Positions 1 to 64,000 of a stretch of 64,000 nucleotides of DNA are shown piece after piece; positions within the stretch are counted from its first letter, which is position 1; the number at the start of each line of letters is the position of its first letter. A program made the translations under genes and the position numbers. The notes beneath the pieces were generated by a model, which was not told the DNA's origin, did no database searches, and was given only the letters and a program-made list of their open reading frames with translations. The stretch spans positions 124,001 through 188,000 of the IMG/VR virus record IMGVR_UViG_3300042887_005053; one strand, written 5' to 3'.

Positions 1-2
1 GG

Positions 3-671
3 AAAATTACAAATAGAGAAGAAGCTAATCAATACTACAAGCAAATAAATGAAGTAATTGATGAGTATATCAAGGATTGGAAGATTAGACCTACTGAAGT
101 ATATCACTATTTCAAAAGAAATATGAATAGTTTTTTAGAAGAGATAGGGTTATCTGACGTGATTGGTATACATAAAGTAGTTGAAGATGTTTTAACTCAT
201 AAGAGAAACATAGAATTAGATGCCGTTTTGACCTTTGAGAGTTTCAATTCATTGGATAAATTAGAATACGAGAAGGTTTTAGGTGACTTTTTTCAAGTAG
301 GTTTAGGACATATAGACATAGTTGATTCTAATAATAATATTTTTAGGGTGAAAGACTTTGGTGAAAGTAAATTTGTTGCTTGTTATAGTAAATCAGACAT
401 TTTAGACATTACCGAAGAAGTTGTTAATGAACTGATGGAGATTGCAGTTTCAAGAATGGTTTCTATTCCCACAGAAGAAATGTCGGTCAAATTCTTTATT
501 GAAGACATAGTAGATAAGGATAAACTCCGAAATAAATTGATGAGTGAAGTTAAAACTGATATATTCAAACTTCTTGAGTACAGAATAAAGAAAAATGAGT
601 CTATTCCTTTAAGTTCGAAGATTATTAAAAGAGAGGATTTAGGCAATTATCTCGTATTCTACTTCTGTTAG
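3..671 (+). CDS. Hypothetical protein, 5'-truncated by the window edge
   Basis: The frame of the 123..671 ORF is open back to base 3 (KITNREEANQYYKQINEVIDEYIKDWKIRPTEVYHYFKRN-M), so the gene starts upstream. It contains an internal VLTFESF motif like the N-terminal motif family in this window. Confidence 0.7.
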   Translation, partial: KITNREEANQYYKQINEVIDEYIKDWKIRPTEVYHYFKRNMNSFLEEIGLSDVIGIHKVVEDVLTHKRNIELDAVLTFESFNSLDKLEYEKVLGDFFQVGLGHIDIVDSNNNIFRVKDFGESKFVACYSKSDILDITEEVVNELMEIAVSRMVSIPTEEMSVKFFIEDIVDKDKLRNKLMSEVKTDIFKLLEYRIKKNESIPLSSKIIKREDLGNYLVFYFC

Positions 672-774
672 TTGGTTGGTCTTTCCTGTTATTTATTCAA
701 CATCATGATATCTTCTACTATTATTTTTTGTGTTTTAATCTGTTCCTTTTTTTTTTAATCGGAGTTTTAAATTT

Positions 775-783
775 TAATATATA
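775..783 (+). promoter_or_regulatory. Late-type promoter motif TAATATATA (representative of >20 copies, consensus WWATATATA)
   Basis: Lies 21 nt before the ATG at 805. The same motif precedes most structural genes on both strands (positions listed in findings). Confidence 0.7.
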
Positions 784-804
784 CTTTTAAAATTAATAGT
801 ATTT

Positions 805-1836
805 ATGCCATCTATAGGTTTACCGGGTTCTGCAACATATGCTGTGACTTTGACAGGTATTGAGGAAATGCTTTCGGCCTTACCCGATAATAATGCTAAT
901 GAGATTGCAGCTCGTGATGTTCGAGATGTAGTCTATACTTTATATGATGAGATTGTAGGTTTAAGTAATTCTGTGTCGAATTTTGATATTACTTATACTA
1001 ATACAGAACCTTCGTCTGCTGCGGTTGGTGGTATTACTCAAGGTGTTGCTTTTGTAAATCGTACTATACAACAAATGTTTGATGATATGTTTTACCCTTA
1101 TGTTCCACCAGTTACTGTTTTTTCTGTATCTCCTTCGATCATTGAATTTGGTGATAGTGTAACTAGAGTTAGTTCTAACTGGACAATTCAGGCAAAAAAG
1201 AATAATATAGTAACCGCAATTATTACTAGACCTTTTAATGTACCTACTACTGAAACAGTTGTTACTCCTTTAGCAAATACTACAGCTACTGCAATTTTGA
1301 CAAATGGTATTCCACAATTGAATACTACTACGACTTTTCAATTTGATGTTAATGATGGTTCGCAAACTATAAATAAATCTGCTAACATAACTTGGGGTTC
1401 CAAAAAGTACTATGGTACAATTGATTTGTTTACCCTAACAGGGTATGACGGTTTTGTTTTAACACCAAAACTAAATTTAACATTGTATCCACTTATATCT
1501 AACGCAGGTATATCTGCCTCAGTTAATTCTGTTATTACTAATACTTCGATTTTGAATTTAGAATATAACACATTATCTTCTGGGCCAGCTCTTGCAGAGA
1601 CTAACATCCCAACTTTGAACAATACTTTCATGATGTTTGCTTGGCCAACTACTGCACAGAACATAAACTTCTTTGTTGGTGCAGGTTCTCAGTTACCAGA
1701 TACAGCTTTCACAAAAGTAAGATCTAATTGGAGTGGTATGACTAATTCATTTGGATATGACGGTACGAATTACGATGTATGGGTTTCGAATATCTCTTAC
1801 CCTAGCGCAACAAAAATAAGAATTACAGTAGGATAA
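805..1836 (+). CDS. Virion structural / fibre-associated beta-rich protein
   Basis: 343 aa, T/S/N-rich. Shares a module with 4803..7037 (QMFDDMFYP~EVFQDILYG, WGSKKYYG~YYWAVYFG, TNSFG..NYDVW~TNSYG..DYNLY). First gene of the structural array. Confidence 0.55.
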   Translation: MPSIGLPGSATYAVTLTGIEEMLSALPDNNANEIAARDVRDVVYTLYDEIVGLSNSVSNFDITYTNTEPSSAAVGGITQGVAFVNRTIQQMFDDMFYPYVPPVTVFSVSPSIIEFGDSVTRVSSNWTIQAKKNNIVTAIITRPFNVPTTETVVTPLANTTATAILTNGIPQLNTTTTFQFDVNDGSQTINKSANITWGSKKYYGTIDLFTLTGYDGFVLTPKLNLTLYPLISNAGISASVNSVITNTSILNLEYNTLSSGPALAETNIPTLNNTFMMFAWPTTAQNINFFVGAGSQLPDTAFTKVRSNWSGMTNSFGYDGTNYDVWVSNISYPSATKIRITVG

Positions 1837-1837
1837 T

Positions 1838-4768
1838 ATGGCACAAAACATAGGTACATTAGTAGGTTCAGCAATAAGACCAATTTATGATGATTTAGCT
1901 ATTGCTTCGGCATATAGTAATGAATTAAAAGGTGGTCATCATGTTTATGCAACACATGCAGAAATGGAACTAATTATTGAACCAAGAAGAGATTGGGGAA
2001 TGTTGGTTACTGTCTATAATGATAATATTGACTCTTCTAAAAATAAGACTTATGTATTAAAGTATAATTACGATGATCTCAACATCATGAACAACAACAA
2101 CTGGATTCCTTATAGTCCATCTGTTGAACCCTTAAACAAAGAATGGATTGATTCTGTTTCAAGCATAGATAGTATTCCTCCTGTGTCACCTGCTGATGGA
2201 TTAAGAATTTTAATCAGTAACAATCCAACTGGTGTTTTTGCGACTTATGAAAATCAATTAGCTATTTATAATGCTGCTACAACTACTTGGAAGTTTTATG
2301 TCCCAACTAATGGTTGGACTGTTCGTGTAGATAGTATACCAAATTCAATTTTTAAGTTTGACGGATCAAATTGGAAAAGAGAGTTCGTAAACTCAGTCAG
2401 ATATTTACAGGCTACTAGTCCTAATGATTTAGATTATGTAGTCTTATCAGCCTCCGCATCTGCTGGAACAGGTGATTTGGACTGGAAAAATTCAAACATT
2501 GTACCAGTAGATTCCTACAGCTATAGTGTTTATTATATCACTTTTGGAAGTACAAATTCAGGCACAACTACTTTACAGATCGATAATTTGTCAACTACTT
2601 CTGTTAAGAAATTTGAAAATGGAGTATTGGTAGATTTAGCTTCTGGTGATTTAATTCCAGGTATATCTTATCAAGTTCTGTGGAACAGTGTAAGTAATGT
2701 TTTTCAAACTTCACCACCTGCTCAGACGGTCACTACTATTGGACCAGCTCCGGATGGTTCTTATACGGATGGGCTTTATCCTTTTACACCTACGACACCA
2801 ATTGGGACAGCAGTGGATAATTTTAATGAAGTGTTAAAAGCTTTAGTACCACCTTCTGCCCCTGATCTACAGAATTGGGACTTAAATCCTACAACTAGAT
2901 TTACAAATGGTGGTCTTTCATTTGACAATACAACTTCTGGTTATTCTTCAGCTACTCAGTCACCGACTCCAGTTGCTATCAAAGGACAATTTAATCCTTT
3001 ATCTGTCAATAAAGATACACCTAACAACCCAAGTAACTTTCAAAGAATGGGAATTACTTCCAGAGTTACTCAACCAAGAACAACAGCTTTCTATTCAGCC
3101 GACATTACGGGTGAATTCAATTCAGTTGTCACGTCTACAAATCCAACTAGTATCACAACACCAACAGTTGCATATGCAGTAAAAAGTTTTGGTAACGGTA
3201 TGACTGGAACGATGTCTTTTTTAGTGAACGGTGTGACTGTATCTTCTGTTGACTTAACCAATTCTGGTGCGATAGATACTACAGTATTTAACTCAGTTTC
3301 TGGAGGAACATCTGGGTTTGTTCTTAGTGCTGCTACTTCTTCGAAATTTCCAGGAGGTGCTGCATTTGAGACATTTATGAATAGAACTGGTAGTTATAGA
3401 CTAAAAAGAGAGAGTAATTATATAGTAGAAGGGTATAATTATTTAGTAGTTAGACACGACATTACGCCATCCTCTTCGATAGTACTTGCTAGAAAGGAGT
3501 TTGTTGCAGATTCTTCAACTGCTGAGATTGCTGCAACTGTAGTGACACCGAGACTGACTAGTACTGTCGGTAACACTAAGAAATTTTTATCTGGAATTGA
3601 ATATTATAATACGAACTTTAGTTGGAAGTATGAATCAACACTTTCTAATGTTTTTTCTAATACTTACAACACTGACACGGATGCTTTGATATTCGAAGAT
3701 GTATCGGATAGCACAGTGAATAACCTAACAGGATATCTAACCACATCGAGTGGATTGGGTATTTCTTCACCAACGATTACAAATAATTCTTTAGACACTA
3801 GTTTTCTTGTTACGCCTAATTCAACTTTACCAATTAGTATGACCTTTTCTTTACTCGCTTCTAAGAGAAGAATTAATGAGTCTCTTAAATTCAGAGTAAA
3901 AGTTAAAAAAACAGTACAAGGAACATTTATAGGTGCAACAGTTTCAAGTGATGGATTGATAAGTAAAGATAATTGGTTTGTAGACACTTATCCCAACAGC
4001 TCTACTGCTACTAATGAGCCTTTTCAAGATGAGAATTATAGACTTCAAAATGGTTCTTCGAAATACGGAGCTACTTTTGATATACATAATGTGACTAGTG
4101 GTAATCCATTTCCTGCTTCTGCTTGGAACTCGACATTAAGTCTGTTTAATGGATCTAATCAGACTAATGGTTTGATTGTGATAAACGATTCTTTGATGTA
4201 TCCAAGAAATAATTCTAATTGGGATTTCTCCTTACCAGGGAATTCAACAACAAATCTTAATTTTGGTATTTCCGATAGAAACTATCAGAACTGTGATTCA
4301 GTATCTTCTGGATTTCCAGCGGTAAGTGGTAATTCAAATTATAGAACTTTCACTAGGTGGACATACTGGGGCACTGGTTCTAAAAAAACATTTGTTATGA
4401 ATGTTACTTTCGAAGGGGTAACTTGGGTGAATTCAAATGTTCCTTTAACAGGTAACCAGTGCTGGTTCGAAGTTAAACTTCCTTTTAAAACAGGATCAAC
4501 AATACCGGGAGGAACGTCTATTGAATCATCTGGTTCAACTACTGGTTGGATGGATGCGACAAAAGCATTCAATCCAACTCTATTCGGAGATGGTGCTGGG
4601 TGTTTTGATGCCTCGGGTTCGGCAGCAAATGCTCCTAATACATCTGGAGTAAACTGGGCTATTAACTTTGGTTCTAGAGGTACAATAACATCAGGTGGTT
4701 ATCTGTTGTGGAGAATCACTATGGGGCCAAATAATTCTGGAAGAATTAATCAAGTTAATATAACTTAA
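1838..4768 (+). CDS. Large virion fibre/decoration protein
   Basis: 976 aa. N-terminal ELKGG..RRDWGMLVTV module shared with 7951..8646, a phage-fibre-type FGSTNSGTTTLQIDNL module, and a C-terminal part paralogous to 10281..12146. Confidence 0.6.
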   Translation: MAQNIGTLVGSAIRPIYDDLAIASAYSNELKGGHHVYATHAEMELIIEPRRDWGMLVTVYNDNIDSSKNKTYVLKYNYDDLNIMNNNNWIPYSPSVEPLNKEWIDSVSSIDSIPPVSPADGLRILISNNPTGVFATYENQLAIYNAATTTWKFYVPTNGWTVRVDSIPNSIFKFDGSNWKREFVNSVRYLQATSPNDLDYVVLSASASAGTGDLDWKNSNIVPVDSYSYSVYYITFGSTNSGTTTLQIDNLSTTSVKKFENGVLVDLASGDLIPGISYQVLWNSVSNVFQTSPPAQTVTTIGPAPDGSYTDGLYPFTPTTPIGTAVDNFNEVLKALVPPSAPDLQNWDLNPTTRFTNGGLSFDNTTSGYSSATQSPTPVAIKGQFNPLSVNKDTPNNPSNFQRMGITSRVTQPRTTAFYSADITGEFNSVVTSTNPTSITTPTVAYAVKSFGNGMTGTMSFLVNGVTVSSVDLTNSGAIDTTVFNSVSGGTSGFVLSAATSSKFPGGAAFETFMNRTGSYRLKRESNYIVEGYNYLVVRHDITPSSSIVLARKEFVADSSTAEIAATVVTPRLTSTVGNTKKFLSGIEYYNTNFSWKYESTLSNVFSNTYNTDTDALIFEDVSDSTVNNLTGYLTTSSGLGISSPTITNNSLDTSFLVTPNSTLPISMTFSLLASKRRINESLKFRVKVKKTVQGTFIGATVSSDGLISKDNWFVDTYPNSSTATNEPFQDENYRLQNGSSKYGATFDIHNVTSGNPFPASAWNSTLSLFNGSNQTNGLIVINDSLMYPRNNSNWDFSLPGNSTTNLNFGISDRNYQNCDSVSSGFPAVSGNSNYRTFTRWTYWGTGSKKTFVMNVTFEGVTWVNSNVPLTGNQCWFEVKLPFKTGSTIPGGTSIESSGSTTGWMDATKAFNPTLFGDGAGCFDASGSAANAPNTSGVNWAINFGSRGTITSGGYLLWRITMGPNNSGRINQVNIT

Positions 4769-4802
4769 TGAAGATATATAATAAAAATATTTAGAAAGTA
4801 AT

Positions 4803-7037
4803 ATGGCAATAAGCCCCTCAACTCAAGGACAAATAGCATTTAAGAATCTTTTAGGTAAGTCACAAACCAATGCACTTTACGGATTGTTGAATGAGGCGAA
4901 TGGTATAGCATTTGATATATTATCGAAAAATGTATGGTTAGATACGATTCCAACATCTTCTGCAACAGCAATTCAACAAGGAGTTACTTTAACTGTGTAC
5001 GCTACACTTGATCCAATTCTTGATTCAAATGGTCGAGCATTTTTTACAAGGTGGCCATCAACCGTTCCAACAGGTACTGATTTGAAGACCGGATTACCTT
5101 TTGAATACAATAAAGGATCTTTATTGGGAATCAATGCAAATGACAGGATCACGAGTGTTATTCCTGATTCGATAAATTTAGACTATTTAGTTAAACCTTA
5201 TAGCTCATTCACATCCGATACGGTGAACACCGAAATCCCAGCTCTAGACATTAGGGACTGGGTTTATCAATATAACTCAGGTATTTTTTATCAAGACAAC
5301 ACCTCTGCTACTTATCCTGCTCCGGTCAGAATTAGAGTTTATCCTTATATAGGTTCAAAACTTACGAATTTATCTACTCAAGAGAACATTAGAATTTCTG
5401 CATTTGGTACTAACAGTTATCAAGCAACTTATAGTACTCCCACAATCGCTACTTATTCAAGTAACTATTTATATTTAGTTGATTTCAAGAATTCTAACAC
5501 TACTGGTGATGTCACATTAAACGTAAATGGCATCGGTACAGTTTCTATTTATCAATATGGGCCAACTGGTTTAGGTAATCTTTTACCAGGTGATATAACT
5601 GGTGCTACTGGTCCAAATGGTGCTACCGCTGGTCCTCTTTATTATCTAACATATAATTCTGGTTATTTTCAGTTCTATAAAAATAATCCAGTTCAATCAA
5701 ATTCAGTTTTTACTCAGCTAACTCCAACTCAGAAACAAGTTGGTTGGGTAGATGTTAATACCAGATTCGATAATGTAAACTTACAAGAAGTTTTCCAAGA
5801 TATTTTATACGGTGATCGACTTGGTAGAATAGAAAGTTTCCAGTTGTACGGGACTCAAGGTGTTGTGAGTAACATTCTCGAAGTGGGGCAACCAACCGGT
5901 TTTGATACTTTCACTTTTTCATGGACGTTATCTCAACCAATTGGTGGTGATTTTTTAACATCTTCTTTCAGAATTTTAGATAAAAATGGTGACGTGGTTA
6001 TTCCGGATTTTAATAACAATGTAGATGGAACTCAGATTTTTGAGGCACAACATGTTAATTTATTGTCAGGTCAGTTTTTGCAAAGCTCGCCGAATGATCA
6101 ATTTTTTGATTTTGAAGCAAAGAGAAGTAATGGAACAACAATACAAAAAAGACTGACATTTGACTACTACTGGGCTGTATACTTTGGCTCAACCAGTAGT
6201 CTTGAGTTAACAAACGATGACATCTTATCATTTAGTAAGATACTAGCAACCAATTCTAACTTAGTAATGGGTGTTAATGGGTCCGGTTATAAATATATTG
6301 CTATACCAGATGATATTGATCAAATATACAGTGTTACAATAGATGGAAATGGCGGTGTAATGGTGGGTACATCAAGTACATTCAGTCATTATGGGGATGT
6401 TAGATCATTCACACATTCTGACTCAAAATTAACTGAGAATAATATTACACTTACATCTTATAATTTTGGACAAATAAGAGTTACAAACTCATATGGAGTA
6501 GGACATGATTATAATCTTTACAGAACAGAGAACTTTATTAACACAGATGTGGTCATCGAGACTTCTGGAGTGATAAATGATTTGAATCCAGTTTTGATGG
6601 GTGGTCAAGGTGAAGTTGGACCGATTGGGCCGCAGGGTCCAACAGGACCATTGGGAGGTCCAGTTGGTCCAACGGGTGCGACTGGTGTTCAAGGAGCTAC
6701 TGGTCCGATTGGAAATGTGACTGATATAGGTGTTAAATTTGTTGAAGTGACTGATTTGTATACATTTTCAAGTATTGATATTAACTACATAGTATCGATG
6801 AGTCACTCAGCAAGTGCTTCAGTTGTGATTCCTTTATATTCTACTAGTCCTATAGCTACGGCATCACAAATTATGATTGTGAATTGGAGTGGAGCAACTC
6901 TATCGGTATCACCAGAGAGTGGTGTAATTTTATTAAGTGCAGACTCATCAAGAAGAATTAGAACACAATATTCAGTAGGTACAATTGTACACATGTCTCA
7001 GGATGTTTGGTTACTTACAGGAGATTTAACTAGTTAG
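4803..7037 (+). CDS. Virion fibre protein with a short collagen-like segment
   Basis: 744 aa. N-terminus paralogous to 12157..14310 (FKNLLGKSQT..NE..VWLDTIP vs FKKVVAAKSDT..EE..IWLQSNQIP). G-X-Y stretch, then a C-terminal ..RTQYS....WLLTGDL domain typical of phage fibres. Confidence 0.6.
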   Translation: MAISPSTQGQIAFKNLLGKSQTNALYGLLNEANGIAFDILSKNVWLDTIPTSSATAIQQGVTLTVYATLDPILDSNGRAFFTRWPSTVPTGTDLKTGLPFEYNKGSLLGINANDRITSVIPDSINLDYLVKPYSSFTSDTVNTEIPALDIRDWVYQYNSGIFYQDNTSATYPAPVRIRVYPYIGSKLTNLSTQENIRISAFGTNSYQATYSTPTIATYSSNYLYLVDFKNSNTTGDVTLNVNGIGTVSIYQYGPTGLGNLLPGDITGATGPNGATAGPLYYLTYNSGYFQFYKNNPVQSNSVFTQLTPTQKQVGWVDVNTRFDNVNLQEVFQDILYGDRLGRIESFQLYGTQGVVSNILEVGQPTGFDTFTFSWTLSQPIGGDFLTSSFRILDKNGDVVIPDFNNNVDGTQIFEAQHVNLLSGQFLQSSPNDQFFDFEAKRSNGTTIQKRLTFDYYWAVYFGSTSSLELTNDDILSFSKILATNSNLVMGVNGSGYKYIAIPDDIDQIYSVTIDGNGGVMVGTSSTFSHYGDVRSFTHSDSKLTENNITLTSYNFGQIRVTNSYGVGHDYNLYRTENFINTDVVIETSGVINDLNPVLMGGQGEVGPIGPQGPTGPLGGPVGPTGATGVQGATGPIGNVTDIGVKFVEVTDLYTFSSIDINYIVSMSHSASASVVIPLYSTSPIATASQIMIVNWSGATLSVSPESGVILLSADSSRRIRTQYSVGTIVHMSQDVWLLTGDLTS
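6600..6713 (+). repeat. Collagen-like Gly-X-Y repeat (about 11 triplets, one interruption)
   Basis: Encodes GGQGEVGPIGPQGPTGPLGGPVGPTGATGVQGATGPIG. Confidence 0.9.
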
Positions 7038-7041
7038 AAAT

Positions 7042-7917
7042 ATGATAACATTTTTAAATACATCTATCTCGTCTTCAACATTTGACATAGATGCTCTTGA
7101 ATTCATAAAAGTTGCAGGAGTAACCAATTCATTTCATAAAAGAGCGTTAAATGATTTGTGTGTAGAATTAAAATCAAATGGATTTTGGGATGCTAGTTAT
7201 AGAATTTTCCCGATGATTTATGCCGGAACTACATCTAGTATATTATTAGAATTAAAGACTAGAACTTCTCTGATTGAGGATACTGGATATGGTAGTACAA
7301 GTGCTACATTCTCAAACACGGGTATTTATTTTAATAGTGGTGTAAACTATTATGATAGTCAAACTTGGACACCTGACTCGTCAGTAAAACCAGGTTATAT
7401 TTCAGTCTGGAGTACAACTAATTTATCAACATCTGGTTTAACTTCGTCTGGATTTGGTTATATAAACTCTCAACAAAATGGTCCTTATATTTTACTCGGC
7501 ACGAATTCAGTAAGTGCATCTCTTTGGAATGACTCAACTTATATACCAAATTATGGTGCTCATACATTTTCGTCTGTAGATTCTGAAGGATTTTTCATAT
7601 ATAGTAATCAGGACAACAATAACGACAATACTGCTTCCAATAATAATAAATATATATTTTATTTGAGTAAAAATGGCCAAATATTGGGAACACAATCAAG
7701 TAGAAGTAATATTAGTAGTGGAGGCACGAATTTTAATCTTGGATCAATTATCAATTTAAGTTTATTACCTAATCTATATACAAATGTTGCTAATTCACAA
7801 ATATCTTGGTTTTCTTACGGAGGTGGTTCTAAAGAATTTGGTGGTCAGATAAATATTGAAAATCAGGAAAAGTTTTATGAAATAGTTTCTAAATTTCAAA
7901 AAGCTTTAGGAAGATAG
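7042..7917 (+). CDS. Putative LamG/ConA-like lectin-fold virion protein
   Basis: 291 aa. The N-terminal DALEFIKVAG...ALNDL..ELKSNGFWD...IFPM and C-terminal FYEIVSKFQKALGR ends resemble aquatic-phage lectin-like structural proteins. Confidence 0.45.
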   Translation: MITFLNTSISSSTFDIDALEFIKVAGVTNSFHKRALNDLCVELKSNGFWDASYRIFPMIYAGTTSSILLELKTRTSLIEDTGYGSTSATFSNTGIYFNSGVNYYDSQTWTPDSSVKPGYISVWSTTNLSTSGLTSSGFGYINSQQNGPYILLGTNSVSASLWNDSTYIPNYGAHTFSSVDSEGFFIYSNQDNNNDNTASNNNKYIFYLSKNGQILGTQSSRSNISSGGTNFNLGSIINLSLLPNLYTNVANSQISWFSYGGGSKEFGGQINIENQEKFYEIVSKFQKALGR

Positions 7918-7950
7918 GTTAAAGAAGTTTAAAATTTTATATATAGTGTT

Positions 7951-8646
7951 ATGGGATTTAAAGTTAGCGGTACGGTTGAACCAGTAAGTTTAGTGGATAA
8001 CTATCCAGTTATAGATCCAATGTTTGGTATTGATGGGTTGAGATGTGTCTCTTCAACATCTGAGATGTATAACCTTCCTTTGGAAAGAAGAAGAGGTGGT
8101 ATGATCGTAGGTGTTCAAGATAATATTAACACAACTACGGTTTATTATAAACTAAAACCCGGTGTAACTTGGGAGATCGGTAGTGCCAGTAACTGGGATT
8201 TGTTATTTGATTTTGGTACATCCAGTGCTTTTTATGTAAAAAAGTTCATTGCAAATGAAACACTTACTGTTCCAGCAAATTATCAGTATTTAGTTTATGG
8301 TGACTTAACTATAGCTACTGGTGGTAATTTTCAGAATGGTGGTAACGCGATAATTATTAATGGTAATTTGAATTTAGTTGGAACTGGTACTTGGTCAAAC
8401 ATTGGTTCGGGTACTCTAGAGTTAGTATCACTAGACCAAACAGCTAAATATTCCGCTACTTTTACTATACCTAAAGATCAAGGGTTTTTTACTGTTAGTC
8501 ACTTATTAAATAGTGACGACATAATTTATTCAATTAGAGATGGTAACAATATAATTTATCCAAATGTTGAAATATTAGACTCTAACAATATAGTGATAAG
8601 AACAATAGGTACTGTTAGTAATGGTAGAATTAATATAATTAAGTAA
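7951..8646 (+). CDS. Virion structural protein
   Basis: 231 aa. N-terminal module (GIDGLR...EMYNLPLERRRGGMIVGV) paralogous to the 1838 N-terminus. C-terminal SHLLNSDDIIYSI module paralogous to the 12157 C-terminus (THSLNTTDFVIQM). Confidence 0.55.
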   Translation: MGFKVSGTVEPVSLVDNYPVIDPMFGIDGLRCVSSTSEMYNLPLERRRGGMIVGVQDNINTTTVYYKLKPGVTWEIGSASNWDLLFDFGTSSAFYVKKFIANETLTVPANYQYLVYGDLTIATGGNFQNGGNAIIINGNLNLVGTGTWSNIGSGTLELVSLDQTAKYSATFTIPKDQGFFTVSHLLNSDDIIYSIRDGNNIIYPNVEILDSNNIVIRTIGTVSNGRINIIK

Positions 8647-8648
8647 AG

Positions 8649-10223
8649 ATGGCTCAGAATAGAATTTTTGATATATTTGATTGGAAGACAGTAACTGCTA
8701 CAGTATCTATACCAGATGCCGAATTCAGTAAAATTTATCCACAAAATGACGGGTATTGGTACACACAAGATGATATTCAAAGAAAGAGAATAGCTTGGTA
8801 CAATGAATTCAAAAACGGGTTTACCACAACTACTTCCACGAACAGTGTATACGGATTAGATGTTACATTGAATATCGGACCTGGTTTAACTTTTAGTACA
8901 GATGATCCATCTATAGTTTATATCAAAGGACTTACTGCTTTAGCATTTGGTGCTGGATTTACAGCAAGTCAAGTTCCATTCACAAATATAGATGGTGAAT
9001 TCACATTCATAGATTTTCCAAACATTAATGGAACACTAAACAGAATTCCAAAGTTCAATTCTGGTAATTCACTAGTGGATAGCTCTATGCAAGAGGATTC
9101 AAGTAAACTAGATTTTAACATTACGTCTTTACCTACTATTGTCGCTGCTTTACCAACTGTTGGTGGTTATCGTTATTCAATGATGGGAGGGCCTATTGTT
9201 ATAAATGACAAACTGTATTTAGATGACAACACTAATTTTTATATCGAGGTACCTGACAGTGATAATTTAAATATTTACACCGATAAAAATTTTTCGATTA
9301 TTGAGAACACAGACTCTTATTACATACTAAGACACAGAGATGATCTTGTTTACAAAACTTTTTCAGTTTTGAATGGATTATTTGAGATTGGTTCAGCAAC
9401 AGAGTCTGGTAGAGCCGGTCTTTATGCTCCATATTTAAACTCTTTTGTAATTGGTTCAACAGATAGTGGTACCTACAGTACAAATAGTTCATTTGTTTTT
9501 TTATCAAGTACGATGAGTGCTGTCAGAATATCTGATGGTACAGAAGGTAGATACAAATTTTTTGTTTCTGATGACATAGGAAGAGGTCAATGGCTCTCAT
9601 TAACATCTGGTCCTGGTATCAAAGTTGATGCAATGACAATATCAATCGGTTTAAGCGGTTCTGGACTTAGCTTCAGTCAGGATGATAGTCACTTACTGTT
9701 TTTAGACTATTCAATTTTTGATTTATCTTCGTTTACTTATTCTTATAACAATGATTCTCCTGGTCCGACTTTTGGACTTTCTCCAACAGGAGTCACCGCT
9801 GGAACATACGGATCATCCACAGAAATTTTACAGCTAATCGTCAATTCAGATGGTCGTATAAGTAACATTGTGACACAATCATTCACGGCTAGCTCTGGTA
9901 ATGTAGTTAGCTCACCTTATGACAAGAGGTGGTCATCACTTTTTGTTGATGTGGATGGAACTACAGCTAGTGGTTCGAGTATGTCATATACACCAATAGT
10001 AGGTAGTTATGTGAGTGTTTTTGTAAATGGTCAGGAATTCGATGTAGGGTGGGGAACTACAAACTCATCTTGTTATTTTGGAACACACTCACAAATTCCC
10101 AAAGGATTCTCCTCTTCAAACAGAATTGAAGCAGGTGACTATTTATATTGGAATCCTTCCGTTTCTGGATTTAATTTAGAAGAGAATTATAGAATTTCGG
10201 TTCATTATTTATATAATCTATGA
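8649..10223 (+). CDS. Virion fibre/structural protein
   Basis: 524 aa. Contains the GVTAGTYG...NSDGRI motif common in phage fibres and GLTFS/GLSFS shaft-like repeats. Confidence 0.55.
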   Translation: MAQNRIFDIFDWKTVTATVSIPDAEFSKIYPQNDGYWYTQDDIQRKRIAWYNEFKNGFTTTTSTNSVYGLDVTLNIGPGLTFSTDDPSIVYIKGLTALAFGAGFTASQVPFTNIDGEFTFIDFPNINGTLNRIPKFNSGNSLVDSSMQEDSSKLDFNITSLPTIVAALPTVGGYRYSMMGGPIVINDKLYLDDNTNFYIEVPDSDNLNIYTDKNFSIIENTDSYYILRHRDDLVYKTFSVLNGLFEIGSATESGRAGLYAPYLNSFVIGSTDSGTYSTNSSFVFLSSTMSAVRISDGTEGRYKFFVSDDIGRGQWLSLTSGPGIKVDAMTISIGLSGSGLSFSQDDSHLLFLDYSIFDLSSFTYSYNNDSPGPTFGLSPTGVTAGTYGSSTEILQLIVNSDGRISNIVTQSFTASSGNVVSSPYDKRWSSLFVDVDGTTASGSSMSYTPIVGSYVSVFVNGQEFDVGWGTTNSSCYFGTHSQIPKGFSSSNRIEAGDYLYWNPSVSGFNLEENYRISVHYLYNL

Positions 10224-10280
10224 TTTTTACATGGATAGAGTTTTGATTTTTAATATATAAATCAAAATATTCTTTAGTTA

Positions 10281-12146
10281 ATGAATTCAAGGCAATTAAA
10301 TGGTAATCAAATTTTAATTGGTACTTCATCTGATGGTTTTTTCGGGAACTCACCCAATAATGTTAATGTTCCTAACATACTCTCTAGTGATACAGTACCA
10401 GATGCGATTGATAAACTAATAAGTATTATTGATCTTCTTGCTCCTGCTAAGAGCCCTAGGCTAGATACTAAATCATTGTCATTCATATCAGGAGGCCCTT
10501 ACTATACTGCACGTCATGTCGCTGTTGGTCCGGCTAGTAATGCTAACTTTATTTACAACGGCGCTGCTACTTTAACACAGTCCGCTATGACTGCTTCTTT
10601 ATATACTAATGTAATTTTTTCAAACAGACCAACTGTGAGAGTAAGTGACAGTACTTCTGGAACTGTTTTGGCAACATTTTCAGATGGACAAAGTGGTCAA
10701 TTAGGAGCGTATATTGATAATACACTCGTTGCTTTTAGAACTTTAGATGGTACTTATCATGCTAACGGAGATGGAACATCGGTTGATGTGAATGGTTGGG
10801 ATATAAATGGTACAAACATTGGTCCAAATTCACTCTTCATCACTTTTGATCAAGACCCATTCACAGTTCCACCGAACTCTGGGTTTTGGACATCTCTGAA
10901 GGCGACTATGAGTTCAACTTATAGTTTCCCGAACACAGACGGAATCGAACACTATTATCAGGTAAGACACTCTAAAACGGGGAATACTCCAGTATTTAAG
11001 TTTATATGTGATACAGGTGATTATGTTTACCCAGGTACTATACCATTCTCAGGCACACCAACATTTTCAATTGGTAAACAAAATCCATCAGTTACTAGAT
11101 GGGTTTCGGGTGTACCAGGGTTAACAGTAGGAGACTATATGATTGCTTCTTATACTTTCAGTAATCTACCAGTTAGTGGTAGATATCCATTAATTTCCAG
11201 ATTTTATAATCAAACAAGAATAACTAGTTTCGTTATTTCGGATGGAACTGTTGTATCAAGTAAGAACGATTTGGACACAAACGGTTTTCCGATAATAGGG
11301 GGTACGGCAGCTCCATTTGCTTTCCAACCTGACTGGGTTGTAAGAGGTATAACCGCTGCCGTAGTTGCGAATATGTTTACCCCAAGTACGATGACTCCGA
11401 CACCTTATTCTTTGAATTTATTTGTTAGAGCTTACAATCCAAAAAATGACTTAATGAACTCAGCTGTATTTCAATACGCTAATTATGGCGGTCCGGCTGG
11501 TTCACAAGTTTATGTTGATACTGTTTCTGTTGAAGGAACAATTTCTACTTCAACAAGAGTTAGGTCAGGAAATGGTGTTTATCCGTCTTATGGTTCTGGT
11601 AACTCACAATTTGGTGATAATTATTCGCCAACATTTAATAATGTAAGTATTAGAGGTAACATTGAAACAGTCGCAAGTGAATTAATGCTACAGAATGGTA
11701 AGTTTCAATGGCCTACTGGTAATTATACAAGTAACGTGCCTACTAGCGGTGACGATTACTCTACTTTAGTGACTACCTTCAATAGTCCAGCTGGAGTTAG
11801 GTTCGCTACATTTAATGTAGGTACGATTACCGCAGCTAGTAACATGACAATCAATATTGTTGGTGGAGTGAATTTCGGTTCGGCACCGGTAGTGGCTGGA
11901 TTTTCTCTACAATGTATAATAATGAACGGATCGACACCAGTGACTGGTTGGTTAGATATAAATAGTGCTTATTCGGCAGGTCAACCGACGAACAACGGTG
12001 ATCCTGCACTAAATTTGGGATCTAGTACCGCTACAACTAAAGTAGTAACTTTTGGTAGTCCGTTGACGAGAACTGGAACAGTTTATATTAGAGCAGGGTT
12101 ACCGACATCATCAAACAAAACATTTACAAATATCACAAAATCATAA
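10281..12146 (+). CDS. Virion structural protein, paralog of the 1838..4768 C-terminal part
   Basis: 621 aa. DTVPDAIDKL..LLAPAKSP ~ TPIGTAVDNF..ALVPPSAP; VTGWLDINSAY ~ TTGWMDATKAF. Preceded by TAATATATA at 10251. Confidence 0.55.
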   Translation: MNSRQLNGNQILIGTSSDGFFGNSPNNVNVPNILSSDTVPDAIDKLISIIDLLAPAKSPRLDTKSLSFISGGPYYTARHVAVGPASNANFIYNGAATLTQSAMTASLYTNVIFSNRPTVRVSDSTSGTVLATFSDGQSGQLGAYIDNTLVAFRTLDGTYHANGDGTSVDVNGWDINGTNIGPNSLFITFDQDPFTVPPNSGFWTSLKATMSSTYSFPNTDGIEHYYQVRHSKTGNTPVFKFICDTGDYVYPGTIPFSGTPTFSIGKQNPSVTRWVSGVPGLTVGDYMIASYTFSNLPVSGRYPLISRFYNQTRITSFVISDGTVVSSKNDLDTNGFPIIGGTAAPFAFQPDWVVRGITAAVVANMFTPSTMTPTPYSLNLFVRAYNPKNDLMNSAVFQYANYGGPAGSQVYVDTVSVEGTISTSTRVRSGNGVYPSYGSGNSQFGDNYSPTFNNVSIRGNIETVASELMLQNGKFQWPTGNYTSNVPTSGDDYSTLVTTFNSPAGVRFATFNVGTITAASNMTINIVGGVNFGSAPVVAGFSLQCIIMNGSTPVTGWLDINSAYSAGQPTNNGDPALNLGSSTATTKVVTFGSPLTRTGTVYIRAGLPTSSNKTFTNITKS

Positions 12147-12156
12147 TTAACATCAT

Positions 12157-14310
12157 ATGGCTTTAACACAATCTACATCAGTTGATATTTTATTTAAGAA
12201 AGTAGTAGCAGCTAAATCAGATACTGACTCTTTGAGAGAGTATTTTGAAGAACCGATAAACTCAAGACCATCAATTGTTACAGACGATATTTGGTTACAA
12301 AGCAATCAAATACCTTTAACTGCTGCTCCGGTTCCAGGTGTTGTAACCTTAGTTACTGCTAGTTTGACTTATGTTTCAGGGTCAAAAGGAAGTTTTGTTG
12401 ATGGAAGTAATAATCTTAGAGACATAATACCATTCAATTATGGTGATGGTGTTAGCTATAAATACAGAATATACAGAAATAATTCTATTACTGAAATACC
12501 TTTAGGTGAAAGTGATTGGTTCTTTGATCAGAGTTCTGGAGTGTTGACCTTTTTTAGTTTAGCTAATGCTGGAACCGTACAAAATTTGGGTGGTGATACA
12601 ATTGCTTCACCTTCTGCGCCTCCAGTTGTGGTAGGTTGGAAGTATACTGGATTAAAAGGTATAATACCAAACCTTGCTGGTTTGACATATAGTGGTGGTA
12701 CACTATCTTCACCTATAGCCTCATTATCGGCTGGGTATGGTCTTAGTTATTCATCTTATAGTTATTCGATTTTATTGGCTTCAATGAGTTCAGGATTAAC
12801 ATTTGCTTCAGATGGTGGATTAAAGACTGTGTTATCAATAGTTACAGCAGAAGGTCTGACATTTTCAAATGAAGGCACATTATCGGTTGCTTTGGGATTG
12901 GGTAACCCAGGTTTAACTTTTTCAAGTGAAGGTAGAATAAGTGTTCTTAATTCCTTGGTGTTAACAGATACGGATGCTACATTAGGTACGAATGTTCTTG
13001 GTAAATATACAACAGATCCAGTCACAAACATAAGTTTTGATTCACTTTCCATTCCAACGAAAGGATATGTTGACTCGATTGCCTCTGGTTTGAGTCTAAA
13101 ACAGTCCGTTAGAGTAGCTGCGACTGGCTCAGTTGATCTTCAGAGTGCTCCTGCGAAAATTGATGGAGTCACACTTTCTTTTGGTGATAGAGTATTGCTT
13201 TGGCAACAAGACGGTACAGTAAATGGTACGATTTCTAACGGTATTTATGCATTCTCAGCTAGTGGAGAACCTTTAAGAAGAACATCGGATTTAGATGGTG
13301 TTCCATCAAGTGAGGTAACACCGGGTGTCTATACATTTGTGACAGACGGAGAAACTTATATCGGAACTGGATTTGTGGTCGTTAACATTGGTACAGAATC
13401 ACAGATTCAAGTTGGTACACAATCAATGAGGTGGACTCAATTCTCCAGTGCCGGTACATATATTTTCGGAGATGGTGTGAATTTAGACACACAAACAGTA
13501 AATTTAGATTTAGAGCCGGATAAAGGACTTACTTTTAGTTCTTCTCAGTTAACACTAAGGCTTTCTAACAATTCGGGATTAAAAGTTGATGGTGGTTTAC
13601 AAGTAGACCCTTATATCGCTAATTTTGGACTTACATTTAATAATGGTAAAATTGATGTTTATAAACCTATTGAGATTGGAAGAGGTCTTACATTTGCGAC
13701 TAATGGTAATAACTACGAGGGCTTCACTTATTCAGTAAGATTGGCTGACAATAATGGTCTTACTTACAGTTTGAATGGTGATATTATGTTAGATCCAAAT
13801 CTTTTTGGTACATATAGTGCTCTAACATTTTCGAATAACCAGCTTTATATGTTAACTGAGTGGGGCGTTACAGTAAGTAATGGTCAAGTAAGAAGCTCTT
13901 GGACAGCAGGTGATGGATTTGATATTATACAAATTGCAGGTGGATTAACTTATAGCCATAAATTACAACCTGTACTTAATAGCACAACTGGTTTATATTT
14001 TGACTATGGTTTTACCCCAAGTCAAATCTCTATAAACTGGCCGAATATCTTAGGCCAGGGTCTGACTTGGAGTGCTAATAAAGTATCGACTTTATCAGCT
14101 GGTGTAAATAAATTTGCGACCACATTATCTTTTACCGCAGGTATCGCTCAGTATGTAACTCACAGTTTGAACACCACTGATTTTGTAATTCAAATGTACA
14201 ATGATATAACTGGTGATGAAATTCTGGCTCAATATACTGGAAGAACAATTAACGATATTTATGTAACCGCATATGAAGATGTTTCAGCAAGAATAGTAAT
14301 TATTGGATAA
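12157..14310 (+). CDS. Fibre protein with GLT(F/Y/W) shaft repeats
   Basis: 717 aa. About 15 G-L-T-F/Y/W-type repeats by eye, in two blocks flanking a TKGYVD...KQSVRVAAT...IDGVTL..GDRVLL...NGIY...WTQFSSAG domain widespread in phage structural proteins. Confidence 0.65.
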   Translation: MALTQSTSVDILFKKVVAAKSDTDSLREYFEEPINSRPSIVTDDIWLQSNQIPLTAAPVPGVVTLVTASLTYVSGSKGSFVDGSNNLRDIIPFNYGDGVSYKYRIYRNNSITEIPLGESDWFFDQSSGVLTFFSLANAGTVQNLGGDTIASPSAPPVVVGWKYTGLKGIIPNLAGLTYSGGTLSSPIASLSAGYGLSYSSYSYSILLASMSSGLTFASDGGLKTVLSIVTAEGLTFSNEGTLSVALGLGNPGLTFSSEGRISVLNSLVLTDTDATLGTNVLGKYTTDPVTNISFDSLSIPTKGYVDSIASGLSLKQSVRVAATGSVDLQSAPAKIDGVTLSFGDRVLLWQQDGTVNGTISNGIYAFSASGEPLRRTSDLDGVPSSEVTPGVYTFVTDGETYIGTGFVVVNIGTESQIQVGTQSMRWTQFSSAGTYIFGDGVNLDTQTVNLDLEPDKGLTFSSSQLTLRLSNNSGLKVDGGLQVDPYIANFGLTFNNGKIDVYKPIEIGRGLTFATNGNNYEGFTYSVRLADNNGLTYSLNGDIMLDPNLFGTYSALTFSNNQLYMLTEWGVTVSNGQVRSSWTAGDGFDIIQIAGGLTYSHKLQPVLNSTTGLYFDYGFTPSQISINWPNILGQGLTWSANKVSTLSAGVNKFATTLSFTAGIAQYVTHSLNTTDFVIQMYNDITGDEILAQYTGRTINDIYVTAYEDVSARIVIIG

Positions 14311-17300
14311 TGACAAGAATATTAAATAACTTAGAAATAGTTGGTACTGGATCGAACAGTCCGAATAATCGAGCGTTGGGAGTAACTGGTGGTTTTGTTG
14401 CAATTAATCAAAATATTAAAGTAGGTGGAATTGATCAACCTAATTCAATGGTTGATGTGCAGACAACTGGAACAAACTCTTTGACTTCGGGTTTATTAAT
14501 AAACAATTTAACAAATCAATTACTCAAGTATAGTGATGATGGATCACTTTTTTTGTCGGGATTAGGTCTAACATTTGGAGCTACAAATTCAATTAGGCAA
14601 ATAAATAAAGCCGATTTGATCATAGGTACAACTGCATCAGGTAGTATTTCATTAAATGACTATGGCATAGAAGGTATTGAATCTTCAAATAGAGCTGGTC
14701 TAGAGTTTTATCTAAGAGATCAAGCAGGATTAAGTTCAACCTATTCAAGAACTTTTAGATTTAACACATCAGATGGTGGTTTCTTTTCTATGTTGAAAGA
14801 AACTGGCACAAGTTCAATTTTTAATTTCCCAACTAACACGAATTCGAGCATAAGAATTTCAAGTACTTTTTCAAATCAATTTTTTAGAATAACAACTAAT
14901 GACATTACAAACTCTCAAATATTTAGATTCGGTGTTGAGTCAAATGCGACATATTCATTATCATTTTTTGATAGAATAAGTAAATTGAATGTTAACAACA
15001 TATCAATTCAGACTATAGATAATATCACTGGAGGGTATCCAATATTCATGATTTCAAGTACTCAGAGTTCAGTGCAAATTGGATTGACATCTACAAACAA
15101 TCCATCAATTTTTATTATACCTGGTCAAAATATATCATTAACAGCAAGTTATATTTCTGGTACAAGTTCTTATATGAAAAATATTTTCATCGGTACTTTG
15201 ATGAACAGAATTCCACAAGGAACTACATTTAGTAGATTAGAAGGTAATCAGAATATTTTTATAGGTTCAAGATCTCAATTAACATCGGGTTTTGACAATA
15301 TTTCAATGGGTGAAAGATCACTCGATAACTTAACTAGTGGTCAAAGAAATATCTCGATAGGAGTAGGTTCACTTCAATCATCAACTCAGTCAATATCAAA
15401 CATCTCGATCGGATTCGAGTCAGGTAGATTATCTACTGGTGATAGTAATGTTTTTATTGGGAATGGGGCTGGCAGTAACATCTATACTCAATCAAATGTA
15501 TTATTTATATCAAATGGTTCTAATCTACCTTTTGTTGATATATTACAATCAACAAATAATGCAACGGCTGGTGTGGTGCCAAGTTGGTCATTTGGTAATG
15601 CCTTTGGAAATATTGTTTCAATTGGTACAGAGGGAGATTATTATCCTTCTTTAGTATCTTCAACTGGAAGTTATAAGACAATTTTTATTGGTAAGGGTAT
15701 ATGGCACTATTCTAATTCACTTAATACATATGCTATTTCAACTTCGATGCCTGCACTCAATTACTTCACATCATCTGTTGGTTTAACAAATAGCAATGTA
15801 GATTCAGTTGGTAGTAATTTTGAACTAGTAGCCGGTGTAGGAAGGGGTAGTGGAACAGCAGGTGATTTGTATTTTTCAACTGGTAAAACAGTTAGTACAT
15901 CTGATTTGTTACATGATAAAGTAGTAAGAATGACTATTAAGGGAAACACTGGTAGAATAGGTATAGGTGAAGGTACATTTTCTCAAAATCCAGATGCTTT
16001 ACTACATATTACATCTATTACTGCTTCTAACCCAATGTTAAAATTAGTTGATGGAAGTCAGGGAGTAGACAAAGTATTGGTTTCAGATGCGTATGGTAAT
16101 GCAACATGGAAATCTGCAGCAGGTGCTTCAAATTCAATAGTAGGTGTTGGTTCAGCAAGTTTCATACCTTTATTTACTGGTACAATCAGTAACACACTAA
16201 CAAATAGTAATATTTATCAAGCAACCGGTACTTATGGTACTATCTTGATTGGTTATACTATATCATCCTCAAATTATAACGACGACACAAATACATTAAG
16301 AGTATTAGGTGATGTTTATTTTGACAACAGTACAATCACATCTCAGAAATTTTTTCTTAACGGTACTTATTTGTTTGATGATGTTAATAGTAATTTAGCA
16401 CTAGGTTATCAATCAATGGGTGGTAATACTGGGTCAGCAATTCCAATCAGAGGTCAGTACAACATGGGAATTGGTTATCAGTCTCTTAATCAAATCAGAC
16501 AGAATTCGGACTTTAATCTTGGACTAGGTTACCATACATTACGACAACTACAATCCGGAACTCAAAACATTGCACTTGGATATTTCGCAATGAGAAATAT
16601 GACGACAGCGAGTAATAACATTTCAATAGGTGCTAATACTTTAGGTACAACATTTTCAATCTATGATAACATAGCAATCGGATTCGAATCTTTAATTCTT
16701 AATAGAAGTAACAGAAATATTGCAATTGGTCATAATGCTGGTCATGAATTAATACATCAAGATACTGGTTCAAATATTTTCTTAGGTTTTAATTCTGGTG
16801 GAGGATTTATCACTGGGTCTAACAACACCTTTATTACATCCAATGGAAATAATAATTTAGGAATACTTTCTGGAGATAACAATATAATTATTGGTCAAAA
16901 TATAACTATTAATTCAACAAGCAGGAATGGTAATATAATTATAGGTAATAGTTTTTCAACGAAACCTGGTTTAACGAATTCAATTATACTATCGGATGGT
17001 TCAGGTAATCAGAGAATTCTTGTTAATGAACAAGGATTTGTTGGTTTCGGTACAGCATTTTCTGAAACTGCTAATACACCACAAGCACTTGTAGATATGA
17101 GAGTACTTGGTACAGGTTCAAAAGTTTTGAGAATAGTTGACGGGTCAGAGGGATTAAATAAGGTTTTATTATCTGATTCGCAGGGATTTAGTTCTTGGGC
17201 AACTTTGAGTAACCCTGCAACAGTTCAGTTCGGTTTAACTGCAACTGGATCACCATACTCACCTACTTTCTCAGTATTATTAAAGGCTACTTTCTCAGCA

Positions 17301-18317
17301 CTTACTTTCTCTACTATCGAAAGTGGTTTAGCAGTAAGTCCAAATATTGCAGGAAATGGTCTAAACTTTGTAGATGGTCAATTGAACTGGTCATATGCGC
17401 AAGTTATACTGGCAACATCTAGTAGTTTTACAGTAGGAGCAAATCAAAACAATTATTTCTTTGATATTACAACTGGAAATAATTTGATAACAGTTACTCC
17501 ACCTTCAAGTGGACTTACTAATGGATTCACATTCTTAATTAGAAAAGTGGACATCTCTAGTGGTATTATCCAAGTTGCTGGAGTATTTGAGTATAGTGGA
17601 TCAACAAACATATCCACTTTGACGAGATCTAATCAAACGATAGCTTATGTTTACTCTGGTGTAACATTTACTCCTTATACTATAGATGAAGGTGTTATAT
17701 CACCATCGACTGTATTAGCAAATGTTGGAGCCACTTATTCACCAGCAGATGAGGTGGCGGTTTTAGATATACATGACACTGCTCAACAAGCTTTAACATA
17801 CAATCAAGGAGGATTCGAAAATGATTGGTTAAGTGGTGTTATATATTCAGCTTATGGTACTCAGTCTTTTGTTGGTTCTGCTACACCAGTTTCAGTTTTT
17901 GCTACACAATCAAATAAGTTTATCGGAAGTACTATATCAAATACTCTGATACCAGCATTTTCATTAACAAGAGGTAAAACATTCAAATTAAGTATTTCTG
18001 GTACTGTTTCGTTATCATCAAATTTAACATTCAATTCATTAGTTGGGGGAGCAACAGTGAGTTCTACGACTATAAATTCAGTAAATAATGGATTCATAAT
18101 TGATTTTACATTGAAGACTATGAATGTTGGTATAAACGGATCAGTACATGGTTTTGGTATGATATATTACAATGGCACAAGTGTTGCATCATTTATGAAT
18201 ACACCGCCCTATACAACAGTCAATACCGCGATTTCTAATAGAATTGACTTCACAATTTCAAGTAGTGGTACTCCTAATATCACGATATTCCAGTCGATGA
18301 TAGAAAGATTGACGTAG
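14310..18317 (+). CDS. Long tail-fibre-like protein with N-x-(A/S)-I-G beta-roll repeats
   Basis: 1335 aa. Two blocks of N(I/L)x(I/L)G repeats reminiscent of trimeric adhesin heads. Paralogous to 42374..48997 (shared N-terminus, ILIGYT..NTLRV.GDV.FDN, and NSII..GSG.QRI.VN.QG). Confidence 0.7.
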   Translation: MTRILNNLEIVGTGSNSPNNRALGVTGGFVAINQNIKVGGIDQPNSMVDVQTTGTNSLTSGLLINNLTNQLLKYSDDGSLFLSGLGLTFGATNSIRQINKADLIIGTTASGSISLNDYGIEGIESSNRAGLEFYLRDQAGLSSTYSRTFRFNTSDGGFFSMLKETGTSSIFNFPTNTNSSIRISSTFSNQFFRITTNDITNSQIFRFGVESNATYSLSFFDRISKLNVNNISIQTIDNITGGYPIFMISSTQSSVQIGLTSTNNPSIFIIPGQNISLTASYISGTSSYMKNIFIGTLMNRIPQGTTFSRLEGNQNIFIGSRSQLTSGFDNISMGERSLDNLTSGQRNISIGVGSLQSSTQSISNISIGFESGRLSTGDSNVFIGNGAGSNIYTQSNVLFISNGSNLPFVDILQSTNNATAGVVPSWSFGNAFGNIVSIGTEGDYYPSLVSSTGSYKTIFIGKGIWHYSNSLNTYAISTSMPALNYFTSSVGLTNSNVDSVGSNFELVAGVGRGSGTAGDLYFSTGKTVSTSDLLHDKVVRMTIKGNTGRIGIGEGTFSQNPDALLHITSITASNPMLKLVDGSQGVDKVLVSDAYGNATWKSAAGASNSIVGVGSASFIPLFTGTISNTLTNSNIYQATGTYGTILIGYTISSSNYNDDTNTLRVLGDVYFDNSTITSQKFFLNGTYLFDDVNSNLALGYQSMGGNTGSAIPIRGQYNMGIGYQSLNQIRQNSDFNLGLGYHTLRQLQSGTQNIALGYFAMRNMTTASNNISIGANTLGTTFSIYDNIAIGFESLILNRSNRNIAIGHNAGHELIHQDTGSNIFLGFNSGGGFITGSNNTFITSNGNNNLGILSGDNNIIIGQNITINSTSRNGNIIIGNSFSTKPGLTNSIILSDGSGNQRILVNEQGFVGFGTAFSETANTPQALVDMRVLGTGSKVLRIVDGSEGLNKVLLSDSQGFSSWATLSNPATVQFGLTATGSPYSPTFSVLLKATFSALTFSTIESGLAVSPNIAGNGLNFVDGQLNWSYAQVILATSSSFTVGANQNNYFFDITTGNNLITVTPPSSGLTNGFTFLIRKVDISSGIIQVAGVFEYSGSTNISTLTRSNQTIAYVYSGVTFTPYTIDEGVISPSTVLANVGATYSPADEVAVLDIHDTAQQALTYNQGGFENDWLSGVIYSAYGTQSFVGSATPVSVFATQSNKFIGSTISNTLIPAFSLTRGKTFKLSISGTVSLSSNLTFNSLVGGATVSSTTINSVNNGFIIDFTLKTMNVGINGSVHGFGMIYYNGTSVASFMNTPPYTTVNTAISNRIDFTISSSGTPNITIFQSMIERLT

Positions 18318-18363
18318 AAGAGTGTAATATTTATATATACTTTGAAAATTTATTTTATAGTCT

Positions 18364-20160
18364 ATGCCTGTTTACACCGTTTCTAATAATCCAAAGAATA
18401 TACCAGGATTAAGGTTTTGGTTGGATGCCGCTGATGAGTCGACAGTAGATTATTTTAATAAAACAATTGGTGATTTTGCTGCAAGGACATATGGTGATAC
18501 TAGTGGTATTCAAATGCCAAATCAACCGAATAGTACTACATATCCTAACTTGCAAGCAGCTTTAGATCCAATTAATGGGTTTGTTACTTTAGAAATGGGA
18601 GTTGCTTCTGCACAGGTGTTATCTCCACTACCTATGCCTGGTACAGTATCATATAACATGGTGACATCAATTAGAGATAAAATTTCAAATACACTTGTAA
18701 TTTCTACATATTCATTCACACGGGGTAATACTACCTCAAGAACGATCAGACCTAATTCGTTAATTGGTACACAATCACTAGGAAGAACCCAGTCTATCGT
18801 TGGAACAGTTAATTTGGTTGGTGATTATCGAACTATGTCAAGAAGTATGCCATATGAGTATAATATTCCAGCACGATTGTACCCAGATTCTTGGTTTGGA
18901 TTTGCAAGAAAATATCCAAGATATGAAGTAGGAGCAGTAAACGGAAAAAGTGCAATAAAATTCAACAAACCATTTCCTGGAGAAATTGGTATGATTGCTG
19001 ACAATGTAGGTTTACTTGATAGTGCAACATATACGGTTTTTTGTGTTTATGCTCCTGTCAATCCAACGAGTTCCCTACAACTAGGTGCTGGGCTAACTGC
19101 TCAAGGTCAATATGTCGTATCAATTTATGATTCTAATCGAATTTCAAGACACGGTGGATATCCTAATCTTGGATTTTTCTATGGTGATGGTAATCCTTAC
19201 AATCAATCTATTGTTGTTACAACTCAATCGACTACTTTTTCCAGATTTATAAGATGGTCAAAGAATACTATGAATACAGCAAACAGTTCGATAGTTATTG
19301 CTCAGTTTAGAAATTCGGCCACATCTTCCAATGGGATACCTTTGTATAAGATTCTTACTGAGTCGAATAATTATTTTATGTACGGTTTTACTGGTGTAGG
19401 TATTAATTCTGGATCAGGGAGTTTCTTTGATCATAGAAGAAATAACTCTAGATTTGTTATTGGCTATAATCCTACACTAGGTACAAGCTCATCACAAAGA
19501 GAGATATATAATTCGGGCCCGAAACAATTTACTGGCTACTTTTGTGAGTTTTTATATTATGATCGAGCTCTGACAGACTTGGAAATGTCAAAAGTAAATC
19601 AGTATTTAGTAAAGAAGTGGAATGGACCAGTGAAACAGTTTCCAGAAAGTTTCATGGTAAGAGACTATACTGTGACTGGTATGCAGCAAACTACCACAAA
19701 CATCAGTAATACAAATAGAACAGGTGCTTATCAATTTGAATATTTTTGGCAAACTACTGCTGGAGCACAACAAGGTAGAAATGCTACGGTCACTCCGATT
19801 TTAGTCAACACCACACAGCCAATTTTGAGTGGTACTCCGATGTATTGTAGATTGGAGATAATTCCAAATTTAGCTACTGGTAGTGCGGGTCACACGAATA
19901 CTTGGAGACATTGGGGTATTTGGTGTGGTGATACTTCTGGCACTCCATTTGGTAGCTACAGATGGAGTTCAAGAAAACCAGACTTAGTATTCAGACCTGG
20001 ATTAACCCAGGGTGTTTATGAGTCTACATTTTGTTGGCCACAGACTGGTAACTCGATGAAATGTGGTTGGGCTTCAACTTTGGGAATCCCTACTCAAGAC
20101 TACGGATGGACTTTTTCTGGTTGGATAAACATGCAGTTTGGAAACTTAGAATCTATTTAA
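18364..20160 (+). CDS. LamG/ConA-like domain virion protein
   Basis: 598 aa. N-terminal IPGLRFWLDAAD and later FTGYFCEFLYYDRALTD.E...VNQYL..KW, the characteristic termini of LamG-like domains. Its 3' end overlaps the convergent 20146..20415 by 15 nt. Confidence 0.6.
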   Translation: MPVYTVSNNPKNIPGLRFWLDAADESTVDYFNKTIGDFAARTYGDTSGIQMPNQPNSTTYPNLQAALDPINGFVTLEMGVASAQVLSPLPMPGTVSYNMVTSIRDKISNTLVISTYSFTRGNTTSRTIRPNSLIGTQSLGRTQSIVGTVNLVGDYRTMSRSMPYEYNIPARLYPDSWFGFARKYPRYEVGAVNGKSAIKFNKPFPGEIGMIADNVGLLDSATYTVFCVYAPVNPTSSLQLGAGLTAQGQYVVSIYDSNRISRHGGYPNLGFFYGDGNPYNQSIVVTTQSTTFSRFIRWSKNTMNTANSSIVIAQFRNSATSSNGIPLYKILTESNNYFMYGFTGVGINSGSGSFFDHRRNNSRFVIGYNPTLGTSSSQREIYNSGPKQFTGYFCEFLYYDRALTDLEMSKVNQYLVKKWNGPVKQFPESFMVRDYTVTGMQQTTTNISNTNRTGAYQFEYFWQTTAGAQQGRNATVTPILVNTTQPILSGTPMYCRLEIIPNLATGSAGHTNTWRHWGIWCGDTSGTPFGSYRWSSRKPDLVFRPGLTQGVYESTFCWPQTGNSMKCGWASTLGIPTQDYGWTFSGWINMQFGNLESI

Positions 20161-20415
20161 TAGTTCATCTAAATTTTGTTTATTAAAATCAACTAGATTA
20201 TCTCCGCCATTTTTTAGATGATTATTTAATAACTCTTGATAATCTTCATAAGTGTAAAATTTTCCATCTATACCCATAATTACTTGAGTGTCAAATTTAG
20301 AAAGTGAATTTGGTAAATTTTGCTCTGGATAATTGGGTCCCATAACATGTTGACCAACTAATTCCCAACCACTAATCGACTCATTAAATTCATTAAATTT
20401 TTTAATTTTCATCAT
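20146..20415 (-). CDS. Small protein with capsid-targeting-like N-terminus
   Basis: 89 aa starting MMKIKKFNEFNES. Overlaps the upstream gene, suggesting translational coupling. Confidence 0.65.
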   Translation of the reverse strand: MMKIKKFNEFNESISGWELVGQHVMGPNYPEQNLPNSLSKFDTQVIMGIDGKFYTYEDYQELLNNHLKNGGDNLVDFNKQNLDELLNRF

Positions 20416-20872
20416 CTGTTATAGGAATTTTTTCGAAGTACTCTTCCTGAGAAGTAAGTGAGTAACAATCGTGTTTGAAATCATAGGACAAATTATACAA
20501 AAACCTATCATATATTTTAGTAGTCTCTCCATGTTTCAATTTTAAAATTGAGACATCATTTTCAAAGTCATTATCAATTGAAATGATTTCATCATCAATT
20601 TTACCAAAACTATCATACAAATCACAGATAACTTTTTTACCAGATGATCTTAGTTCATCAATCTTAGAGCAAACATCATTTTTACTTAGATGTGAGAAAC
20701 TCATTAAATCTTTTTCCAAAACTTTGTCAAACTTAGATAGAAATTCTTCTTCTCTTTTGGTTAGTTTTTCACTTTTTGAAATTTTATCCAAAATAGAGTT
20801 AAGAGTCTCATCTTTTACAGACTCTCTCAAATTTAAATATTTCGACCATTTTGTAAATGTCATAATTTTCAT
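20402..20872 (-). CDS. Hypothetical protein, targeting-like N-terminus plus LNSILDKI...LT..EEEFL motif
   Basis: 156 aa starting MKIMTFTKWSKYLNLRES. The late motif lies on the minus strand at 20881-20889. Confidence 0.65.
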   Translation of the reverse strand: MKIMTFTKWSKYLNLRESVKDETLNSILDKISKSEKLTKREEEFLSKFDKVLEKDLMSFSHLSKNDVCSKIDELRSSGKKVICDLYDSFGKIDDEIISIDNDFENDVSILKLKHGETTKIYDRFLYNLSYDFKHDCYSLTSQEEYFEKIPITDDEN

Positions 20873-20880
20873 ACTTAAAG

Positions 20881-20914
20881 TATATATTAAAGACTTAAAA
20901 TTATTTTATATATA
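20881..20914. promoter_or_regulatory. Back-to-back late-type promoters (divergent)
   Basis: tatatatta at 20881-20889 (TAATATATA on -) serves 20872(-). TTATATATA at 20906-20914 serves 20940(+). Confidence 0.65.
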
Positions 20915-20939
20915 ACTTAATTAAATATGTTTAATAATA

Positions 20940-23411
20940 ATGGATAAACAACTGTTATCTGCTCTAAATAATGTTTCTGTTGCACTAGAAAGACTAGCTG
21001 ATATGTTATCAAAAAAAGATAACAAATCTTCAGCAACCACAGCTGCGTTACAATCTAATAAATTAGACAAACAGTTAGTTTCCATTGATAAGGGTGTAAA
21101 GCAGTTGCAGTCTGATACTAAGATGATATTAAAAAATCAAGAAATTTTAATAAAACTTAGTAAGCAAAAACCAATGGACAAAGATCCAATTGCAAGAGCA
21201 GCTGATCCTAAACAAAAAACCAATCTTAAAGATGGATTGAAATCTATAATGATGATAGCAGTTGGTGTATTAGCAATAGGTTTAGCATTCAAATTAGTAG
21301 GTGGTATAAAATTTGCATCAGTTATTGCGTTAGCAGTCGCTTTGCCACTTGTTGCAATCGCATTTGAAAAAATTGCTAAACTAAAAGACCTTAAAGGAAG
21401 TCAAATGAAAAACTTAGTTTTAGTTACAGTAGCAATCGCAACAGCTATAACACTATCATCATTCATTTTATCAATGGTAAAACCGGTCGGAATATTTAAG
21501 TTATTTACTGCGATTATGATTGGTGCAATGTTTGCTGCAGTTTCTCTTGGAATAGGTAAGTTTTTAATTGGTTTGAAAAAAGCTGACATAAATCCGATGC
21601 GAGATTGGAAAATGTTAATTTTTCTTCCTGTTGTTATGTTGGCAATTTCTGTAGCTATAGCAGCTTCATCTTTTGCCTTACAACTTGTTAAACCAGTTGG
21701 TATATTTAAGTTATTTACTGCAATATTGATAGCTGCTATGTTTGGTGCACTTTCTTTTGGTCTTGGTAAACTGATACAAGCATTTAGAAAAACTGGAAGT
21801 ATTGCTGATTTGGCAAAGATGGCAATAGCTTTACCAATAATATTGGTTGCTATTTCTATTTCTATTGCCGCTTCATCTTTCTTTTTATCTAAGGTAAAAC
21901 CTATTGGATTGTTTCAATTCTTTACTGCCTTATTCATTGCAATTATATTTATACCTATTTCTTTTGCAATACCTTTCTTAGCAAAGGCTATGAGAGGTGT
22001 AGACTTAAAAAGAATTGTTTTGTTACCAATAATGATTATTGCCCTTGCTGCTTCAATTTGGATAAGTTCATTATTCTTTAGTAAGACAAAAGTTATACCT
22101 TTTGGTAAACTAGTCAATATATTAGCTCAAGCAGTCACATTAGCTGCTGTTTCAATAGTTTTAAGTTTTGCAATAAAGGTACTCTCGAAAATACCTATCA
22201 GTCAGATTATTAAGGGTTCACTAGCGATGATTATAATCACTGGTGTGATTATGGTTACTTCACTAATACTATCTGTTGGTAAATATGATAAATATCCTAA
22301 ACCAGATTGGGCAATAGGTGTTGGTCTAAGTTTAGCTTTCTTTGGTGTAGGTGCTGTTTTATTGGGAACTCAAGCACTTAATCCTTTCTTTTATGCAGGT
22401 TTAGGTATAATAGCTTTAGTGGCAGGAACAGTTGTTGCAGTTTCTTATATATTAGCAGCTGGAAATTATGAAAAATATCCAAGTGCTAAATGGGTAGGTT
22501 CTACAGTGGCTATACTTGGAGGATTTGGTTTGTTGCTAGTTGCTTTAGCTATAGTTTCTCCGTTACTTTTAGTGGGTGGTCTCGCTTTGTTTGGGATCTC
22601 GAAACTAATTAAGTCAATTGATAAAACGTTTTCTGAGGGCAATTTTACAAAGTATCCTTCACAAGATTGGATAAAGGGAGTTTCTATGTCTATCAAGGGG
22701 TTCACAAAAATAATGACTGATACTAGTTTTGGTGATGTTTTGAAAGGTGGATTAAAAAGTTTCTTTGGTGGTGGTGTGGATGATGTTGCAAAAGCAATTT
22801 TGAAAATTGATAAGATATTTTCAAAGGGTAACTTCCAAGTTTTTCCAAGCACAAATTGGATGATGGGATTGAGTAATAGTGTAAAACAATATGTAGAACT
22901 TGCAAAGTATTTATCAGCAAGTGGTGTTACTTCAGCAGGTGGTTTACTGGGTGTGATCTTTGGATTCAAAAGTTTGGCAGATGGATATGAACAATTAGCT
23001 AAGGGAGTAGGTAAACTTGGTGAAGAGTTAAACAAAGTTGATACCGAAAAATTAATGGCATTGAAAAATCTGACTGGTTCGATAGTTCTTCTATCTCTTA
23101 TGGATGTTGATCAATTTGAAGCTATGATGGATGCTTTAGAGGATAAAGCACAGATATTTATAGACATTATGAATGATCTTGATAAAGCTGAGGCAGAAAA
23201 AGTAGAAAAGGGTAAGAAATCAGCACCTGCTTCTACTGTGAAAACTGGCGAAAAGAAAAAAGGACCGCCTCCTAAATCTATGGATGATGTTTATAAAGTT
23301 CTTGATGCTATTAATATGAAACTTGGTAATATAGATAAGTCTAGTAGTAATATTTCCGTCTACATTAACGAAGTAAGAGGTGAAGGTGGGAAATTAAAGA
23401 AACAAGTTTAA
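20940..23411 (+). CDS. Putative tape measure protein (T4 gp29-like role)
   Basis: 823 aa, Ala/Ile/Leu/Gly-rich amphipathic helical repeats with charged termini. About 70-aa repeats (KPVGIFKLFTAI twice, 210 nt apart; KPIGLFQFFTAL 207 nt later) and four (Y/F)xxYP..(D/K/N)W repeats. Confidence 0.65.
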   Translation: MDKQLLSALNNVSVALERLADMLSKKDNKSSATTAALQSNKLDKQLVSIDKGVKQLQSDTKMILKNQEILIKLSKQKPMDKDPIARAADPKQKTNLKDGLKSIMMIAVGVLAIGLAFKLVGGIKFASVIALAVALPLVAIAFEKIAKLKDLKGSQMKNLVLVTVAIATAITLSSFILSMVKPVGIFKLFTAIMIGAMFAAVSLGIGKFLIGLKKADINPMRDWKMLIFLPVVMLAISVAIAASSFALQLVKPVGIFKLFTAILIAAMFGALSFGLGKLIQAFRKTGSIADLAKMAIALPIILVAISISIAASSFFLSKVKPIGLFQFFTALFIAIIFIPISFAIPFLAKAMRGVDLKRIVLLPIMIIALAASIWISSLFFSKTKVIPFGKLVNILAQAVTLAAVSIVLSFAIKVLSKIPISQIIKGSLAMIIITGVIMVTSLILSVGKYDKYPKPDWAIGVGLSLAFFGVGAVLLGTQALNPFFYAGLGIIALVAGTVVAVSYILAAGNYEKYPSAKWVGSTVAILGGFGLLLVALAIVSPLLLVGGLALFGISKLIKSIDKTFSEGNFTKYPSQDWIKGVSMSIKGFTKIMTDTSFGDVLKGGLKSFFGGGVDDVAKAILKIDKIFSKGNFQVFPSTNWMMGLSNSVKQYVELAKYLSASGVTSAGGLLGVIFGFKSLADGYEQLAKGVGKLGEELNKVDTEKLMALKNLTGSIVLLSLMDVDQFEAMMDALEDKAQIFIDIMNDLDKAEAEKVEKGKKSAPASTVKTGEKKKGPPPKSMDDVYKVLDAINMKLGNIDKSSSNISVYINEVRGEGGKLKKQV

Positions 23412-23436
23412 ACTTAGAGATTTATTTTTATATAAT
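23410..23436 (+). promoter_or_regulatory. Middle-type promoter AAACTT-N15-TATAAT
   Basis: Same architecture recurs at 23862-23889 (+) and 38696-38723 (-), each time before a non-structural gene. Confidence 0.5.
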
Positions 23437-23440
23437 TTAG

Positions 23441-23863
23441 GTGAATATTTTTAAAAAAATAATAACATACAGAAAGTATAGAACTTCTATTTCTAAAATA
23501 GAAAGAGAACTATCTACTCAATTTAACATTCGAATCGATAGTGTTGGTAGATTATATACAGTTTTGAATATTCCTGAAGAAATATTTGAAGAACCGTATA
23601 ATATGAGAAAGTCTGACATTGATACTATTGCTCAGAATTACATAAAAGAGTATTCTACTAACTTATCGGTTTTCTTAAATAAGAATGACCTAATCGAGTT
23701 GTATGATTTTTATAGTATACAAAAAGTTGAAAAATATAGTTATCTTTTGATTTTTGGATTTTCTCTTATGAATACCGAAAAGTTCTTTAAAAGATTATAT
23801 TTCAGAGTAATTCCAATAGTTTCGATCATATTACTATCAACACTTTTTTTTCTTATTTTCTAA
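23441..23863 (+). CDS. Hypothetical protein with C-terminal transmembrane helix
   Basis: 140 aa, GTG start, hydrophobic C-terminus VIPIVSIILLSTLFFLIF. Confidence 0.65.
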   Translation: MNIFKKIITYRKYRTSISKIERELSTQFNIRIDSVGRLYTVLNIPEEIFEEPYNMRKSDIDTIAQNYIKEYSTNLSVFLNKNDLIELYDFYSIQKVEKYSYLLIFGFSLMNTEKFFKRLYFRVIPIVSIILLSTLFFLIF

Positions 23864-23889
23864 ACTTTAATTAATAAATCAGTTATAAT
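23862..23889 (+). promoter_or_regulatory. Middle-type promoter AAACTT-N16-TATAAT
   Basis: Lies 19 nt upstream of the ATG at 23909. Confidence 0.5.
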
Positions 23890-23908
23890 AGAAAAATAGA
23901 TTATAAAT

Positions 23909-24334
23909 ATGTCAAAATTTTATCATGTTTCTGAAGAAACAATCGAAACATTTAAGTCGGCTTTCAACAAAAAGTCGTTTCCTTTCAATGTTGGGTTTCA
24001 ATTTGTTGGATCTGAGTCACAAAAAAACCTAATTAAGATTTCTAAACTACCAGATCAGTTTTCTTTTCTTTTGGAAAAAGAATTACTGATTTCTATCAAT
24101 GATGAGTTGATGAGTGTGTTTGACCAAGAATCTATTCAGATTCTAATGGAACAAGAAATCGATAAAATTTCAGTAAACATGGATACCGGTAAAATTAAGA
24201 TGATTAAACCTGATTTAACAACTTTCTCAAGCCTAATTAATAAGTATGGTATAGAGAAAATTGCTAAAGCGAATAAAGTAGAAGAACTTTACGCTGAACA
24301 AAAACAAGATGCTGAAGAAGACTTTTTAGCATAA
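23909..24334 (+). CDS. Phage metallopeptidase-like protein, apparently lacking Zn ligands
   Basis: 141 aa. ILMEQEIDKI...KIKMIKPDLTTFSSLINKYG resembles the putative phage metallopeptidase family, but QEIDK replaces HExxH. Confidence 0.4.
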   Translation: MSKFYHVSEETIETFKSAFNKKSFPFNVGFQFVGSESQKNLIKISKLPDQFSFLLEKELLISINDELMSVFDQESIQILMEQEIDKISVNMDTGKIKMIKPDLTTFSSLINKYGIEKIAKANKVEELYAEQKQDAEEDFLA

Positions 24335-24345
24335 AAATAATATAA

Positions 24346-25059
24346 ATGAATATGGAAAATAATCAAACACTAGAAACAAATGTGGTAAAACCAAGTTTAT
24401 CATTTTTTGAAAATGATAACGAGTATCGAATGATTAGCTTTGAAACTGAAGCAGCTTTAGATGCAAAAATTAAAGAAGTTGAAGACTTCTTAAATAACAA
24501 TCACGGTCGTGGTAAATCAGAAGCTGAGAAGGATCAATTATACGCTGATGCTAAGGCTATCTGGGAACAATATGCTACACTATTGAGAGATATGGATTTT
24601 TCTTTCTATTTGAACAGAAAACAATATCAGTTCTTGACTGAACTTTTGAGAGATAAAATGGAGTATGATGTTAATACTGTATTTTTAGCTATCGAACTAA
24701 CAGATATGTTGGGTGAGTGGGTTAAAAAAGGTACAAACAAAGATGATGATTCTGTACAAGAATATGTCACTGATGCAACAGAAATCACTTATATTTATCA
24801 CTTGATCGCTAAGCATAAGGTCAAAGGATTAGGTAACTCGACTTATAGATTTGCTGAAGTTCTTAAAAGAATCGGTGCTATTTCTAAGATTATCGCTTAT
24901 TATGATACTCATGCTAAGAACTTCTCAAAAGATATTCAAGACTGGGTGGCTTCCTTTGAACCTAACATTATGATTGATGGTAAAAGTTGGGGAAAGTCTG
25001 AAGTCGAATCTGAAAATACAGATTCAAAAAAGAAGTCTAAAAAAGAAACAACAATCTAA
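24346..25059 (+). CDS. Hypothetical protein
   Basis: 237-aa helical ORF, co-oriented with neighbours and followed by a terminator. Confidence 0.75.
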   Translation: MNMENNQTLETNVVKPSLSFFENDNEYRMISFETEAALDAKIKEVEDFLNNNHGRGKSEAEKDQLYADAKAIWEQYATLLRDMDFSFYLNRKQYQFLTELLRDKMEYDVNTVFLAIELTDMLGEWVKKGTNKDDDSVQEYVTDATEITYIYHLIAKHKVKGLGNSTYRFAEVLKRIGAISKIIAYYDTHAKNFSKDIQDWVASFEPNIMIDGKSWGKSEVESENTDSKKKSKKETTI

Positions 25060-25062
25060 ATT

Positions 25063-25088
25063 AAAAACCCTCTTAATTGAGGGTTTTT
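25063..25088. terminator. Bidirectional intrinsic terminator
   Basis: aaaaaccctc-ttaatt-gagggttttt between convergent genes. Confidence 0.85.
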
Positions 25089-25092
25089 TATT

Positions 25093-28000
25093 TTAAATAG
25101 TTGGTACGGTTATCTGTATGATTGGTTCAAACGGTAATATCTGATCACCTCTGTAGCCAGTGTATAGATCATTTAGTCCTCTTATTTCATAATTCTTTTT
25201 ACTAGTATAAATTTGACCATATCCATTATCGCTAGTCACTTCTATTGTAATGAAGGGATCAATATTCGAATCAACAGTGAAGTTATAAGAATGAGTTGCA
25301 TTACCCAACCGATATTCAGACAAAGTTTGAATCGGATAATAATCTATCTTTTTCCATTCTGTCATGTCAAACCAATATTTGATGTCATTTGAAATTACAT
25401 TCTGATAAGGTGTCACAGTTGATTGTGTTCCATATACCAAGAATGAAGACTGAGTGCCAATATATTGATAAATTAAAGAATCGTATAGAGCATATTGTCC
25501 TTGTTGATAGTCAAATTCTGCGTCCCATTTTGTTACAGTGTCATATCTTCTTGGATTTTTGATTCTGTTATTATCTATCACGGATTCGTATAGTTGTCCA
25601 TAATAAATTATTCTATCACCAGAATTGTAAGTAGTAAACGGATTCCACTCTTTGTGAGTCTGGTATGTTCTAACTTTTATTGTGTAGTAATCTGGACTAA
25701 AAGAACTTGTGGCTATAGTAAAATCAACATGGCAAGTATATACTGTACTTCCACTATTAACTGGCATCAAGTAAGCTTCATTCAGTTTGAAGTCAACAGG
25801 TGTCATACTTTGTCTCAAATTAAGAATTTTAGCGTCATAGTTTCTATGTGTTATTGTATCTACTCCAACAAAATCTGCTCTTCCGGTAATGTCTAAAATT
25901 TTATGAGTGATAGGAATTACTTTTCTCTGTAACCAATATTTAAGTCCTTGTAATTTAATTATGACTTCGCCTAACGAATATAATAAAACATTATTTCCTT
26001 CTTTGTCGGTAATTTTATAAGTTAGATTAAAAAGATTTGTATCTTCGAAATTTGGGTTAGGCATAGTGTGCTTAATAAAGTCATTAATTGTCCAACCTTC
26101 GACTGTATTATCGAATATATCCGGAATCTCAACCTTGAATAATTTGTAAAAGTCTGGTGAATTGACATTTATATTTCTATAATACTCGTACAACTCTAAA
26201 TCATTATATCCGAATAGATTGATTGCGTTGATAATCGCTTTGTAAGAACCAACATATGGAAATATATCACTTCTGACCATTAACATTTCTTTTCTCTTCT
26301 GATTCAAATATGTCCAATCAACACCTTGTTCATTGATATCATAAGGTTTAAAAATGTAGGCATCTTCTGGCCCTATATTGTGACCTGTGTTAGTCAGTTC
26401 AATTCTGTATCTTTCATCTTCTATTTCTGTCTGACCCATGACTCTAAATTCACCTATAGACTTATCTTGAACCTTGAATCTTACAGATAAGTATGTCGTT
26501 TTCCCAGTCGATGGGTAGTTAGTGATTGATGTGGTCTCATTAACAAATGAATCATAACTTCTGATAAAGTCTACTATTAGTTGTCTAGAACTTATTCTTC
26601 TTATTTTGAAAGTTTTACCATGATTAATTGAAGCATACTTTCTTTTTGAATTAGTATTGTCAGTTATGTAAATTCTTATAATCTGGCCTACTTTCAAACT
26701 TCTTGTTAAGTTATTATCATCAAATAAGAAGGTTGAGTTAGAATTGATATCTAATGAAATAATACCATAGTTTCCGTTTTTAGAGTCTTCGACTAATTTA
26801 AAGGTCAAGATATTATTATTTGTAGAAGATGTTGTAAATGTAAAATCTATTTCTTCTCTCTTGTACAAAATTAAATTAGATTGTGCGGGTCCTTCATTAT
26901 CCGATCGAAATCCTATGAATGTTTGTAAAGGTTCTGGTAAAAATGAAAGATTGTCACTTGAGTCGACATGATCTAATGTATAGATAATTTCATTGAATAT
27001 AGTTTGTTGAAACTCTGGCAACGAAACTCTTTCTATAACTTTATTTGGATTCTTATTCAAAACAATATTTGTAAGTGGTTTAGGTCCAGTATATGCGTAG
27101 GATCCAGTTATTGGTAGTTGTTCACCACTGAAATCGTATAAGAATATCTCTGGATGTTCATCAGTTCTCCATTTCCAAACATATTTAACATTTACCTCAT
27201 CGTTATAGTTTTCTCTTGGTTTTCTTATATACTCTCTCGTTTTTAACCAAAGATCTTCTCTCGGTTGATAGTTAGGATCCAGAGATCCAAATCCTTGTGA
27301 AATGTTAGAGTATGTAGGATTTTCTATAACTATTTCGGATTGAATAAACACACCAATTTCAACCACATTATTAACAGAAGGTTGTACTCCTATTATACTT
27401 TGTCTATCTGGGTTGTAAATAACTTTGTTTACAGTTTGATTAAAGTTTTGTGTATGTTTAACGGTACTTAAAATATTATCTATCACTAAAACTTTACCAT
27501 TCGTTTGATTTGCTAAATAAACATCACCATCAAATTGACTTAGTGTCATTGGTCCATAACTAGAAGTTACAACTGATGATACTAAATTATCATCTAAATT
27601 AATTGTTTGAACAATTGTTGTTTTACTAATAATTATATTACCTGAATAGTTATTGAAAATAAAATCCGTGAAGGAGTTATCTGTTGAAACTACTGAGATA
27701 TCAACAATAGTTCCATTCTTAATCTTCTTTAAATTTGTTGAATCAAAGTAATAAACCCAACTATTTATAGGTTCGTAAAACAAGACCGATGTTATTCCAA
27801 TTATTGTAACAGTTGAGTCGATGGCTCTGGTTACTCCATCAATTATAGTCAATAAGTCCTGTGAAGAAACAAAAAACTGTTTTTCAAAGTCATTATAAAC
27901 TAAGTCAATCACATTTCCAGTAATGGTTATCTGAGTAGTTTCTGTTGTTGTAATATTATCTTTATCCCAAACATAAAGTACAGAATCATTAACAAATTGA

Positions 28001-30789
28001 ACATAAATATCACCATTCGTCGTATTGATTGAAATTTGCTGAATTTGCTTCGATGATAGGCTAGTTGAATCAGCAATAGTCGCAATTATGTTGTCCGTAA
28101 GAGGATCTACAATTGTTACTTGTTCAGATCCGTAACAATAAAGATAACTATTAATAGGGTTATAAAGAGCCTCTATTGGATTTGTTATGTTAAGACTAAT
28201 AGTGTTTGTTGTTCTAAGAGTAACAGCATCTAAAACTGTTAAGTTGCCACCAAGTATATAAATACTAGCACTAAGTTGTAGATACAAAATATCTTTGATA
28301 TTGACATTGACTACACTTGTTGAAGTTGAGCTATAACTATTAACTGAAGCAAAGTTCAAACTAAAAGATGGTTCAAATTGATCAACTACGAATTCACCAG
28401 CATTTGACAAGGTCGGCGAGATGGGTGGGAGACAAGCAGTCGCTCCAAATCCTCCACTAAAAGCTAAACTAACAAACGGTGAAATCTCACAAATTGGATC
28501 TATGGTTCCCCAGAATGGACCTTGATAGCTCAATACCAAGCTCGTTGGATCGATATGTAAAAGATTATATTCTTGGTTATTGTACGGTTTGTTTGTGTTA
28601 TTTATAGTAACAACTTGACCGGTTGAGAAAGGAAAAGTTTCAAAACTATAAGTTGATCCACTTGTTTGTTTTGGTAATGCTATTTCATTAGAAACTAAAG
28701 TTGCTCCGAATTGTCCTTTTATTTTATTTACAATTTTATACTGAGGAACACCCGGTATATCTGTTTTACCGGTCTTTATTGTGTATTCGAGTCTTTGTGA
28801 CTGTTCTTTCACTCTGAAAACAAGCATAGCATTTATACTCACGACATAAATTCCGTAGTCTGATAATTCATCTTGATAGTCATCAATCCAATTTGATAAA
28901 GCAGTTGCTAAGTCTGGAACTCCATTTGTTATAGTTACTGTTTGACCATAGCTTCTGCCATTAATTATTATGTTTAAATAGTTGCTTGAATCAAAGAAAA
29001 TTATCTCAGAATGTTGGATGTAAAAGTCTGCAGTCGTACCTACTTCAACCGAAAACTCTAGTGGTACATTAGGGTATTGTGTTCTTAAACTTATTGAATT
29101 ATAGTAAAGATTGCTAGCAATGCCTACATATTGGAAAGCGTATTGTAGAGTTGGTATAACACCAAGTGATACTAATCTCGCATAATGTTTTGTTAGCCAG
29201 CTTCGAAGAGTTCTATCAATTGTTCTTGGTAGATTAGGAGATGTTCCTACATAGATCCAATCTATCTCTTGTTGATAGACTTGTCCATCGATCATTATTT
29301 TAAGTCCAAATTCATCTAAATCGGTAAATATAATATTGTAAACAAAGTTTGAGTTAATATCTTCATTTATTTCCGGTAAAAGAGTTTCTTCAATACCAAC
29401 AGTTTGTTCTAAAATATTCTTCTTATTTGCTAAATTTGGTTGATTAGTAAACTGACTATTTGTTATACCATAGAAGTTTATAATAGCATATTCACTAGGA
29501 TAAACTAAATCAGCATAAAGTGTTGGTTCTTCGTAGTATAAATCTATATTGAATAAACTTAAATCATCTTTATAGAACTCAGCCGCTGAGGCTAAAGTAG
29601 AAGCATTACTGTAAGTAAATCTTTGTTGATAGTATATTTTATTGGTTGTTAAGTAAATATTTGTTTGATAAACATTTTCTGTTGCTAATGTAGTGGTTAT
29701 TGGTAGAAATGATGGTTGTGACCAATAAGAAGCACTTCCAGGTGTTATAGAAGATGTAGCATTCCAGTAGTGTGCTTGAATACACTCATAAATATTACTT
29801 TCCCATATGACCTGTGATTGTGTTGCGTAGTAGACAAGATTTGAATTGCCTAAAAATTGTGGTATAGAGTCAACAACTAAAGCATTTGAATTTAATGAAG
29901 ACAGTTCAATTGCAAACTCAATACCTGGTTTAAGTACAAGAGGTATAGTGCCAGAAAAATTTAATCTATTTCCTGAAAGCTCTAAATCACCAAAATAAAC
30001 AGATGGTACCTCAGTTTTAAGTACCAATTCTATCAATAAGTCATTACTTTGTGTAAAATTGTCTTTATTAAGTTCATATCTATAATAATTTTTGTCAGAT
30101 AAATTAATATTATTAACAGTATATACTCCATCATTTTTCTGAGTGTTGAAAAGAGTTAGTTTTTTTCCGTTAAAATATTTTCCGTAGAAATCTGGTTCTG
30201 ACCAAGAAGATATATTTGAAATTGTACCAGTTGAGTAGTTATAGATGCCGATTGAATTTACACCACTTATTGTTTTATCAACATATGACGAGGATAAGCC
30301 TAATTGTGTGTTGTATGTGAGATTAAATTGTTTATTATCAAGTCCTGATATTATTAAAATAGCATCTTTCTTTGTCTGAACAACAGTGTAAGTAATATTT
30401 GAGTTTGAAAATTCAAAAAGTGTTTGATCAAAAGTAATTTGTGTTCCAACTGGGAACTTTGATTCAAAATCTTGACCATAAATCCACTTTGAGTAAAAAT
30501 TCTGATCATTATTAACTGCTTCAATAGATGCTATAGATTGTGTTTTATAGGAATTACCATATATATCGAATCGATATTCATTAAATAATTGAAACTTATC
30601 GAGCTTCAAAACACCTGGTAGTTGATATTCAAAAGAAGGAACTTTTTCAAAAGTATAAATGCCAATAGTTTTGAAGGTATCATTGCTATTTTCATGAAAG
30701 ATTAAATCTCCCTTCCATTGTTCTGTTTCCTGATCGTATCTGAAATTTAAATTATCTCCTTCTTTGTTGAAGAATAGTAGTGATTGCAT
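25093..30789 (-). CDS. Giant baseplate-wedge-like protein with beta-propeller and CBM5/12-like modules
   Basis: 1898 aa. C-terminal YVGSYKAIINAINLFGY resembles gp7-type wedge segments. Central YVTN-like blades (~27350-28300) and three W/Y..G..(I/V).Y...Y modules. Confidence 0.55.
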   Translation of the reverse strand: MQSLLFFNKEGDNLNFRYDQETEQWKGDLIFHENSNDTFKTIGIYTFEKVPSFEYQLPGVLKLDKFQLFNEYRFDIYGNSYKTQSIASIEAVNNDQNFYSKWIYGQDFESKFPVGTQITFDQTLFEFSNSNITYTVVQTKKDAILIISGLDNKQFNLTYNTQLGLSSSYVDKTISGVNSIGIYNYSTGTISNISSWSEPDFYGKYFNGKKLTLFNTQKNDGVYTVNNINLSDKNYYRYELNKDNFTQSNDLLIELVLKTEVPSVYFGDLELSGNRLNFSGTIPLVLKPGIEFAIELSSLNSNALVVDSIPQFLGNSNLVYYATQSQVIWESNIYECIQAHYWNATSSITPGSASYWSQPSFLPITTTLATENVYQTNIYLTTNKIYYQQRFTYSNASTLASAAEFYKDDLSLFNIDLYYEEPTLYADLVYPSEYAIINFYGITNSQFTNQPNLANKKNILEQTVGIEETLLPEINEDINSNFVYNIIFTDLDEFGLKIMIDGQVYQQEIDWIYVGTSPNLPRTIDRTLRSWLTKHYARLVSLGVIPTLQYAFQYVGIASNLYYNSISLRTQYPNVPLEFSVEVGTTADFYIQHSEIIFFDSSNYLNIIINGRSYGQTVTITNGVPDLATALSNWIDDYQDELSDYGIYVVSINAMLVFRVKEQSQRLEYTIKTGKTDIPGVPQYKIVNKIKGQFGATLVSNEIALPKQTSGSTYSFETFPFSTGQVVTINNTNKPYNNQEYNLLHIDPTSLVLSYQGPFWGTIDPICEISPFVSLAFSGGFGATACLPPISPTLSNAGEFVVDQFEPSFSLNFASVNSYSSTSTSVVNVNIKDILYLQLSASIYILGGNLTVLDAVTLRTTNTISLNITNPIEALYNPINSYLYCYGSEQVTIVDPLTDNIIATIADSTSLSSKQIQQISINTTNGDIYVQFVNDSVLYVWDKDNITTTETTQITITGNVIDLVYNDFEKQFFVSSQDLLTIIDGVTRAIDSTVTIIGITSVLFYEPINSWVYYFDSTNLKKIKNGTIVDISVVSTDNSFTDFIFNNYSGNIIISKTTIVQTINLDDNLVSSVVTSSYGPMTLSQFDGDVYLANQTNGKVLVIDNILSTVKHTQNFNQTVNKVIYNPDRQSIIGVQPSVNNVVEIGVFIQSEIVIENPTYSNISQGFGSLDPNYQPREDLWLKTREYIRKPRENYNDEVNVKYVWKWRTDEHPEIFLYDFSGEQLPITGSYAYTGPKPLTNIVLNKNPNKVIERVSLPEFQQTIFNEIIYTLDHVDSSDNLSFLPEPLQTFIGFRSDNEGPAQSNLILYKREEIDFTFTTSSTNNNILTFKLVEDSKNGNYGIISLDINSNSTFLFDDNNLTRSLKVGQIIRIYITDNTNSKRKYASINHGKTFKIRRISSRQLIVDFIRSYDSFVNETTSITNYPSTGKTTYLSVRFKVQDKSIGEFRVMGQTEIEDERYRIELTNTGHNIGPEDAYIFKPYDINEQGVDWTYLNQKRKEMLMVRSDIFPYVGSYKAIINAINLFGYNDLELYEYYRNINVNSPDFYKLFKVEIPDIFDNTVEGWTINDFIKHTMPNPNFEDTNLFNLTYKITDKEGNNVLLYSLGEVIIKLQGLKYWLQRKVIPITHKILDITGRADFVGVDTITHRNYDAKILNLRQSMTPVDFKLNEAYLMPVNSGSTVYTCHVDFTIATSSFSPDYYTIKVRTYQTHKEWNPFTTYNSGDRIIYYGQLYESVIDNNRIKNPRRYDTVTKWDAEFDYQQGQYALYDSLIYQYIGTQSSFLVYGTQSTVTPYQNVISNDIKYWFDMTEWKKIDYYPIQTLSEYRLGNATHSYNFTVDSNIDPFITIEVTSDNGYGQIYTSKKNYEIRGLNDLYTGYRGDQILPFEPIIQITVPTI

Positions 30790-30810
30790 CTAATAATTGA
30801 CAATTTTACT

Positions 30811-30861
30811 TATATATTAAATTAGAGATAGCTACTATTAATAAATTAATTTTAATATATA
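30811..30861. promoter_or_regulatory. Divergent late-type promoter pair
   Basis: tatatatta at 30811-30819 (- strand, for 30789) and TAATATATA at 30853-30861 (+ strand). The latter overlaps the track's ATG, so the true start is probably 30867. Confidence 0.65.
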
Positions 30862-30866
30862 TGTTT

Positions 30867-32237
30867 ATGACTAAAATATCAAATTATTCACAATTTATAA
30901 CAGAAGCATTTCTAAATAAAACACAAGAAAAAGCTATTGACACTATTCTACAATACCTTAAAAAGAAAATAGGTGTTGATTTTTATTCATATGAAGAAAT
31001 ATGGAACATTCAAAAAAGTGACGAGTTTCTTAAAGGTCAACTTTTTTTAACTCTATCATCAAATAAAGCAATTAGATTTAACTGGATCGAAAGAGACATA
31101 TCAAGTGAGATACATTCAATAGATCTATGGACTGATTTTGAATTTGATTCTAATCCTGACTTCACTTTACTATTAAATGAACTTTCGGTTGTTAAGGCTT
31201 TGCCTCATGTAGTAGACTTTTATAAAAATCCAGAAATAATAGTAAAAACAAGTAAGAAAGATGTAGTATTTGAAGATTTAGAAATCGAGGATACTGATCC
31301 AAGAAAAAGACTTGAAGATGAAAGAAAAAAACTATCAAGATTAAGAAGTCCTGAGAAAATTGAACTTCAGAAAAGAAAAATAGAAAGAATAGAAGCAATT
31401 GTTGCACAAACTGAAAACTCTTCTATTGAAAGTGAAAAAATAAATCAACTTGATGATGAAATGAAAATTGATGTTTTTAAATCAATCGAACTTTATACTA
31501 CTCAAGTTGCAAGAGGCAAGTCAAACTCATTGATTATATCTGGTGATTCGGGTGTTGGAAAGACCCAAACCGTGAAAGATACCTTAACTTCACTTGGTAT
31601 GAGAAAAGATGATGATTATTATTTTGCAACTGGTACTGCAACAACAGCTGGTTTATATGAATTACTATTTAAGAACCGAAACAAACTAATTGTATTTGAT
31701 GACTGTGATTCGGTATTAAAAGATCCAGAATCGGTCAATATATTAAAAGGAGCACTTGATACCTATGATGTTAGAGAAATATCTAAATTATCGAAAGGTA
31801 ATACTTTTGATTCATCTGGATTAAGTGATGAAGAAGTTGATGTCCAGTTTAGCGAGACTGGTAAGTTTCCAAATAAATTCGATTTTACTGGACAAGTAAT
31901 ATTTATATCGAACTTACCAGAAAATAAATTTGATAAAGCACTATTATCGAGAAGTTTACATGTTGATGTGCATTTAGATAGACAAGAATTATTCGAAAGA
32001 ATGAAGTCTATAATGACAAGAATATCTCCAGATGTAGATTTTGAGAAGAAACTGGAGGCATTAGAATATTTAACTTTTATATGTAACACTTATCCAACTA
32101 AGTTTGATCTTAATATCAGAACATTAATACATTCAATCAATTTGAGAGCTCATAATGAAGAAATGATTAAGATTGGTGACAAAGAAGAACAAGTTTGGAA
32201 AGTTTTAATTAAAAAATATTTGGTTAAGTCAAGATGA
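30867..32237 (+). CDS. AAA+ ATPase with targeting-like N-terminus
   Basis: Walker A GDSGVGKT, Walker B IVFDDCD, sensor-1 FISN, ALLSRS arginine finger. Starts MTKISNYSQFITEA and has a coiled-coil linker. Confidence 0.85.
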   Translation: MTKISNYSQFITEAFLNKTQEKAIDTILQYLKKKIGVDFYSYEEIWNIQKSDEFLKGQLFLTLSSNKAIRFNWIERDISSEIHSIDLWTDFEFDSNPDFTLLLNELSVVKALPHVVDFYKNPEIIVKTSKKDVVFEDLEIEDTDPRKRLEDERKKLSRLRSPEKIELQKRKIERIEAIVAQTENSSIESEKINQLDDEMKIDVFKSIELYTTQVARGKSNSLIISGDSGVGKTQTVKDTLTSLGMRKDDDYYFATGTATTAGLYELLFKNRNKLIVFDDCDSVLKDPESVNILKGALDTYDVREISKLSKGNTFDSSGLSDEEVDVQFSETGKFPNKFDFTGQVIFISNLPENKFDKALLSRSLHVDVHLDRQELFERMKSIMTRISPDVDFEKKLEALEYLTFICNTYPTKFDLNIRTLIHSINLRAHNEEMIKIGDKEEQVWKVLIKKYLVKSR

Positions 32238-32812
32238 AACATTTAGAACTATTTGAATCATTCACTCTTATTAGTGAGAATCTGAAATATCATGTTGATA
32301 ATAATATTCCGGTTTTAGAGAATGTGTTTAGACCACATTCAAAAGCTTTTTATGATTTGATAAAAGAAGCAAGAAATCTATTTGATGGTGGTAAAATTGG
32401 TGTATCAGAACATGATAAACATTTATTTGAAACAACCGATTTAGGTTACTTTGATATATTTGAGAATGAAGTAGTACCACTTGATTTACCGATTGAAGTT
32501 GTTGAGGAAGTAAATGAGGCTGAGTATCACGGAAAAGAAGTTGAATTAAATAAACCAATTAGAAGTTCTGGTCCTAAAAAATATAAAGTTTATGTCAGGA
32601 ATCCTAAAACTAAAAAAGTTATATGTGTTAATTTCGGGGATGTGAAAGGTGGACTAACTGCTAAAGTAAGTGATCCAGATGCTCGTAGAAGTTTTGCTGC
32701 TCGTCATCAATGTCACCTAAAGAAAGATAAGACAAAGCCTGGTTACTGGGCCTGTCGTGCGAATAGATACGCTAATTTGTGGGGTGGTAAAACATATCCC
32801 GGATACTGGTAA
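32234..32812 (+). CDS. Conserved T4-like phage protein (EAEYHG...NFG...SFAARHQC...YWAC domain)
   Basis: 192 aa starting MKHLELFESF. The C-terminal domain resembles a small protein common in cyanophage-like T4 relatives. ATGA overlap with the ATPase stop. Confidence 0.7.
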   Translation: MKHLELFESFTLISENLKYHVDNNIPVLENVFRPHSKAFYDLIKEARNLFDGGKIGVSEHDKHLFETTDLGYFDIFENEVVPLDLPIEVVEEVNEAEYHGKEVELNKPIRSSGPKKYKVYVRNPKTKKVICVNFGDVKGGLTAKVSDPDARRSFAARHQCHLKKDKTKPGYWACRANRYANLWGGKTYPGYW

Positions 32813-32826
32813 AAATATATAGAACT

Positions 32827-33735
32827 ATGAAATACTTAAATACCTACAAATTATTTGAATCAGAAGAAGTAGTAAGCAACGAAGAAGTTACTGAACTAAT
32901 TGAAGAGTGTAAAGACATTGTTGAGACATTCAATGAGTCAGAAGATACTTTTAAAGTAGCTAATTATGAAACGGGATTTGTTGCATATGACTCTTATTTG
33001 AAAAGAATAAGAAGTGGTGACTTTGACTCGAGACAGTCACATGAATCTGATATGGCTGCTATTAAATTTAATCTTGGTTTATCAAGTGATTTGAGTAACG
33101 GATATTTTAGAGATAACGAAGAAAGTGTTACTACAGAAAAAATAGACGGATTAATTGAACTATTGAGTAAATCGAAGATACTAGTTCAGAGATTGTCGAG
33201 ATATTGTACTACAATTTATTATAAAATGACAGGTAACTCAATTAGATTCATTTTAATATTCAAAAATCCAGATGAGGGTAGTAGTAAGGCAGCAAAAGTT
33301 ACAAGATTATATAACAAGCTATCAAAAGATTTTAAAGATTATGACATGTGGAAAACTATGAATTTGGTTCAACTTAATCAAAGATCAAATGATAGAATTC
33401 CAGAAAAATATAGAGAGTTATATAGTTTACTTAAAACTAATCCTAATCTAATTGATGGTAGATATGGTCAATGGGATGAAACAAGAAGAAGTAATTTACA
33501 GTTAAGATTTTCTTGTTCTGAAACATTTGATGGTAATACAATTATTGTTAATGTCACTGGATTCAAATACAAAACATATATGATGGATAGATTCAAATCA
33601 ATTAGATTATCTAATGAAGAGAAAGTAGAAGCAATGAAATGCATCGAACAGAAAGTTAAAAATAGTTTAAGAAGTGATGCCGATTCAATTGAAACTTCAA
33701 TTGAAGGAAATCAGATAAAAATTAAGGTGAAATAA
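32827..33735 (+). CDS. Hypothetical protein with targeting-like N-terminus
   Basis: 302 aa starting MKYLNTYKLFES. AAATATATA at 32813-32821. Confidence 0.75.
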   Translation: MKYLNTYKLFESEEVVSNEEVTELIEECKDIVETFNESEDTFKVANYETGFVAYDSYLKRIRSGDFDSRQSHESDMAAIKFNLGLSSDLSNGYFRDNEESVTTEKIDGLIELLSKSKILVQRLSRYCTTIYYKMTGNSIRFILIFKNPDEGSSKAAKVTRLYNKLSKDFKDYDMWKTMNLVQLNQRSNDRIPEKYRELYSLLKTNPNLIDGRYGQWDETRRSNLQLRFSCSETFDGNTIIVNVTGFKYKTYMMDRFKSIRLSNEEKVEAMKCIEQKVKNSLRSDADSIETSIEGNQIKIKVK

Positions 33736-33974
33736 TGAAATACTTAAAGAAGTTTGAAGGATTTTCTAACAGAACTTGTGATAGATGTGGCGAGCGAACT
33801 AATACAATGAGTATGTCCTGGTTAAACACAGATGAGTGTTGTATGAATTGTTTAGAAATTGAAAAAGGAGAACCAGATTATATTTTGGCTAAAGAAATAG
33901 AATCCGAAGAAGTTAGAAAAGGTAATCTAAACTATAAAGGTATAAGAAATGAAGATAAACTGACACCGAGATAG
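33735..33974 (+). CDS. Small Zn-finger protein (CxxC...CCxxC)
   Basis: 79 aa, MKYLKKFEGF then CDRC...SMSWLNTDECCMNC...GNLNYKGI. TAATG coupling with the upstream gene. Confidence 0.7.
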   Translation: MKYLKKFEGFSNRTCDRCGERTNTMSMSWLNTDECCMNCLEIEKGEPDYILAKEIESEEVRKGNLNYKGIRNEDKLTPR

Positions 33975-34002
33975 AGAAGACTATATTATTAATATATAAT
34001 TT

Positions 34003-35124
34003 ATGAATTTAGAAATAATTTATAAAAAAATATGTCAAAGAGGTCAAATAAGAGTATTAGATAGATCCATCTATACAGAAAAACATCATATTATTCCGAG
34101 ATGTATGGGAGGTAACAACAATAAGGAAAATATAACTAAATTAACCGCTAAAGAACATTTTATCTGCCATAAAATTCTATGTAAAATTTATCCATCCAAC
34201 GAAAAGTTAAGATATGCCTTTTGGGCAATGTGTAATCAAAAAGTAAATAGAGATTATGTGGTTTCTAGTAGAGATTATGAATATGCTAAAACAATTTGTT
34301 TAGAAATGTGGAGAAGACCAAAATCCCCCGAATCCATAAAAAAAGGAGCAGATAAAAAAAGAGGCATAAAGGTAAATTATTTTATTTACCCAAAACGGAT
34401 ACAAGATGGTAATTCTAATCACAATCACGGTAAAAAGTGGATAACTAATATTTTAACAAGTGAATCAAAAATGATATTTGGTGATATTCCAGATGGATGG
34501 AAAATAGGAAGATCAAAAGTTGGCAGTTTGTGCAAACCAAATTCAAAAGGTAGAAATTGGTATCATAATCCAGAAACAAATGAAGAAAAATACTTCAATT
34601 TTTCCGATAATCCACCAGGATGGATTAAGGGTAGATCTAAAAATAAAAAAATTGGAGGAGATAATCTCTCCGGTAAGATTTGTTATTTCAACAAATCACT
34701 AAATAAAGAGAAATATTTTAAAGATGATGATATAATACCAGATGGGTGGATCAAGGGTAAGTTAAAAAAAAGAATTTGGTTTTATAATCTTGAATTAAAT
34801 ATGGAAAAATTATTCACTGAAGATTCCGCAGATGTTGGTTTTATTCGAGGTAGATTACCTAAATTACCATTTAGTGAAGAAATGAAAGAAACAAATGAAT
34901 TTATAAGAATTTTTAAAAGAGACATAGATGAAAAATCACTTGTTTGGCATAGAGATAGAGAAGATAGAATTATTGAGTCGATTGGTGAAACTGATTGGAT
35001 GATACAATTAGATAATGAACTGCCAAAGTCGTTAAATCAAAAAGTGTTCATTCCAAAAGGAGTTTATCATAGAGTTATAAAAGGAACTAATAATTTGAAA
35101 ATAAAATTAATTAAATTAGTTTAA
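34003..35124 (+). mobile_element. HNH homing endonuclease fused in frame to a C-terminal cupin-like phage protein
   Basis: EKHHIIPRCMGG...NITKLTAKEHFICHKIL HNH motif, four W(x)N...(P/V)xGWxxG(R/K)-type DNA-binding repeats, then LPFSEE...LVWHRDREDR...FIPKGVYHRVIKG cupin-like domain. Own TAATATATA at 33990. Confidence 0.8.
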
Positions 35125-35134
35125 TATATAGAGT

Positions 35135-35716
35135 ATGAAACATTTGAAATTATTTGAAGAATTTATTGATTTCAACTTAGATTGGGTATCAGCCAAAATG
35201 AATGAACTATCAGATTTGGTATCTGATTTTTCAAATATTGAGTTTAAATATCATATTGAAAAAGTCAAGGATAATGAAGATTTACAGGGTCTTTTAGTTA
35301 TAGAACTTACAGCGACTGATGCGAACATAACTCTTATATGGACTATTGATTTAGACTCTCCATCAATTACTATTGAAGAAATTGAAGGTGATGAACATGA
35401 AAATATTTATGATTCAAAACTTGAAAGTATTGAACAAGCTCTTGATTTAGTTGAGAAAAATATACAAGATTTATTTGATATTAATGAGAGAGTCAAGGCT
35501 CAAAGATATAAAGGAAAAAAAATACCTGGTAAATACTTAGCTGGACCACATCCTGGAAAAATGAAGAAGGAAATTGATAAGTATAGAGGTAAAAGTGAAT
35601 ATAAAAAAGAATGGGATGCTGATTATACTACTGGAAAAGGTGGTAAAGGTAAAAGAGTAAAAACTAAGAAATCATCAGCCACAAAAGCTTACCAAAAAAT
35701 GTTTGGTGATAAATAA
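35135..35716 (+). CDS. Two-part protein: acidic N-terminal domain with targeting motif plus basic C-terminal domain
   Basis: 193 aa starting MKHLKLFEEF. After DINERV the sequence becomes Lys-rich (IPGKYL...KTKKSSATKAYQKMFG). Confidence 0.7.
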   Translation: MKHLKLFEEFIDFNLDWVSAKMNELSDLVSDFSNIEFKYHIEKVKDNEDLQGLLVIELTATDANITLIWTIDLDSPSITIEEIEGDEHENIYDSKLESIEQALDLVEKNIQDLFDINERVKAQRYKGKKIPGKYLAGPHPGKMKKEIDKYRGKSEYKKEWDADYTTGKGGKGKRVKTKKSSATKAYQKMFGDK

Positions 35717-35727
35717 AAATATATTTC

Positions 35728-36288
35728 ATGGAAATTAAGAAATTTATTCGTCAAGAAAAAACTACAAATGTAGAAAAACCACAAACAAGTGGAACAGTAA
35801 TCACTCCTTCAAAGTTGACTGAAGAAACCATTTCAATTTTGACTGAAAGAATAAAAGATGAGTATACTGCTCACTATTTCTATAGATCAGCTGCTAACTG
35901 GTGTCGTAACATGAACTATAAAAAAGCATCACAATTCTTTGATAATGAATCAAGTTCAGAATTAGAACATGCTAAAGGATTACAAGAGTATATGGATGAC
36001 TTTAATGTTCAACCACATATTCTACAAACAGAAACAAACTTTGAGTTTGATTCATTAGTTGATATTATAAATGGTGCATATCAAATGGAACATTCGTTGA
36101 TGAATTCATATAATCAAAGTTCATCAGCATTATTTACTACTGACTTAACTACATTTGATTTCTTAGCTAATTATAGAACAATTCAAAAAGAAGCTGTAAT
36201 TGAGTATTCTGATTTATTGAATGCATTAATGTTAGTAAATCATACTGATAAGTTTCAGGTTCTTTATTTTGAACAAACATATTTTTAA
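35728..36288 (+). CDS. ftn: Phage-encoded non-heme ferritin (FtnA-like)
   Basis: 186 aa. By-eye alignment with E. coli FtnA: DEYTAHYFY..AANWC, ASQFF..E..SELEHA, AYQMEH, DLTTFDFLANY..IQKE, LYF. Ferroxidase residues equivalent to E17/Y24/E50/H53/E94/Q127 are present. Confidence 0.85.
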   Translation: MEIKKFIRQEKTTNVEKPQTSGTVITPSKLTEETISILTERIKDEYTAHYFYRSAANWCRNMNYKKASQFFDNESSSELEHAKGLQEYMDDFNVQPHILQTETNFEFDSLVDIINGAYQMEHSLMNSYNQSSSALFTTDLTTFDFLANYRTIQKEAVIEYSDLLNALMLVNHTDKFQVLYFEQTYF

Positions 36289-36292
36289 TACA

Positions 36293-36553
36293 GTGAAATA
36301 CTTAAAGAAATTTGAAGCATATACATTCGAGGACTTTACTCTCAGTGATATTGAAGATGTTAAAGATTTGTTAGAATATGGTTTGCCTATTGAACAAATT
36401 GCGATAGAATTAGACTTTACGGTCGATAAAGTGAAACAAATAGTTCACTCTATTGAAAAGAATAAAAAAACGACTACAAAAGGATGTGGTTGTTGTTCAG
36501 ATTGTACCGGTGAAGTGGATTGTGAATGTGGTTGTGTTGAGTGTGAATGCTAA
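36293..36553 (+). CDS. HTH-like domain plus metallothionein-like Cys-rich tail
   Basis: GTG start gives MKYLKKFEAY. LPIEQIAIELDFTVDKVKQIV looks like an HTH. The last 22 aa contain 9 Cys (CGCCSDCTGEVDCECGCVECEC). Confidence 0.7.
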   Translation: MKYLKKFEAYTFEDFTLSDIEDVKDLLEYGLPIEQIAIELDFTVDKVKQIVHSIEKNKKTTTKGCGCCSDCTGEVDCECGCVECEC

Positions 36554-36589
36554 AAATTAGTTACTATAAACTATAAATAAAATTATTAT

Positions 36590-36961
36590 ATGGAAAAATT
36601 AATGACATTCGAATCTTTCTCTGATGAAATAGATTATGAAAACTACTACTATTTAGTAGAAGATATATTACTACTTGAAGAAGTAACAGCTGGGTCAGTT
36701 GATACTGCTGGGTCAAAAGCATCAAAGATGATAAAAAAGAAATCAGAACAAAGTGGTATTCCTGTTGGAATTCTTAAAAAGGTTTATAAGCGAGGGCAAG
36801 CTGCTTGGAATGCTGGTCATCGTCCAGGTACACCACAACAAGCTTGGGCTACTGGTAGGGTAAATAGTTTTATAACTGGTGCTGGTGGAGCTAGAAAAGC
36901 TGACAATGACTTATGGGCAAAAGCTAAAGCTGCTAAAGCTAGAAAAAAGAAGAAAAAATAA
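36590..36961 (+). CDS. Conserved T4-like phage protein (DUF5824-like)
   Basis: 123 aa starting MEKLMTFESF. KKSEQSGIPVGILKKVYKRGQAAWNAGHRPGTPQQAWATGRVNSFI resembles a conserved cyanophage-type family. Confidence 0.65.
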   Translation: MEKLMTFESFSDEIDYENYYYLVEDILLLEEVTAGSVDTAGSKASKMIKKKSEQSGIPVGILKKVYKRGQAAWNAGHRPGTPQQAWATGRVNSFITGAGGARKADNDLWAKAKAAKARKKKKK

Positions 36962-37425
36962 TGAAATACTTAAAAAGATTTAATGAAAATTTAGATAATA
37001 ATTCTTATAAAATTCATATACCCGAAAAATATTCAGGGGTTAGAATGGAATTTGGGGAATTTGCCTCACCACAAGACATAATTGATACGTACAATCAGAT
37101 AGTAGAAGAAGGAGTTCCTTTGGTAAGTTATTCCGAGGATGGGTTCTTCACTAATGAAGATGATGAAGAAATTGAAGAGTTTATAATTCTTGATGAATTG
37201 AATTATGCTATTGTTGGTGAAGAAGAAGATAATATGGGAGATTTACCAAAACAAAAAAGATTTGGTGATGGTAATGAAAATGAAATCTATTTAACCAATA
37301 ATGTAAGATTCCACCGTAAAGGGAATGAGTTAACTTTAAGTTACACCCCAACTAAAATTGGAGGGGGACTTAGAATATCTGATGAACAGAAGAATATGTT
37401 AATTGATTTTTTAACCAAGAATTAA
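36961..37425 (+). CDS. Hypothetical protein with targeting motif, possibly frameshift-truncated (extension to 37510)
   Basis: 154 aa starting MKYLKRFNEN. A +1 frame continues protein-like sequence to a TAA at 37508-37510 that abuts the terminator. Confidence 0.65.
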   Translation: MKYLKRFNENLDNNSYKIHIPEKYSGVRMEFGEFASPQDIIDTYNQIVEEGVPLVSYSEDGFFTNEDDEEIEEFIILDELNYAIVGEEEDNMGDLPKQKRFGDGNENEIYLTNNVRFHRKGNELTLSYTPTKIGGGLRISDEQKNMLIDFLTKN

Positions 37426-37510
37426 CCTCTCTAATGACATTATTGTTGAAAAGGTAATTAAAGAAAATGAAGATATGATTCGCATTGAAATGAATTGCAG
37501 ATTATCTTAA

Positions 37511-37540
37511 CAAAAAAGAGACCTATTGGTCTCTTTTTTG
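37511..37540. terminator. Bidirectional intrinsic terminator
   Basis: Perfect 13-bp stem caaaaaagagacc-tatt-ggtctcttttttg between convergent genes. Confidence 0.9.
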
Positions 37541-37541
37541 T

Positions 37542-38675
37542 TTATTCGGATAGCCCTTTATAGTTATCATCATATATCTTTACAACCTCATTAAATTCTT
37601 GTAAGACACCATTTTTAATTTTATCTGACTCGTACTTACTTCCATTTATATATTCTCGAATCATTTCTGTATACTCTAATTGTATAGTTGGAATAACTCC
37701 TTCATCAAATTCATCGGTACTAAGTTCTTCGGTAATTATTTCTCCGTTTTCAGCTTTTTGTAATACAATATCGTCTAAATACTCAACAGAAGCAAAGTTT
37801 CCTTGTTCAAGCATAGCTTCTAATTTTCTTCTTAGTTTTCTGTTATTTATTAACAAAGAATTGGAAATAAATAGATCAATATAGTCCTTTGTTGAAACTG
37901 AATCTAACGAAAGAATATCATCTTCTGACTTTAGATATACTTTCTTGAATTTCGGTGAAACATTATTTGGAATAAATCTTTCTGTATTTTCAATCACATC
38001 TAAAATAAAAATTCCTTTTTGATTTCCTAAATCATTTCTATCCATTTCAAAAAGATTACCAACAAAAGTAAAATTTTTATTTACTTGTTTAAGATGAATA
38101 TGTCCACTGTATACTGATCTATATCCACTAAATTCTTCAACATCAATTTTGTCGTGGTTCTTATGTGCAACTGATGTTAAATGCATTTTAGCTCCATTTA
38201 GATCTGAGTGACAAAATAGATAATCACAACCACTAAATTGTTTTAGTATTTCAATTTGATTTTTTCTTTTCTCTACCCAGGGTAACATAAGAATAGACTT
38301 TCCCATAAAATCTATTTTAGTTGGTTCTTCATACACGGTAACACCTGGAATATATTTATAGAGTTTAACTGTATTTACATCATTGGTAGCCTTTGTATAT
38401 AAATCATGATTTCCAATAATGATGTGAACTTGACAAATTTTGGCTATTTCCTCTAAAAGATTCTGAGCATAATTAAGAATATTGATGGGTATTACTGACC
38501 TATTGTCAAATAAGTCACCAAGATGTACAATAATATCATCTTTAGTTAATTCTTTTCTAAGAAGTGGTAGAAGAAAATCGTTGAAGTATTCTTGATGAAC
38601 TTTGAACCACTTATCGACAGAGTTAGGGTAGCCAAGTCCTAAGTGGGTATCACCAACCAGTAATATTTTAGACAT
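37542..38675 (-). CDS. gp47: Mre11/SbcD-like recombination nuclease subunit (T4 gp47)
   Basis: Metallophosphoesterase motifs GDTHLG, HLGDLFD, IGNHD, FCHSD, SGHIH. Confidence 0.9.
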   Translation of the reverse strand: MSKILLVGDTHLGLGYPNSVDKWFKVHQEYFNDFLLPLLRKELTKDDIIVHLGDLFDNRSVIPINILNYAQNLLEEIAKICQVHIIIGNHDLYTKATNDVNTVKLYKYIPGVTVYEEPTKIDFMGKSILMLPWVEKRKNQIEILKQFSGCDYLFCHSDLNGAKMHLTSVAHKNHDKIDVEEFSGYRSVYSGHIHLKQVNKNFTFVGNLFEMDRNDLGNQKGIFILDVIENTERFIPNNVSPKFKKVYLKSEDDILSLDSVSTKDYIDLFISNSLLINNRKLRRKLEAMLEQGNFASVEYLDDIVLQKAENGEIITEELSTDEFDEGVIPTIQLEYTEMIREYINGSKYESDKIKNGVLQEFNEVVKIYDDNYKGLSE

Positions 38676-38695
38676 TCATGTAATTATATTTTAGT

Positions 38696-38723
38696 ATTAT
38701 ATGATGAGTATCAACAAAAGTTA
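38696..38723 (-). promoter_or_regulatory. Middle-type promoter TAACTT-N16-TATAAT
   Basis: Reverse complement of attata(38696-38701)...aagtta(38718-38723), 20 nt upstream of the gp47 start. Confidence 0.5.
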
Positions 38724-38906
38724 TAGTATATTATGTCTCCGACAAAGTAAAACTAAAGTAAGAATAAAGAGTTGTTTAGAAAAAATTCGTTTTTATAAGT
38801 AAATATATATACATACAAAAGAATATTAAATAACTAGAGACTTTTTTTTATTTAATATATACTTTATAATTGTTCAACCAATTAAAATAAAAAAATATAA
38901 AGAGTT

Positions 38907-39527
38907 ATGCCACTTCCGCACTTTACTCAATTACAGATGACTGGTTCACCAGGTGGTCCCGGTACTAAACCAGAAGAACCAGTATACTTAAACCTGTTTG
39001 AAATAACATTTATTTTACCTACAATATTACAAGCTCAAGGTAGAGATCCTATCATGATGTTACAGCAAGCAAACAAAGTTTCTTTGAACTTGACTGAAGC
39101 TATTGGTGTAGCGCAACAAAAGTTCAAGTATTCAACAAGAGCCTTTCTACAGACTCCTGAGAAAACTCATGTTGAATTTGATATTACTTTCAATGTGAAT
39201 GTTAACGAAAGAGGTAATATGACTACTTGGGACACACTAAAAGCATGGTATGATTTAGTATGGAATTCTCAAAATGGTTCTCTTCACTATAAGAGTGATA
39301 TTATTGGAACCATTATTGTTAATCAACACGATAAAAAAGGTGTTGTGTTGAGACGTGTTACTTTCCAGAACTGTCAAATTAAGAATGTTGGGGGTCTTGA
39401 ATTATCCTGGGCAAATGCTGGTGATATTTGGAATGATATTACAGCTGGTTTTGTAGCTGATTACTGGATTGATGAGTACATCGATGGCAACTTCACTATT
39501 TCTCCGCCTTTAATTCCTGGGTACTAA
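38907..39527 (+). CDS. gp19: Tail tube protein (T4 gp19-like)
   Basis: 206 aa. PLPHF...EPVYLNLFEITF, LKAWYDLVWNSQNG, IIVNQHDKKGVVLRRVTF.NC...GLELSW...F.ADYW match the gp19-type tube pattern. TAATATATA at 38853. Confidence 0.85.
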   Translation: MPLPHFTQLQMTGSPGGPGTKPEEPVYLNLFEITFILPTILQAQGRDPIMMLQQANKVSLNLTEAIGVAQQKFKYSTRAFLQTPEKTHVEFDITFNVNVNERGNMTTWDTLKAWYDLVWNSQNGSLHYKSDIIGTIIVNQHDKKGVVLRRVTFQNCQIKNVGGLELSWANAGDIWNDITAGFVADYWIDEYIDGNFTISPPLIPGY

Positions 39528-39566
39528 AATTAAACAAAGTATATATTTTTTCATAATATATACAAT

Positions 39567-41129
39567 ATGACGAATTCCGATTTAAACAAAGACACTAGAT
39601 GGATAGAAAAAAACTATCCATCTTTTTTTTGTGATATTAGTAACTACACTAGTATAGATATTCCTTGGAAAGAAAAATATTTTTGGAGTGTTAATGGAAT
39701 CAAGGATAAACCTAAATGTACAATCTGTGATAATGAACTAAAATTTTTGTCTATAAAAAAGGGTTATACTAAATTCTGTTCTAGAAAATGCACGGCCATT
39801 GGCACTATCGATAAGAAAAAAAATACTTGTATTCAAAAATATGGTGTTGATAATCCAATGAAATCCGAGATGATAAAGGATAAGTTTGATAAACTAATAA
39901 CTGAAAAGTATGGTGTATCAAACATCTCAAAATTATTAGACACAAAGGATAAAAAGAAAAATACTATGTTGTTGAATTATGGTGTTGAGTATAATTCACA
40001 AAGAGATGAGGTTAAGAGTTTACTTTCAGAAAAAATGGTTCAAAAGTCAAGTGAAATGAACTATAAAAGATCACTTCAAATATTTGAAAATCTTAATAAA
40101 AAAATAGAAATGTTTGATATTAAATTAGTATCAGTCAAATCATCTAATTATCAGTTTGAATGTTTTAATTGTGGTGAAGTTTTTGCCATACATAAAAACA
40201 CTCTTAATGATAGAATACGAAATCAAAACACAATTTGTACAATATGTAATAAAATTGACAACACATCTAATTCACAGGAGATAATTTTGGATTTTATTAA
40301 ATCGATTTATAACGGTCCTATAAAATCAAATGATAGACATTTAGGATTTGAGTTAGATATATATTTACCAGAGTTAAAAATAGCATTTGAATATAACGGT
40401 GTGTACTGGCATTCAGATGAATTCAAAGATAAAAAATATCATTTTAACAAGACTAAAATGTGTAGTGAGAATGGTATAAAACTAATTCATATTTGGGAAG
40501 ATTTCTTCATATCAAAGAGAAATATAGTTTTGTCAAGAATATCTAATCTTCTTGGAAACAGTAAAAGAGTTCACGGAAGAAATTGTAAAGTTTCATTTAT
40601 TAGTAATGACGAGTATGTAAAGTTTATAGAAGAAAACCATCTACAGGGTTATGTAGTATCAAAATACAGAATAGGAATTTATTACAATAATGATTTATAC
40701 GGTGTTATGTCTTTTGGTGGTCTTAGAAAAGCACTCGGTCAAAAAAGTGAGAGTGGAACTTATGAGTTATTGAGGTTTTGTAACAAAAATGGATATACTA
40801 TTGTTGGTGGAGCATCTAAGATGTTGAATTTTTTTATTAAGAATATTTGTCCAAATAAAATAATTAGTTATGCTGATAAATCTTGGTCATCCGGTAGTAT
40901 TTATTATAGGTTAGGTTTTAGATTTGATTCTGAGACTGCTCCTAATTATTATTACATAAAAAATGGAGTTAGATACAACAGATTTTCCTTTAGAAAAGAT
41001 ATTTTAGTTAGAAATGGAGAAAACAGTTCTTTGTCTGAGTCTGAGATTATGAGAAAGAATAAATATTACAAAATATATGACTCTGGTAATTACAAATTTA
41101 TTTGGGAAAATAAAAATCCAATCATTTGA
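39567..41129 (+). mobile_element. Free-standing Hef-like homing endonuclease
   Basis: 520 aa. CxxC...CSxKC knuckle, KYGV repeats, CxxC..CxxC, ELDIYLPELKIAFEYNGVYWHS PD-(D/E)XK-like core, then NHLQG...YELLRFC...DSG C-terminal domain. Paralog of 49043..50740. Confidence 0.75.
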
Positions 41130-41139
41130 TTGGATTTTT
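41112..41139. terminator. Bidirectional intrinsic terminator
   Basis: aaaaatccaatc-attt-gattggattttt at the convergence of the endonuclease and gp51-like gene. Confidence 0.8.
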
Positions 41140-41146
41140 TTAGATA

Positions 41147-41395
41147 TTATTTAAATTTATTCATCATACTATTCATCGAACTCATGTAAGAGTTTGGATT
41201 GAAGTTTGGTGTATTTTTACCTTGGTCTTCTTCTTGTTTCTTCTTTTGTTTTTCTTCTTCTTCTGTTATCTCATTAACAATTTTGATGTTTTCTTCAAGC
41301 ATCCAGAATGGCCAACTATCTATTGCGGATTCTTGTAGATGATAGTTTTTTTGAAGTAATAGTTTATTCTTCAATAAATTGGTCAAATGCGTCAT
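41147..41395 (-). CDS. gp51: Baseplate hub assembly protein (T4 gp51-like)
   Basis: LLLQKNYHLQE..IDSWPFW.LE..I..V.E..EEE resembles gp51/tail-chaperone C-parts. ATG at 41395 overlaps the gp26-like stop. Confidence 0.55.
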   Translation of the reverse strand: MTHLTNLLKNKLLLQKNYHLQESAIDSWPFWMLEENIKIVNEITEEEEKQKKKQEEDQGKNTPNFNPNSYMSSMNSMMNKFK

Positions 41396-42305
41396 GAACA
41401 ACGAAAATAGCTGACGGTCCGTCGGGAAAGATCATATCCGTGTGTACCTCCAGGCCACACGAACATTTTTTAACCAATTTCTCGATACCAAAACTCATCT
41501 TATCGACTGCTGAGTTCAAGAATTGGAAAGAAATATCATCCATTTTGTCGTATTCTGCTAATTTAGATTTAATTCCATCCAAAGTAATTGATGTTCTATC
41601 ATATAATAAGAAAGGAATAATTTTCAAGAATGAAAGATTTGGTTTTCTTTTCTCTGAGTTTTCTTGAATAATATACTCTGTGAAACTTTTTTGTAAACCA
41701 ATTGTTGGTGGTGCAAGATGGTAAGATTTACCATTTTTAAGTGTAAATTTAAAAGAATAACTTTGTGGGTCAAAGTATTTTACAATCTTTTGATCAATTT
41801 CAAACTTTATAAAGTTTTCTCTTTTAAGTTCTACTTGGATTTCGCTATTACAAGTACAAGTTGTCTTAGTAGTAAGAGAAGAACCTTGTTGGAAGGTAAG
41901 TTCTCTGATTAGGAAAATTAGGTAATATCTGTCTGGGTCACGAATTTCAATATAACTTCCTATTCTACCATCTAAATATTTAACTCTAACACAAGCAGCA
42001 AGCATATCATTCATTTTTTCAACAATATCGTAGAAATTATTATCATCGACCATCGAATACGCTTGAATTTCTTTTACTTGGGCTGGTCTGACTTGAATTG
42101 TAGTTCCTGCTGGGTAGAATATGCCACAAGGAAATTCTTTAACATCAAAAGCAAAATATTGTAGTTCTGAAGTTCTTGTATTTTCTACTTGTACGGAATT
42201 TTGTGGTTGTTGATATGTTTGCTGAGTTGTTTTATTTTCGATTCCTTCGAGATGTTTTCTAAGATATTCTTCTTCGGAAAGTTGTGCTTTATTTTGATCA
42301 GACAT
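41364..42305 (-). CDS. gp26: Baseplate hub subunit / tail assembly chaperone (T4 gp26-like)
   Basis: 313 aa. VRPAQVKE, DRYYLIFLIR.LT, CxC, PPTIG and C-terminal CxC follow the gp26-family pattern. Confidence 0.7.
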   Translation of the reverse strand: MSDQNKAQLSEEEYLRKHLEGIENKTTQQTYQQPQNSVQVENTRTSELQYFAFDVKEFPCGIFYPAGTTIQVRPAQVKEIQAYSMVDDNNFYDIVEKMNDMLAACVRVKYLDGRIGSYIEIRDPDRYYLIFLIRELTFQQGSSLTTKTTCTCNSEIQVELKRENFIKFEIDQKIVKYFDPQSYSFKFTLKNGKSYHLAPPTIGLQKSFTEYIIQENSEKRKPNLSFLKIIPFLLYDRTSITLDGIKSKLAEYDKMDDISFQFLNSAVDKMSFGIEKLVKKCSCGLEVHTDMIFPDGPSAIFVVHDAFDQFIEE

Positions 42306-42373
42306 AAAGTTGTAATATTTTTTATTAAAATATATATTACAACCTCATGTCTCTCCTTTGAAATTTCAAAAAT

Positions 42374-45300
42374 TTAGATAGATGTATAAGTTACTCTACT
42401 CCAAGTAGCGGTCGTACCTCTATAAAAATTGAGTGTTTCTTGATCAGTATTATATACCGTCAGTCCATCGGCGGGACTCGAAATTGCTAGTATTTGAGCG
42501 GTCGTGAGTCTTGGTAACAATATACCCTGTGAGTCAGAGGTGAAATTTACTAAAGTAGTATTTGTATCACCAGTTTGTTTATTGACTGTCAACATCGCTG
42601 AGGGTGATTGTGTACCAACACCAAAGTAACCCTGTGAATTCACATTAATTCTTTGTTGACCAGAGCCATTGGCAATTATAATCGAGTTTGTGATTCCGGG
42701 TGGTAAATTCACTCTAGCTCCGATTACCGTATTATTAAAGTTTGAATTTGCTGATGTTGTTATTCCAAATCCAATGTAGGTATTGTTTGATCCAAATGTC
42801 ATACCAACGGGTACACCAATACCGATATTACCTCCAATAAGAGTATTGAAACTACCGGAAGCTAAACCAGCACCTGAGATAGCTCCTATATAGGTATTAT
42901 CGGTATCCGTCCAATCAGGTGATATTGAGGATGAAATTGCACCACCAGCACTGGCTCCTGCCATAAAACCAATAGCTGTATTTCTTGTTCCTTTACCCAA
43001 ACTTTTAAGTGATTCCGCACCAACACCAACATTATACGAACCGGTCGCTAATAACATGGTGTTATGTCCAAGTGCTAAGTTGTTATCACCTATTCTATTA
43101 ATCGAAAGTGCGAAATATCCGATGGCTATATTTCTATATCCGGTTGTATTCGCTATTAAAGCGGCTCGGCCTATCCCAACATTAAACGATGCGTTTGAGT
43201 TTGAAGTATTGTCGACGTTATTTCGGAGTGCTTGGTATCCGATGGCAATATTGTCTATTCCTATAGTGTTTTCTTGAAGAGCGCCCGATCCAATTGCAAT
43301 ATTTCTAATACCAACTGTATTTCTAAGTAAAGCACTTGTGCCTATTGCTATCGTATCTTCGCTGTAGGTCGAAGCTTGAAGTGCACTTGTGCCTATTGCA
43401 ATATTGTTAAAAGCATATCCGGTTGAGTTTGTCCCACTTAATCTACTTGGTGCGGATCCAAGATTATAACCAGCTCTCCATCCAATCGCAACATTGTTAA
43501 TACTATAAGAACCAAGTTGCATAGCTTGATATCCTACAGCCACATTTGCACTTGAGTTCAATGCGTTAGACATTGCTTCATAACCAACAGCAACTGACTG
43601 GCTACCCTGATTAAATTGTAATGTATAGTTACCTACACCTACTTGAAATGACGGATAATGTATTTGTGTCAATCCTGGCATTATAGCCGAAGCTGTGACT
43701 GAGCTATACATTTGCATGGATCTATATCCAATCGATAAGTTTTCATTTGGTGGTCTTCTGAAATTAACTGTTGAAGTTGTTGCCCAGTCGACTGTATCTG
43801 TTCCTGCAACAACCGCAAGTTGCGGTATACCCATATAATATTGAGACTCACCTCCTATTGCAATATTGTTAAAAGCATATCCGGTTGAGTTTGTCCCACT
43901 TAATCTACTTGGTGCGGATCCAAGATTATAACCAGCTCTCCATCCAATCGCAACATTGTTAATACTATAAGAACCAAGTTGCATAGCTTGATATCCTATA
44001 GCCACATTTGCACTTGAGTTCAATGCGTTAGCCATTGCTTGATAACCAACTGCTGTTGATTGACTACCCTGATTAAATTGTAATGTATAATTACCTACAC
44101 CTACTTGAAATGCTGGATAATGTATTTGTGTCAATCCTGGCATTATATTCGAAGCTGTGACAACGCTATACATCGCCATGGATTTATATCCAATCGATAA
44201 GTTTTCATTTGGTGGTCTTCTGAAATTAACTGTTGAAGTTGTTGCCCAGTCGACTGTATCTGTTCCTGCAACGACCGCAAGTTGCGGTATACCCATATAA
44301 TATTGAGACTCACCTCCTATTGCTACATTGAAACTACTATTAGTAGCGTTACCGAGTGCATAACCACCAATCGCCACATTCCAACTACCCGACAGACTTT
44401 GAAACAAACTTTCATATCCCATTGAGACATTATTACTTCCTCGTAGAAAATATCCTGAGTTTCCACCTATAGTTATATTATTAGCTCCACTAAGATTAGA
44501 TGCTTGTGATTGAACACCGATCGCGACATTGTTACTACCGGGATTACCAGCATTTAGAGTATTTAATCCTATTGCTACATTCCCATTCGTTGTTTGAACA
44601 CCATTTCCAGCATTTGAACCAAGTGCTGTGTTATTTATACCGGTTGTCAAATTTTGTAATGATCTCCATCCGATACCTACATTGTGACCATCTTGTCCTG
44701 AATATCTTTCAAGTGCACTATGACCAATTGCAATAGTTCTACTAGCCATTGTTGCGGTGTGTAATGTGAAGTTGCCAATTGCGACATTGAAGTTTGCTTG
44801 TGATGTATTATTCGCTACTGATCCAAATAAATTGTTTAAATCAAAGTTACGTATAGAACCCAAGTTATAACCCGCTCTAAATCCAATAGCGACATTGTTC
44901 GTACTATGAGATCCAAATGACAAAGCCTCACCACCAATTGCTGTGTTTCTGAATCCAGTAACATTATTTTGCATTGCCGCATAACCAATTGAAGTGTTGA
45001 AACCTTTAGCTCTAGTCCTTTCTCCAAACGATGCGTAGGAAGTCAAAACTCCATCTCCCTTAGACCAACCTATTGTTGAATATGTTGTTCCTTGGTTATT
45101 CTGTAGTGCAAAATTACCAATTGCGACATTATATGAAGATGAAACTGTATATGTCAAACCAAACCAAAAAGATCCTGTAGTTCCCTCAAATGCTCTATAA
45201 CCTATTGCCAAGTTATTAGAAGATGGTGTTATACCCGCCCATCTTGAGTCATAGAATCCCATGTATCTATGTGTCCACTGACCAATACCAATATTTTGAT

Positions 45301-48300
45301 TGTAGTTTGATAAAAAGTTAGTAGAGTCTGATCCTGTCGCTATATTACCAACTGGGTTACCACTTTCGTGTCCAATAAATATGTTAGAACTACCGTTACT
45401 ATACATGTTTGAACTATTTCCAATCGTAACATTGAAACTTCCTTGAGTACCACCAAAAGAAGAGTTATACCCTATTGCAAAGTTTTGTATACCTGTTCTG
45501 TTTTGATTAAGTGCTTGATAACCAATTGCTGTATTTTGTGAGGTCGCCACTGGATTATTAAATTGTAAAGCTGCATATCCAATTGCAACATTACCCAAGG
45601 TTGTTGACGAATTACCAGCATTGTTAGCTGAATGACCAATTACAACATTTTGTCTACCAGTCGTATTTTGTTGTAGTGCTCCGTAACCAATTGCTACGTT
45701 ATATTCCTCCGGATTTGCCGATCCACTAAATCTTTGATTTTGAAGTGCGAAATCTCCGATAGCTATATTAAATCGACTCGCGGTTGAAAGTTGAAGTGCT
45801 CTGTATCCAATAGCGATATTATTTCCACCAAGTGATGCTGTAGAAGTAAGATTCCTCCAAACACTATTCATGTTTAGCATCGATTCTCTACCTATTGCAA
45901 TATTCTTTCCAAGTTGCCAGGTATCATTAAGACCAGCATCGACACCAATTGAAACACTATCGTTCTCTGATACAAAATGTCTCTTCCCATCACCACTTGA
46001 AATCATAACCATTCCAGTCAGTGGGTTACCGACCGCGCCTCCCTGATCGCCTGGTGACACACCAAATGCATTAGGTATTGCTAGGATACTACTGGCTGTG
46101 TTTACTAAGTATGTTCTAAGATCTTGGTTTCCGCCTATTATCGTGTTATTATTTGACTGTGAGGCTGGTAGTATATTGATGCCCAAAAAGGTATTATTCG
46201 AAATATTGTAAAGGCCGTTAAAGTTTAACCCTATACCAGCAGATCCAGATATGATTAAGTTTTTGTCAGATCTTATACCAAAGTTCTGAACATTGAAACC
46301 TATACCGATGTTGTCGTTTCCAGATGTCAATCCAGCTATAGACCCATACCCAATACCAATGTTTCTACTTCCAAATTTCAAACTATTCATAGATTGACCA
46401 CCAATCGAGGTGTTAAAACTACCGGTAGCATTATTAAAAAGTGAGTTATAACCAAGTGCCAAATTGTATACACCTCCGTCATTGTAAGCAGCTGCTTGGA
46501 ATCCTATTGCGACATTAAAGGAATTACTACCAGCTCCAAGTGCGTTGTAACCTACTGCAACATTACCGAAGCCATTTGTGTTGGTGTATAATGCTCCGTA
46601 GCCTATACCTACATTATAGTACCCAATTGTTTGGTTATATAAAGCATAATTACCGATTGCGACATTCTGCCCAAGTGGATTTCTGTTATTATAGAGAGAA
46701 TTCCAACCTATTGATAAGTTATCACTACTTGAAGTTCCTACTCTTTGAGAGTCAAGTCCAATAGATATATTCCTGTTACCAAGAGTGTTAGATCTTTGGG
46801 AAAAATTACCGATTGCTATATTATTATCAGCGGCTGTCGCTGAAAGTAGTGAAGAATTACCTATGGCAATACTATTAGAACCAATAGTCAAACTACTTAG
46901 CGCATTATTACCAATTGCAATATTATCGGGTGTTGAGCTTGTTCTAAGTGAATTTACCCCTATTCCTATATTATTATCTGGGTTACCAGATGATAAACTA
47001 TTATAACCGATTGCAATACTTTGACTACCGGTCAAATTAGATCTTAGTGTATTATTACCTATACCAATATTTGTGGGTGATAAAGTATCCTTTAGTGATT
47101 CAAATCCAATTGCAACATTATTGAATGAAAATGTCATGCCATTTTCGAGAGCTTTCCATCCAATACCTATACTTTGTGTAGCTGCTGTGTTTTTCCAAAG
47201 AGTGTGATATCCAATACCAATGTTATACTTACTTGTGGAATCTTTTAATGATTCATATCCTATCGCTACATTTCCTTCACTTGTACTTGTATAATTCAAG
47301 AGAGCTTTGTGTCCAATACCAATGTTATATGTTCCACTATTATTATTTCCACCCAAGGCGGTATATCCTAAAGCTAAATTACCGTTTACTTCATCAAATA
47401 AATAAGATCCATTAATTTGAAAAACTCGACTCGAAAGAGGAAAAGTGAAGTTATCGAAGAATACATCACCTTTAACTCTAAGAGTATTAGAATCAAATTT
47501 ATAGTTTGGTGATGAATTAGTATATCCAATTAATATTGAACCAGATACTCCTTGATAAATTACACTAGCTGTTAGTGTTGATACTCCTTCAAATAGTGCA
47601 ACAAAACTTGGTGTTCCAAAGGCTGTAGCATTTCCTATAGCACTAAATGTAGTCCAATTACCATATCCGTTTGAATCAGATATTAAAAATTTACCAGATC
47701 CTTGATTGCCATCATTCAACCTGAATGAGTAAGTATCGCCCGAAATGAACAACTTAGCTGAGTTAGATGTTGTTCCTACTGATATATTACCACTGTTAAA
47801 GACAATAAGACTTGGATTACCATTTGAGTAAATATCTAAGTCAGCAGCGTAAGATCCACTATATGTTGAAGTAATATTGCTATTTATTCTTAGTGAACTA
47901 ATTGTTTGTGTTTCACCGATTGAAACCAAATTTGTGGTTAAATTAAGTCCAAATTGTGTATTGGATGATGTTGATACTACAGCAGTTGGGTTAATCAGAA
48001 CTTTAGAAGTATTTGAAGATTGAGTAAAAATACCTAGTATTTCTTCGTTTGACTGTGTGATGAATCCAAAGTCCAAATAAATTGAATCATCTATTGTAGA
48101 ATTTATTTTAACATTAGGATCTAATTTAATTGAATTAGTTCTTGGACTAATCTGTATACCATTTGTTAAACCAATTATTGCATTTTGTGATAAAGTGAAC
48201 GATGAAACATCTTGATTACTTGTAATCAAAACTAAATCACTATAATTACCTGAGTATGTAGATGTGATCTCGATTTTACTCTGTGGGTTATAATTTGAAA

Positions 48301-48997
48301 TTATCAAATTACCGTCAGAAGTAAATCTATATGAATTAGAAAAAGTTTCTCCAATCACATCACCACTTTGCAAAAATAGAATATTTTCCGATTGTGTTAA
48401 AGACGAATGTATAAATAATTTACCAAGAGTGCTGTTTGTACCAATTGAGATGTCGCCATTTGCACTTATGTTAAATAAGTAAGGGTTACTTTGTGTTCCA
48501 AAACTTAATTCATCTAGGTTGAATAGAAATCTAGTTCTTTCGTTATTTAAATCACCTTCGAAAGTGAGTGGATATAAATTATAGTCGTTACTAAAAGTCT
48601 CACCGAATCCGATTATTCCTTTTGAAACAATTGCAGAATGACTAGTTGCGCTAATGATTCTTATTAAATGGTCTGATGTTCCTATTTTCAGAGTGCCGAA
48701 TGAAGATTGTGAGTCTGTGCCTCCTATGACAACTGAGTCAATATTTGAAGATGTTTGAAAGTCGTTAAAGTAAGTTGTTTGAGAACCACTTATTAAAAAA
48801 ATATTACCACCATCAGTACTGACCCTAATACCATACTTATCTGAATCATTTTTGATATAAAGGTTATCAGATTGTGAGTAAATAGGTTCTCCAATTGATA
48901 GATTTTTATATATGTAAGTATATCCACTTGTAACACCAAGTGCTTGTGAATCAGATCCAGTTCCAGTTATGAAAAGACTATTGAGTACTTTTGTCAT
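42374..48997 (-). CDS. Giant repeat fibre/adhesin (2207 aa) with dozens of ~17-aa N-x-A-I-G repeats
   Basis: N(I/V)AIG..(A/S)L beta-roll repeats over about 1500 aa. Paralog of 14310..18317. C-terminal GILLPRLTTAQILAISSPADGLTVYNTD motif typical of Bacteroidota/phage fibres. Confidence 0.8.
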   Translation of the reverse strand: MTKVLNSLFITGTGSDSQALGVTSGYTYIYKNLSIGEPIYSQSDNLYIKNDSDKYGIRVSTDGGNIFLISGSQTTYFNDFQTSSNIDSVVIGGTDSQSSFGTLKIGTSDHLIRIISATSHSAIVSKGIIGFGETFSNDYNLYPLTFEGDLNNERTRFLFNLDELSFGTQSNPYLFNISANGDISIGTNSTLGKLFIHSSLTQSENILFLQSGDVIGETFSNSYRFTSDGNLIISNYNPQSKIEITSTYSGNYSDLVLITSNQDVSSFTLSQNAIIGLTNGIQISPRTNSIKLDPNVKINSTIDDSIYLDFGFITQSNEEILGIFTQSSNTSKVLINPTAVVSTSSNTQFGLNLTTNLVSIGETQTISSLRINSNITSTYSGSYAADLDIYSNGNPSLIVFNSGNISVGTTSNSAKLFISGDTYSFRLNDGNQGSGKFLISDSNGYGNWTTFSAIGNATAFGTPSFVALFEGVSTLTASVIYQGVSGSILIGYTNSSPNYKFDSNTLRVKGDVFFDNFTFPLSSRVFQINGSYLFDEVNGNLALGYTALGGNNNSGTYNIGIGHKALLNYTSTSEGNVAIGYESLKDSTSKYNIGIGYHTLWKNTAATQSIGIGWKALENGMTFSFNNVAIGFESLKDTLSPTNIGIGNNTLRSNLTGSQSIAIGYNSLSSGNPDNNIGIGVNSLRTSSTPDNIAIGNNALSSLTIGSNSIAIGNSSLLSATAADNNIAIGNFSQRSNTLGNRNISIGLDSQRVGTSSSDNLSIGWNSLYNNRNPLGQNVAIGNYALYNQTIGYYNVGIGYGALYTNTNGFGNVAVGYNALGAGSNSFNVAIGFQAAAYNDGGVYNLALGYNSLFNNATGSFNTSIGGQSMNSLKFGSRNIGIGYGSIAGLTSGNDNIGIGFNVQNFGIRSDKNLIISGSAGIGLNFNGLYNISNNTFLGINILPASQSNNNTIIGGNQDLRTYLVNTASSILAIPNAFGVSPGDQGGAVGNPLTGMVMISSGDGKRHFVSENDSVSIGVDAGLNDTWQLGKNIAIGRESMLNMNSVWRNLTSTASLGGNNIAIGYRALQLSTASRFNIAIGDFALQNQRFSGSANPEEYNVAIGYGALQQNTTGRQNVVIGHSANNAGNSSTTLGNVAIGYAALQFNNPVATSQNTAIGYQALNQNRTGIQNFAIGYNSSFGGTQGSFNVTIGNSSNMYSNGSSNIFIGHESGNPVGNIATGSDSTNFLSNYNQNIGIGQWTHRYMGFYDSRWAGITPSSNNLAIGYRAFEGTTGSFWFGLTYTVSSSYNVAIGNFALQNNQGTTYSTIGWSKGDGVLTSYASFGERTRAKGFNTSIGYAAMQNNVTGFRNTAIGGEALSFGSHSTNNVAIGFRAGYNLGSIRNFDLNNLFGSVANNTSQANFNVAIGNFTLHTATMASRTIAIGHSALERYSGQDGHNVGIGWRSLQNLTTGINNTALGSNAGNGVQTTNGNVAIGLNTLNAGNPGSNNVAIGVQSQASNLSGANNITIGGNSGYFLRGSNNVSMGYESLFQSLSGSWNVAIGGYALGNATNSSFNVAIGGESQYYMGIPQLAVVAGTDTVDWATTSTVNFRRPPNENLSIGYKSMAMYSVVTASNIMPGLTQIHYPAFQVGVGNYTLQFNQGSQSTAVGYQAMANALNSSANVAIGYQAMQLGSYSINNVAIGWRAGYNLGSAPSRLSGTNSTGYAFNNIAIGGESQYYMGIPQLAVVAGTDTVDWATTSTVNFRRPPNENLSIGYRSMQMYSSVTASAIMPGLTQIHYPSFQVGVGNYTLQFNQGSQSVAVGYEAMSNALNSSANVAVGYQAMQLGSYSINNVAIGWRAGYNLGSAPSRLSGTNSTGYAFNNIAIGTSALQASTYSEDTIAIGTSALLRNTVGIRNIAIGSGALQENTIGIDNIAIGYQALRNNVDNTSNSNASFNVGIGRAALIANTTGYRNIAIGYFALSINRIGDNNLALGHNTMLLATGSYNVGVGAESLKSLGKGTRNTAIGFMAGASAGGAISSSISPDWTDTDNTYIGAISGAGLASGSFNTLIGGNIGIGVPVGMTFGSNNTYIGFGITTSANSNFNNTVIGARVNLPPGITNSIIIANGSGQQRINVNSQGYFGVGTQSPSAMLTVNKQTGDTNTTLVNFTSDSQGILLPRLTTAQILAISSPADGLTVYNTDQETLNFYRGTTATWSRVTYTSI
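43392..44323. repeat. Direct tandem duplication, 462-bp unit (154 aa) x2
   Basis: Units start at 43392 and 43854 (cctattgcaatattgttaaaagc...). About 22 mismatches counted by eye (~95% identity). Confidence 0.95.
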
Positions 48998-49042
48998 TTA
49001 ATATATTAAAGATTTTCTCTTCTATATATTAAAATGAGTTAC

Positions 49043-50740
49043 TCAACTTTGGTAATTTAGTACCCATTTTTTATTACCACCATTATAAATTTTAGGGAAG
49101 TTAAGTTCACTCATTATTTCTTCTTCTGTTTTATCTGGATCGAATCCCATTTTAACAAGTTTTTGTTTTCTCCAGTTGTATCTGTGACTTCTAATTCCAT
49201 TAATCAAATACCAATATCCCGGTTTTGAAGTATGTTTATATTTGAATCCCAATTTTTGATACAGGTCTCCTGTTGATATTAGATTGTCAGAGTATGTTTC
49301 AATAGTAATTGGATTGTTTTTATTGATGAAGTAATTAATTAGTTTTGAAGCACCTCCAATTATATTGGTGTATCTCTTGTTACAAAATCTAGTAAGTTCC
49401 CAGAAATCCTTTTTGTTGACTCCGCCAAGTGGTACTCTTAGTCTTGAGAAAGTCATTAGACTAATTAATTCATTTTGATAAAATAATCCAATTCTAACTG
49501 ATGACTTACAATCACCTTGTAAATGATTCTCATCTAAGAAATTTTTGGAATCATTGTAACTTACTTCTTTAATGATTGTTTTTCTTGCTCCTATACTATT
49601 AGACTTTTTTATTTTGTGTAGAATGAATGATTTGCACAAATCTCTCTTAGTAACCCAATCATCCTCCCAGATTGTGTAAAGTTTGATTTTGTTCTCCTCA
49701 GATAGTTGACTTTTCTTCAAATGATAATTAATCTCCTTAAATTTATCAGAATGCCAGAAAACACCATTGAATTCAAATCCTATTTTTAATTCCGGTAAAT
49801 ATATGTCTATTTCAAAAGGTTTTATAGTTTGTTTACAGTTTTCTATGATTTCACCATTATAATTTTCCTTTATGAAGTTATAAAGTTCGATTTGCCCAAT
49901 TGAAGAACTTTGAGATATAGGAAAACAATTCGTGCAAATTGGCGTAGAGTTATTTATTCGAAAATAAAATTGATAAGGAAGTATGTCAAATTTTTTAAGA
50001 CATTTTTTACAGTAGAAAATAAGATTTGTCGATATTTTCTTTTCAAAAGAAACAAATTCGTAATCAGATGATAAAGCATTTGATATTCTTTCTTTGTAAT
50101 TCTTATAGAAGTGTTCAATTGTTTTATCATGAATATTTTTGTTCATCCAAGGATGTTCAACTCCGTATTTTTCGATTGATGTATTCTTATATGACTCTTT
50201 GAAAGACTGAATGTTCAATTTGAAAGACTTGACTCTTTTATCTAGAATTTCTTTAGATTTTGATGGGTTATCAACTTTCCAATTTTTATGTAATGTTGTT
50301 TTTGATTTATCTTTAATTTCACTAGATGACATAGGTGAGTTACCACCATATTTTTTATTATTAGTTTCTTTGATTTTATTTTTTATTATGTCAGATTTAC
50401 TGGGACTAGTAGTTCCATATTTTTCTAATGATTTACTTTTCTTTAATTCAATTATGGATGGATCTGACGACATACACTTATTTGAGCAATACTTTAAAAA
50501 TCCAATATTTGAATTTTTATATTTTACCTTTTTATCACACGCAGGATGCTGACATTTTGGTATCTCTACTAAACTATTTAAACACAGATAAACTTTTTCC
50601 TTAAATGGTAATTCAACAATATTATATTTAGAGCAGTATTCAATAATGTATTCATACTCTTCTGGATAATTTTTAGACAAAAAAGATTCTTTTGAAAATC
50701 TACCAGATGGATCCGAGTCTGTGAATATTTCTAAATTCAT
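49043..50740 (-). mobile_element. Free-standing Hef-like homing endonuclease
   Basis: 565 aa, same architecture as 39567..41129 (KYG repeats, EIDIYLPELKIGFEFNGVFWHS, ENHLQG, WELTRFC). Own late motif at 50761-50769 downstream of the sheath terminator. Confidence 0.75.
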
Positions 50741-50793
50741 AAAAACATATTAATTTAACATATATATTAAAGACACCTAATTATGTTTAATAA

Positions 50794-50818
50794 AAAACCC
50801 TCAATAAATGAGGGTTTT
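50794..50818 (-). terminator. Intrinsic terminator after the sheath gene
   Basis: aaaaccctca-ataaa-tgagggtttt with an A-tract giving a U-tail on the minus strand. The stem is nearly the same as at 25063. Confidence 0.85.
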
Positions 50819-50837
50819 AATATTATTTTAGTTGAAT

Positions 50838-53800
50838 TTATTGATTTATAAATCCACCTGCAGAAATTGCTCCTGTTCTGAGAATTGTGATGTTGTTTAC
50901 AATAACTCCCATACCCTTAATAGGTTCAACATATGTGTCAAGAACACCAATTTGGTTATCTATTATAGTTGGTGTGTTATTTTCTTCATCACATTTGTTG
51001 AAGTAGTTATAAAGACCGTTCTTATTAACATACTTTTCACAGATTACATCAGCTCTTAGTTTTATTTCAGCTCTTATTTCAGCTGTATTAAACTTCCATT
51101 GGAATTCAAGTAACATTGCTGAAAGTTCTCTTTCTAATTCAATCAAGACCTCTCTAACATGTAAGTAAGAAAGTGCTGATTTGTAAAGAGTTTGACCTGT
51201 ATTTTCTGTTTCAATTACAAATCCTCTATTTCTCTTGAATACAATAGGATTCATTTGAGCTCCGTTCAAGTTTTCGATATCCTCAGGAGTATAATTCATT
51301 TCGATTCCTGCGATATTTGTAACTCTACCGTTAGTAACACCCGCTGCAATTGTCCAAGGAACAATTGAAGTAACATTTGTATTCTGTTTTCTCATATATG
51401 TAGTAGCTACATACATTGCTGGTGGTACATCAGCTGGTCTACCGTTATCATTAACTGTGACATAAGGAAGAAAATAACCAACACAACTTGCACCCCTTCC
51501 GTCGCCGAATGAGTATAAGAATGCTGGACTAGATTCTAAGTCACCGCCTGTTGCAATAAAGGATGTTTGTAAGACTCCTTCGTTATTAACAAATGTAGGT
51601 GATGTAGAGTTCCTAAATGACTTCATTGAAGGCATATTTATGAATCCTAAGCAATCTAATCTATCTCCACAAACATCAACCAATTGCTGTTTTGATCTCT
51701 CAGTTAAACCTAATCCAAATGCATCTACAACATATCTAAAGTCGATAGCTTCTTTATTTGTAAGTGCCTTGAACAATGGTGTTCCCTTTGCAATCAAGTT
51801 TAAAATAGTGCTTTGTCTTGTTTCAGTACCATCTGGCATTGAAGCTTCTCTTACTCTGAATCCTTTTAGTGGAATAGCCTTATAAGTAGAAACATAATCA
51901 TCCATTGATGTATATCTAATTGTCTGATAATCTACCGAGTTACCATTTGTTACCGCGTATTTTTCGATAGCTGAATCACAAGTGATTTCAACTAAGGTTG
52001 TATCAGGTGCGTAAACTCTCTTACTGATAATTCTAGTTAGATTTCTTGTCATCTCACCTACATTTACTGGAACATTAGGATCTACATAAGCCTCTAAGAA
52101 ATCACCAACTTTTACTTCAGTGTATCTTGAACCATTTACTAAGATCTTATTAACAATTGGAGTGTAACCAGCTGGTACTTCGATTTCAATAGTTTGTTTG
52201 TAATTTGACTTGTTAGTTATAACATTAAATATGTTATTTTTTGTTACATCAATTGGTTCAGTTGATGTTAATAAAGAATCTACAAACTTAACAGTCAAAT
52301 TGTTTGAACTATCTAAGTACATTTGTAAATAAACTTTAGTAGTAGCATCATAAACAAAAGGTGTAGAAGTGATATCCTCATCTACTACATTTGTAGTAAC
52401 TCTATATGCTTCATACCCAGCTGTGTAATTACTGCCCGTTAGTGGGTCAACTAAAGTGTTATAATAGTTAGTATCTCCATCAAGAGTTATTGTACCAGTG
52501 TTTAGTGTAGAATCTGGAATGCTAATTTGTTCATTTCCTAAAACATTCCAACCATTAGTTTGACTGAAGACCACATAACTGTAAGTGCCTTCATTTTGAA
52601 AAACTACTCTGATAGGTGATTGTGGATAAGATGACTCAATTAGATTATCATAAAAATAGTCACCAGTATTAATTTGACCATTGTAGAAGTTGTTATATAA
52701 ATCTGCAAACTTACCCACAACACCAGAAGCAGTTGGACTTCCTTTGACTGTTGTGGTCGTTACTCCGTTTGGTCCTAAGACTAACTCATTATCAATTTTA
52801 TAGAAAACTAAGTTACCAGCTAATATATCAGATGGAGTTGATGACAAACCTAAATCTAAATCAAAAGACTTGTTAGCAGTTGTTGATACGACAACATTAC
52901 TAAGTGTCGCATTTGCTAGTGGGAATTTTTCTAAGGTAACTAAATCTTTCAACATAGTCATCTGAGATAGATTATTCTCTAACATACTAGAGAAGAAATT
53001 AAATAATCTAATCTTTCTGTGTTTCTCGTAATTGTTTGTTGTGTCTGTACCAGAAGTCCCTAAGAACTCTACTCTGATTTTACCTGCTGATAATTCAGTA
53101 ACATCATAATCGACACCAAAGTCAAGTTCATTGAAACCACCATCAACACCTCCGGATATAGTAAGTGAGTTTGTATTTACAGTAATACTTGCGGAACCAG
53201 CAAGAAGTGTGTTAGTAAATACATCACCGTTGTATAGTGCTCCTGAACCTGCATCAGGTGTTATTATAAATGATGTGGTAAGACCTAGTGTTGAAACTGT
53301 TGCTGAATAACCAGTTACGCTTGCCACAACAAAGTCTAAATAAACAGAGTTCAAGAATGTATCTAGTACATCTGAACTTGCTGTTGTTGAAAGAATCTGA
53401 GAACCATTAAGATTCAACACAAAGTTACTTTCTACCGGAATTCCAGATGAAGTACCTCCGAATAAGAAAGTAATTGGAGACGGATCTGTAAGTTCATTAA
53501 CACCTATTTCAGTCACCGTTGGAGTGTTACCAACAGTCTGTAAAATCTGACCATTTGCAACTTGAAAGTCAATGTAAGTTAAAACAATGTCACTTGATGG
53601 TATTGTTGGGTTAATTCCATCAACGGTTCCATTAGTCAAAGTAATTTCTCCAGTTGAAGAATTAATATGTACCACTGAAGTGTAAGAAGCGGTTTGTGAA
53701 CTAACTGTGTAGTTAGTTGCTAGAATAGAGTAAGTAAATGAACCAGCAGTCCCAGAATTCACTAACACTTTATTACCAGCAGTTACAATATAAGCCTCTG

Positions 53801-55061
53801 AAGCAGTTAATGAACCCAATGATGGATTTGTAAGAGTGTATCCAATTTGAAGTGATTGTGAACCACCAAGTGATTCTAAAGCTGTTTCATAAGTAACACC
53901 ATTGATATATTCTTCTGAGAAATGTGCTGTTCTGTTAACTCCACCCCAAGTTGAACGAGCTAGTGAAACTGATGGACCCATTGCGACTAAGTTTTGTCCG
54001 TCTGATCCACCCGCTATGTCTAATGGCGTTGCTATGTAATCTAGGCTTTCAATGATTGATACATTATATGATAGGAAATCTATTTCAACTTGACCATTGT
54101 TAACAAGACCCTCAGAGACAACTAAGTTGTTACCTATAAGGTCAACCATTCCAGTTGGGAAGTCTTTCTCAAACTTATCCATATCAAATGCACAAAATAG
54201 ACCAGTTCTATCTGTATCATTATTTATGATTGTCTCAATAAATATATTTCTACCGTTTGAATCTCTGAAAAATGGAATCAAAGAAAGGCCTTCATAGTAC
54301 TGTAACAAATTAACATTTCTATCATTTGCAAAATTTTGAACTTGATCTTTCATAAGACCTTGGCTAGTAAAATAGGCAGACCATTTGGTATCAACTGCTA
54401 ATTGTTGGTAATTTGACCAATCACCACCAACTACTAAAACATCTACTAAATAGTCTGAAGCATAATCCAATTGGTTAACATAAGATGGAACTTTATCAGC
54501 TGAACCATACCACTCTAGTAATGTTCTGTTGAAACCACTTAATCTTGACTTAAATACAAAAATTGTAATGTATTTATCTGACATATTAGTGAAAGACAAC
54601 AATCTGTCTGCCGCTCCTAAGTCGTCACTTGTAAGATTAATGAAAGAATCAGTATCTCTTTTCCAGAAACCAGTTGTGTCGAAAAATCTTCTATATGCAC
54701 CCTCTCTTACAACATCATTTGTTTTATCAGTAGATGTTGATACTGACTTATATTCTATAAGGTCTAAAGTATCCGATGTAGATAATAGATTCATTGCGAA
54801 TACTGGACTCGACTCTAGCATTTTGCTAACAGTTCTATGAAAGAAAGAACCCTTTCTTTCTAAATTTCTGTCTAGTGGTCCAAATATACTTTCTAAATCC
54901 TGTGTAGTCTGTAAGAAAACAGGTGTATTAGCTGGTCCTTTTTTTGAGAAACCAACTACCAATGAGCTTACACCAGTTACGGTTGGGCTGACAATAACTG
55001 AATTATCAAATTCTTCTATGAAGATACCTGGTCTTTTATACTTACCAATTTGAATTGCCAT
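50838..55061 (-). CDS. gp18: Contractile tail sheath protein (T4 gp18-like), greatly enlarged
   Basis: N-terminal RPGIFIEEFD...VVGFSKKGP and C-terminal PWTIAAGVTNG...MNPIV...LSYLHVREVLI...CDEENNTPTIID...VEPIKG motifs of sheath proteins. 1407 aa. Confidence 0.92.
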   Translation of the reverse strand: MAIQIGKYKRPGIFIEEFDNSVIVSPTVTGVSSLVVGFSKKGPANTPVFLQTTQDLESIFGPLDRNLERKGSFFHRTVSKMLESSPVFAMNLLSTSDTLDLIEYKSVSTSTDKTNDVVREGAYRRFFDTTGFWKRDTDSFINLTSDDLGAADRLLSFTNMSDKYITIFVFKSRLSGFNRTLLEWYGSADKVPSYVNQLDYASDYLVDVLVVGGDWSNYQQLAVDTKWSAYFTSQGLMKDQVQNFANDRNVNLLQYYEGLSLIPFFRDSNGRNIFIETIINNDTDRTGLFCAFDMDKFEKDFPTGMVDLIGNNLVVSEGLVNNGQVEIDFLSYNVSIIESLDYIATPLDIAGGSDGQNLVAMGPSVSLARSTWGGVNRTAHFSEEYINGVTYETALESLGGSQSLQIGYTLTNPSLGSLTASEAYIVTAGNKVLVNSGTAGSFTYSILATNYTVSSQTASYTSVVHINSSTGEITLTNGTVDGINPTIPSSDIVLTYIDFQVANGQILQTVGNTPTVTEIGVNELTDPSPITFLFGGTSSGIPVESNFVLNLNGSQILSTTASSDVLDTFLNSVYLDFVVASVTGYSATVSTLGLTTSFIITPDAGSGALYNGDVFTNTLLAGSASITVNTNSLTISGGVDGGFNELDFGVDYDVTELSAGKIRVEFLGTSGTDTTNNYEKHRKIRLFNFFSSMLENNLSQMTMLKDLVTLEKFPLANATLSNVVVSTTANKSFDLDLGLSSTPSDILAGNLVFYKIDNELVLGPNGVTTTTVKGSPTASGVVGKFADLYNNFYNGQINTGDYFYDNLIESSYPQSPIRVVFQNEGTYSYVVFSQTNGWNVLGNEQISIPDSTLNTGTITLDGDTNYYNTLVDPLTGSNYTAGYEAYRVTTNVVDEDITSTPFVYDATTKVYLQMYLDSSNNLTVKFVDSLLTSTEPIDVTKNNIFNVITNKSNYKQTIEIEVPAGYTPIVNKILVNGSRYTEVKVGDFLEAYVDPNVPVNVGEMTRNLTRIISKRVYAPDTTLVEITCDSAIEKYAVTNGNSVDYQTIRYTSMDDYVSTYKAIPLKGFRVREASMPDGTETRQSTILNLIAKGTPLFKALTNKEAIDFRYVVDAFGLGLTERSKQQLVDVCGDRLDCLGFINMPSMKSFRNSTSPTFVNNEGVLQTSFIATGGDLESSPAFLYSFGDGRGASCVGYFLPYVTVNDNGRPADVPPAMYVATTYMRKQNTNVTSIVPWTIAAGVTNGRVTNIAGIEMNYTPEDIENLNGAQMNPIVFKRNRGFVIETENTGQTLYKSALSYLHVREVLIELERELSAMLLEFQWKFNTAEIRAEIKLRADVICEKYVNKNGLYNYFNKCDEENNTPTIIDNQIGVLDTYVEPIKGMGVIVNNITILRTGAISAGGFINQ

Positions 55062-55116
55062 AATAGTTCATTAATTTTTATTTAATGTATATATAAAAAG
55101 AAAAAAATATATTTTT

Positions 55117-55692
55117 TCACTTTTTGGTGAACTTATTAAAACGATAAAGATCAATTCTCTTCTTACTAGCCATTAAATCATCTTTGAAGACCTTTAGTTT
55201 ATCCTTGGCTATTTTTTCTAAGTTGACTATTTCCATTTGAAGTTTAGAAATATCCTGTGTTTTTTGACGAATCTTATCCTCAGTAAGTTTGATATTAGCT
55301 GAAAGAGAATCCTTTGAACTTGGATTTGCTTTTATATTGGATTGTTCGTCACTGATATCTGTTTTCCAGTCTTTAATCTGATCCTGTAGATTCTTCAAAT
55401 CTCTTCTTTTATCACAAGATTGTGCCCAAATCGCTAAAACTGGGTTATGAAATTTCAATTTCTTTTTATTATCAGTTTTATCAATTATTTTTTGAGCAGC
55501 TAATTTATCGATTAAGTCTTTTTCATCTTTATAAGTCATATAAATGTTATTTACTGTAACTTTAAGTCTGTCAAAATCTTTGATTTGATTTTCAAGCTCA
55601 TTATATCTATTCATGTCCGATGCGATCTGAGGTGGATCGGTTTTATCAGCATTGTATAATTCTAAAATAAATTCTTGAAAGTACTTAATCAT
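55117..55692 (-). CDS. Coiled-coil protein with targeting-like N-terminus
   Basis: 191 aa starting MIKYFQEFILE, close to the T4 IPIII MKTYQEFIAE. Heptad-rich. Confidence 0.7.
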   Translation of the reverse strand: MIKYFQEFILELYNADKTDPPQIASDMNRYNELENQIKDFDRLKVTVNNIYMTYKDEKDLIDKLAAQKIIDKTDNKKKLKFHNPVLAIWAQSCDKRRDLKNLQDQIKDWKTDISDEQSNIKANPSSKDSLSANIKLTEDKIRQKTQDISKLQMEIVNLEKIAKDKLKVFKDDLMASKKRIDLYRFNKFTKK

Positions 55693-55693
55693 A

Positions 55694-58501
55694 TTAAATT
55701 ATGTCAAAATCATTCATTTTAGACCTCATTTTATCCAATCCTAGAATATCATATTTAGGTCTATCATCTGGATCAATCACTTTTATAGTCTCTAACTTAC
55801 CCTCTTGAACATTGTTCTTAGAAAGAGCTTCTATTTTTTGAAAGTTCATTTTTAGATCTTGTATATTACTAAAAGTGTTATTAGATGTAACTTCAGCGAC
55901 TTTCATCTCAATAACTCTGTCTTTTGACAATTTAGGATATTTATTTATGTTGATTACTGCTACGAATAAAGGTTCATTAGGTACAAAAGATAGATTTTTT
56001 GGTAACTCCAACTCTTTTGAATCAAGTTTATTTTTCAAGTAAGTACTAAAGATTGATTGTTTTGGAGTTTTTTCATATTTATGAAACTTAATAACAATTC
56101 CTTTATCTCTAGTTCCATTAATTTGACCTTGTATAAATCCAATCAAATATTTGGTAACTTTATCTTCCTTATAAGTAATTTTGAAAAATTCTCTACCGTA
56201 CTTATCATCCTTACCGAAAAGACTTGTCACTATATCAGCTCCTCTTCCAAGTTGGCTATAAAGTGAGAACACTAATTGCTTTTCACTACCCATGTCATCT
56301 TTCTTTATTTTTCCTGGACCTGGTTCTGGTGTATCAGATGTTTTTTCTATGTCACTATTTCCCCCAAAATAATCAGTCAGTAATCTATGTCTCTTAGATC
56401 TGAAATCTCTATCTTTACCACCAGATCCTAACATATCATTAATAAAAGTAAATAAAGTCCTACCTGAGCCAGCTTTTTGATTAGGTCCTCTATTTTTGAA
56501 TTTCGCATTTGCTAATATTTTTCTGTACTTTGTATCTTCTAATAGTTTCATAATACCATCTTCCCATTTTTCAAATGGAACATTAGCTGCCCAGGGTCCA
56601 ACTGATGGACCGGCATCTTTTGACCAAGATGGATATTCACCTTTTCCGATATATGTGTACTCTCTAAATGTTTTCTGAGAAATCACGCCGTTTGGTCTAC
56701 CAGAGGGTATGACCTCAGTTGCATACATTTTATATGCTCTGCCAAAGATATTCACGATTCTAATGATGTTGTCTTTGAAAGATTCAGCGTCAATCTCTAT
56801 TTCTTTTTCTTCTAACTCTTTATCTGTATCTTCTTGGAGTTTTTTAGCTTCTTTTTCGTCGATTTTCCATTCATCTTCTTCTCCCTTTTTGAAGAATTCA
56901 AACCAAATAGTTGATATTTTATCATTTATCAGTTCCTGATCAGACTTCGAGGCTTGTTCATCTTTGTCAGTATCTTCATCAGTTTCCATTTCAATATCAT
57001 CTGCTTCATTTACAAAAGAAAAATAGTTATGTATAAATGATTCGTTCTTTTCTTCTTTATCTTCTTTTTTCTCCTTTTTAAGAGAAGGATAAAGCTTTTT
57101 AAGTTGATTAAAAGATTTTATGAACTTATTAAGACATTCTTTTGCATCAGTAAGTGCGTTAACTAGTCCCATATCTTCTCTAAATGCAAGAATTATTCTA
57201 GCTATTAGTGAAATTGACTTCGAAATATCACTATATGAAATAGATTGTTCAGCTTCTTTAATTAGTTCTTCAAAAGAAATTGGCTTACCAACAGTTGCTT
57301 CATTCATTACGACTTCTCTACCTATTTTTGTGATAGTATCTACAATGATTGCATTGTTTGTTTTTGATTTAGTAAGCAATTCTTGAATTCTTGGTAATGT
57401 TTTTATAATGCCAGATTTAGACCACGAGTTTAATACTTTATTCCAAGCTGCTCTCGCATTTGACTCCGCTAACTTCAATTCTGCTTCTTCAAATATTGGA
57501 AGAGATTCATTTTCATAAAATAAAGATTCTGCGACTTTTTCACCAGCTTTGAGTGTTGTAACTTGTAAAGGTCTGCCATCGGGTCCTTTCTTTGTATCTG
57601 AGTTTAGTATAGGTGTGAGAGAATCTCTACGAACACTCATCGGTGCTGAGTTTGGTAGATATGATTTAGTCTTCTCATCCCTAAAAATAACAAAAACATT
57701 GGGTTTGATTGTACCTGATTGAACAACATCATCTTTAGTTAAGAACTTTTTGTCAATTCCTCTCTTCACAGCATGTTCCAGAGAAATGACTAAAACAGTA
57801 GTTTTTTTGCCATCTTTTGATTTGTGTGTATATTCTTTACCTACTTCGATTGATTTCTCTGAAGTAATCTTCTTTTTTGAAATGATTTCATTCAAGTCTA
57901 ATATGGATTCTAAAAGATCAATTGTAGTTTCATAGAACTCTTTATTTGAGCTTGTTTCTTCTTGTTTTTCTTCTTCCGATTCTTTTGGTTCAAAATCGAT
58001 TTCCAATAAAGCTTTTCTATAATCTTCAAGTTTTTTTACTAATAAATCTTTATTAGGTAAGTCTTTTTTATCTACTTTCTCAACATCTTTGATTGTTGTT
58101 GAGATAAGACCAGAATCATCAGATTTATCACCTAATAATATTGTCAATTTTTCATCAATCTCTTTGTTTGAAGTAGATTCTTTATAAACCTCTGTTATAA
58201 GAAATTTTACTTTTATTTTTTCTATTTCTTTTTTAGTATTTTCACCAAATGCAGAAGCGGCTATTAAATTATTTAATTCATTTTCAACATCTTTTACTAA
58301 AGAACCAATTCTAGCAGCTTGAAAATAAATTTTACCTTTTCTGATTGTTGAATTGATTAATCTACCTAATAGAGATCCTCCCCAGGTTATATCATTTTCA
58401 AAAGCTTCCTTTATTAATAAAGAAGATTCGAAGTCCTTTTGATTAAATTCAGTTCTTGTTTCTTTGATTAAAAATTCTTGTCTGTGCTTGAGATATCGCA
58501 T
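55694..58501 (-). CDS. Large charged putative internal head protein
   Basis: 935 aa starting MRYLKHRQEFLIKE. Internal LIKEA (twice), IFEEA and FVNEA sites resemble prohead-protease (I/L/V)-x-E sites. Late motif at 58524-58532. Confidence 0.6.
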   Translation of the reverse strand: MRYLKHRQEFLIKETRTEFNQKDFESSLLIKEAFENDITWGGSLLGRLINSTIRKGKIYFQAARIGSLVKDVENELNNLIAASAFGENTKKEIEKIKVKFLITEVYKESTSNKEIDEKLTILLGDKSDDSGLISTTIKDVEKVDKKDLPNKDLLVKKLEDYRKALLEIDFEPKESEEEKQEETSSNKEFYETTIDLLESILDLNEIISKKKITSEKSIEVGKEYTHKSKDGKKTTVLVISLEHAVKRGIDKKFLTKDDVVQSGTIKPNVFVIFRDEKTKSYLPNSAPMSVRRDSLTPILNSDTKKGPDGRPLQVTTLKAGEKVAESLFYENESLPIFEEAELKLAESNARAAWNKVLNSWSKSGIIKTLPRIQELLTKSKTNNAIIVDTITKIGREVVMNEATVGKPISFEELIKEAEQSISYSDISKSISLIARIILAFREDMGLVNALTDAKECLNKFIKSFNQLKKLYPSLKKEKKEDKEEKNESFIHNYFSFVNEADDIEMETDEDTDKDEQASKSDQELINDKISTIWFEFFKKGEEDEWKIDEKEAKKLQEDTDKELEEKEIEIDAESFKDNIIRIVNIFGRAYKMYATEVIPSGRPNGVISQKTFREYTYIGKGEYPSWSKDAGPSVGPWAANVPFEKWEDGIMKLLEDTKYRKILANAKFKNRGPNQKAGSGRTLFTFINDMLGSGGKDRDFRSKRHRLLTDYFGGNSDIEKTSDTPEPGPGKIKKDDMGSEKQLVFSLYSQLGRGADIVTSLFGKDDKYGREFFKITYKEDKVTKYLIGFIQGQINGTRDKGIVIKFHKYEKTPKQSIFSTYLKNKLDSKELELPKNLSFVPNEPLFVAVININKYPKLSKDRVIEMKVAEVTSNNTFSNIQDLKMNFQKIEALSKNNVQEGKLETIKVIDPDDRPKYDILGLDKMRSKMNDFDII

Positions 58502-58565
58502 AAAAATAGCCTAATATTTTGATTATATATTAAAAGTCTAATATCACAAAATAATAGAAAAAATA

Positions 58566-58597
58566 TTTGGTGGTTTATTATTTTTTAATTATATTAG
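58566..58597 (+). promoter_or_regulatory. Bacteroidota-type host promoter (TTTG-N20-TATATTAG)
   Basis: -33 TTTG at 58566-58569, 20-nt spacer, -7 element with one mismatch to TAnnTTTG at 58590-58597. Confidence 0.55.
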
Positions 58598-58647
58598 CAT
58601 ATCATTGATTGAGACAGTGTTTTAGACGATAAAAAAAGTCAAAAATA

Positions 58648-58679
58648 TTAGGAAAATCAATAATTTTACCTTATATTTG
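58648..58679 (+). promoter_or_regulatory. Bacteroidota-type host promoter (TTAG-N20-TATATTTG)
   Basis: Perfect TAnnTTTG at 58672-58679, a near -33 element 20 nt upstream, and 22 nt to the ATG at 58702. Confidence 0.65.
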
Positions 58680-58701
58680 TAGTATCAATAACAGTAAAAC
58701 T

Positions 58702-59100
58702 ATGAACGAAAACAATATCTTCTCTTTTAATCTAATCAAATTTGATTTGAGACCTTATAGTAAATCTGAAGAAATTCAGAGAATTATTAATGATCATGGT
58801 ATGCAACAAGTGTGGACAGGAGAAGAAATGTTCGAGTTGAAGAAAGAAGGATACATCTTCATCTGTGTTGATTCTGTCACATTTTTTCCAATTTTCTACT
58901 TTAATGAAAAAACATTAGACTGGACTACTCCGATGCAAGTTACAAACATCTTGGCTGATCAAAAACCAATCAAAAAGAAAAAGGTTAAAAAACCAAGAAC
59001 TACATTGAATTTAGATTCACTTTTAGATAAAATTAATGAGTCTGGTATGGAATCTTTAACTCCAAGAGAGTTAAAGTTTTTAGAAGAGTCTTCTAAGTAA
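58702..59100 (+). CDS. Early-type hypothetical protein with C-terminal DUF6576-like motif
   Basis: 132 aa ending LDSLLDKINESGMESLTPRELKFLE, resembling the C-terminal helix pair of Bacteroidota rhomboid-family proteins. Confidence 0.65.
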   Translation: MNENNIFSFNLIKFDLRPYSKSEEIQRIINDHGMQQVWTGEEMFELKKEGYIFICVDSVTFFPIFYFNEKTLDWTTPMQVTNILADQKPIKKKKVKKPRTTLNLDSLLDKINESGMESLTPRELKFLEESSK

Positions 59101-59117
59101 AAAATATTTTTTATATG

Positions 59118-59144
59118 ACCACCAAGGCTTTGGTGGTTTTTTTT
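59118..59144 (+). terminator. Intrinsic terminator
   Basis: accaccaa-ggct-ttggtggt followed by a T-tract. Confidence 0.85.
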
Positions 59145-59238
59145 ATTTTAAATCTTAAAAAATTTTGAAATTTTCACCAACGATAATTTTATAGTGAAAT
59201 TTATGTAATATATAATCTTGTAAATTAATTTTTTAATT

Positions 59239-59529
59239 ATGAGATTCTTAGAACTTGTCTACAATGGCAGAAAAATAACAAATAATTTATTAATCAATGA
59301 TATTTTAGAGAAAGAGAACCTGAATTGGTTGATCGATTCTGAAATCGAAAATGCAGAAATCGAAATCAAAAATCATACTTTAATATGGAAAAATGGCTAC
59401 TTTTTTGGTAATTGGCATTATGGTATCTTTAAGGATGGTCAATTTTATGGCACATTTGAGAATGGAATTTTAGAAGGTGGGAAGTTTAATGGCAATTTTA
59501 TTAGTGGTTTGAATTTGATTTCGGTATAA
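59239..59529 (+). CDS. Small protein with G-x-F/W short repeats
   Basis: 96 aa, WKNGYFFGNWHYGIFKDGQFYGTFENGILEGGKFNG. TAATATATA at 59206. Confidence 0.65.
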   Translation: MRFLELVYNGRKITNNLLINDILEKENLNWLIDSEIENAEIEIKNHTLIWKNGYFFGNWHYGIFKDGQFYGTFENGILEGGKFNGNFISGLNLISV

Positions 59530-59547
59530 AAAATAATTTTTTTCTTT

Positions 59548-59991
59548 ATGGGAAGAAAGCGTTTCACAAAATCCAAATTATTATCAGAAAATTTGAGATT
59601 TAAAATCACAGAAGAAGCAAATAATCATTTGTTCTTCGAAATAGGCAGTGAAATTACAACAGACATTGCAGAAGCAGTTGCAATTATGATGAGAACTAAT
59701 AATATTGAAAAAGAAATTTGGTCTCAGAAAATTAATATAAATCTAGAAACAGTTGAACCCAAAAGAGCATTATATTGGTTATCTGGTGGAGATACTGAGT
59801 GGATTAGTGGTAAAAATTATAGTTTAAATTGGATGCAATGTGATTTAGATTATCAAGAAGAATTTGGATTTATGGTAATTTCAATACTTAAAAAATCACA
59901 AACTCTCGATGATATAAGAAGTGGATTTATGAAATACTTAAATTTACCAGTTTTATATGAATTTGCTCTTAAAAGAGGATTTGTAAAGTAA
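59548..59991 (+). CDS. Hypothetical protein
   Basis: 147-aa ORF followed by a terminator. Confidence 0.7.
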   Translation: MGRKRFTKSKLLSENLRFKITEEANNHLFFEIGSEITTDIAEAVAIMMRTNNIEKEIWSQKININLETVEPKRALYWLSGGDTEWISGKNYSLNWMQCDLDYQEEFGFMVISILKKSQTLDDIRSGFMKYLNLPVLYEFALKRGFVK

Positions 59992-59996
59992 GAGAC

Positions 59997-60020
59997 AACC
60001 CACCAACTTGGTGGGTTTTT
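59997..60020 (+). terminator. Intrinsic terminator
   Basis: aacccacca-act-tggtgggtt plus T-tract, stem related to the one at 59118. Confidence 0.8.
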
Positions 60021-60037
60021 ATTTTAATATATAAAGT

Positions 60038-60271
60038 ATGAAAACATTAAGAGCGATATGTTCAAATCCTTGGTGTAAAGCGCCTTTTGAAGTTAGTTCA
60101 GAAGATACTAATCACTCAAAAATCTGTTATAAGTGTTGTAGTCTTGAGACTGAGACATCAAATGGAGTGACCTGGGTCGAAAAAACTTATGAGGGTAGTA
60201 GATTTGATAATCATCCACACCAAATATCGATAAATGTAAATAGAGCAATAGATCAAAATAAGAAATGGTAA
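60038..60271 (+). CDS. Small Zn-ribbon protein
   Basis: 77 aa, CSNPWC...CYKC. TAATATATA at 60025-60033. Confidence 0.65.
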   Translation: MKTLRAICSNPWCKAPFEVSSEDTNHSKICYKCCSLETETSNGVTWVEKTYEGSRFDNHPHQISINVNRAIDQNKKW

Positions 60272-61116
60272 ATTCAGTATTCATAGATTTAGACGCACTT
60301 GTAAAAATTGAAAACAAGGCTTGGATTGTTGATAAAAACTCTCCAAATATACCATTGTTAAAGTTATCAAAGTCGGACTTTAACCTAATAAAAAGTGGTA
60401 TATATCGTTCTCAGAATAACAAAATTGAGTTTAATGGTGTCACCTATTGGTTACCAAGTGAACTGATTAATAAGCTTAAAATAAAAGCAAAAATTTCTAA
60501 AATTGATTTTGGTAATTTAGCAATTAGTCTTCAAGAGTTTCTAAATAAGTCAATCATTGATAGTTTAGATTTCGAAGTGAATAGTTTTCTAATTTCAAAG
60601 TTAAAAAACACAGAAGATGATATTTATATTATCTGTTCAAAACAGACTAAGAAAAATTATCAAAATATAACTGATAAAATTGAAAAAGAGTTTTTGAAGA
60701 CAGGTCTTAAAATCAAAAATTATTATTTCATTTCCGAAACATTCTATAATCAAAAAGAAGATAATATTGAGTTTAAAAAAATGAGACTACTATTACAACA
60801 CCTACTTGGTTACAAAACAGAAGGTGATAAATTCATAGATGAAGAGATAACTAAGTATAACAAGATACACTATTATGATTCAAATATTAATACTCTAAAG
60901 ATTTCTGATAAAATAAATGAGTTGTTGAGTTTTGTATTGTCAAATACAGATAAAGGTCTGGCTAATGTTATTAAAGAAGATGTAAAAGATTTCAGACCAA
61001 CACTTTATCTAAATAGAGTAAATGATAACGAAGTGAATAAAATTGATAATAAAAAGATTATTTTGAGTTTATCAACATTAATTAAAACATTTGAATCATT
61101 TAGAAGATTTTATTAA
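60265..61116 (+). CDS. Hypothetical protein, possibly degenerate HAD fold
   Basis: 283 aa. FIDLD near the N-terminus, YIICSK and HYYDS could be HAD motifs I/II/IV. C-terminus IKTFESF. The stop shares a TTAA palindrome with the convergent TerS stop (61113-61116). Confidence 0.55.
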   Translation: MVNSVFIDLDALVKIENKAWIVDKNSPNIPLLKLSKSDFNLIKSGIYRSQNNKIEFNGVTYWLPSELINKLKIKAKISKIDFGNLAISLQEFLNKSIIDSLDFEVNSFLISKLKNTEDDIYIICSKQTKKNYQNITDKIEKEFLKTGLKIKNYYFISETFYNQKEDNIEFKKMRLLLQHLLGYKTEGDKFIDEEITKYNKIHYYDSNINTLKISDKINELLSFVLSNTDKGLANVIKEDVKDFRPTLYLNRVNDNEVNKIDNKKIILSLSTLIKTFESFRRFY

Positions 61117-61736
61117 TCTTTCTTATTTTTAAGATAGTTATCGATCATATTATTTAAACTTCTCGAATCCACAATTTTACCATCTTCCTTAGTATTATCT
61201 TCTATTTGTTGTTCTAAATTCTTTTGTTCCATTGACTCTGACATTTCATTCAGACCTAAATCTATTCTCATTTCTTTATAGAATTTCTCAAGTTCTGTTC
61301 TCTGGCTTTGTGAGAACTTAATATTATCTCGAATCTGTGAAATTGACTGATTAATAACTTCGTGCATTCTAGCTGATGTGTCGCCATTATCAACTTGTCT
61401 TAATTGTGTAAGAAAGTTTTTTCTTGTCATCTTCTGAAGAAAAATAGTGTCTGCATAAACTTGAGCATCTTCTTTCATCTTCTTAATTATATAATCATGG
61501 TGTGCGATTTGAGGATTATCGCCTAAATACAAGTCGACTAATGACTCTAATACTTCAGTTGCTTGATTTTTTGAGTCTTCTAAGTCAGCATCATAGTCAT
61601 AAATTTGAATTTCTCCAAGATCCGGTAGATCTTCTCTTTTAGCTAGATATTTACTAACATCAAGTTCTTTATTATCTTCTTGAATACGATTAAACTCATT
61701 CTGAAGATCATTTATTTTATCTTCTTTCTTGCTCAT
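61113..61736 (-). CDS. gp16: Terminase small subunit (T4 gp16-like)
   Basis: 207 aa, helical. GDTSARMHEVINQSI resembles the gp16 ..PRAYEV..QLI core and IVDSRSLNNMI resembles its C-terminal strand. Adjacent to TerL. Confidence 0.6.
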   Translation of the reverse strand: MSKKEDKINDLQNEFNRIQEDNKELDVSKYLAKREDLPDLGEIQIYDYDADLEDSKNQATEVLESLVDLYLGDNPQIAHHDYIIKKMKEDAQVYADTIFLQKMTRKNFLTQLRQVDNGDTSARMHEVINQSISQIRDNIKFSQSQRTELEKFYKEMRIDLGLNEMSESMEQKNLEQQIEDNTKEDGKIVDSRSLNNMIDNYLKNKKD

Positions 61737-61752
61737 AGGAACAATATATTTC

Positions 61753-61764
61753 TTATATATATTG
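61753..61764. promoter_or_regulatory. Single bidirectional late motif shared by TerS and TerL
   Basis: TTATATATA on + (61753-61761) and CAATATATA on - (61756-61764) overlap on the palindromic ATATATAT core, about 20 nt from each start. Confidence 0.6.
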
Positions 61765-61781
61765 GAAAATTAATATTCCTT

Positions 61782-63926
61782 ATGGCGGTTGCAAAGAAAC
61801 CAACAGAAGAAAAAAAATTTGTATTTACTAGTAAAATCGTTGATGAAGTAACAGAAAAAATTAACGATGGTGTTGTTGTAAAAAGATTTCAAAATCCTTG
61901 GTTCAAGAATGAAGTAGGTGTTAGAAGAGCCGGTCTAACATTTATGATGACTGAAGATGAAATACAAGAATACATTAGGTGTAAAATAGATATACAATAC
62001 TTTGCTGAAAAATATTGTAGAATAAAAACAGAGGATGGTTCGGTTCAAAATATCAAACTTAGAGATTATCAAAGAGATATTTTAGATCTTTATACAAAAA
62101 ATCGATTTAGTATTCTTTGTGGGTCAAGGCAGATTGGTAAAACTATCAATGCTGCGATCGCTATGCTACATTTTATAACATTCAATAATGATAAAAACAT
62201 TATGATTGTTGCTAATGTTAGAGGAACGACCGTCGAAATTATTGATAAAATTAAAAATATCTATATACAGCTACCATTTTTCTTGAAGTCTGCTATCAAA
62301 AACTGGAATCAACAATCTATGATTTTTGAAAACGGTTGTCGTATAAAATCAGCAGCTAGAAGCAAAACACCAGCCATCGGTTTCACTATTGACTTTTTGT
62401 ATCTCGATGAGTTCGCTCATATTCCAAGTAATATCATCGAACCATACTATACAGCTGCTTTTCCAACCGTTTCGGCTATTGAGAATTCCAAGATCGTTAT
62501 TACTTCTACCCCAAATGGTATGAATCTTTTTTATAGATTATTAACAGACGCTGAAAGACCAGAAGGTGATGCTTTAAAGAACAACTATAAACCAATGAGG
62601 GTTTATTGGTATCAAGTTCCTGGTAGATTTGTTACCTTCTTTAGATTGAATAATCACAGAATGTATGACCAGAAAGTAACTAAAGAATTAATCTTCGAAC
62701 AAGTTTTTGCTGAATTTGGTGATATTACAAAAGTAGAGATGAGGTATAACTCTGACTTAATGAAAGATGTAATTTACATCTATAATAATGATGTTTGTCC
62801 AGATACACTTGTAAAATCTTTCCAAATTAAAAAAGATGATGGACTAGAAATACCAATATTTAGTGTTGCTGAAGTCACAACTTGGAAAGAAGAAGCTATT
62901 AAAGATATTGGTGGAGAAGATGCTTTTAATCAAGAATACGGCCTTAGATTCGTTAATGCCACAAGATCTTTATTAAGTGAGAGTTTAATAGATCAATTAT
63001 TGAATAATAAGAAGAATTATGTATATGAAGAAATATTGGAATTTTCAAAGAAGTTAAAGTTTTCTTATAGTGATTTAAAGTGGATTGATGATGATGATGT
63101 TTTTAATCCACTAATGAGAAATTCAATTAAAGGGGTTATATCGGTTGATATATCTGAAGGATTGGGTCAAGACTATTCGATAATTAATATATTTAAGATA
63201 TCTCCAAAGAACAGTGAAATAATTGATTTTCAACAATTAAATTATACGCAATTATCTGACTTTTTTTGTTTAGAACAAATAGGAATTTTTAGGTCAAATT
63301 TTGTATCAGTAAAACAGTTAGCTGAGTTATTTTATTGCTTGTTATTTGATTATTTTAATTATGAGAATTTTAAAGTAGTTTTAGAATTAAATAACTATGG
63401 TAATGAGTTTTTAGCACATTTGCCATATGTATTTGATGGAAATAACAACTATGGTTCGAATGTTTTCTTTAGATATAAACACAGAGCTGATGCAACAGAA
63501 GAAAAAGTAGGATTAAAAGTTGGTGAAAATAAAAACATGCTTGTTAAAGAGTATCAAGAAGCTATGGATAAGAAAAACTTTATAATTACAAATGAAGATA
63601 ACATCAGAGAGATAACTACATTTGTAAAGCACATAACGCCATCTGGAAATGTTAGATATGCAGCAGATATCGGACACGATGATACTGTTATGACTCTTGT
63701 AAACTCATCCAGTGTTTTCTCTAAATATGAATTCAGAGAAATGGTTGAGGATTATGCATCAAAGGTTGTTGATTCTCATACTTTGAGTGGATGGAAAGAT
63801 ATTCTAAAGAGAAGTGACTTTAAAGAAGGTGTTGATTATTCTTCTATTATTAACATCAATAGACAAAGAAGATTTATGAATCAATATAAGACAAACAATA
63901 ATAATAATAATTGGTTTGGAAAATAA
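61782..63926 (+). CDS. gp17: Terminase large subunit (T4 gp17-like)
   Basis: KLRDYQ adenine motif, Walker A GSRQIGKT, Walker B LYLDEFA, TSTPNG, nuclease VDISEGLGQDYS and HDDTVM. True start is most likely MAVAKK at 61782. Confidence 0.95.
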   Translation: MAVAKKPTEEKKFVFTSKIVDEVTEKINDGVVVKRFQNPWFKNEVGVRRAGLTFMMTEDEIQEYIRCKIDIQYFAEKYCRIKTEDGSVQNIKLRDYQRDILDLYTKNRFSILCGSRQIGKTINAAIAMLHFITFNNDKNIMIVANVRGTTVEIIDKIKNIYIQLPFFLKSAIKNWNQQSMIFENGCRIKSAARSKTPAIGFTIDFLYLDEFAHIPSNIIEPYYTAAFPTVSAIENSKIVITSTPNGMNLFYRLLTDAERPEGDALKNNYKPMRVYWYQVPGRFVTFFRLNNHRMYDQKVTKELIFEQVFAEFGDITKVEMRYNSDLMKDVIYIYNNDVCPDTLVKSFQIKKDDGLEIPIFSVAEVTTWKEEAIKDIGGEDAFNQEYGLRFVNATRSLLSESLIDQLLNNKKNYVYEEILEFSKKLKFSYSDLKWIDDDDVFNPLMRNSIKGVISVDISEGLGQDYSIINIFKISPKNSEIIDFQQLNYTQLSDFFCLEQIGIFRSNFVSVKQLAELFYCLLFDYFNYENFKVVLELNNYGNEFLAHLPYVFDGNNNYGSNVFFRYKHRADATEEKVGLKVGENKNMLVKEYQEAMDKKNFIITNEDNIREITTFVKHITPSGNVRYAADIGHDDTVMTLVNSSSVFSKYEFREMVEDYASKVVDSHTLSGWKDILKRSDFKEGVDYSSIININRQRRFMNQYKTNNNNNNWFGK

Positions 63927-63937
63927 ATATATAATTT

Positions 63938-64000
63938 ATGAATAGAATATCAACTTATCAGCAATTTAATGAGGAAATTTTGGGTGGATTAGGAGACAAG
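63938..64000 (+). CDS. 5' end of a gene with targeting-like N-terminus (truncated)
   Basis: MNRISTYQQFNEEILGGLGDK, preceded by AAATATATA at 63925-63933 and running off the window. Confidence 0.6.
   Translation, partial: MNRISTYQQFNEEILGGLGDK

What the first reader, a model, noticed from the sequence alone, without database searches (positions are those of the whole stretch)
20146..64000. Candidate capsid-cargo addressing system: 14 unrelated proteins share a T4-CTS-like N-terminal peptide
Seen: N-termini MMKIKKFNEFNES (20415-), MKIMTFTKWSKYLNLRES (20872-), MTKISNYSQFITEA (30867), MKHLELFESF (32234), MKYLNTYKLFES (32827), MKYLKKFEGF (33735), MKHLKLFEEF (35135), MEIKKFIRQE (35728), MKYLKKFEAY (36293), MEKLMTFESF (36590), MKYLKRFNEN (36961), MIKYFQEFILE (55692-), MRYLKHRQEFLIKE (58501-) and MNRISTYQQFNEE (63938). 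The downstream domains are unrelated. Tail, fibre, terminase and nuclease proteins lack the peptide. Known: T4 internal proteins carry a ~10-aa capsid targeting sequence (IPIII MKTYQEFIAE) removed by protease gp21 after Glu, and IPI* blocks the GmrSD restriction enzyme. Inference: this phage loads a large, modular payload into its head and injects it, including enzymes not known as T4 cargo. This is my best candidate for an undescribed system here.
Basis: partly seen in the sequence, partly recalled or inferred. Interest (0 to 1): 0.85.

Follow-up and report, generated by a model that had tools for sequence, protein, structure and literature searches.

The report
Capsid-address tags on huge-phage proteins
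A giant bacterial virus starts many unrelated proteins with the same roughly 10-residue peptide, which resembles phage T4's tag for loading proteins into the virus head; if it works that way, these phages pre-pack far more kinds of protein than any known phage.

Summary
The motif is specific to gene starts, is selected at the peptide level, and sits on proteins with no detectable similarity to each other.

The window comes from a Mahaphage-type huge myophage (relatives of 634-735 kb, predicted Bacteroidetes hosts). In the complete 642-kb relative, 143 of 975 genes (15%) carry the tag. Only 5 of 3,240 internal Met positions match, and none of the 21 structural and 8 replication genes examined carries it. 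Only 4 matches to one variant occur in 596 Gb of cellular genomes.

Support for a T4-like capsid targeting sequence:
- Hydrophobic/aromatic residues at positions 4 and 7, followed by hydrophobic-x-Glu.
- The window's own contig encodes a T4-type portal and a gp21-like prohead protease. Its C-terminal half holds 10 tandem copies of YSEY(I/L)AE, close to T4's YQEFIAE.
- Tagged genes share a promoter-like element with virion genes.
- They are soluble and poorly conserved between relatives.

Caveats:
- Packaging and cleavage are untested.
- Tagged proteins are acidic, unlike the basic T4 internal proteins.
- The resemblance to the repeat is limited to seven residues.

Verdict: a probable, greatly expanded variant of the T4 capsid-targeting system. 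Confidence is about 0.55.

The parts
20146..20415 (-). 89-aa protein; tag MMKIKKFNEFNES encoded at 20377-20415
   Evidence: no Pfam or PHROG family; F-N-E sites at residues 7-9 and 10-12
20402..20872 (-). 156-aa protein; weak, long tag MKIMTFTKWSKYLNLRES encoded at 20819-20872
   Evidence: syntenic orthologue in the relative starts MEIMGFKKFIKHYLLGES and keeps the ...ES end
30867..32237 (+). 456-aa protein with a weak P-loop NTPase match; tag MTKISNYSQFITEA (T4-IPIII-like YxxFIxEA) encoded at 30867-30908
   Evidence: phrog_1250 and weak AAA_16 match only from about residue 163; orthologue in the relative starts MKIKKYQAFYEAF
32234..32812 (+). 192-aa protein; tag MKHLELFESF encoded at 32234-32263
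   Evidence: overlaps the upstream gene, so it is not a leaderless start
32827..33735 (+). 302-aa protein; tag MKYLNTYKLFES encoded at 32827-32862
   Evidence: the promoter-like element ATATATA begins 13 nt before the ATG
33735..33974 (+). 79-aa protein with a CxxC motif (phrog_27033); tag MKYLKKFEGF encoded at 33735-33764
35135..35716 (+). 193-aa protein; tag MKHLKLFEEF encoded at 35135-35164; alpha/beta core followed by a basic tail
   Evidence: 374 metagenomic homologues whose N-termini switch between MKYLKIFEEF, MIKKWNEFIREF and MKIKLFREFIE. AlphaFold2 gives residues 1-12 pLDDT below 50 and not packed, with a core from about residue 15 to 113 at pLDDT near 80.
35728..36288 (+). 186-aa ferritin-like protein; weak tag MEIKKFIRQE encoded at 35728-35757, then a polar linker
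   Evidence: Pfam Ferritin 3e-17 starts at residue 36, so the first 35 residues are an appended extension
36293..36553 (+). 86-aa protein starting at GTG; tag (M)KYLKKFEAY encoded at 36293-36322
36590..36961 (+). 123-aa DUF5824 protein; tag MEKLMTFESF encoded at 36590-36619
   Evidence: the Pfam match begins at residue 49
36961..37425 (+). 154-aa protein; tag MKYLKRFNEN encoded at 36961-36990
55117..55692 (-). 191-aa protein next to the tail-sheath gene; tag MIKYFQEFILE encoded at 55660-55692
   Evidence: the gene at the same position in the relative starts MKYLKGYSSFNED but has no BLASTP similarity
55694..58501 (-). 935-aa protein; weak tag MRYLKHRQEFLIKE encoded at 58460-58501
   Evidence: orthologue in the relative starts MRYLKQREEFIRNN; no family match
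63938..64000 (+). Start of a 158-aa protein cut by the window end; tag MNRISTYQQFNEE
   Evidence: full gene seen on the source contig at L180:15923-16399
61782..63926 (+). T4-type large terminase, untagged. It marks the head and packaging region that continues beyond the window to the portal and the repeat-bearing prohead protease.
   Evidence: Terminase_6N 1e-19; phmmer with T4 gp17 7e-49. The source contig was called as 714 aa starting MAVAKKP. Portal_T4 and the protease lie at L180:2178-3860 and L180:2-1585.

Best explanation
The shared N-terminal peptide is most likely a T4-type capsid targeting sequence, meaning a short cleavable propeptide.

Shown:
- It is an N-terminus-specific, peptide-level motif on many unrelated, mostly soluble proteins.
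- It is found almost only in viral contigs, not in cellular genomes.
- It sits in a phage with a T4-type portal, major capsid protein and gp21-like prohead serine protease.

Inferred mechanism:
1. The residue-4 hydrophobic and residue-7 aromatic side chains dock the newly made protein onto the assembling prohead core.
2. In this clade that core is probably built from the long C-terminal extension of the protease. The extension consists of 10-11 tandem 14-residue units, NIxYSEY(I/L)AExLDK, and its core heptad resembles the T4 tag YQEFIAE.
3. After the shell closes, the protease cuts after the Glu of the hydrophobic-x-Glu site at residues 8-14 of each tag, and at the (I/L)AE site of each repeat.
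4. This frees the cargo inside the head and clears the scaffold as small peptides.
5. The cargo then leaves with the DNA at infection.

The cargo set is large, 14 or more genes in this window and about 15% of genes in a complete relative. It turns over quickly between relatives, as expected for host-takeover and counter-defence proteins.
For: 1. N-terminal specificity. In the relative, 143 of 975 gene starts carry the tag against 5 of 3,240 internal Met positions. In the window, 6 of 2,054 ATGs match the core pattern and all are gene starts.

2. Peptide-level selection. Synonymous codons vary freely inside the tag (His CAC/CAT 55/45, Tyr3 51/49, four Leu codons). GC3 is 0.232 against 0.272 expected. 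Upstream DNA is not conserved.

3. Unrelated carriers. 120 tagged proteins fall into 102 BLASTP clusters once the first 15 residues are removed. Single members carry PPK2, lysozyme, RNA ligase, NUDIX, methyltransferase, ankyrin, HNH and DHH domains. In the window there is a ferritin-like protein and a protein with a weak P-loop NTPase match.

4. Match to T4.
- ipII and ipIII start MKTYQEFIAE, and ipI starts MKTFKEF.
- A pattern derived from the huge phage picks only ipII, ipIII and 61.1 among 156 T4 ORFs.
- The T4 gp23 maturation site FGSFLTE|A has the same form.
- Genetics place T4 targeting at residues 4 and 7 and processing at residues 8 and 10 (PMC9026906).
- gp21 cuts after Glu in I/LxE and more weakly at xxE (PMC12991175).

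5. Candidate cleavage sites. A Glu lies within residues 8-14 in 93% of tags against 38% of other proteins. Hydrophobic-x-Glu occurs in residues 6-16 in 80% against 25%. The residue after the Glu is Ser in 39%.

6. Head machinery on the window's own contig: Portal_T4 at 1e-58, and a protease with weak S77 and above-threshold S80 matches. The relative's orthologue matches phrog_207 at 6e-28 and lies between Portal_T4 and a Gp23 capsid protein. A related repeat-bearing protease scores 55.8 bits on Peptidase_S77, above the cut-off of 27.

7. Repeats. There are 10 Yxx Y(I/L)AE copies in the window phage's protease and 11 in the relative's, with a 42-nt period. They are conserved in four further huge relatives. 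The YSEYIAEN pattern occurs in at least 120 viral contigs, and among the 80 loci read nearly all repeat-bearing ORFs are 350-830 aa.

8. In a related subclade, the K/A/E-rich scaffold-like protein next to the capsid gene begins MxKLK(T/S)YxEF(I/V)(A/N)E. That sequence is type A and type B tag at once.

9. Shared regulation. The AATATAT element lies within 60 nt upstream of 15/21 structural genes, 77/143 tagged genes, 2/8 replication genes and 127/802 other genes. Tagged against other gives an odds ratio of 6.2, p = 9e-21.

10. Cargo-like properties.
- TM-like segments occur in 4/143 tagged against 79/832 other proteins.
- Only 5/13 tagged window proteins have a hit in the relative, against 23/31 untagged.
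- In the one model made, the tag is unpacked (pLDDT 33 for residues 1-10).

11. Virus specificity. One tag variant gives 35 loci in the viral collection and only 4 in 596 Gb of cellular genomes. One of the 4 has the same length as a viral contig.
Against: - No virion proteome or N-terminal data exist for any member. I found no cultured relative carrying the tag: 41 kb of Tenacibaculum phage PTm1 has none.
- About 140 different cargo species per genome is far beyond anything documented. T4 has about 5, and SPN3US has about 50 head proteins in all (PMC7411985).
- Tagged proteins are mostly acidic: median pI 5.16 against 6.04, and 62% are below 5.5. T4's IPII and IPIII are basic (PMC9026906).
- A profile built from the full 14-residue repeat does not enrich for tagged N-termini (6 of the top 100 against 5.2 expected). 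The tag-repeat resemblance therefore rests on a 7-residue core.
- Four of the 14 window tags, and about 20% genome-wide, lack a hydrophobic P3.
- In homologues of 245-277 aa of one tagged family, the tag-like segment follows an extra PF14192 domain.
- The promoter-like element also occurs before some replication genes, so the timing argument is only statistical.
- The S77 match of the window's own protease is below Pfam's cut-off (19.6 against 27 bits).
Confidence: 0.55

Rival explanations
1. The peptide is a docking tag for some shared partner other than the prohead core. Candidates are a phage-built compartment, a chaperone or assembly factor, or a timed-degradation system.
For: The features actually shown fit any shared-partner tag: N-terminal, peptide-level, on unrelated soluble proteins, virus-specific. 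The very large number of carriers (15% of genes) and their acidic pI fit cytoplasmic host-takeover proteins better than DNA-embedded internal proteins. The phage encodes a ClpS homologue, the N-degron adaptor, just beyond the window (2e-17).
Against: It does not explain the resemblance to the T4 capsid targeting sequence at the genetically defined positions (PMC9026906). It does not explain the conserved Glu followed by Ser, the CTS-like heptad repeated in the prohead protease, the same N-terminus on a head-module scaffold-like protein, or the promoter element shared with virion genes. ClpS recognises N-terminal Leu, Phe, Tyr or Trp (established knowledge), not Met-Lys.
Confidence: 0.25
2. The conserved first codons serve expression rather than the protein. 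On this view they are an initiation or early-elongation signal for leaderless or near-leaderless mRNAs in a host without Shine-Dalgarno sites.
For: The TATATA-type element ends 0-8 nt before the ATG in 53% of tagged genes against 15% of others. Lys-2 uses AAA in 83% against 61% genome-wide, and GC3 in the tag is slightly low.
Against: - Synonymous sites vary almost as in the rest of the genome.
- Half of the window's tagged genes have no such element and are coupled to an upstream gene.
- The 21 structural genes examined all lack the tag.
- The motif is essentially absent from 185,579 cellular species' genomes.
- Position-specific His/Tyr-3, Leu-4, Tyr/Phe-7 and Glu are not explained by A+T richness.
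Confidence: 0.07
3. The shared start is only a relic of common descent (a diverged multigene family) or of compositional chance in a 30% G+C genome.
For: Tagged genes lie in arrays. One BLASTP cluster of 11 paralogues exists in the relative.
Against: There are 102 clusters among 120 proteins, and well-known unrelated folds carry the tag. Internal Met positions match about 100 times less often. Within one homologous family the tag switches subtype while keeping the key residues.
Confidence: 0.03

Closest known systems
Phage T4 capsid targeting sequence (CTS) of internal proteins IPI, IPII, IPIII and Alt (Mullaney and Black 1996, as reviewed in PMC9026906, PMC5694885 and PMC3012670)
   Same: - A peptide at the extreme N-terminus of otherwise unrelated proteins.
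- Met-Lys start, hydrophobic/aromatic residues at positions 4 and 7, then hydrophobic-x-Glu.
- A T4-type portal, Gp23-type capsid protein and gp21-like protease in the genome.
- The carrier genes differ between related phages.
   Different: - Scale: about 15% of genes against 3-5 in T4.
- The dominant form is MK(H/Y)LKx(Y/F) with Leu at position 4 and Glu at 8, 9 or 11, not MKTYQEFIAE.
- The carriers are mostly acidic and include enzymes.
- The protease is fused to 10-11 tandem CTS-like repeats, which T4 gp21 lacks. No [YFW]xx[YFW][ILV]xE match was found in T4 gp21, gp22, gp67 or gp68.
- Function here is untested.
Propeptides of ejection and inner-body proteins in phiKZ-like giant phages (SPN3US, phiKZ, 201phi2-1; PMC5694885, PMC7411985, PMC10052503)
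   Same: Giant myophages load many proteins into the head. A gp21-related protease (Pfam S80, which the window's protease also matches) cuts after Glu. The propeptides are thought to target proteins to the prohead.
   Different: Most of those propeptides are about 80-160 residues long and not conserved between cargo proteins, and the cleavage motif is S/A/G-x-E. Here the tag is a conserved peptide of about 10-14 residues with an aromatic or aliphatic P3.
Encapsulin cargo-loading peptides
   Same: A short terminal peptide directs unrelated enzymes, including ferritin-like proteins, into an HK97-fold shell (established knowledge). One window carrier is ferritin-like.
   Different: Encapsulin peptides are usually C-terminal, bind the shell itself, are not cleaved and have a different consensus. 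This is an analogy only.

Membership tests
T4-type capsid targeting sequence | Located at the extreme N-terminus of the precursor | tested here: met
   All 14 window tags start at the initiator codon. In the relative, 143 gene starts match against 5 of 3,240 internal Met positions.
T4-type capsid targeting sequence | Hydrophobic/aromatic residues at positions 4 and 7, the targeting determinants of IPIII (PMC9026906) | tested here: met
   By my reading of the sequences, 10 of the 14 window tags have an aliphatic or aromatic residue 4 and Tyr/Phe at 7. In the relative, position 7 is Tyr/Phe in 119 of 120 type-A tags and position 10 is aromatic in 71 of 120. That set was defined partly by this pattern, so the internal-Met control is what shows specificity.
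T4-type capsid targeting sequence | I/L-x-Glu processing site about 8-19 residues from the start | tested here: inconclusive
   Hydrophobic-x-Glu occurs within residues 6-16 in 80% of tags against 25% of other proteins, and in 10 of the 14 window tags. P3 is often Tyr/Phe rather than Ile/Leu, and four window tags have only x-Phe-Glu. Real cleavage is unknown.
T4-type capsid targeting sequence | Genome encodes a gp21-family prohead protease within a T4-type head module | tested here: met
   On the window's contig: Portal_T4 at 1e-58, and a protease with Peptidase_S80 at 25.2 bits (cut-off 23.4) and S77 at 19.6 bits (below the cut-off of 27). The orthologue matches phrog_207 at 6e-28 and sits beside a Gp23 capsid protein. 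A related contig's protease scores S77 at 55.8 bits. tblastn reaches T4-like cyanophage proteases.
T4-type capsid targeting sequence | Affinity for a scaffolding core (gp22-type) into which the cargo co-assembles | tested here: inconclusive
   No gp22 homologue was found by phmmer. A candidate core is the repeat region of the protease, which has a CTS-like heptad. A tagged scaffold-like protein exists in a subclade. A full-repeat profile does not retrieve the tags.
T4-type capsid targeting sequence | Carrier is found in virions with the peptide removed | not testable with these tools
   There is no cultured member and no proteome.
phiKZ-type long propeptides | Propeptides mostly around 80-160 residues, cut at S/A/G-x-Glu | tested here: not met
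   The conserved segment is 10-14 residues long. Family-specific sequence or Pfam domains start at residues 13-49. P3 is aromatic or aliphatic.
Sec, Tat or lipoprotein signal peptide | Hydrophobic core of 10 or more residues after a basic N-region | tested here: not met
   The tag is amphipathic and charged. Only 4 of 143 carriers have any TM-like stretch.
Mobile promoter/stem-loop cassettes of T4-type phages (PeSL; PMC2839356, PMC4122927) | Conservation at the DNA level across the promoter and gene start | tested here: not met
   Upstream DNA is not alignable apart from a short TATATA element. Synonymous sites in the tag vary.

The most novel reading that the evidence does not exclude
Mahaphage-type huge phages devote about one gene in seven to proteins that are pre-loaded into the head and delivered with the DNA. 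That would be more than 100 distinct cargo species per virion population. All would be addressed by one short peptide that imitates a repeat unit of a protease-scaffold fusion protein. If so, the repeat would also be a candidate for the core-side partner of CTS-type tags.
Probability: 0.4. Interest if true: 0.85.

Novelty: new variant of a known kind. Interest (0 to 1): 0.68.

Why it matters
If the tags work as in T4, the largest known phages would enter cells carrying a large, fast-evolving set of ready-made proteins. That could help explain how a 600-kb genome survives slow entry and host defences. It would also assign a location, the virion, to a large share of their unknown genes.

The tag is easy to recognise. 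It could therefore be used to list candidate injected counter-defence proteins directly from metagenomes. The repeat-bearing protease offers a concrete, testable partner for capsid-targeting peptides. It may also give a longer, modular scaffold for the protein-packaging applications already built on the T4 tag.

Tried and rejected
- Megablast of 20 kb of the window against 50,697 phage records found nothing. Relatives appeared only at the protein level.
- A full-text search for the motif strings MKHLK, MKYLK, MKHIK and MKYIK returned only unrelated papers. Four further literature searches found no description of this tag in huge phages.
- I looked for a cultured phage with the tag and a virion proteome. 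Tenacibaculum phage PTm1 has no tags in 41 kb. A tagged CHAP-domain protein from a viral contig has no close cultured relative.
- I tried to use the TATATA element as a late-gene marker. It is enriched before structural and tagged genes, but it also occurs before some replication genes, so it is suggestive only.
- A position-specific matrix from the nine in-register 14-residue repeat units of the window phage's protease was scanned over the relative's proteome. It did not enrich for N-termini. I therefore claim resemblance only for the 7-residue core.
- The scaffold-like tagged protein next to the capsid gene in a subclade has no Pfam or PHROG family. It looks low-complexity and helical, so I did not model it.
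- Fold searches of the one AlphaFold2 model (PDB and viral libraries) gave no convincing match, so that carrier's function stays unknown.
- phmmer with T4 gp21, gp22, gp23, gp55, gp67, gp68 and the internal proteins found nothing in the relative. Only gp4, gp17, gp18 and gp20 hit. Head genes had to be found with profile libraries instead.
Full report
**What the window is**

The window has 30% G+C and no Shine-Dalgarno sites. It encodes a contractile-tail virion module:
- a 1,407-aa sheath;
- a tube protein;
- baseplate and fibre proteins of up to 2,207 aa;
- a T4-type large terminase and an SbcD-like nuclease;
- three homing-endonuclease genes.

It has no nucleotide-level relative among 50,697 phage records. 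At the protein level its closest relatives are uncultured phages LR756502.1 (642 kb), LR745206.1 (635 kb), LR756504.1 (636 kb) and LR756501.1 (735 kb). Sheath identity reaches 61%. Those lengths match the four largest genomes of the Mahaphage clade, whose predicted hosts are Bacteroidetes (PMC7162821). The window's source contig is JGI 3300042887 Ga0453665_0000016, 204 kb long.

**The observation**

All 14 N-termini are present as described.
- The core pattern matches 6 of 2,054 ATG codons in six frames, and all 6 are gene starts.
- The DNA upstream is not conserved.
- The carriers show no BLASTP similarity to each other.
- Their family assignments differ or are absent. They include a weak P-loop NTPase match (with phrog_1250), a ferritin-like protein whose domain starts at residue 36, and DUF5824.
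- Virion, terminase and nuclease proteins lack the peptide.

**The phenomenon is genome-wide**

I fetched the complete 642-kb relative in 50-kb pieces and made a simple longest-ORF gene call of 975 genes.
- The strict pattern M[KR][HYNF][LIVM]xx[YFH] starts 114-120 genes, against 2 of 3,256 internal Met positions.
- Adding two looser forms gives 143 genes (15%), against 5 of 3,240 internal Met positions.
- With the first 15 residues removed, 120 carriers fall into 102 BLASTP clusters.
- Of 69 carriers of 170 aa or more, single members hold PPK2, lysozyme, RNA ligase, NUDIX, methyltransferase, ankyrin, HNH and DHH domains. Most have no Pfam family.
- None of the 21 structural and 8 replication genes examined starts with the tag.

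These patterns were written after looking at the data. The internal-Met controls are therefore the fair measure of specificity.

**Peptide signal or RNA signal**

Inside the tag, synonymous codons vary almost as elsewhere in the genome. His-3 is CAC/CAT 55/45, Tyr-3 is 51/49, Leu-4 uses four codons, and Glu is GAA/GAG 59/41. GC3 is 0.232 against 0.272 expected for the same amino acids. The constraint is therefore on the peptide.

One tag variant, written as a degenerate DNA pattern, gives 35 loci in the viral-contig collection. Those contigs are 7-476 kb long with 20-41% G+C, and most loci hold several tagged genes. The same pattern gives only 4 matches in 596 Gb of cellular genomes. One of those contigs has the same length as a viral contig. 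The tag is thus found almost only in viral contigs.

**Comparison with T4, read from the T4 record**

- ipII and ipIII start MKTYQEFIAE, and ipI starts MKTFKEF.
- The huge-phage pattern [YF]xxF[IVL]xE near the start picks only ipII, ipIII and 61.1 among 156 T4 ORFs.
- The gp23 maturation site (FGSFLTE|A, Glu65) has the same form.

In T4 IPIII, targeting depends on residues 4 and 7, and processing on residues 8 and 10 (PMC9026906). gp21 cuts after Glu in I/LxE and, more weakly, in xxE (PMC12991175).

The huge-phage tags keep Met-Lys, a hydrophobic residue 4 and an aromatic residue 7.
- A Glu lies within residues 8-14 in 93% of tags, against 38% of other proteins.
- Hydrophobic-x-Glu occurs in residues 6-16 in 80%, against 25%.
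- Ser follows the Glu in 39%.

Within one homologous family of 374 metagenomic proteins, the start switches between MKYLKIFEEF, MIKKWNEFIREF and MKIKLFREFIE. The apparent subtypes are therefore versions of one element.

**Head machinery**

The relative has three adjacent head genes: Portal_T4 (1e-57), a 699-aa head maturation protease (phrog_207 at 6e-28, weak S77), and a Gp23-type capsid protein (4e-28).

The protease's C-terminal half holds 11 tandem 14-residue units, KNIxYSEY(I/L)AExLDK, with a 42-nt period. The core YSEYIAE differs from T4's YQEFIAE at two positions, one of them Phe to Tyr.

Walking along the window's own contig reaches the same genes about 20 kb beyond the window. They are Portal_T4 (1e-58) and a protease cut by the contig end after 528 residues. 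That protease has 10 such repeats, an S80 match above Pfam's cut-off and an S77 match below it.

The repeats are conserved in four further huge relatives. The YSEYIAEN pattern occurs in at least 120 viral contigs. Among the 80 loci read, nearly all repeat-bearing ORFs are 350-830 aa. One of them scores 55.8 bits on Peptidase_S77, above the cut-off of 27.

In a subclade the gene order is portal, repeat-bearing protease, capsid protein, then a 364-392-aa K/A/E-rich scaffold-like protein. That protein begins MxKLK(T/S)YxEF(I/V)(A/N)E. This start is both MKHLKxYNE-like and YxxFIxE-like. It ties the tag to a head-module protein.

**Other supporting properties**

- The AATATAT promoter-like element lies within 60 nt upstream of 15/21 structural genes, 77/143 tagged genes, 2/8 replication genes and 127/802 other genes. 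Tagged against other gives an odds ratio of 6.2, p = 9e-21.
- Carriers rarely have TM-like segments: 4/143 against 79/832.
- Carriers are poorly conserved. Only 5 of 13 tagged window proteins hit the relative, against 23 of 31 untagged. This is like the variable internal-protein loci of T-even phages (PMC9026906).
- An AlphaFold2 model of the 35135-35716 protein (54-sequence alignment, mean pLDDT 63.7) leaves residues 1-12 unpacked with pLDDT below 50. They sit ahead of a confident alpha/beta core.

**Evidence that cuts the other way**

- Tagged proteins are acidic: median pI 5.16 against 6.04.
- A matrix built from the whole repeat unit does not retrieve tagged N-termini. The resemblance to the repeat is therefore a short-motif argument.
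- Some homologues carry an extra N-terminal domain ahead of the tag-like segment.
- About 140 cargo species per genome has no precedent.
- No cultured carrier was found.

**Conclusion**

The best explanation is an expanded T4-type capsid-targeting and processing system, with confidence about 0.55. The tag would dock on a core built from the protease's repeat region and be cut after the Glu. The main rival is a docking tag for some other partner (0.25). An expression-level signal (0.07) and common descent or chance (0.03) are unlikely. About 0.1 is left unassigned.

The concept of diverse cargo behind a conserved tag is known from T-even phages. The scale, the clade, the dominant variant and the repeat-bearing protease were not found described in the five literature searches.

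Noticed in passing
window, e.g. 32814-32822, 35121-35129, 20885-20893 (- strand), 39553-39561; L002-L015 genome-wide: A TAATATATA-like element sits at two fixed distances from start codons. It ends 0-8 nt before the ATG of about half of the tagged genes, which implies leaderless or near-leaderless mRNAs. Before sheath, tube, portal, protease, capsid and baseplate genes it lies 16-35 nt upstream and is followed by an A-rich leader.
   Followed up: partly
L180:15645-15926 (same contig, about 2.5 kb beyond the window's right end): The phage encodes a ClpS homologue, the N-degron adaptor of ClpAP (Pfam 2e-17). Its role in a phage with so many specially tagged N-termini is unexplained.
   Followed up: no
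window 39567-41129 (+), 49043-50740 (-), 34003-35124 (+): Two paralogous 520-565-aa homing-endonuclease-like genes (37% identical; phrog_3339, DUF7487) lie within the tail tube-fibre-sheath region. A third endonuclease interrupts the array of tagged genes. A further DUF7487 gene lies between the portal and protease genes on the contig (L180:1759-2166).
   Followed up: no
window 14310-18317 (+) and 42374-48997 (-): Two giant fibre-like proteins (1,335 and 2,207 aa) are paralogues. They give many staggered BLASTP alignments, which indicates long internal repeats. Both start MT(R/K)(I/V)LN(N/S)L.
   Followed up: no
window 50838-55061 (-): The tail sheath is 1,407 aa, about twice the length of T4 gp18. 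Its best match (phrog_34521) covers residues 1015-1396 and a weaker phrog_23 match starts at 889, so most of the N-terminal 900-1,000 residues are unassigned.
   Followed up: no
window 35135-35716 and its 374 homologues (P0001-P0120): This tagged family has a nearly invariant, very basic Lys/Gly/Arg-rich C-terminal 70 residues, predicted disordered, behind a small alpha/beta core. It is widespread in metagenomes, on contigs of up to 631 kb. Some members are fused to an N-terminal PF14192 domain.
   Followed up: partly
window 55117-55692 (-) versus L001:8121-8681: The genes at the same position next to the sheath gene in the window and in the relative share only the N-terminal tag. They have no BLASTP similarity, which suggests cargo replacement at a fixed locus.
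   Followed up: partly
L180:5831-6964: A glutamine-synthetase-like gene (Gln-synt_C) lies between the neck and portal genes on the source contig.
   Followed up: no
window 61680-63926: The mechanical ORF for the terminase opens at TTG 61680. The source's gene call, and the orthologue in the relative, start at the ATG at about 61782 (MAVAKKP...). Similarly, 36269 (TTG) against 36293 (GTG) for one tagged gene.
   Followed up: yes

What the first reader, a model, noticed from the sequence alone, without database searches (positions are those of the whole stretch)
33735..36553. Metal-handling cassette in the putative cargo cluster: ferritin + HTH-metallothionein + Zn finger + cupin
Seen: within 2.8 kb lie a CxxC/CCxxC protein, a cupin-like domain (WHRDRED...YHRVIKG), a ferritin, and directly after it a protein ending in 9 Cys in 22 residues. 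The ferritin, Zn-finger and Cys-tail proteins all carry the targeting-like N-terminus and the late promoter context. Known: ferritins store and detoxify Fe(II), and metallothioneins chelate Zn/Cu/Cd through Cys clusters. Inference: a phage metal-buffering module that may be packaged and injected, protecting DNA from Fenton chemistry or supplying or sequestering metals early in infection.
Basis: partly seen in the sequence, partly recalled or inferred. Interest (0 to 1): 0.75.

Follow-up and report, generated by a model that had tools for sequence, protein, structure and literature searches.

The report
Phage ferritin in a gene-shuffling locus
A fragment of a very large lake-water phage carries a real, apparently active ferritin with an unusual outward-pointing N-terminal arm, but the zinc-finger, cupin and cysteine-tail genes beside it are separate, independently shuffled genes, not one metal-handling cassette.

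Summary
All four sequence features exist. The "cassette" reading does not hold.

- **Ferritin (35728-36288):** it is genuine. All six di-iron ferroxidase residues are invariant in its family. It belongs to a clade found only on phage-like contigs (147 IMG/VR contigs, over 1000 metagenome proteins). Every member inspected has a 25-45-residue N-terminal arm, here a conserved tip (MEIKKF) on a variable linker.
- **Cys tail (36482-36550):** it is not a chance run. It is a copy of a rare 22-residue, 8-9-Cys mini-domain (GCGCCxxCxGExDCEC...). That module sits on at least four different carrier proteins in related phages. Here the carrier is a three-helix HTH.
- **Cupin:** it is a true minimal cupin from a large family of 86-90-aa proteins. 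Here it is fused in frame behind an invading HNH homing endonuclease.
- **Zn ribbon:** it is an unrelated small protein.
- **Co-occurrence:** among 80 ferritin loci, none has the Cys9 module, the HTH or the Zn ribbon within 5 kb, and 5 have the cupin. Lake populations include variants that lack exactly the ferritin gene or the HNH.
- **Residual link:** short CxCxCxxC-motif genes lie one or two genes upstream of ferritin in two other lineages.
- **Packaging:** the CTS-like leader remains untested.

The parts
32234..32812 (+). p192: 192-aa protein of a virus-only family (phrog_7595 domain), starting with the leader MKHLELFESF. This is context. Its relatives carry the Cys motif at their N-terminus and often lie directly upstream of ferritin.
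32814..32821 (+). Promoter-like motif AATATATA, 13 nt before the p302 start. It probably drives p302 and the Zn-finger gene.
33735..33974 (+). 79-aa C4 zinc-ribbon protein (CxxC-x17-CxxC) with the leader MKYLKKFEGF. Its start overlaps the stop of the upstream gene.
   Evidence: (phrog_27033, 1.1e-14); none of the 80 ferritin loci has it
33991..33998 (+). Promoter-like motif, 12 nt before the HNH start.
34003..34863 (+). HNH homing endonuclease: catalytic part at about aa 1-194, then three GW[IK][KI]G[RK] repeats. It is fused in frame to the cupin gene. It is a mobile insertion that is absent in a population variant.
   Evidence: phrog_655, 4.7e-39; P0202 has the same junction; joint 33954->34954
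34864..35124 (+). Minimal cupin domain. Invariant residues are W-H-R-D-x-E-x-R and G-x-x-H-R. The native start codon is lost to the HNH fusion.
35123..35130 (+). Promoter-like motif, 12 nt before the p193 start. It probably drives p193, the ferritin and the HTH-Cys gene.
35135..35716 (+). p193: protein of unknown function with the leader MKHLKLFEEF and a basic C-terminus. It lies directly upstream of ferritin in the nearest relatives.
35728..35814 (+). Ferritin N-terminal arm (aa 1-29). The tip MEIKKF is conserved and the linker varies in length and sequence.
35815..36288 (+). Ferritin domain with the ferroxidase residues E45, Y52, E78, H81, E121 and Q153, and an invariant C-terminus.
36293..36328 (+). 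Leader (V)KYLKKFEAYTF of the HTH-Cys protein, with a GTG start. It is nearly invariant in homologues but modelled as disordered.
36341..36475 (+). Three-helix HTH module of the NarL/GerE, resolvase or sigma-region-4 type. Elsewhere it is common as a 60-aa protein or fused to DUF5824 or to the KIHIP domain.
36482..36553 (+). Cys9 module GCGCCSDCTGEVDCECGCVECEC plus the stop codon. It is a recurrent mini-domain.
36590..36961 (+). DUF5824 protein with the leader MEKLMTFESF. This is context. In relatives it follows ferritin directly or carries the HTH or the Cys module.
36961..37425 (+). KIHIP-domain protein with the leader MKYLKRFNEN. This is context. In relatives it is fused to the HTH module.

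Best explanation
The 2.8-kb stretch is not one functional unit. It is part of a fast-shuffling block of small genes (window 32.2-37.4 kb). The block lies in a 204-kb fragment of a very large lake-water phage, probably about 0.5-0.6 Mb, whose host is probably a member of the Bacteroidota.

Shown:
1. One gene is a true ferritin of a clade found only on phage-like contigs. It has a complete H-chain-type di-iron centre.
2. The Cys tail is one copy of a rare, conserved 8-9-Cys mini-domain. This module is attached to different carrier proteins in related phages.
3. The cupin is a separate, widespread small phage protein, invaded here by an HNH homing endonuclease.
4. The Zn ribbon is unrelated to the other three.
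5. The ferritin and the HNH are present or absent as single units in natural populations.

Inferred mechanism:
- The ferritin is transcribed with p193 from the TTAATATATA promoter at 35123. That promoter type also precedes tail-fibre genes, so expression is probably middle or late.
- The protein assembles into a 24-subunit cage, oxidises Fe(II) at the E45/Y52/E78/H81/E121/Q153 centre and stores the iron. This lowers free Fe(II) and Fenton damage in the infected cell while a very large genome is replicated and packaged.
- On a ferritin cage the N-termini point outwards. The arm would therefore give 24 flexible tethers, each ending in MEIKKF, which probably dock the cage to an unknown partner.
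- The Cys module most likely folds around two Zn ions as a small knuckle, not as a metal buffer. Gly, Glu and Asp are invariant as well as Cys.
For: **Ferritin**
- PF00210 scores 63 bits. Solved bacterial ferritins match at 1e-13 to 1e-9 over residues 30-174.
- The six ferroxidase residues are invariant in a 37-sequence alignment.
- All 120 nearest homologues listed have an N-terminal extension. In the closest group this is MEI[KR]KF plus a Q/P-rich linker of variable length.
- The eleven contexts inspected are phage-like.
- 147 IMG/VR contigs carry the clade. Only 2 MAG contigs among 185,579 species genomes do, and both look like phage.
- N-terminal fusions on H. pylori ferritin appear among the solved structures matched (5u1b, 8w3g).

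**Not a cassette**
- Population joints are: 35721->36294 removes exactly the ferritin, and 33954->34954 removes the HNH.

**Cys module**
- phmmer of the 30-aa tail against 1.84e9 proteins finds only P0121 and P0313. P0313 has two copies.
- A DNA pattern scan finds 10 viral loci with two further architectures.

**HTH**
- AF2 gives three helices at pLDDT about 87-90, with nearest folds NarL, LiaR and resolvase.

**Cupin**
-.

**Promoter**
- 62 of 218 genes carry the motif, a 24-fold enrichment, and tail-fibre genes are among them.

**Host and genome size**
- A Por_Secre_tail domain occurs on relatives' contigs. TAnnTTTG-type 8-mers are enriched upstream of genes.
- SbcD is nearest to uncultured phages of 634-642 kb. 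CheckV completeness is 35%.
- The record also carries Hsp70, CarA/CarB and GlnA-like genes. Cellular-type genes acting in the infected cell are therefore already present in this record.
Against: - There is no expression or protein evidence. No RNA run was listed.
- Cage assembly, ferroxidase activity and metal binding by the Cys module are inferred from sequence only. The Zn co-folding job was not run by the tool.
- The third iron site of bacterial Ftn is missing (S77, A156). The protein is far below the NCBIfam equivalog cut-off, 40.7 against 178 bits, so its activity could differ.
- The partner of the N-terminal arm is unknown.
- Cys-motif genes lie beside ferritin in three different architectures (window/L008; L088/93/94; L089-91). 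Ferritin, p192 and the cupin share one conserved block in some 26-35% GC phages. Some functional coupling is therefore not excluded.
- The shared leader, a late-type promoter and a position next to structural genes also fit virion packaging.
Confidence: 0.62

Rival explanations
1. The four genes form one metal-buffering module. Its products are targeted into the capsid by the shared N-terminus and injected with the DNA to control metals early in infection.
For: - A shared leader sits on the Zn finger and the Cys-tail protein, and a related tip sits on the ferritin.
- A late-type promoter motif is shared with tail-fibre genes.
- T-even phages use a conserved capsid targeting sequence on otherwise diverse internal proteins (PMC3012670).
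Against: - The genes are not co-conserved, and the ferritin and the HNH are individually dispensable.
- The Zn ribbon and the cupin are not metal-handling families.
- A 24-mer ferritin cage of about 12 nm could not pass through a phage tail folded (established knowledge; inference).
- The leader core is on 29 of 218 ORFs, including proteins of 300-470 aa. That is many for packaged cargo.
- No T4-type protease or capsid gene was found, but the record is incomplete.
Confidence: 0.08
2. The ferritin alone is capsid cargo. The arm docks the cage, or its subunits, to the scaffold or shell. The phage head then holds an iron-scavenging ferritin that protects about 0.5 Mb of packed DNA, much as encapsulins hold ferritin-like cargo and Dps protects nucleoids. 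It is not injected.
For: - The arm has a conserved tip and a variable linker in the closest group, and lineage-specific conserved arms elsewhere in the clade.
- The arm would point outwards on a cage (established knowledge of ferritin; N-terminal fusion structures).
- The ferritin lies next to tail sheath and tube genes in L022 and near the tail tube here.
- The promoter is of the late type.
Against: - There is no proteomic evidence.
- The arm tips differ between lineages without any shown co-variation with head proteins.
- The record's other cellular-type genes (Hsp70, CarAB, GlnA) suggest ordinary action inside the cell.
- Known encapsulin targeting peptides are mostly C-terminal and unlike MEIKKF (from my own knowledge).
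Confidence: 0.15
3. The ferritin and the Cys motif work together. The Cys module or motif, on the HTH, on p192 or on a 74-aa protein, acts as a metal or redox partner of the ferritin. It might be an iron chaperone or release factor, an Fe-S site, or a metal-sensing switch on a DNA-binding protein that reports iron status.
For: - All 6 of 1321 neighbour genes with CxCxCxxC or CxCCxxC lie at position -1 or -2 of the ferritin. The window and L008 have the module at +1. That is three different carrier proteins.
- The HTH-Cys gene starts 4 nt after the ferritin stop.
Against: - The six cases are only 2-3 independent lineages.
- Three of them are N-termini of p192, which may be linked to ferritin only by a shared locus.
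- The full module occurs in 10 loci where no ferritin was found in the stretch held.
- 72 of the 80 ferritin loci have no Cys-motif gene nearby.
- The nearest ferritin relatives (73% identity) have no Cys gene.
Confidence: 0.18
4. The shared N-terminus is not a targeting signal. It reflects translation-start constraints in a Bacteroidota host without Shine-Dalgarno use (A/U-rich, unstructured first codons, near-leaderless mRNAs). It also serves as a recombination site for module shuffling.
For: - The promoter motif ends only about 5 nt before many start codons, and overlaps the ATG at 30861.
- All leader codons are A/U-rich.
- One population joint links one MKYL leader to another, 32840->36957.
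- Modules are fused and split at the leaders in relatives.
Against: - Synonymous sites vary while the peptide is kept.
- Residue order, not only composition, is conserved. It is enriched 8-fold over internal windows and nearly invariant in 57 homologues.
- The joint has only 31 letters on its shorter side.
Confidence: 0.3

Closest known systems
Bacterial non-haem ferritin (H. pylori Pfr, E. coli FtnA; PF00210)
   Same: Both have the ferritin domain and the ferroxidase residues E17, Y24, E50, H53, E94 and Q127.
   Different: - There are 28-29 extra N-terminal residues with a conserved tip.
- The FtnA third-site residues are missing. E130 is Ala, as in animal H chains.
- The C-terminus DKFQVLYFEQTYF is invariant.
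- The score is far below the NCBIfam equivalog cut-off.
- The clade is seen only on phage-like contigs.
Virus-encoded ferritin noted as an auxiliary metabolic gene (NCLDV, PMC7136201; one myxophage preprint, 10.64898/2026.09.14.751636)
   Same: A virus carries an iron-storage gene. It is proposed to regulate iron availability or oxidative stress during infection.
   Different: Those reports only list the gene. Neither passage read mentions an N-terminal arm, a phage-wide clade or its gene neighbourhood. No match to this ferritin was found in 50,697 deposited phage records.
T-even internal proteins with a capsid targeting sequence, in a hyperplastic locus
   Same: Unrelated small late proteins share a ~10-residue N-terminal leader. 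The T4 leader is MKTYQEFIAE (from my own knowledge). Here the leader is MK[YH]LKxFE, and one protein starts MIKYFQEFILE. The locus varies between relatives (PMC3012670).
   Different: No virion data exist. No T4-type prohead protease or capsid gene was found in the record. The cleavage motif is not established. The leader is far more common here (29 of 218 ORFs).
Encapsulin ferritin-like cargo, and the plant ferritin extension peptide
   Same: A ferritin-fold protein carries a short terminal peptide on a flexible linker. In those systems the peptide directs or regulates the cage (established knowledge).
   Different: Encapsulin cargo peptides are usually C-terminal and have another sequence. 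The plant extension peptide lies on the cage surface. No homology to either was tested or seen.
Metallothionein, and the DnaJ-type CxxCxGxG zinc knuckle
   Same: The tail is 39% Cys, with CxC, CC and CxxC spacings and no aromatic residue or His. It contains one CxxCxG unit.
   Different: No Pfam family of any kind matches at E <= 10. Gly, Glu and Asp are invariant, as in a folded knuckle. It occurs as a 22-residue module inside larger proteins.
Minimal single-domain cupins (2i45, 3d82, 4e2g)
   Same: It has the double-stranded beta-helix fold, a P-x-G-x-x-H second motif and a His/Asp/Glu first motif.
   Different: It is only about 87 aa. The first motif is WHRDxED, not HxH. No Pfam cupin model matches. 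Here it is fused to a homing endonuclease.

Membership tests
Ferritin (PF00210, maxi-ferritin) | Ferritin-like four-helix-bundle domain above the family threshold | tested here: met
   63.2 bits against a cut-off of 24.5. There are 43 solved ferritins at E <= 0.01.
Ferritin (PF00210, maxi-ferritin) | Di-iron ferroxidase centre (FtnA E17, Y24, E50, H53, E94, Q127) | tested here: met
   E45, Y52, E78, H81, E121 and Q153 are aligned and invariant in 37 sequences.
Ferritin (PF00210, maxi-ferritin) | Bacterial Ftn third iron site (E49, E126, E129, E130), and equivalog-level similarity to FtnA | tested here: not met
   The aligned residues are S77, I152, a variable E155 and A156. NF007638 scores 40.7 bits against a cut-off of 178.
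Ferritin (PF00210, maxi-ferritin) | 24-subunit cage and iron mineralisation | not testable with these tools
This needs SEC or EM and iron assays.
Metallothionein | Cys at about 30% or more in CxC, CC and CxxC patterns, with no aromatic residues | tested here: met
   9 Cys in 23 residues, with no aromatic residue or His.
Metallothionein | Match to a described metallothionein family | tested here: not met
   No Pfam family of any kind matches the 30-aa tail at E <= 10. No NCBIfam match for the whole HTH-Cys protein.
Metallothionein | Binds several metal ions in thiolate clusters | not testable with these tools
   The Zn co-folding job was not folded by the tool.
Cupin superfamily | Double-stranded beta-helix fold | tested here: met
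   AF2 pLDDT 93.4 with seven strands. Foldseek matches cupins 2i45, 3d82, 2opk and 4e2g and AFDB cupin clusters.
Cupin superfamily | The two cupin sequence motifs with metal ligands | tested here: inconclusive
   Motif 2, P-x-G-x-x-H, is present and invariant. Motif 1 is WHRDxED, not HxH...E. No Pfam cupin model hits.
HNH homing endonuclease | HNH nuclease domain and presence/absence polymorphism at one site | tested here: met
   phrog_655 at 4.7e-39; the Pfam HNH match is only weak, at 0.058. A population contig joins 33954 to 34954 without the HNH. Stand-alone cupin genes are the rule.
Helix-turn-helix DNA-binding domain | Tri-helical HTH fold | tested here: met
   AF2 helices at 17-28, 33-39 and 44-61. 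The best folds are NarL, LiaR, DosR and resolvase DNA-binding domains, but at E 0.17-1. Pfam HTH_7 at 0.004 is below its cut-off.
T4-type capsid-targeted internal proteins | Shared N-terminal leader on otherwise unrelated small proteins | tested here: met
   The leader is modelled as disordered although nearly invariant.
T4-type capsid-targeted internal proteins | Prohead protease and a matching cleavage site after the leader | tested here: inconclusive
   No PF03420 match, but its control search rang nowhere and the record is 35% complete. Some leaders have L-F-E and others do not.
T4-type capsid-targeted internal proteins | Proteins present inside virions | not testable with these tools
   Needs virion proteomics.

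The most novel reading that the evidence does not exclude
The short N-terminal leader is a capsid-targeting signal of a huge-phage lineage. It takes the form M-x-[IL]-K-x-F, and is MEIKKF on the ferritin. Through it the phage would load a ferritin cage into its head, making the head an iron-scavenging compartment that shields about 0.5 Mb of DNA, in the way encapsulins hold ferritin-like cargo. It would also load a changing set of HTH, zinc-module and basic proteins. The 8-9-Cys module would then be a new metal-binding mini-domain that works with the ferritin.
Probability: 0.12. Interest if true: 0.85.

Novelty: new variant of a known kind. Interest (0 to 1): 0.5.

Why it matters
Ferritin genes have been listed in giant viruses and, in passing, in one phage study. 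A large ferritin clade found only on phage-like contigs has not been described in the literature I could search. Its catalytic centre is intact and every member inspected has an outward-pointing N-terminal arm.

If the arm docks the cage to a phage structure or a host target, that would be a new way for a virus to place iron storage. The arm would also be a natural counterpart of engineered N-terminal display on ferritin nanoparticles.

The Cys module is a compact, rare, mobile metal-binding candidate. The locus itself looks like a counterpart, in a huge phage, of the T-even internal-protein region. It would let one test whether huge phages use leader-directed protein packaging.

Tried and rejected
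- **T4 late promoter TATAAATA.** It occurs 22 times in the window with no tie to gene starts. It is replaced here by TTAATATATA.
- **'Ferrojan horse' idea** (ferritin feeds iron to HxH tail-fibre sites). No ORF in the record has more than one HxH. Rejected.
- **Iron demand from phage enzymes.** No class I RNR small subunit and no radical SAM enzyme in the record. The record is incomplete, so this is weak.
- **RiPP-precursor reading of the Cys tail.** No radical SAM maturase. The module is internal in other carriers. Rejected.
- **Tail as a chance product of TG-rich DNA or a frameshift.** The DNA is 75% T+G, and in L008 the next frame runs on into a DUF5824 linker. However, the same peptide module recurs with different codons and carriers. 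Rejected.
- **Head genes and protease.** PF03420, PF07068 and PF05065 gave no match. The controls for two of these rang nowhere, so the result is uninformative.
- **Ferritin in deposited phage genomes.** No tblastn match. megablast of the region also found nothing.
- **Exact tail pattern CECGCVECEC in IMG/VR.** No match. The looser module pattern gave 10 loci.
- **Zn co-folding of the tail.** The tool did not fold it. This is no evidence either way.
- **RNA runs.** None was listed.
- **p193 and p192.** Atlas and Pfam searches gave no function.
- **DksA/TraR reading of the Zn ribbon.** The CxxC-x17-CxxC spacing fits, but no Pfam family of any kind hit at E <= 10. Not adopted.

Full report
**What is there.** Between 33735 and 36553 the + strand holds five ORFs.
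- A 79-aa protein starts MKYLKKFEGF and has Cys at 15, 18, 35, 36 and 39.
- A 373-aa ORF spans 34003-35124.
- A 193-aa protein of unknown function, called p193 here, spans 35135-35716.
- A 186-aa ferritin spans 35728-36288.
- A small protein ends in GCGCCSDCTGEVDCECGCVECEC.

Homologues of the last protein begin MKYLKTFE. Its start is therefore the GTG at 36293, 4 nt after the ferritin stop, and not the TTG at 36269 that the ORF list gives.

**The genome.**
- The window lies in a 204,336-bp, 30% GC virus record that CheckV rates 35% complete.
- Its SbcD is closest to uncultured phages of 642, 634, 636 and 462 kb, at 31-50% identity.
- Its DNA is found in lake and freshwater metagenomes.
- Relatives' contigs encode Por_Secre_tail proteins.
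- 8-mers fitting TAnnTTTG (TATATTTG, ATATTTGT) are enriched upstream of genes. One copy lies upstream of the gene at window 58702. From my own knowledge this resembles the -7 promoter element of the Bacteroidota.
- The record also encodes Hsp70, both subunits of carbamoyl-phosphate synthase and a glutamine synthetase-like protein.

I read it as a fragment of a huge phage of a freshwater Bacteroidota host.

**The ferritin.**
- Pfam Ferritin scores 63 bits against a cut-off of 24.5. Solved bacterial ferritins match residues 30-174 at 1e-13 to 1e-9.
- In the alignment to H. pylori ferritin, E45, Y52, E78, H81, E121 and Q153 take the places of E17, Y24, E50, H53, E94 and Q127. All six are invariant in 37 family members.
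- The third iron site of bacterial Ftn is not kept. E130 is Ala, as in animal H chains. The protein is far below the NCBIfam FtnA equivalog cut-off.
- The word-index search gave 1082 relatives. IMG/VR has 147 contigs, many of 100-385 kb.
- 50,697 deposited phage records gave no match.
- 185,579 species genomes gave only two MAG contigs, and both look like phage. One has the ferritin right after tail sheath and tube genes.
- The eleven contexts I inspected are phage-like.

**The N-terminal arm.** Relative to cellular ferritins, every one of the 120 nearest members has 25-45 extra N-terminal residues.
- In the closest group the first six residues are MEI[KR]KF. A Q/P-rich linker of very variable length follows.
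- Other groups have other conserved tips.
- On ferritin cages the N-terminus lies outside. That is why antigens are fused there, and such fusions are among the PDB matches.
- The arm would therefore be an outward tether. This is inference.

**The Cys tail.**
- Nine Cys in 23 residues cannot be chance in a proteome with 0.85% Cys.
- Only one other 90%-identical protein (P0121, locus L008) has the same tail on the same carrier.
- phmmer of the tail against 1.84 billion representatives found, besides P0121, only P0313. P0313 starts MKYLKLFENF and carries two copies of GCGCCxxCxGExDCEC.
- A degenerate DNA pattern found the module in ten IMG/VR loci, in two further architectures. One is leader, acidic linker, module, DUF5824. 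The other is leader, acidic linker, module, p192 domain.
- The tail is thus a rare, mobile mini-domain. Gly, Glu and Asp are invariant as well as Cys. That suggests a folded two-zinc knuckle more than a plastic metallothionein (inference). No Pfam family of any kind matches.

**The carrier of the tail.**
- The carrier is a three-helix HTH. AF2 gives pLDDT about 87-90 for residues 17-61, and the nearest folds are NarL, LiaR and resolvase.
- Elsewhere the same module is common as a 60-aa protein. It is also found fused to DUF5824, or to the domain of the window's ORF at 36961-37425.
- Its first 12 residues are nearly invariant yet modelled as disordered.

**The cupin and the Zn ribbon.**
- The last ~87 residues of the 373-aa ORF belong to a family of over 666 stand-alone proteins of 86-90 aa, 66-82% identical to it.
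- Cultured relatives occur in Flavobacterium phage vB_FspM_immuto, Methylophilales phage Melnitz and Tenacibaculum phage pT24.
- The AF2 model (pLDDT 93) matches minimal cupins.
- The first ~194 residues are an HNH homing endonuclease. It has replaced the cupin's own start codon. P0202 shows the same junction.
- A lake contig joins 33954 to 34954 without the HNH.
- The Zn ribbon matches phrog_27033 and a few uncultured or gut phages. It is near ferritin in no other locus.

**Is it a cassette?**
- In the nearest ferritin relatives (73% identity) the order is p193, ferritin, DUF5824, KIHIP. No Cys gene, Zn finger or cupin is present.
- Counts within 5 kb of ferritin in 80 loci are: Cys9 module 0, HTH 0, Zn finger 0, cupin 5, p192 9, p193 2.
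- No ferritin was found in the stretches held for the ten Cys-module loci.
- In related lake populations one contig joins 35721 to 36294, removing exactly the ferritin. Another joins 35721 to 36803. Another joins the leader of p302 to the leader of the KIHIP gene, 32840->36957.

**Two caveats.**
- In some 26-35% GC phages, ferritin, p192 and the cupin lie in one conserved block.
- All six neighbour genes that carry a short CxCxCxxC motif, out of 1321, lie one or two genes upstream of ferritin. With the window this makes three carrier types in perhaps three or four lineages. A functional link between ferritin and the Cys motif is therefore possible but unproven.

**Leader and promoter.**
- The core [ILV][KR]x[FY] occurs in residues 2-9 of 29 of 218 ORFs, against 3.5 +/- 1.8 in internal windows. 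The ferritin is among the 29.
- Synonymous sites vary, so the constraint is on the peptide.
- TTAATATATA is enriched 24-fold upstream of genes, including tail-fibre genes. Copies lie at 32814, 33991 and 35123.
- p193, the ferritin and the HTH-Cys gene therefore probably form one late-type transcript (inference).
- The picture resembles the T-even internal-protein locus. There, diverse proteins share only a capsid targeting sequence (PMC3012670).
- No head genes or protease could be found in this partial record. No virion data exist.

**Verdict.**
- The interpretation as one packaged metal-buffering cassette is not supported.
- What remains of interest is a ferritin clade seen only in phages with an outward N-terminal arm, a new mobile Cys mini-domain, and a leader-bearing, shuffling locus in a huge phage.
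- Virus-encoded ferritin as such is already noted. I therefore rate it a new variant of a known kind.

Noticed in passing
window 34003-35124: An HNH homing endonuclease is fused in frame to the N-terminus of a conserved small cupin gene, whose own start codon is lost. The same junction is seen in metagenome protein P0202. A lake population has the HNH-free form.
   Followed up: yes
window-wide, e.g. 30854, 32814, 33991, 35123, 38854: The promoter-like motif TTAATATATA lies upstream of 62 of 218 genes, a 24-fold enrichment. It falls in two spacing classes: about 12 nt before the ATG, or overlapping it (small genes and HNH genes, near-leaderless), and about 29-33 nt before it (large structural-type genes).
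   Followed up: partly
window 55117-55692 (-): A 191-aa protein begins MIKYFQEFILE, close to the T4 capsid targeting sequence MKTYQEFIAE (recalled from memory). The next gene (55694-58501, 935 aa) begins MRYLKHRQEF.
   Followed up: no
window 32840 and 36957: A lake metagenome contig (run X8) joins the MKYL leader of p302 to the MKYL leader of the KIHIP gene and skips 4116 bases. This looks like recombination between leader-coding sequences. The shorter side is only 31 letters.
   Followed up: partly
window 39567-41129 (+) and 49043-50740 (-): Two further large homing-endonuclease-like genes (phrog_3339, about 1e-113 to 1e-116) lie next to the tail tube gene and to a 2207-aa ORF. The region is rich in mobile endonucleases.
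   Followed up: no
window 25093-30789 (-), 42374-48997 (-), 50838-55061 (-): Very large ORFs of 1898, 2207 and 1407 aa. The 1898-aa ORF has no PHROG match. The other two were not searched.
   Followed up: no
G000:C1:6089-7972, 62286-66097, 197373-198461 (outside the window): The same virus record encodes Hsp70/DnaK (6.8e-254), both carbamoyl-phosphate synthase subunits and a glutamine synthetase-like protein.
   Followed up: partly
whole record; window 37542-38675 (-): CheckV completeness is 35%. SbcD is nearest to uncultured phages of 634-642 kb (LR756502, LR745206). The window is probably from a phage of about 0.5-0.6 Mb.
   Followed up: partly
L008:406-1063: In the only other carrier of the HTH-Cys gene, the DNA after the stop runs straight into a DUF5824 linker (GVTAGSVDAAGS) in another frame. 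It then stops and meets a reverse-strand 155-aa gene. The DUF5824 gene there seems disrupted.
   Followed up: partly
L005:9452-10741: A 429-aa protein near the ferritin of a 172-kb relative ends in a run of DnaJ-like CxxCxGxG zinc-finger repeats.
   Followed up: no
window 36590-37425; proteins P0122-P0190: The HTH module, DUF5824 and the KIHIP domain are separate genes here, each with its own leader. In relatives they occur as HTH-DUF5824 and HTH-KIHIP fusions.
   Followed up: yes

What the first reader, a model, noticed from the sequence alone, without database searches (positions are those of the whole stretch)
36293..36553. HTH domain fused to a metallothionein-like tail
Seen: after the targeting motif, LPIEQIAIELDFTVDKVKQIV (HTH-like), a Lys/Thr linker, then CGCCSDCTGEVDCECGCVECEC-stop. 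Inference: this could be a metal-responsive DNA-binding protein. I know of no named phage family with this architecture.
Basis: partly seen in the sequence, partly recalled or inferred. Interest (0 to 1): 0.6.

Follow-up and report, generated by a model that had tools for sequence, protein, structure and literature searches.

The report
Phage HTH protein with nine-cysteine module
A small protein of a giant freshwater phage joins a DNA-binding-type three-helix domain to a 22-residue, nine-cysteine tail that proves to be a conserved, movable, phage-only mini-domain in no family database, and that probably holds metal ions.

Summary
Window 36293-36553 (+) is an intact 86-codon gene with an 8-residue start signature, a three-helix HTH, a short Lys/Thr linker and a tail with 9 Cys in 22 residues. 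No other 22-codon stretch in any frame of the 204 kb record has more than 6 Cys.

The HTH call is supported. AlphaFold2 gives three helices at pLDDT about 90. The listed fold matches are almost all HTH domains (Z 6-7). Pfam hits to HTH_7 and sigma-70 region 4 recur but stay below threshold. A family profile reaches tandem HTH_23/HTH_7 proteins at E 1e-13 to 1e-14.

The tail is not a lineage oddity. It has fixed spacing C-x-C-C-x2-C-x5-C-x-C-x-C-x2-C-x-C and recurs in 15 distinct versions. It sits in at least five protein architectures of related phages. A variant follows the same HTH in a clade only 42-48% identical, which includes the 642 kb phage LR756502.1. It matches no Pfam family, and a DNA-pattern scan found it in no cellular genome.

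Metal binding and DNA binding are inferred, not shown. The HTH is acidic, and the ferritin-like neighbour is not a conserved partner. I rate it a new variant of a known kind, of moderate interest.

The parts
36293..36553 (+). Whole gene, 86 codons plus stop, GTG start
   Evidence: Translation. ATG at this position in L014, X7 and X16. Homologues start here.
36293..36316 (+). Start signature MKYLKKFE (residues 1-8), shared by 13 other ORFs of the record
   Evidence: Genome scan. Synonymous codon variation among the copies points to conservation at the peptide level. There are 20 matches in LR756502.1 against 0 for the reversed control. pLDDT is below 50 in both models.
36338..36466 (+). Three-helix HTH module (residues 16-58; helices 17-29, 33-39 and 44-60)
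   Evidence: AlphaFold2 pLDDT 87-91. Nearly all listed VIA-align and Foldseek matches are HTH domains. Sub-threshold Pfam hits to HTH_7 and Sigma70_r4 appear in 22-26 of 30 members. The family profile reaches tandem HTH_23/HTH_7 proteins.
36467..36484 (+). Basic Lys/Thr linker (residues 59-64), the most variable part between strains
   Evidence: Strain differences cluster here, for example T61S and K63Q. Relatives have an acidic linker at this position.
36485..36550 (+). Nine-cysteine module (residues 65-86), spacing C-x-C-C-x2-C-x5-C-x-C-x-C-x2-C-x-C; the protein ends on the ninth Cys
   Evidence: Unique in the record. All Cys are kept in four strains, with only V75M and synonymous changes. 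The same spacing occurs in 15 distinct modules from other architectures. It aligns with the variant of the LR756502-like clade. No Pfam or PDB sequence match. pLDDT about 40 without metal.
36590..36961 (+). Next gene, DUF5824 domain. In relatives it is fused downstream of the HTH, or of HTH plus cysteine module.
   Evidence: Pfam DUF5824, E 3e-14. HTH-DUF5824 fusions occur in 26 clusters. P0206 and P0207 are HTH plus module plus DUF5824.
36961..37425 (+). Following gene (acidic 'KIHIP' module), fused to the HTH module in other relatives
35728..36288 (+). Ferritin-like gene ending 4 bases before the target's start. It is a neighbour, not a conserved partner.
   Evidence: Pfam Ferritin, E 3e-17. 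More than 1000 homologue clusters. Relatives have the ferritin gene without the target gene (L024). Others have the HTH gene without the ferritin gene (X10 joint).
32234..32812 (+). phrog_7595-type gene of the same locus. Its homologues in relatives carry the cysteine module upstream of this domain.

Best explanation
The gene encodes a small acidic phage protein built from portable pieces. The first is an 8-residue start signature common to many genes of this phage. The second is a three-helix HTH of the resolvase / homeodomain-like / sigma region 4 type. The third is a 22-residue module with nine cysteines.

The module is a conserved mini-domain that these phages attach to several different proteins. 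It most likely folds only around metal ions, as a zinc- or copper-thiolate cluster. Nine Cys could hold three divalent ions, as in the beta-domain of metallothionein. It would then form a compact metal-dependent knob at the end of the HTH.

The HTH and a cysteine module have stayed together in two clades whose HTH modules are only 42-48% identical. They therefore probably act together. My reading is that the cluster is a structural, pairing or partner-binding unit, and that the HTH needs it to bind its target, which may be DNA or a protein. The protein would be metal-dependent, not necessarily metal-sensing.

Shown: the gene, the predicted HTH fold, the module's conservation and mobility, and its absence from the cellular genomes scanned. 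Inferred: metal binding, the target of the HTH, and the coupling between the two parts.
For: - **Gene:** intact, with a confirmed start.
- **HTH fold:** AlphaFold2 gives three helices at pLDDT about 90. The best structural matches are the small-terminase HTH, LuxR-type domains and sigma region 4, at Z 6-7.3 (Foldseek).
- **HTH sequence signal:** hits to Sigma70_r4 (best E 6.5e-5) and HTH_7 (1.6e-4) in 22-26 of 30 members. The profile finds proteins with tandem HTH_23/HTH_7 domains at E 1e-13 to 1e-14.
- **Module is not chance:** it is the only 9-Cys stretch in the record.
- **Module conservation:** in 15 distinct copies G3, G10 and E11 never vary, while the positions between the Cys take 3-8 different residues. 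All 18 viral contigs fished with the first half of the module also carry the second-half Cys pattern; none of the 4 chance hits in cellular genomes does.
- **Architectures:** HTH+module; HTH+module+DUF5824; leader+module+DUF5824; leader+module+phrog_7595 domain; two modules in tandem.
- **Second clade:** the same HTH is followed by a variant nine-Cys module; six Cys and two Gly are invariant across both clades.
- **Charge:** helix 3 plus the linker are net positive and the rest is negative, a polarised distribution.
- **Fold of the tail:** it stays unfolded in metal-free prediction, as expected for a fold that depends on metal.
Against: - Nothing here measures metal binding.
- The module has no detectable sequence relation to any metallothionein or zinc-finger family.
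- The HTH module is acidic in all members, and all its Pfam matches are below the curated cut-offs.
- Most family members (about 70 of 72 clusters in the first search) have no cysteine at all, so the HTH works without the module.
- The module also works with non-HTH partners, so coupling between the two may be loose.
- Structural Z scores of 6-7 are in the range the tool itself calls common.
Confidence: 0.45

Rival explanations
1. It is a true metal-sensing repressor, working like CopY. The HTH binds an operator, and exchange or loading of metal on the C-terminal cysteines changes its DNA affinity.
For: The layout is HTH followed by a cysteine cluster at the extreme C-end. HTH and cluster are kept together in two distant clades. 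Helix 3 and the linker are net positive. CopY-type regulation by Zn and Cu through C-terminal cysteines is documented (PMC5646241, found).
Against: There is no match to the CopY/BlaI, MerR or ArsR families. The domain is acidic. No dimerisation region is evident. The module also sits on non-HTH proteins, and most HTH members lack it. No metal-handling gene is a conserved neighbour.
Confidence: 0.15
2. It is a metal buffer or store. The tail acts as a metallothionein that sequesters Zn, Cu or Cd during infection, working alongside the ferritin-like gene immediately upstream.
For: Cys makes up 9 of 22 residues, with C-x-C and C-C motifs. The ferritin-like gene ends 4 bases before the start codon and has a ferritin Pfam match. 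Both genes are present together in all four strains.
Against: The ferritin gene occurs without this gene, and the HTH gene occurs without the ferritin gene, in relatives. One 22-residue module per protein is a small store. The module is always a part of larger proteins, which suggests it serves them.
Confidence: 0.12
3. The HTH-like module binds a protein, not DNA, for example RNA polymerase or another phage protein. The cysteine module is a structural knob. The acidic surface acts as a decoy or adaptor.
For: Every member has a strongly acidic module. The most conserved stretch is an acidic-aromatic segment before helix 1, not the recognition helix. The closest folds include many sigma region 4 domains that work through protein contacts. 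The module is fused to different partners in relatives.
Against: No partner was identified. The one complex prediction tried gave no answer. The profile's relatives with clear Pfam domains are ordinary basic HTH repeats.
Confidence: 0.15
4. It is a virion-packaged protein. The shared start signature would act like the T4 capsid targeting sequence, and the cysteines would form disulfides or a metal cluster that stabilises the protein in the particle until ejection.
For: 14 ORFs of the record, this gene included, match the start-signature pattern; one of them is a doubtful 50-codon ORF. They are otherwise unrelated. Seven lie in tandem inside the structural gene region, among tail fibre, tail tube, virion protein and terminase genes. 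T4 internal proteins are diverse proteins that share only a short targeting sequence (PMC3012670). A Glu is fixed at position 8 or 9, and T4-type prohead proteases cut after Glu (own knowledge).
Against: No prohead protease was found in the partial record, and that search had no working control. The signature usually lacks the Leu/Ile-x-Glu context of T4 cleavage sites. There are no proteomic data. Nine is an odd number for disulfides.
Confidence: 0.1
5. The tail is a leftover without function, created when a stop codon split an older HTH-module-DUF5824 fusion gene.
For: Three-part fusions exist in the same clade (P0206, P0207). In L002 the sequence after the stop still resembles the DUF5824 linker and then decays.
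Against: The module is complete, with all nine Cys, and ends exactly on the last one. It is unchanged across strains and lakes, while the linker next to it varies. The same module is conserved in many other proteins.
Confidence: 0.03

Closest known systems
CopY-type copper-responsive repressors (BlaI/MecI-like winged helix with a C-terminal C-x-C-x4-C-x-C motif)
   Same: A small protein with an N-terminal HTH-type domain and a cysteine cluster at the extreme C-end. Metal occupancy of the cysteines controls DNA binding in CopY (PMC5646241).
   Different: There is no sequence match to that family. This protein has nine Cys with different spacing, not four. It has an acidic domain and no evident dimerisation helix. 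Its module is shared with non-HTH proteins.
Metallothionein beta-domain (nine Cys binding three divalent ions) and bacterial SmtA/BmtA
   Same: Nine Cys in about 22-30 residues with C-x-C and C-C motifs and no aromatic residues inside the module. No fold is predicted without metal.
   Different: No profile or sequence match. The module is rich in Asp and Glu. It is used as a part of larger proteins, not as a free protein. It has fixed Gly and Glu positions.
Simple three-helix HTH domains: Pfam HTH_7 (resolvase), HTH_23, Sigma70_r4, GerE/LuxR
   Same: The predicted fold and the sequence pattern of helices 1-3 agree. The best structural and profile matches are to these families.
   Different: All single-protein scores are below the curated cut-offs. 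The net charge is strongly negative. A conserved acidic-aromatic segment precedes helix 1.
T4 internal proteins with a capsid targeting sequence
   Same: Many otherwise unrelated small proteins of one phage share only a short N-terminal signature that begins Met-Lys and has an aromatic residue at position 7 (PMC3012670).
   Different: Packaging and cleavage are untested here. The signature differs from the T4 sequence and can lie inside longer proteins.
DnaJ-type C-x-x-C-x-G-x-G zinc-finger motif
   Same: The centre of the module reads C-x-x-C-[T/N]-G-E, with the Gly invariant.
   Different: There is only one such unit, flanked by C-x-C-C and C-x-C-x-C runs. There is no sequence match to DnaJ_CXXCXGXG.

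Membership tests
Pfam HTH_7 / Sigma70_r4 / HTH_23 (simple three-helix HTH) | Profile score at or above the curated gathering cut-off | tested here: not met
   HTH_7 scores 16.5 bits against a cut-off of 23.8. Sigma70_r4 scores 12.5 against 24.1. Sub-threshold hits recur in 22-26 of 30 relatives.
Pfam HTH_7 / Sigma70_r4 / HTH_23 (simple three-helix HTH) | Three-helix bundle with helix-turn-helix geometry | tested here: met
   AlphaFold2 gives helices 17-29, 33-39 and 44-60 at pLDDT about 90. The top structural matches are HTH domains, Z 6-7.3 with rmsd 1.3-2.9 over 46-55 residues.
Pfam HTH_7 / Sigma70_r4 / HTH_23 (simple three-helix HTH) | DNA binding through the third helix | not testable with these tools
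   Helix 3 is net +3, but the module is net -7.
Metallothioneins (as a class) | Very high Cys content with C-x-C / C-C / C-x-x-C motifs and no aromatic residues | tested here: met
   9 of the last 22 residues are Cys, and the module has no aromatic residue.
Metallothioneins (as a class) | Match to a named metallothionein sequence family | tested here: not met
   No Pfam family at E up to 10 and no PDB chain at E up to 10.
Metallothioneins (as a class) | Metal-thiolate cluster formation | not testable with these tools
   Only indirect evidence is available: invariant Cys and Gly with free positions between them, and no fold without metal.
CopY / BlaI-MecI repressors | Penicillinase_R-type winged helix domain | tested here: not met
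   The family is not among the Pfam matches listed for the protein (E up to 0.1). It is also absent from the 25 commonest families shown for its 30 relatives (E up to 1).
CopY / BlaI-MecI repressors | C-terminal C-x-C-x4-C-x-C motif | tested here: not met
   The spacing here is C-x-C-C-x2-C-x5-C-x-C-x-C-x2-C-x-C.
T4-type internal proteins (capsid targeting sequence) | Short shared N-terminal sequence on otherwise unrelated proteins | tested here: met
   14 ORFs of the record match the signature pattern, this gene included. The copies show synonymous codon variation.
T4-type internal proteins (capsid targeting sequence) | Packaging into the head and removal of the signal by the prohead protease | not testable with these tools
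   The protease family was not found in the 35%-complete record, and the control genomes gave no signal.
RiPP precursor peptides (leader plus Cys-rich core) | A maturation enzyme encoded nearby (radical SAM) | tested here: not met
   No Radical_SAM match in the 204 kb record, with controls positive. Other maturase types were not searched. The 'leader' is a folded HTH that is also fused to other domains.

The most novel reading that the evidence does not exclude
The nine-cysteine module is a previously undescribed, phage-restricted metal-cluster mini-domain. Giant freshwater phages would shuffle it among small proteins that they package or make early. In this protein, loading or loss of Zn or Cu on the module would switch the HTH on or off. 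That would give the phage a direct read-out of the host's metal or redox state at the moment of infection.
Probability: 0.12. Interest if true: 0.7.

Novelty: new variant of a known kind. Interest (0 to 1): 0.5.

Why it matters
Cysteine-cluster tails on HTH proteins are a known way to couple metals to gene control, and metallothionein-like peptides are known metal stores. The new element here is a short module of fixed spacing that matches no Pfam family or solved structure. It was found here only in relatives of very large freshwater phages. It is moved between at least five protein contexts within one hypervariable locus.

If it binds metal, it would be one of the smallest self-contained metal-cluster domains. 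It would also point to metal handling as a recurring need of these phages, which carry ferritin-like genes as well. The module is easy to test: 22 residues, with many natural variants for comparison.

The case also carries a practical lesson. The module's conservation was invisible to a length-limited homology search.

Tried and rejected
- **Near-identity DNA search** in the phage collection: no match.
- **Best PDB sequence match, 8vd6:** a de novo designed repeat protein, so not evidence of kinship.
- **Protein atlas look-alike search:** no usable hit.
- **First conclusion, later withdrawn:** I first concluded that the tail is confined to one phage species. This rested on the word search, where 71 of 72 clusters lacked the tail, and on a strict tail DNA pattern. 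It was an artefact of the word search's length window. Longer kin found through LR756502.1 and the full profile search overturned it.
- **Ferritin as functional partner:** rejected as a conserved association.
- **RiPP idea:** no radical SAM gene in the record.
- **T4 late-promoter motif TATAAATA:** 22 matches against 13.6 expected, mostly inside genes. One lies 11 bases before the DUF5824 gene. Not informative. The sigma-70 and terminator scans were at background level.
- **Prohead protease search:** nothing found, but the control did not respond, so it is uninformative.
- **Complex prediction** of the HTH module with the neighbouring DUF5824 domain: no answer, neither for nor against.
- **Second AlphaFold2 run** with tail-bearing homologues in the alignment: the tail still did not fold.
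- **Pattern scan of 185,579 cellular genomes:** only four chance matches in high-GC DNA, none with the second half of the module.
- **Expression:** no RNA run holds the gene, so expression is untested.
- It was redone from the stored files.

Full report
**1. What is in the sequence**

It starts with GTG, four bases after the stop of a ferritin-like gene.

The start is secure:
- Near-identical strains carry ATG at the same position (L014; lake runs X7 and X16).
- All homologues begin with the same residues.

The tail has 9 Cys in the last 22 residues. Among all stop-free 22-codon stretches in the six frames of the 204 kb record, this is the only one with 9 Cys; the next best has 6, in non-coding frames.

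**2. Where the window comes from**

- The window is bases 124001-188000 of a 204 kb IMG/VR virus record. CheckV estimates it at 35% complete, and GC is 30%.
- Around the gene lie tail fibre, tail spike-like, tail tube, virion structural and large terminase genes, a gp47/SbcD-type nuclease and several homing endonucleases.
- By the nuclease, the closest named records are uncultured phages of 635-642 kb, LR756502.1 and LR745206.1, at about 50% identity.
- The same DNA is held by lake and freshwater metagenomes of 15 studies.

**3. The HTH module**

- Two AlphaFold2 runs give three helices (17-29, 33-39, 44-60) at pLDDT 87-91. The first ten residues and the tail stay below 50.
- All top Foldseek rows are HTH domains (NarL, serine recombinase, VpsT, IstA), but with E 0.12 or worse.
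- An independent all-against-representatives alignment puts a phage small-terminase HTH, a LuxR-type domain and many sigma region 4 domains on top. Z is 6-7.3 with rmsd 1.3-2.9 over 46-55 residues. The tool warns that such Z values are common, so this is consistent support, not proof.
- At sequence level the protein scores below the cut-off for HTH_7 (E 0.009). Of 30 relatives scanned singly, 26 hit Sigma70_r4_2, 24 hit Sigma70_r4 (best E 6.5e-5) and 22 hit HTH_7 (best E 1.6e-4).
- A profile of the family, searched against 1.84 billion representatives, reaches proteins made of tandem repeats at E 1e-13 to 1e-14. Those repeats score far above the cut-offs for HTH_23 and HTH_7.

I conclude that residues 16-60 are a genuine simple HTH. 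One caution remains. The module is net -7 here and -5 to -12 in all 71 relatives measured, and only helix 3 and the linker are positive. DNA binding is therefore plausible but not assured.

**4. The family is modular**

The first word search found 72 clusters that share only the first 60 residues or so. One search sorted them by sequence motifs, and a few fusions escaped the motifs. Their forms are:
- free-standing or unclassed, mostly about 60 residues: 27 clusters;
- fused to DUF5824, which is the next gene in the window: 26 clusters;
- fused to an acidic module that is the gene after that: 18 clusters;
- one near-identical copy carrying the Cys tail.

Gene order around the family is conserved, while fusions and splits differ.

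**5. The tail: first impression and correction**

In that first set no other member had any cysteine. A strict back-translated tail pattern found only two more strains of the same phage. Within these strains all nine Cys are kept. The tail shows one V-to-M change and three synonymous changes, while the linker beside it varies. Four further lake metagenomes list no difference in the tail.

This looked like a species-level novelty. It is not: the word search sees only proteins up to 1.75 times the query length.

- The weak tblastn hit in LR756502.1 is a 157-residue protein. It has the same HTH (46% identical), an acidic linker, a nine-Cys cluster and a second Cys-rich part.
- Searching with it found eight clusters with that architecture.
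- Aligned with the window's protein, six Cys and two Gly of the cluster are invariant across both clades.
- The full profile search then found carriers in the window's own clade. P0206 and P0207 have HTH, module and DUF5824 in one chain. P0227 has HTH, module and another end. P0273 has two modules and no HTH.

**6. The module is a mobile mini-domain**

- A DNA pattern for only the first half of the module found 18 viral contigs. All carry the second-half Cys pattern too.
- The carriers are proteins of 311-343 residues whose C-terminal domain (phrog_7595) is the homologue of window gene 32234-32812. Other carriers are proteins of about 130 residues and leader-module-DUF5824 proteins.
- Among 15 distinct copies, the three positions not fixed by my search expression (Gly 3, Gly 10, Glu 11) never vary. 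The positions between the cysteines take 3 to 8 different residues. That is the signature of a structure held by its cysteines.
- The module matches no Pfam family and no PDB chain, and its carriers have no Pfam family.
- The same pattern found only four chance matches in 185,579 cellular genomes, none with the second half.
- The window's copy is complete and ends exactly on the ninth Cys.
- In strain L002 the DNA after the stop still resembles the linker before DUF5824 and then decays. The window's gene is therefore best read as a three-part fusion that was split after the module.

**7. How it most likely works**

- **Shown:** an intact, widespread gene; an HTH fold by prediction; a conserved nine-Cys module found here only in phage DNA; and pairing of HTH and module in two clades 42-48% identical.
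- **Inferred:** the module folds around metal. Nine Cys could hold three divalent ions, as in a metallothionein beta-domain, or a Cu(I) cluster. The module would serve the HTH as a structural, pairing or partner-binding unit.

I give this reading 0.45. A dedicated CopY-like sensor is possible (0.15). It is weakened by the module's use on non-HTH proteins and by the many HTH members without it. A storage role alongside the ferritin neighbour is weakened because that neighbourhood is not conserved. The remaining rivals are a protein-binding acidic HTH, a packaged protein marked by the start signature, and a functionless remnant. They are scored in their own sections.

**8. Comparison with what is known, and novelty**

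The closest analogues are CopY-type repressors, by layout, and metallothionein beta-domains, by cysteine count and motifs. Membership in either fails the sequence tests that could be run here.

The HTH belongs by fold to the simple three-helix class but falls below every curated cut-off. No Pfam or PHROG family covers the HTH module, the cysteine module or their combination. I rate it a new variant of a known kind: a metal-type cysteine cluster appended to an HTH, built from an undescribed mobile module.

**9. Limits**

- No experiment or metal-aware prediction was possible.
- Expression is untested, because no RNA run holds the gene.
- The record is a fragment.
- The complex prediction gave no answer.

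Noticed in passing
window 32234, 32827, 33735, 35135, 36293, 36590 and 36961 (gene starts); further copies elsewhere in the 204 kb record: 14 ORFs of the record, the target included (one is a doubtful 50-codon ORF), begin with the signature Met-Lys-[Tyr/His]-[Leu/Ile]-Lys-x-Phe-[Glu/Asn]. Seven genes with this or a close variant lie in tandem here. Codons differ at synonymous sites, so the peptide is what is conserved. LR756502.1 has 20 matches to the back-translated pattern against 0 for the reversed control. The pattern resembles the T4 capsid targeting sequence, but that role is untested.
   Followed up: partly
window 35728-36288: A ferritin-like gene with an E-x-x-H motif of ferritin type (read by eye). 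It has more than 1000 homologue clusters in metagenomes, on phage-like contigs with varied neighbours. Ferritin-like genes seem common in this phage group.
   Followed up: partly
window 34003-35124; also 39567-41129 and 49043-50740 (-): Homing endonuclease genes. The first is largely absent from strain L014, where window 33961-34945 is missing, so it is a recent mobile insertion. The other two are paralogues of phrog_3339 type that interrupt the structural region.
   Followed up: partly
window 36590-36961 and 36961-37425; P0216: The DUF5824 gene and the following acidic gene are separate here. In relatives they are fused to the HTH module in every combination, including one 237-residue chain with all three. 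DUF5824 always carries an acidic N-terminal extension of some kind before its basic domain.
   Followed up: partly
window 33735-33974: A 79-residue protein with the start signature followed by a C-x-x-C ... C-C-x-x-C zinc-ribbon-like motif (phrog_27033). This is another small cysteine-bearing protein in the same locus.
   Followed up: no
L019 3578-3736 (OGPV01000002.1, 178 kb contig, 24% GC): A free-standing 52-residue peptide made almost only of Cys, Glu, Asp and Asn, found by the tail pattern. It lies next to a large protein of over 1000 residues. It is unrelated in context to the phage module.
   Followed up: no
P0214, P0218, P0221: Proteins made of 4 to 11 tandem copies of an HTH unit that the family profile recognises. 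This is a natural repeat architecture. It resembles the designed repeat protein 8vd6, which topped the PDB sequence search.
   Followed up: partly
L002 406-472: In one strain the DUF5824 gene downstream of the Cys tail has decayed to a short remnant, and a different gene sits on the opposite strand. This shows rapid turnover at the locus.
   Followed up: partly
window 36572-36579: A perfect T4-type late promoter motif lies 11 bases before the DUF5824 start. The motif is not clearly enriched or well placed elsewhere in the window.
   Followed up: partly
L029 2351-2794 and L031 2428-2871: In the LR756502-like clade, a SET-domain protein that begins with the same start signature lies two genes upstream of the HTH-cysteine gene.
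   Followed up: no
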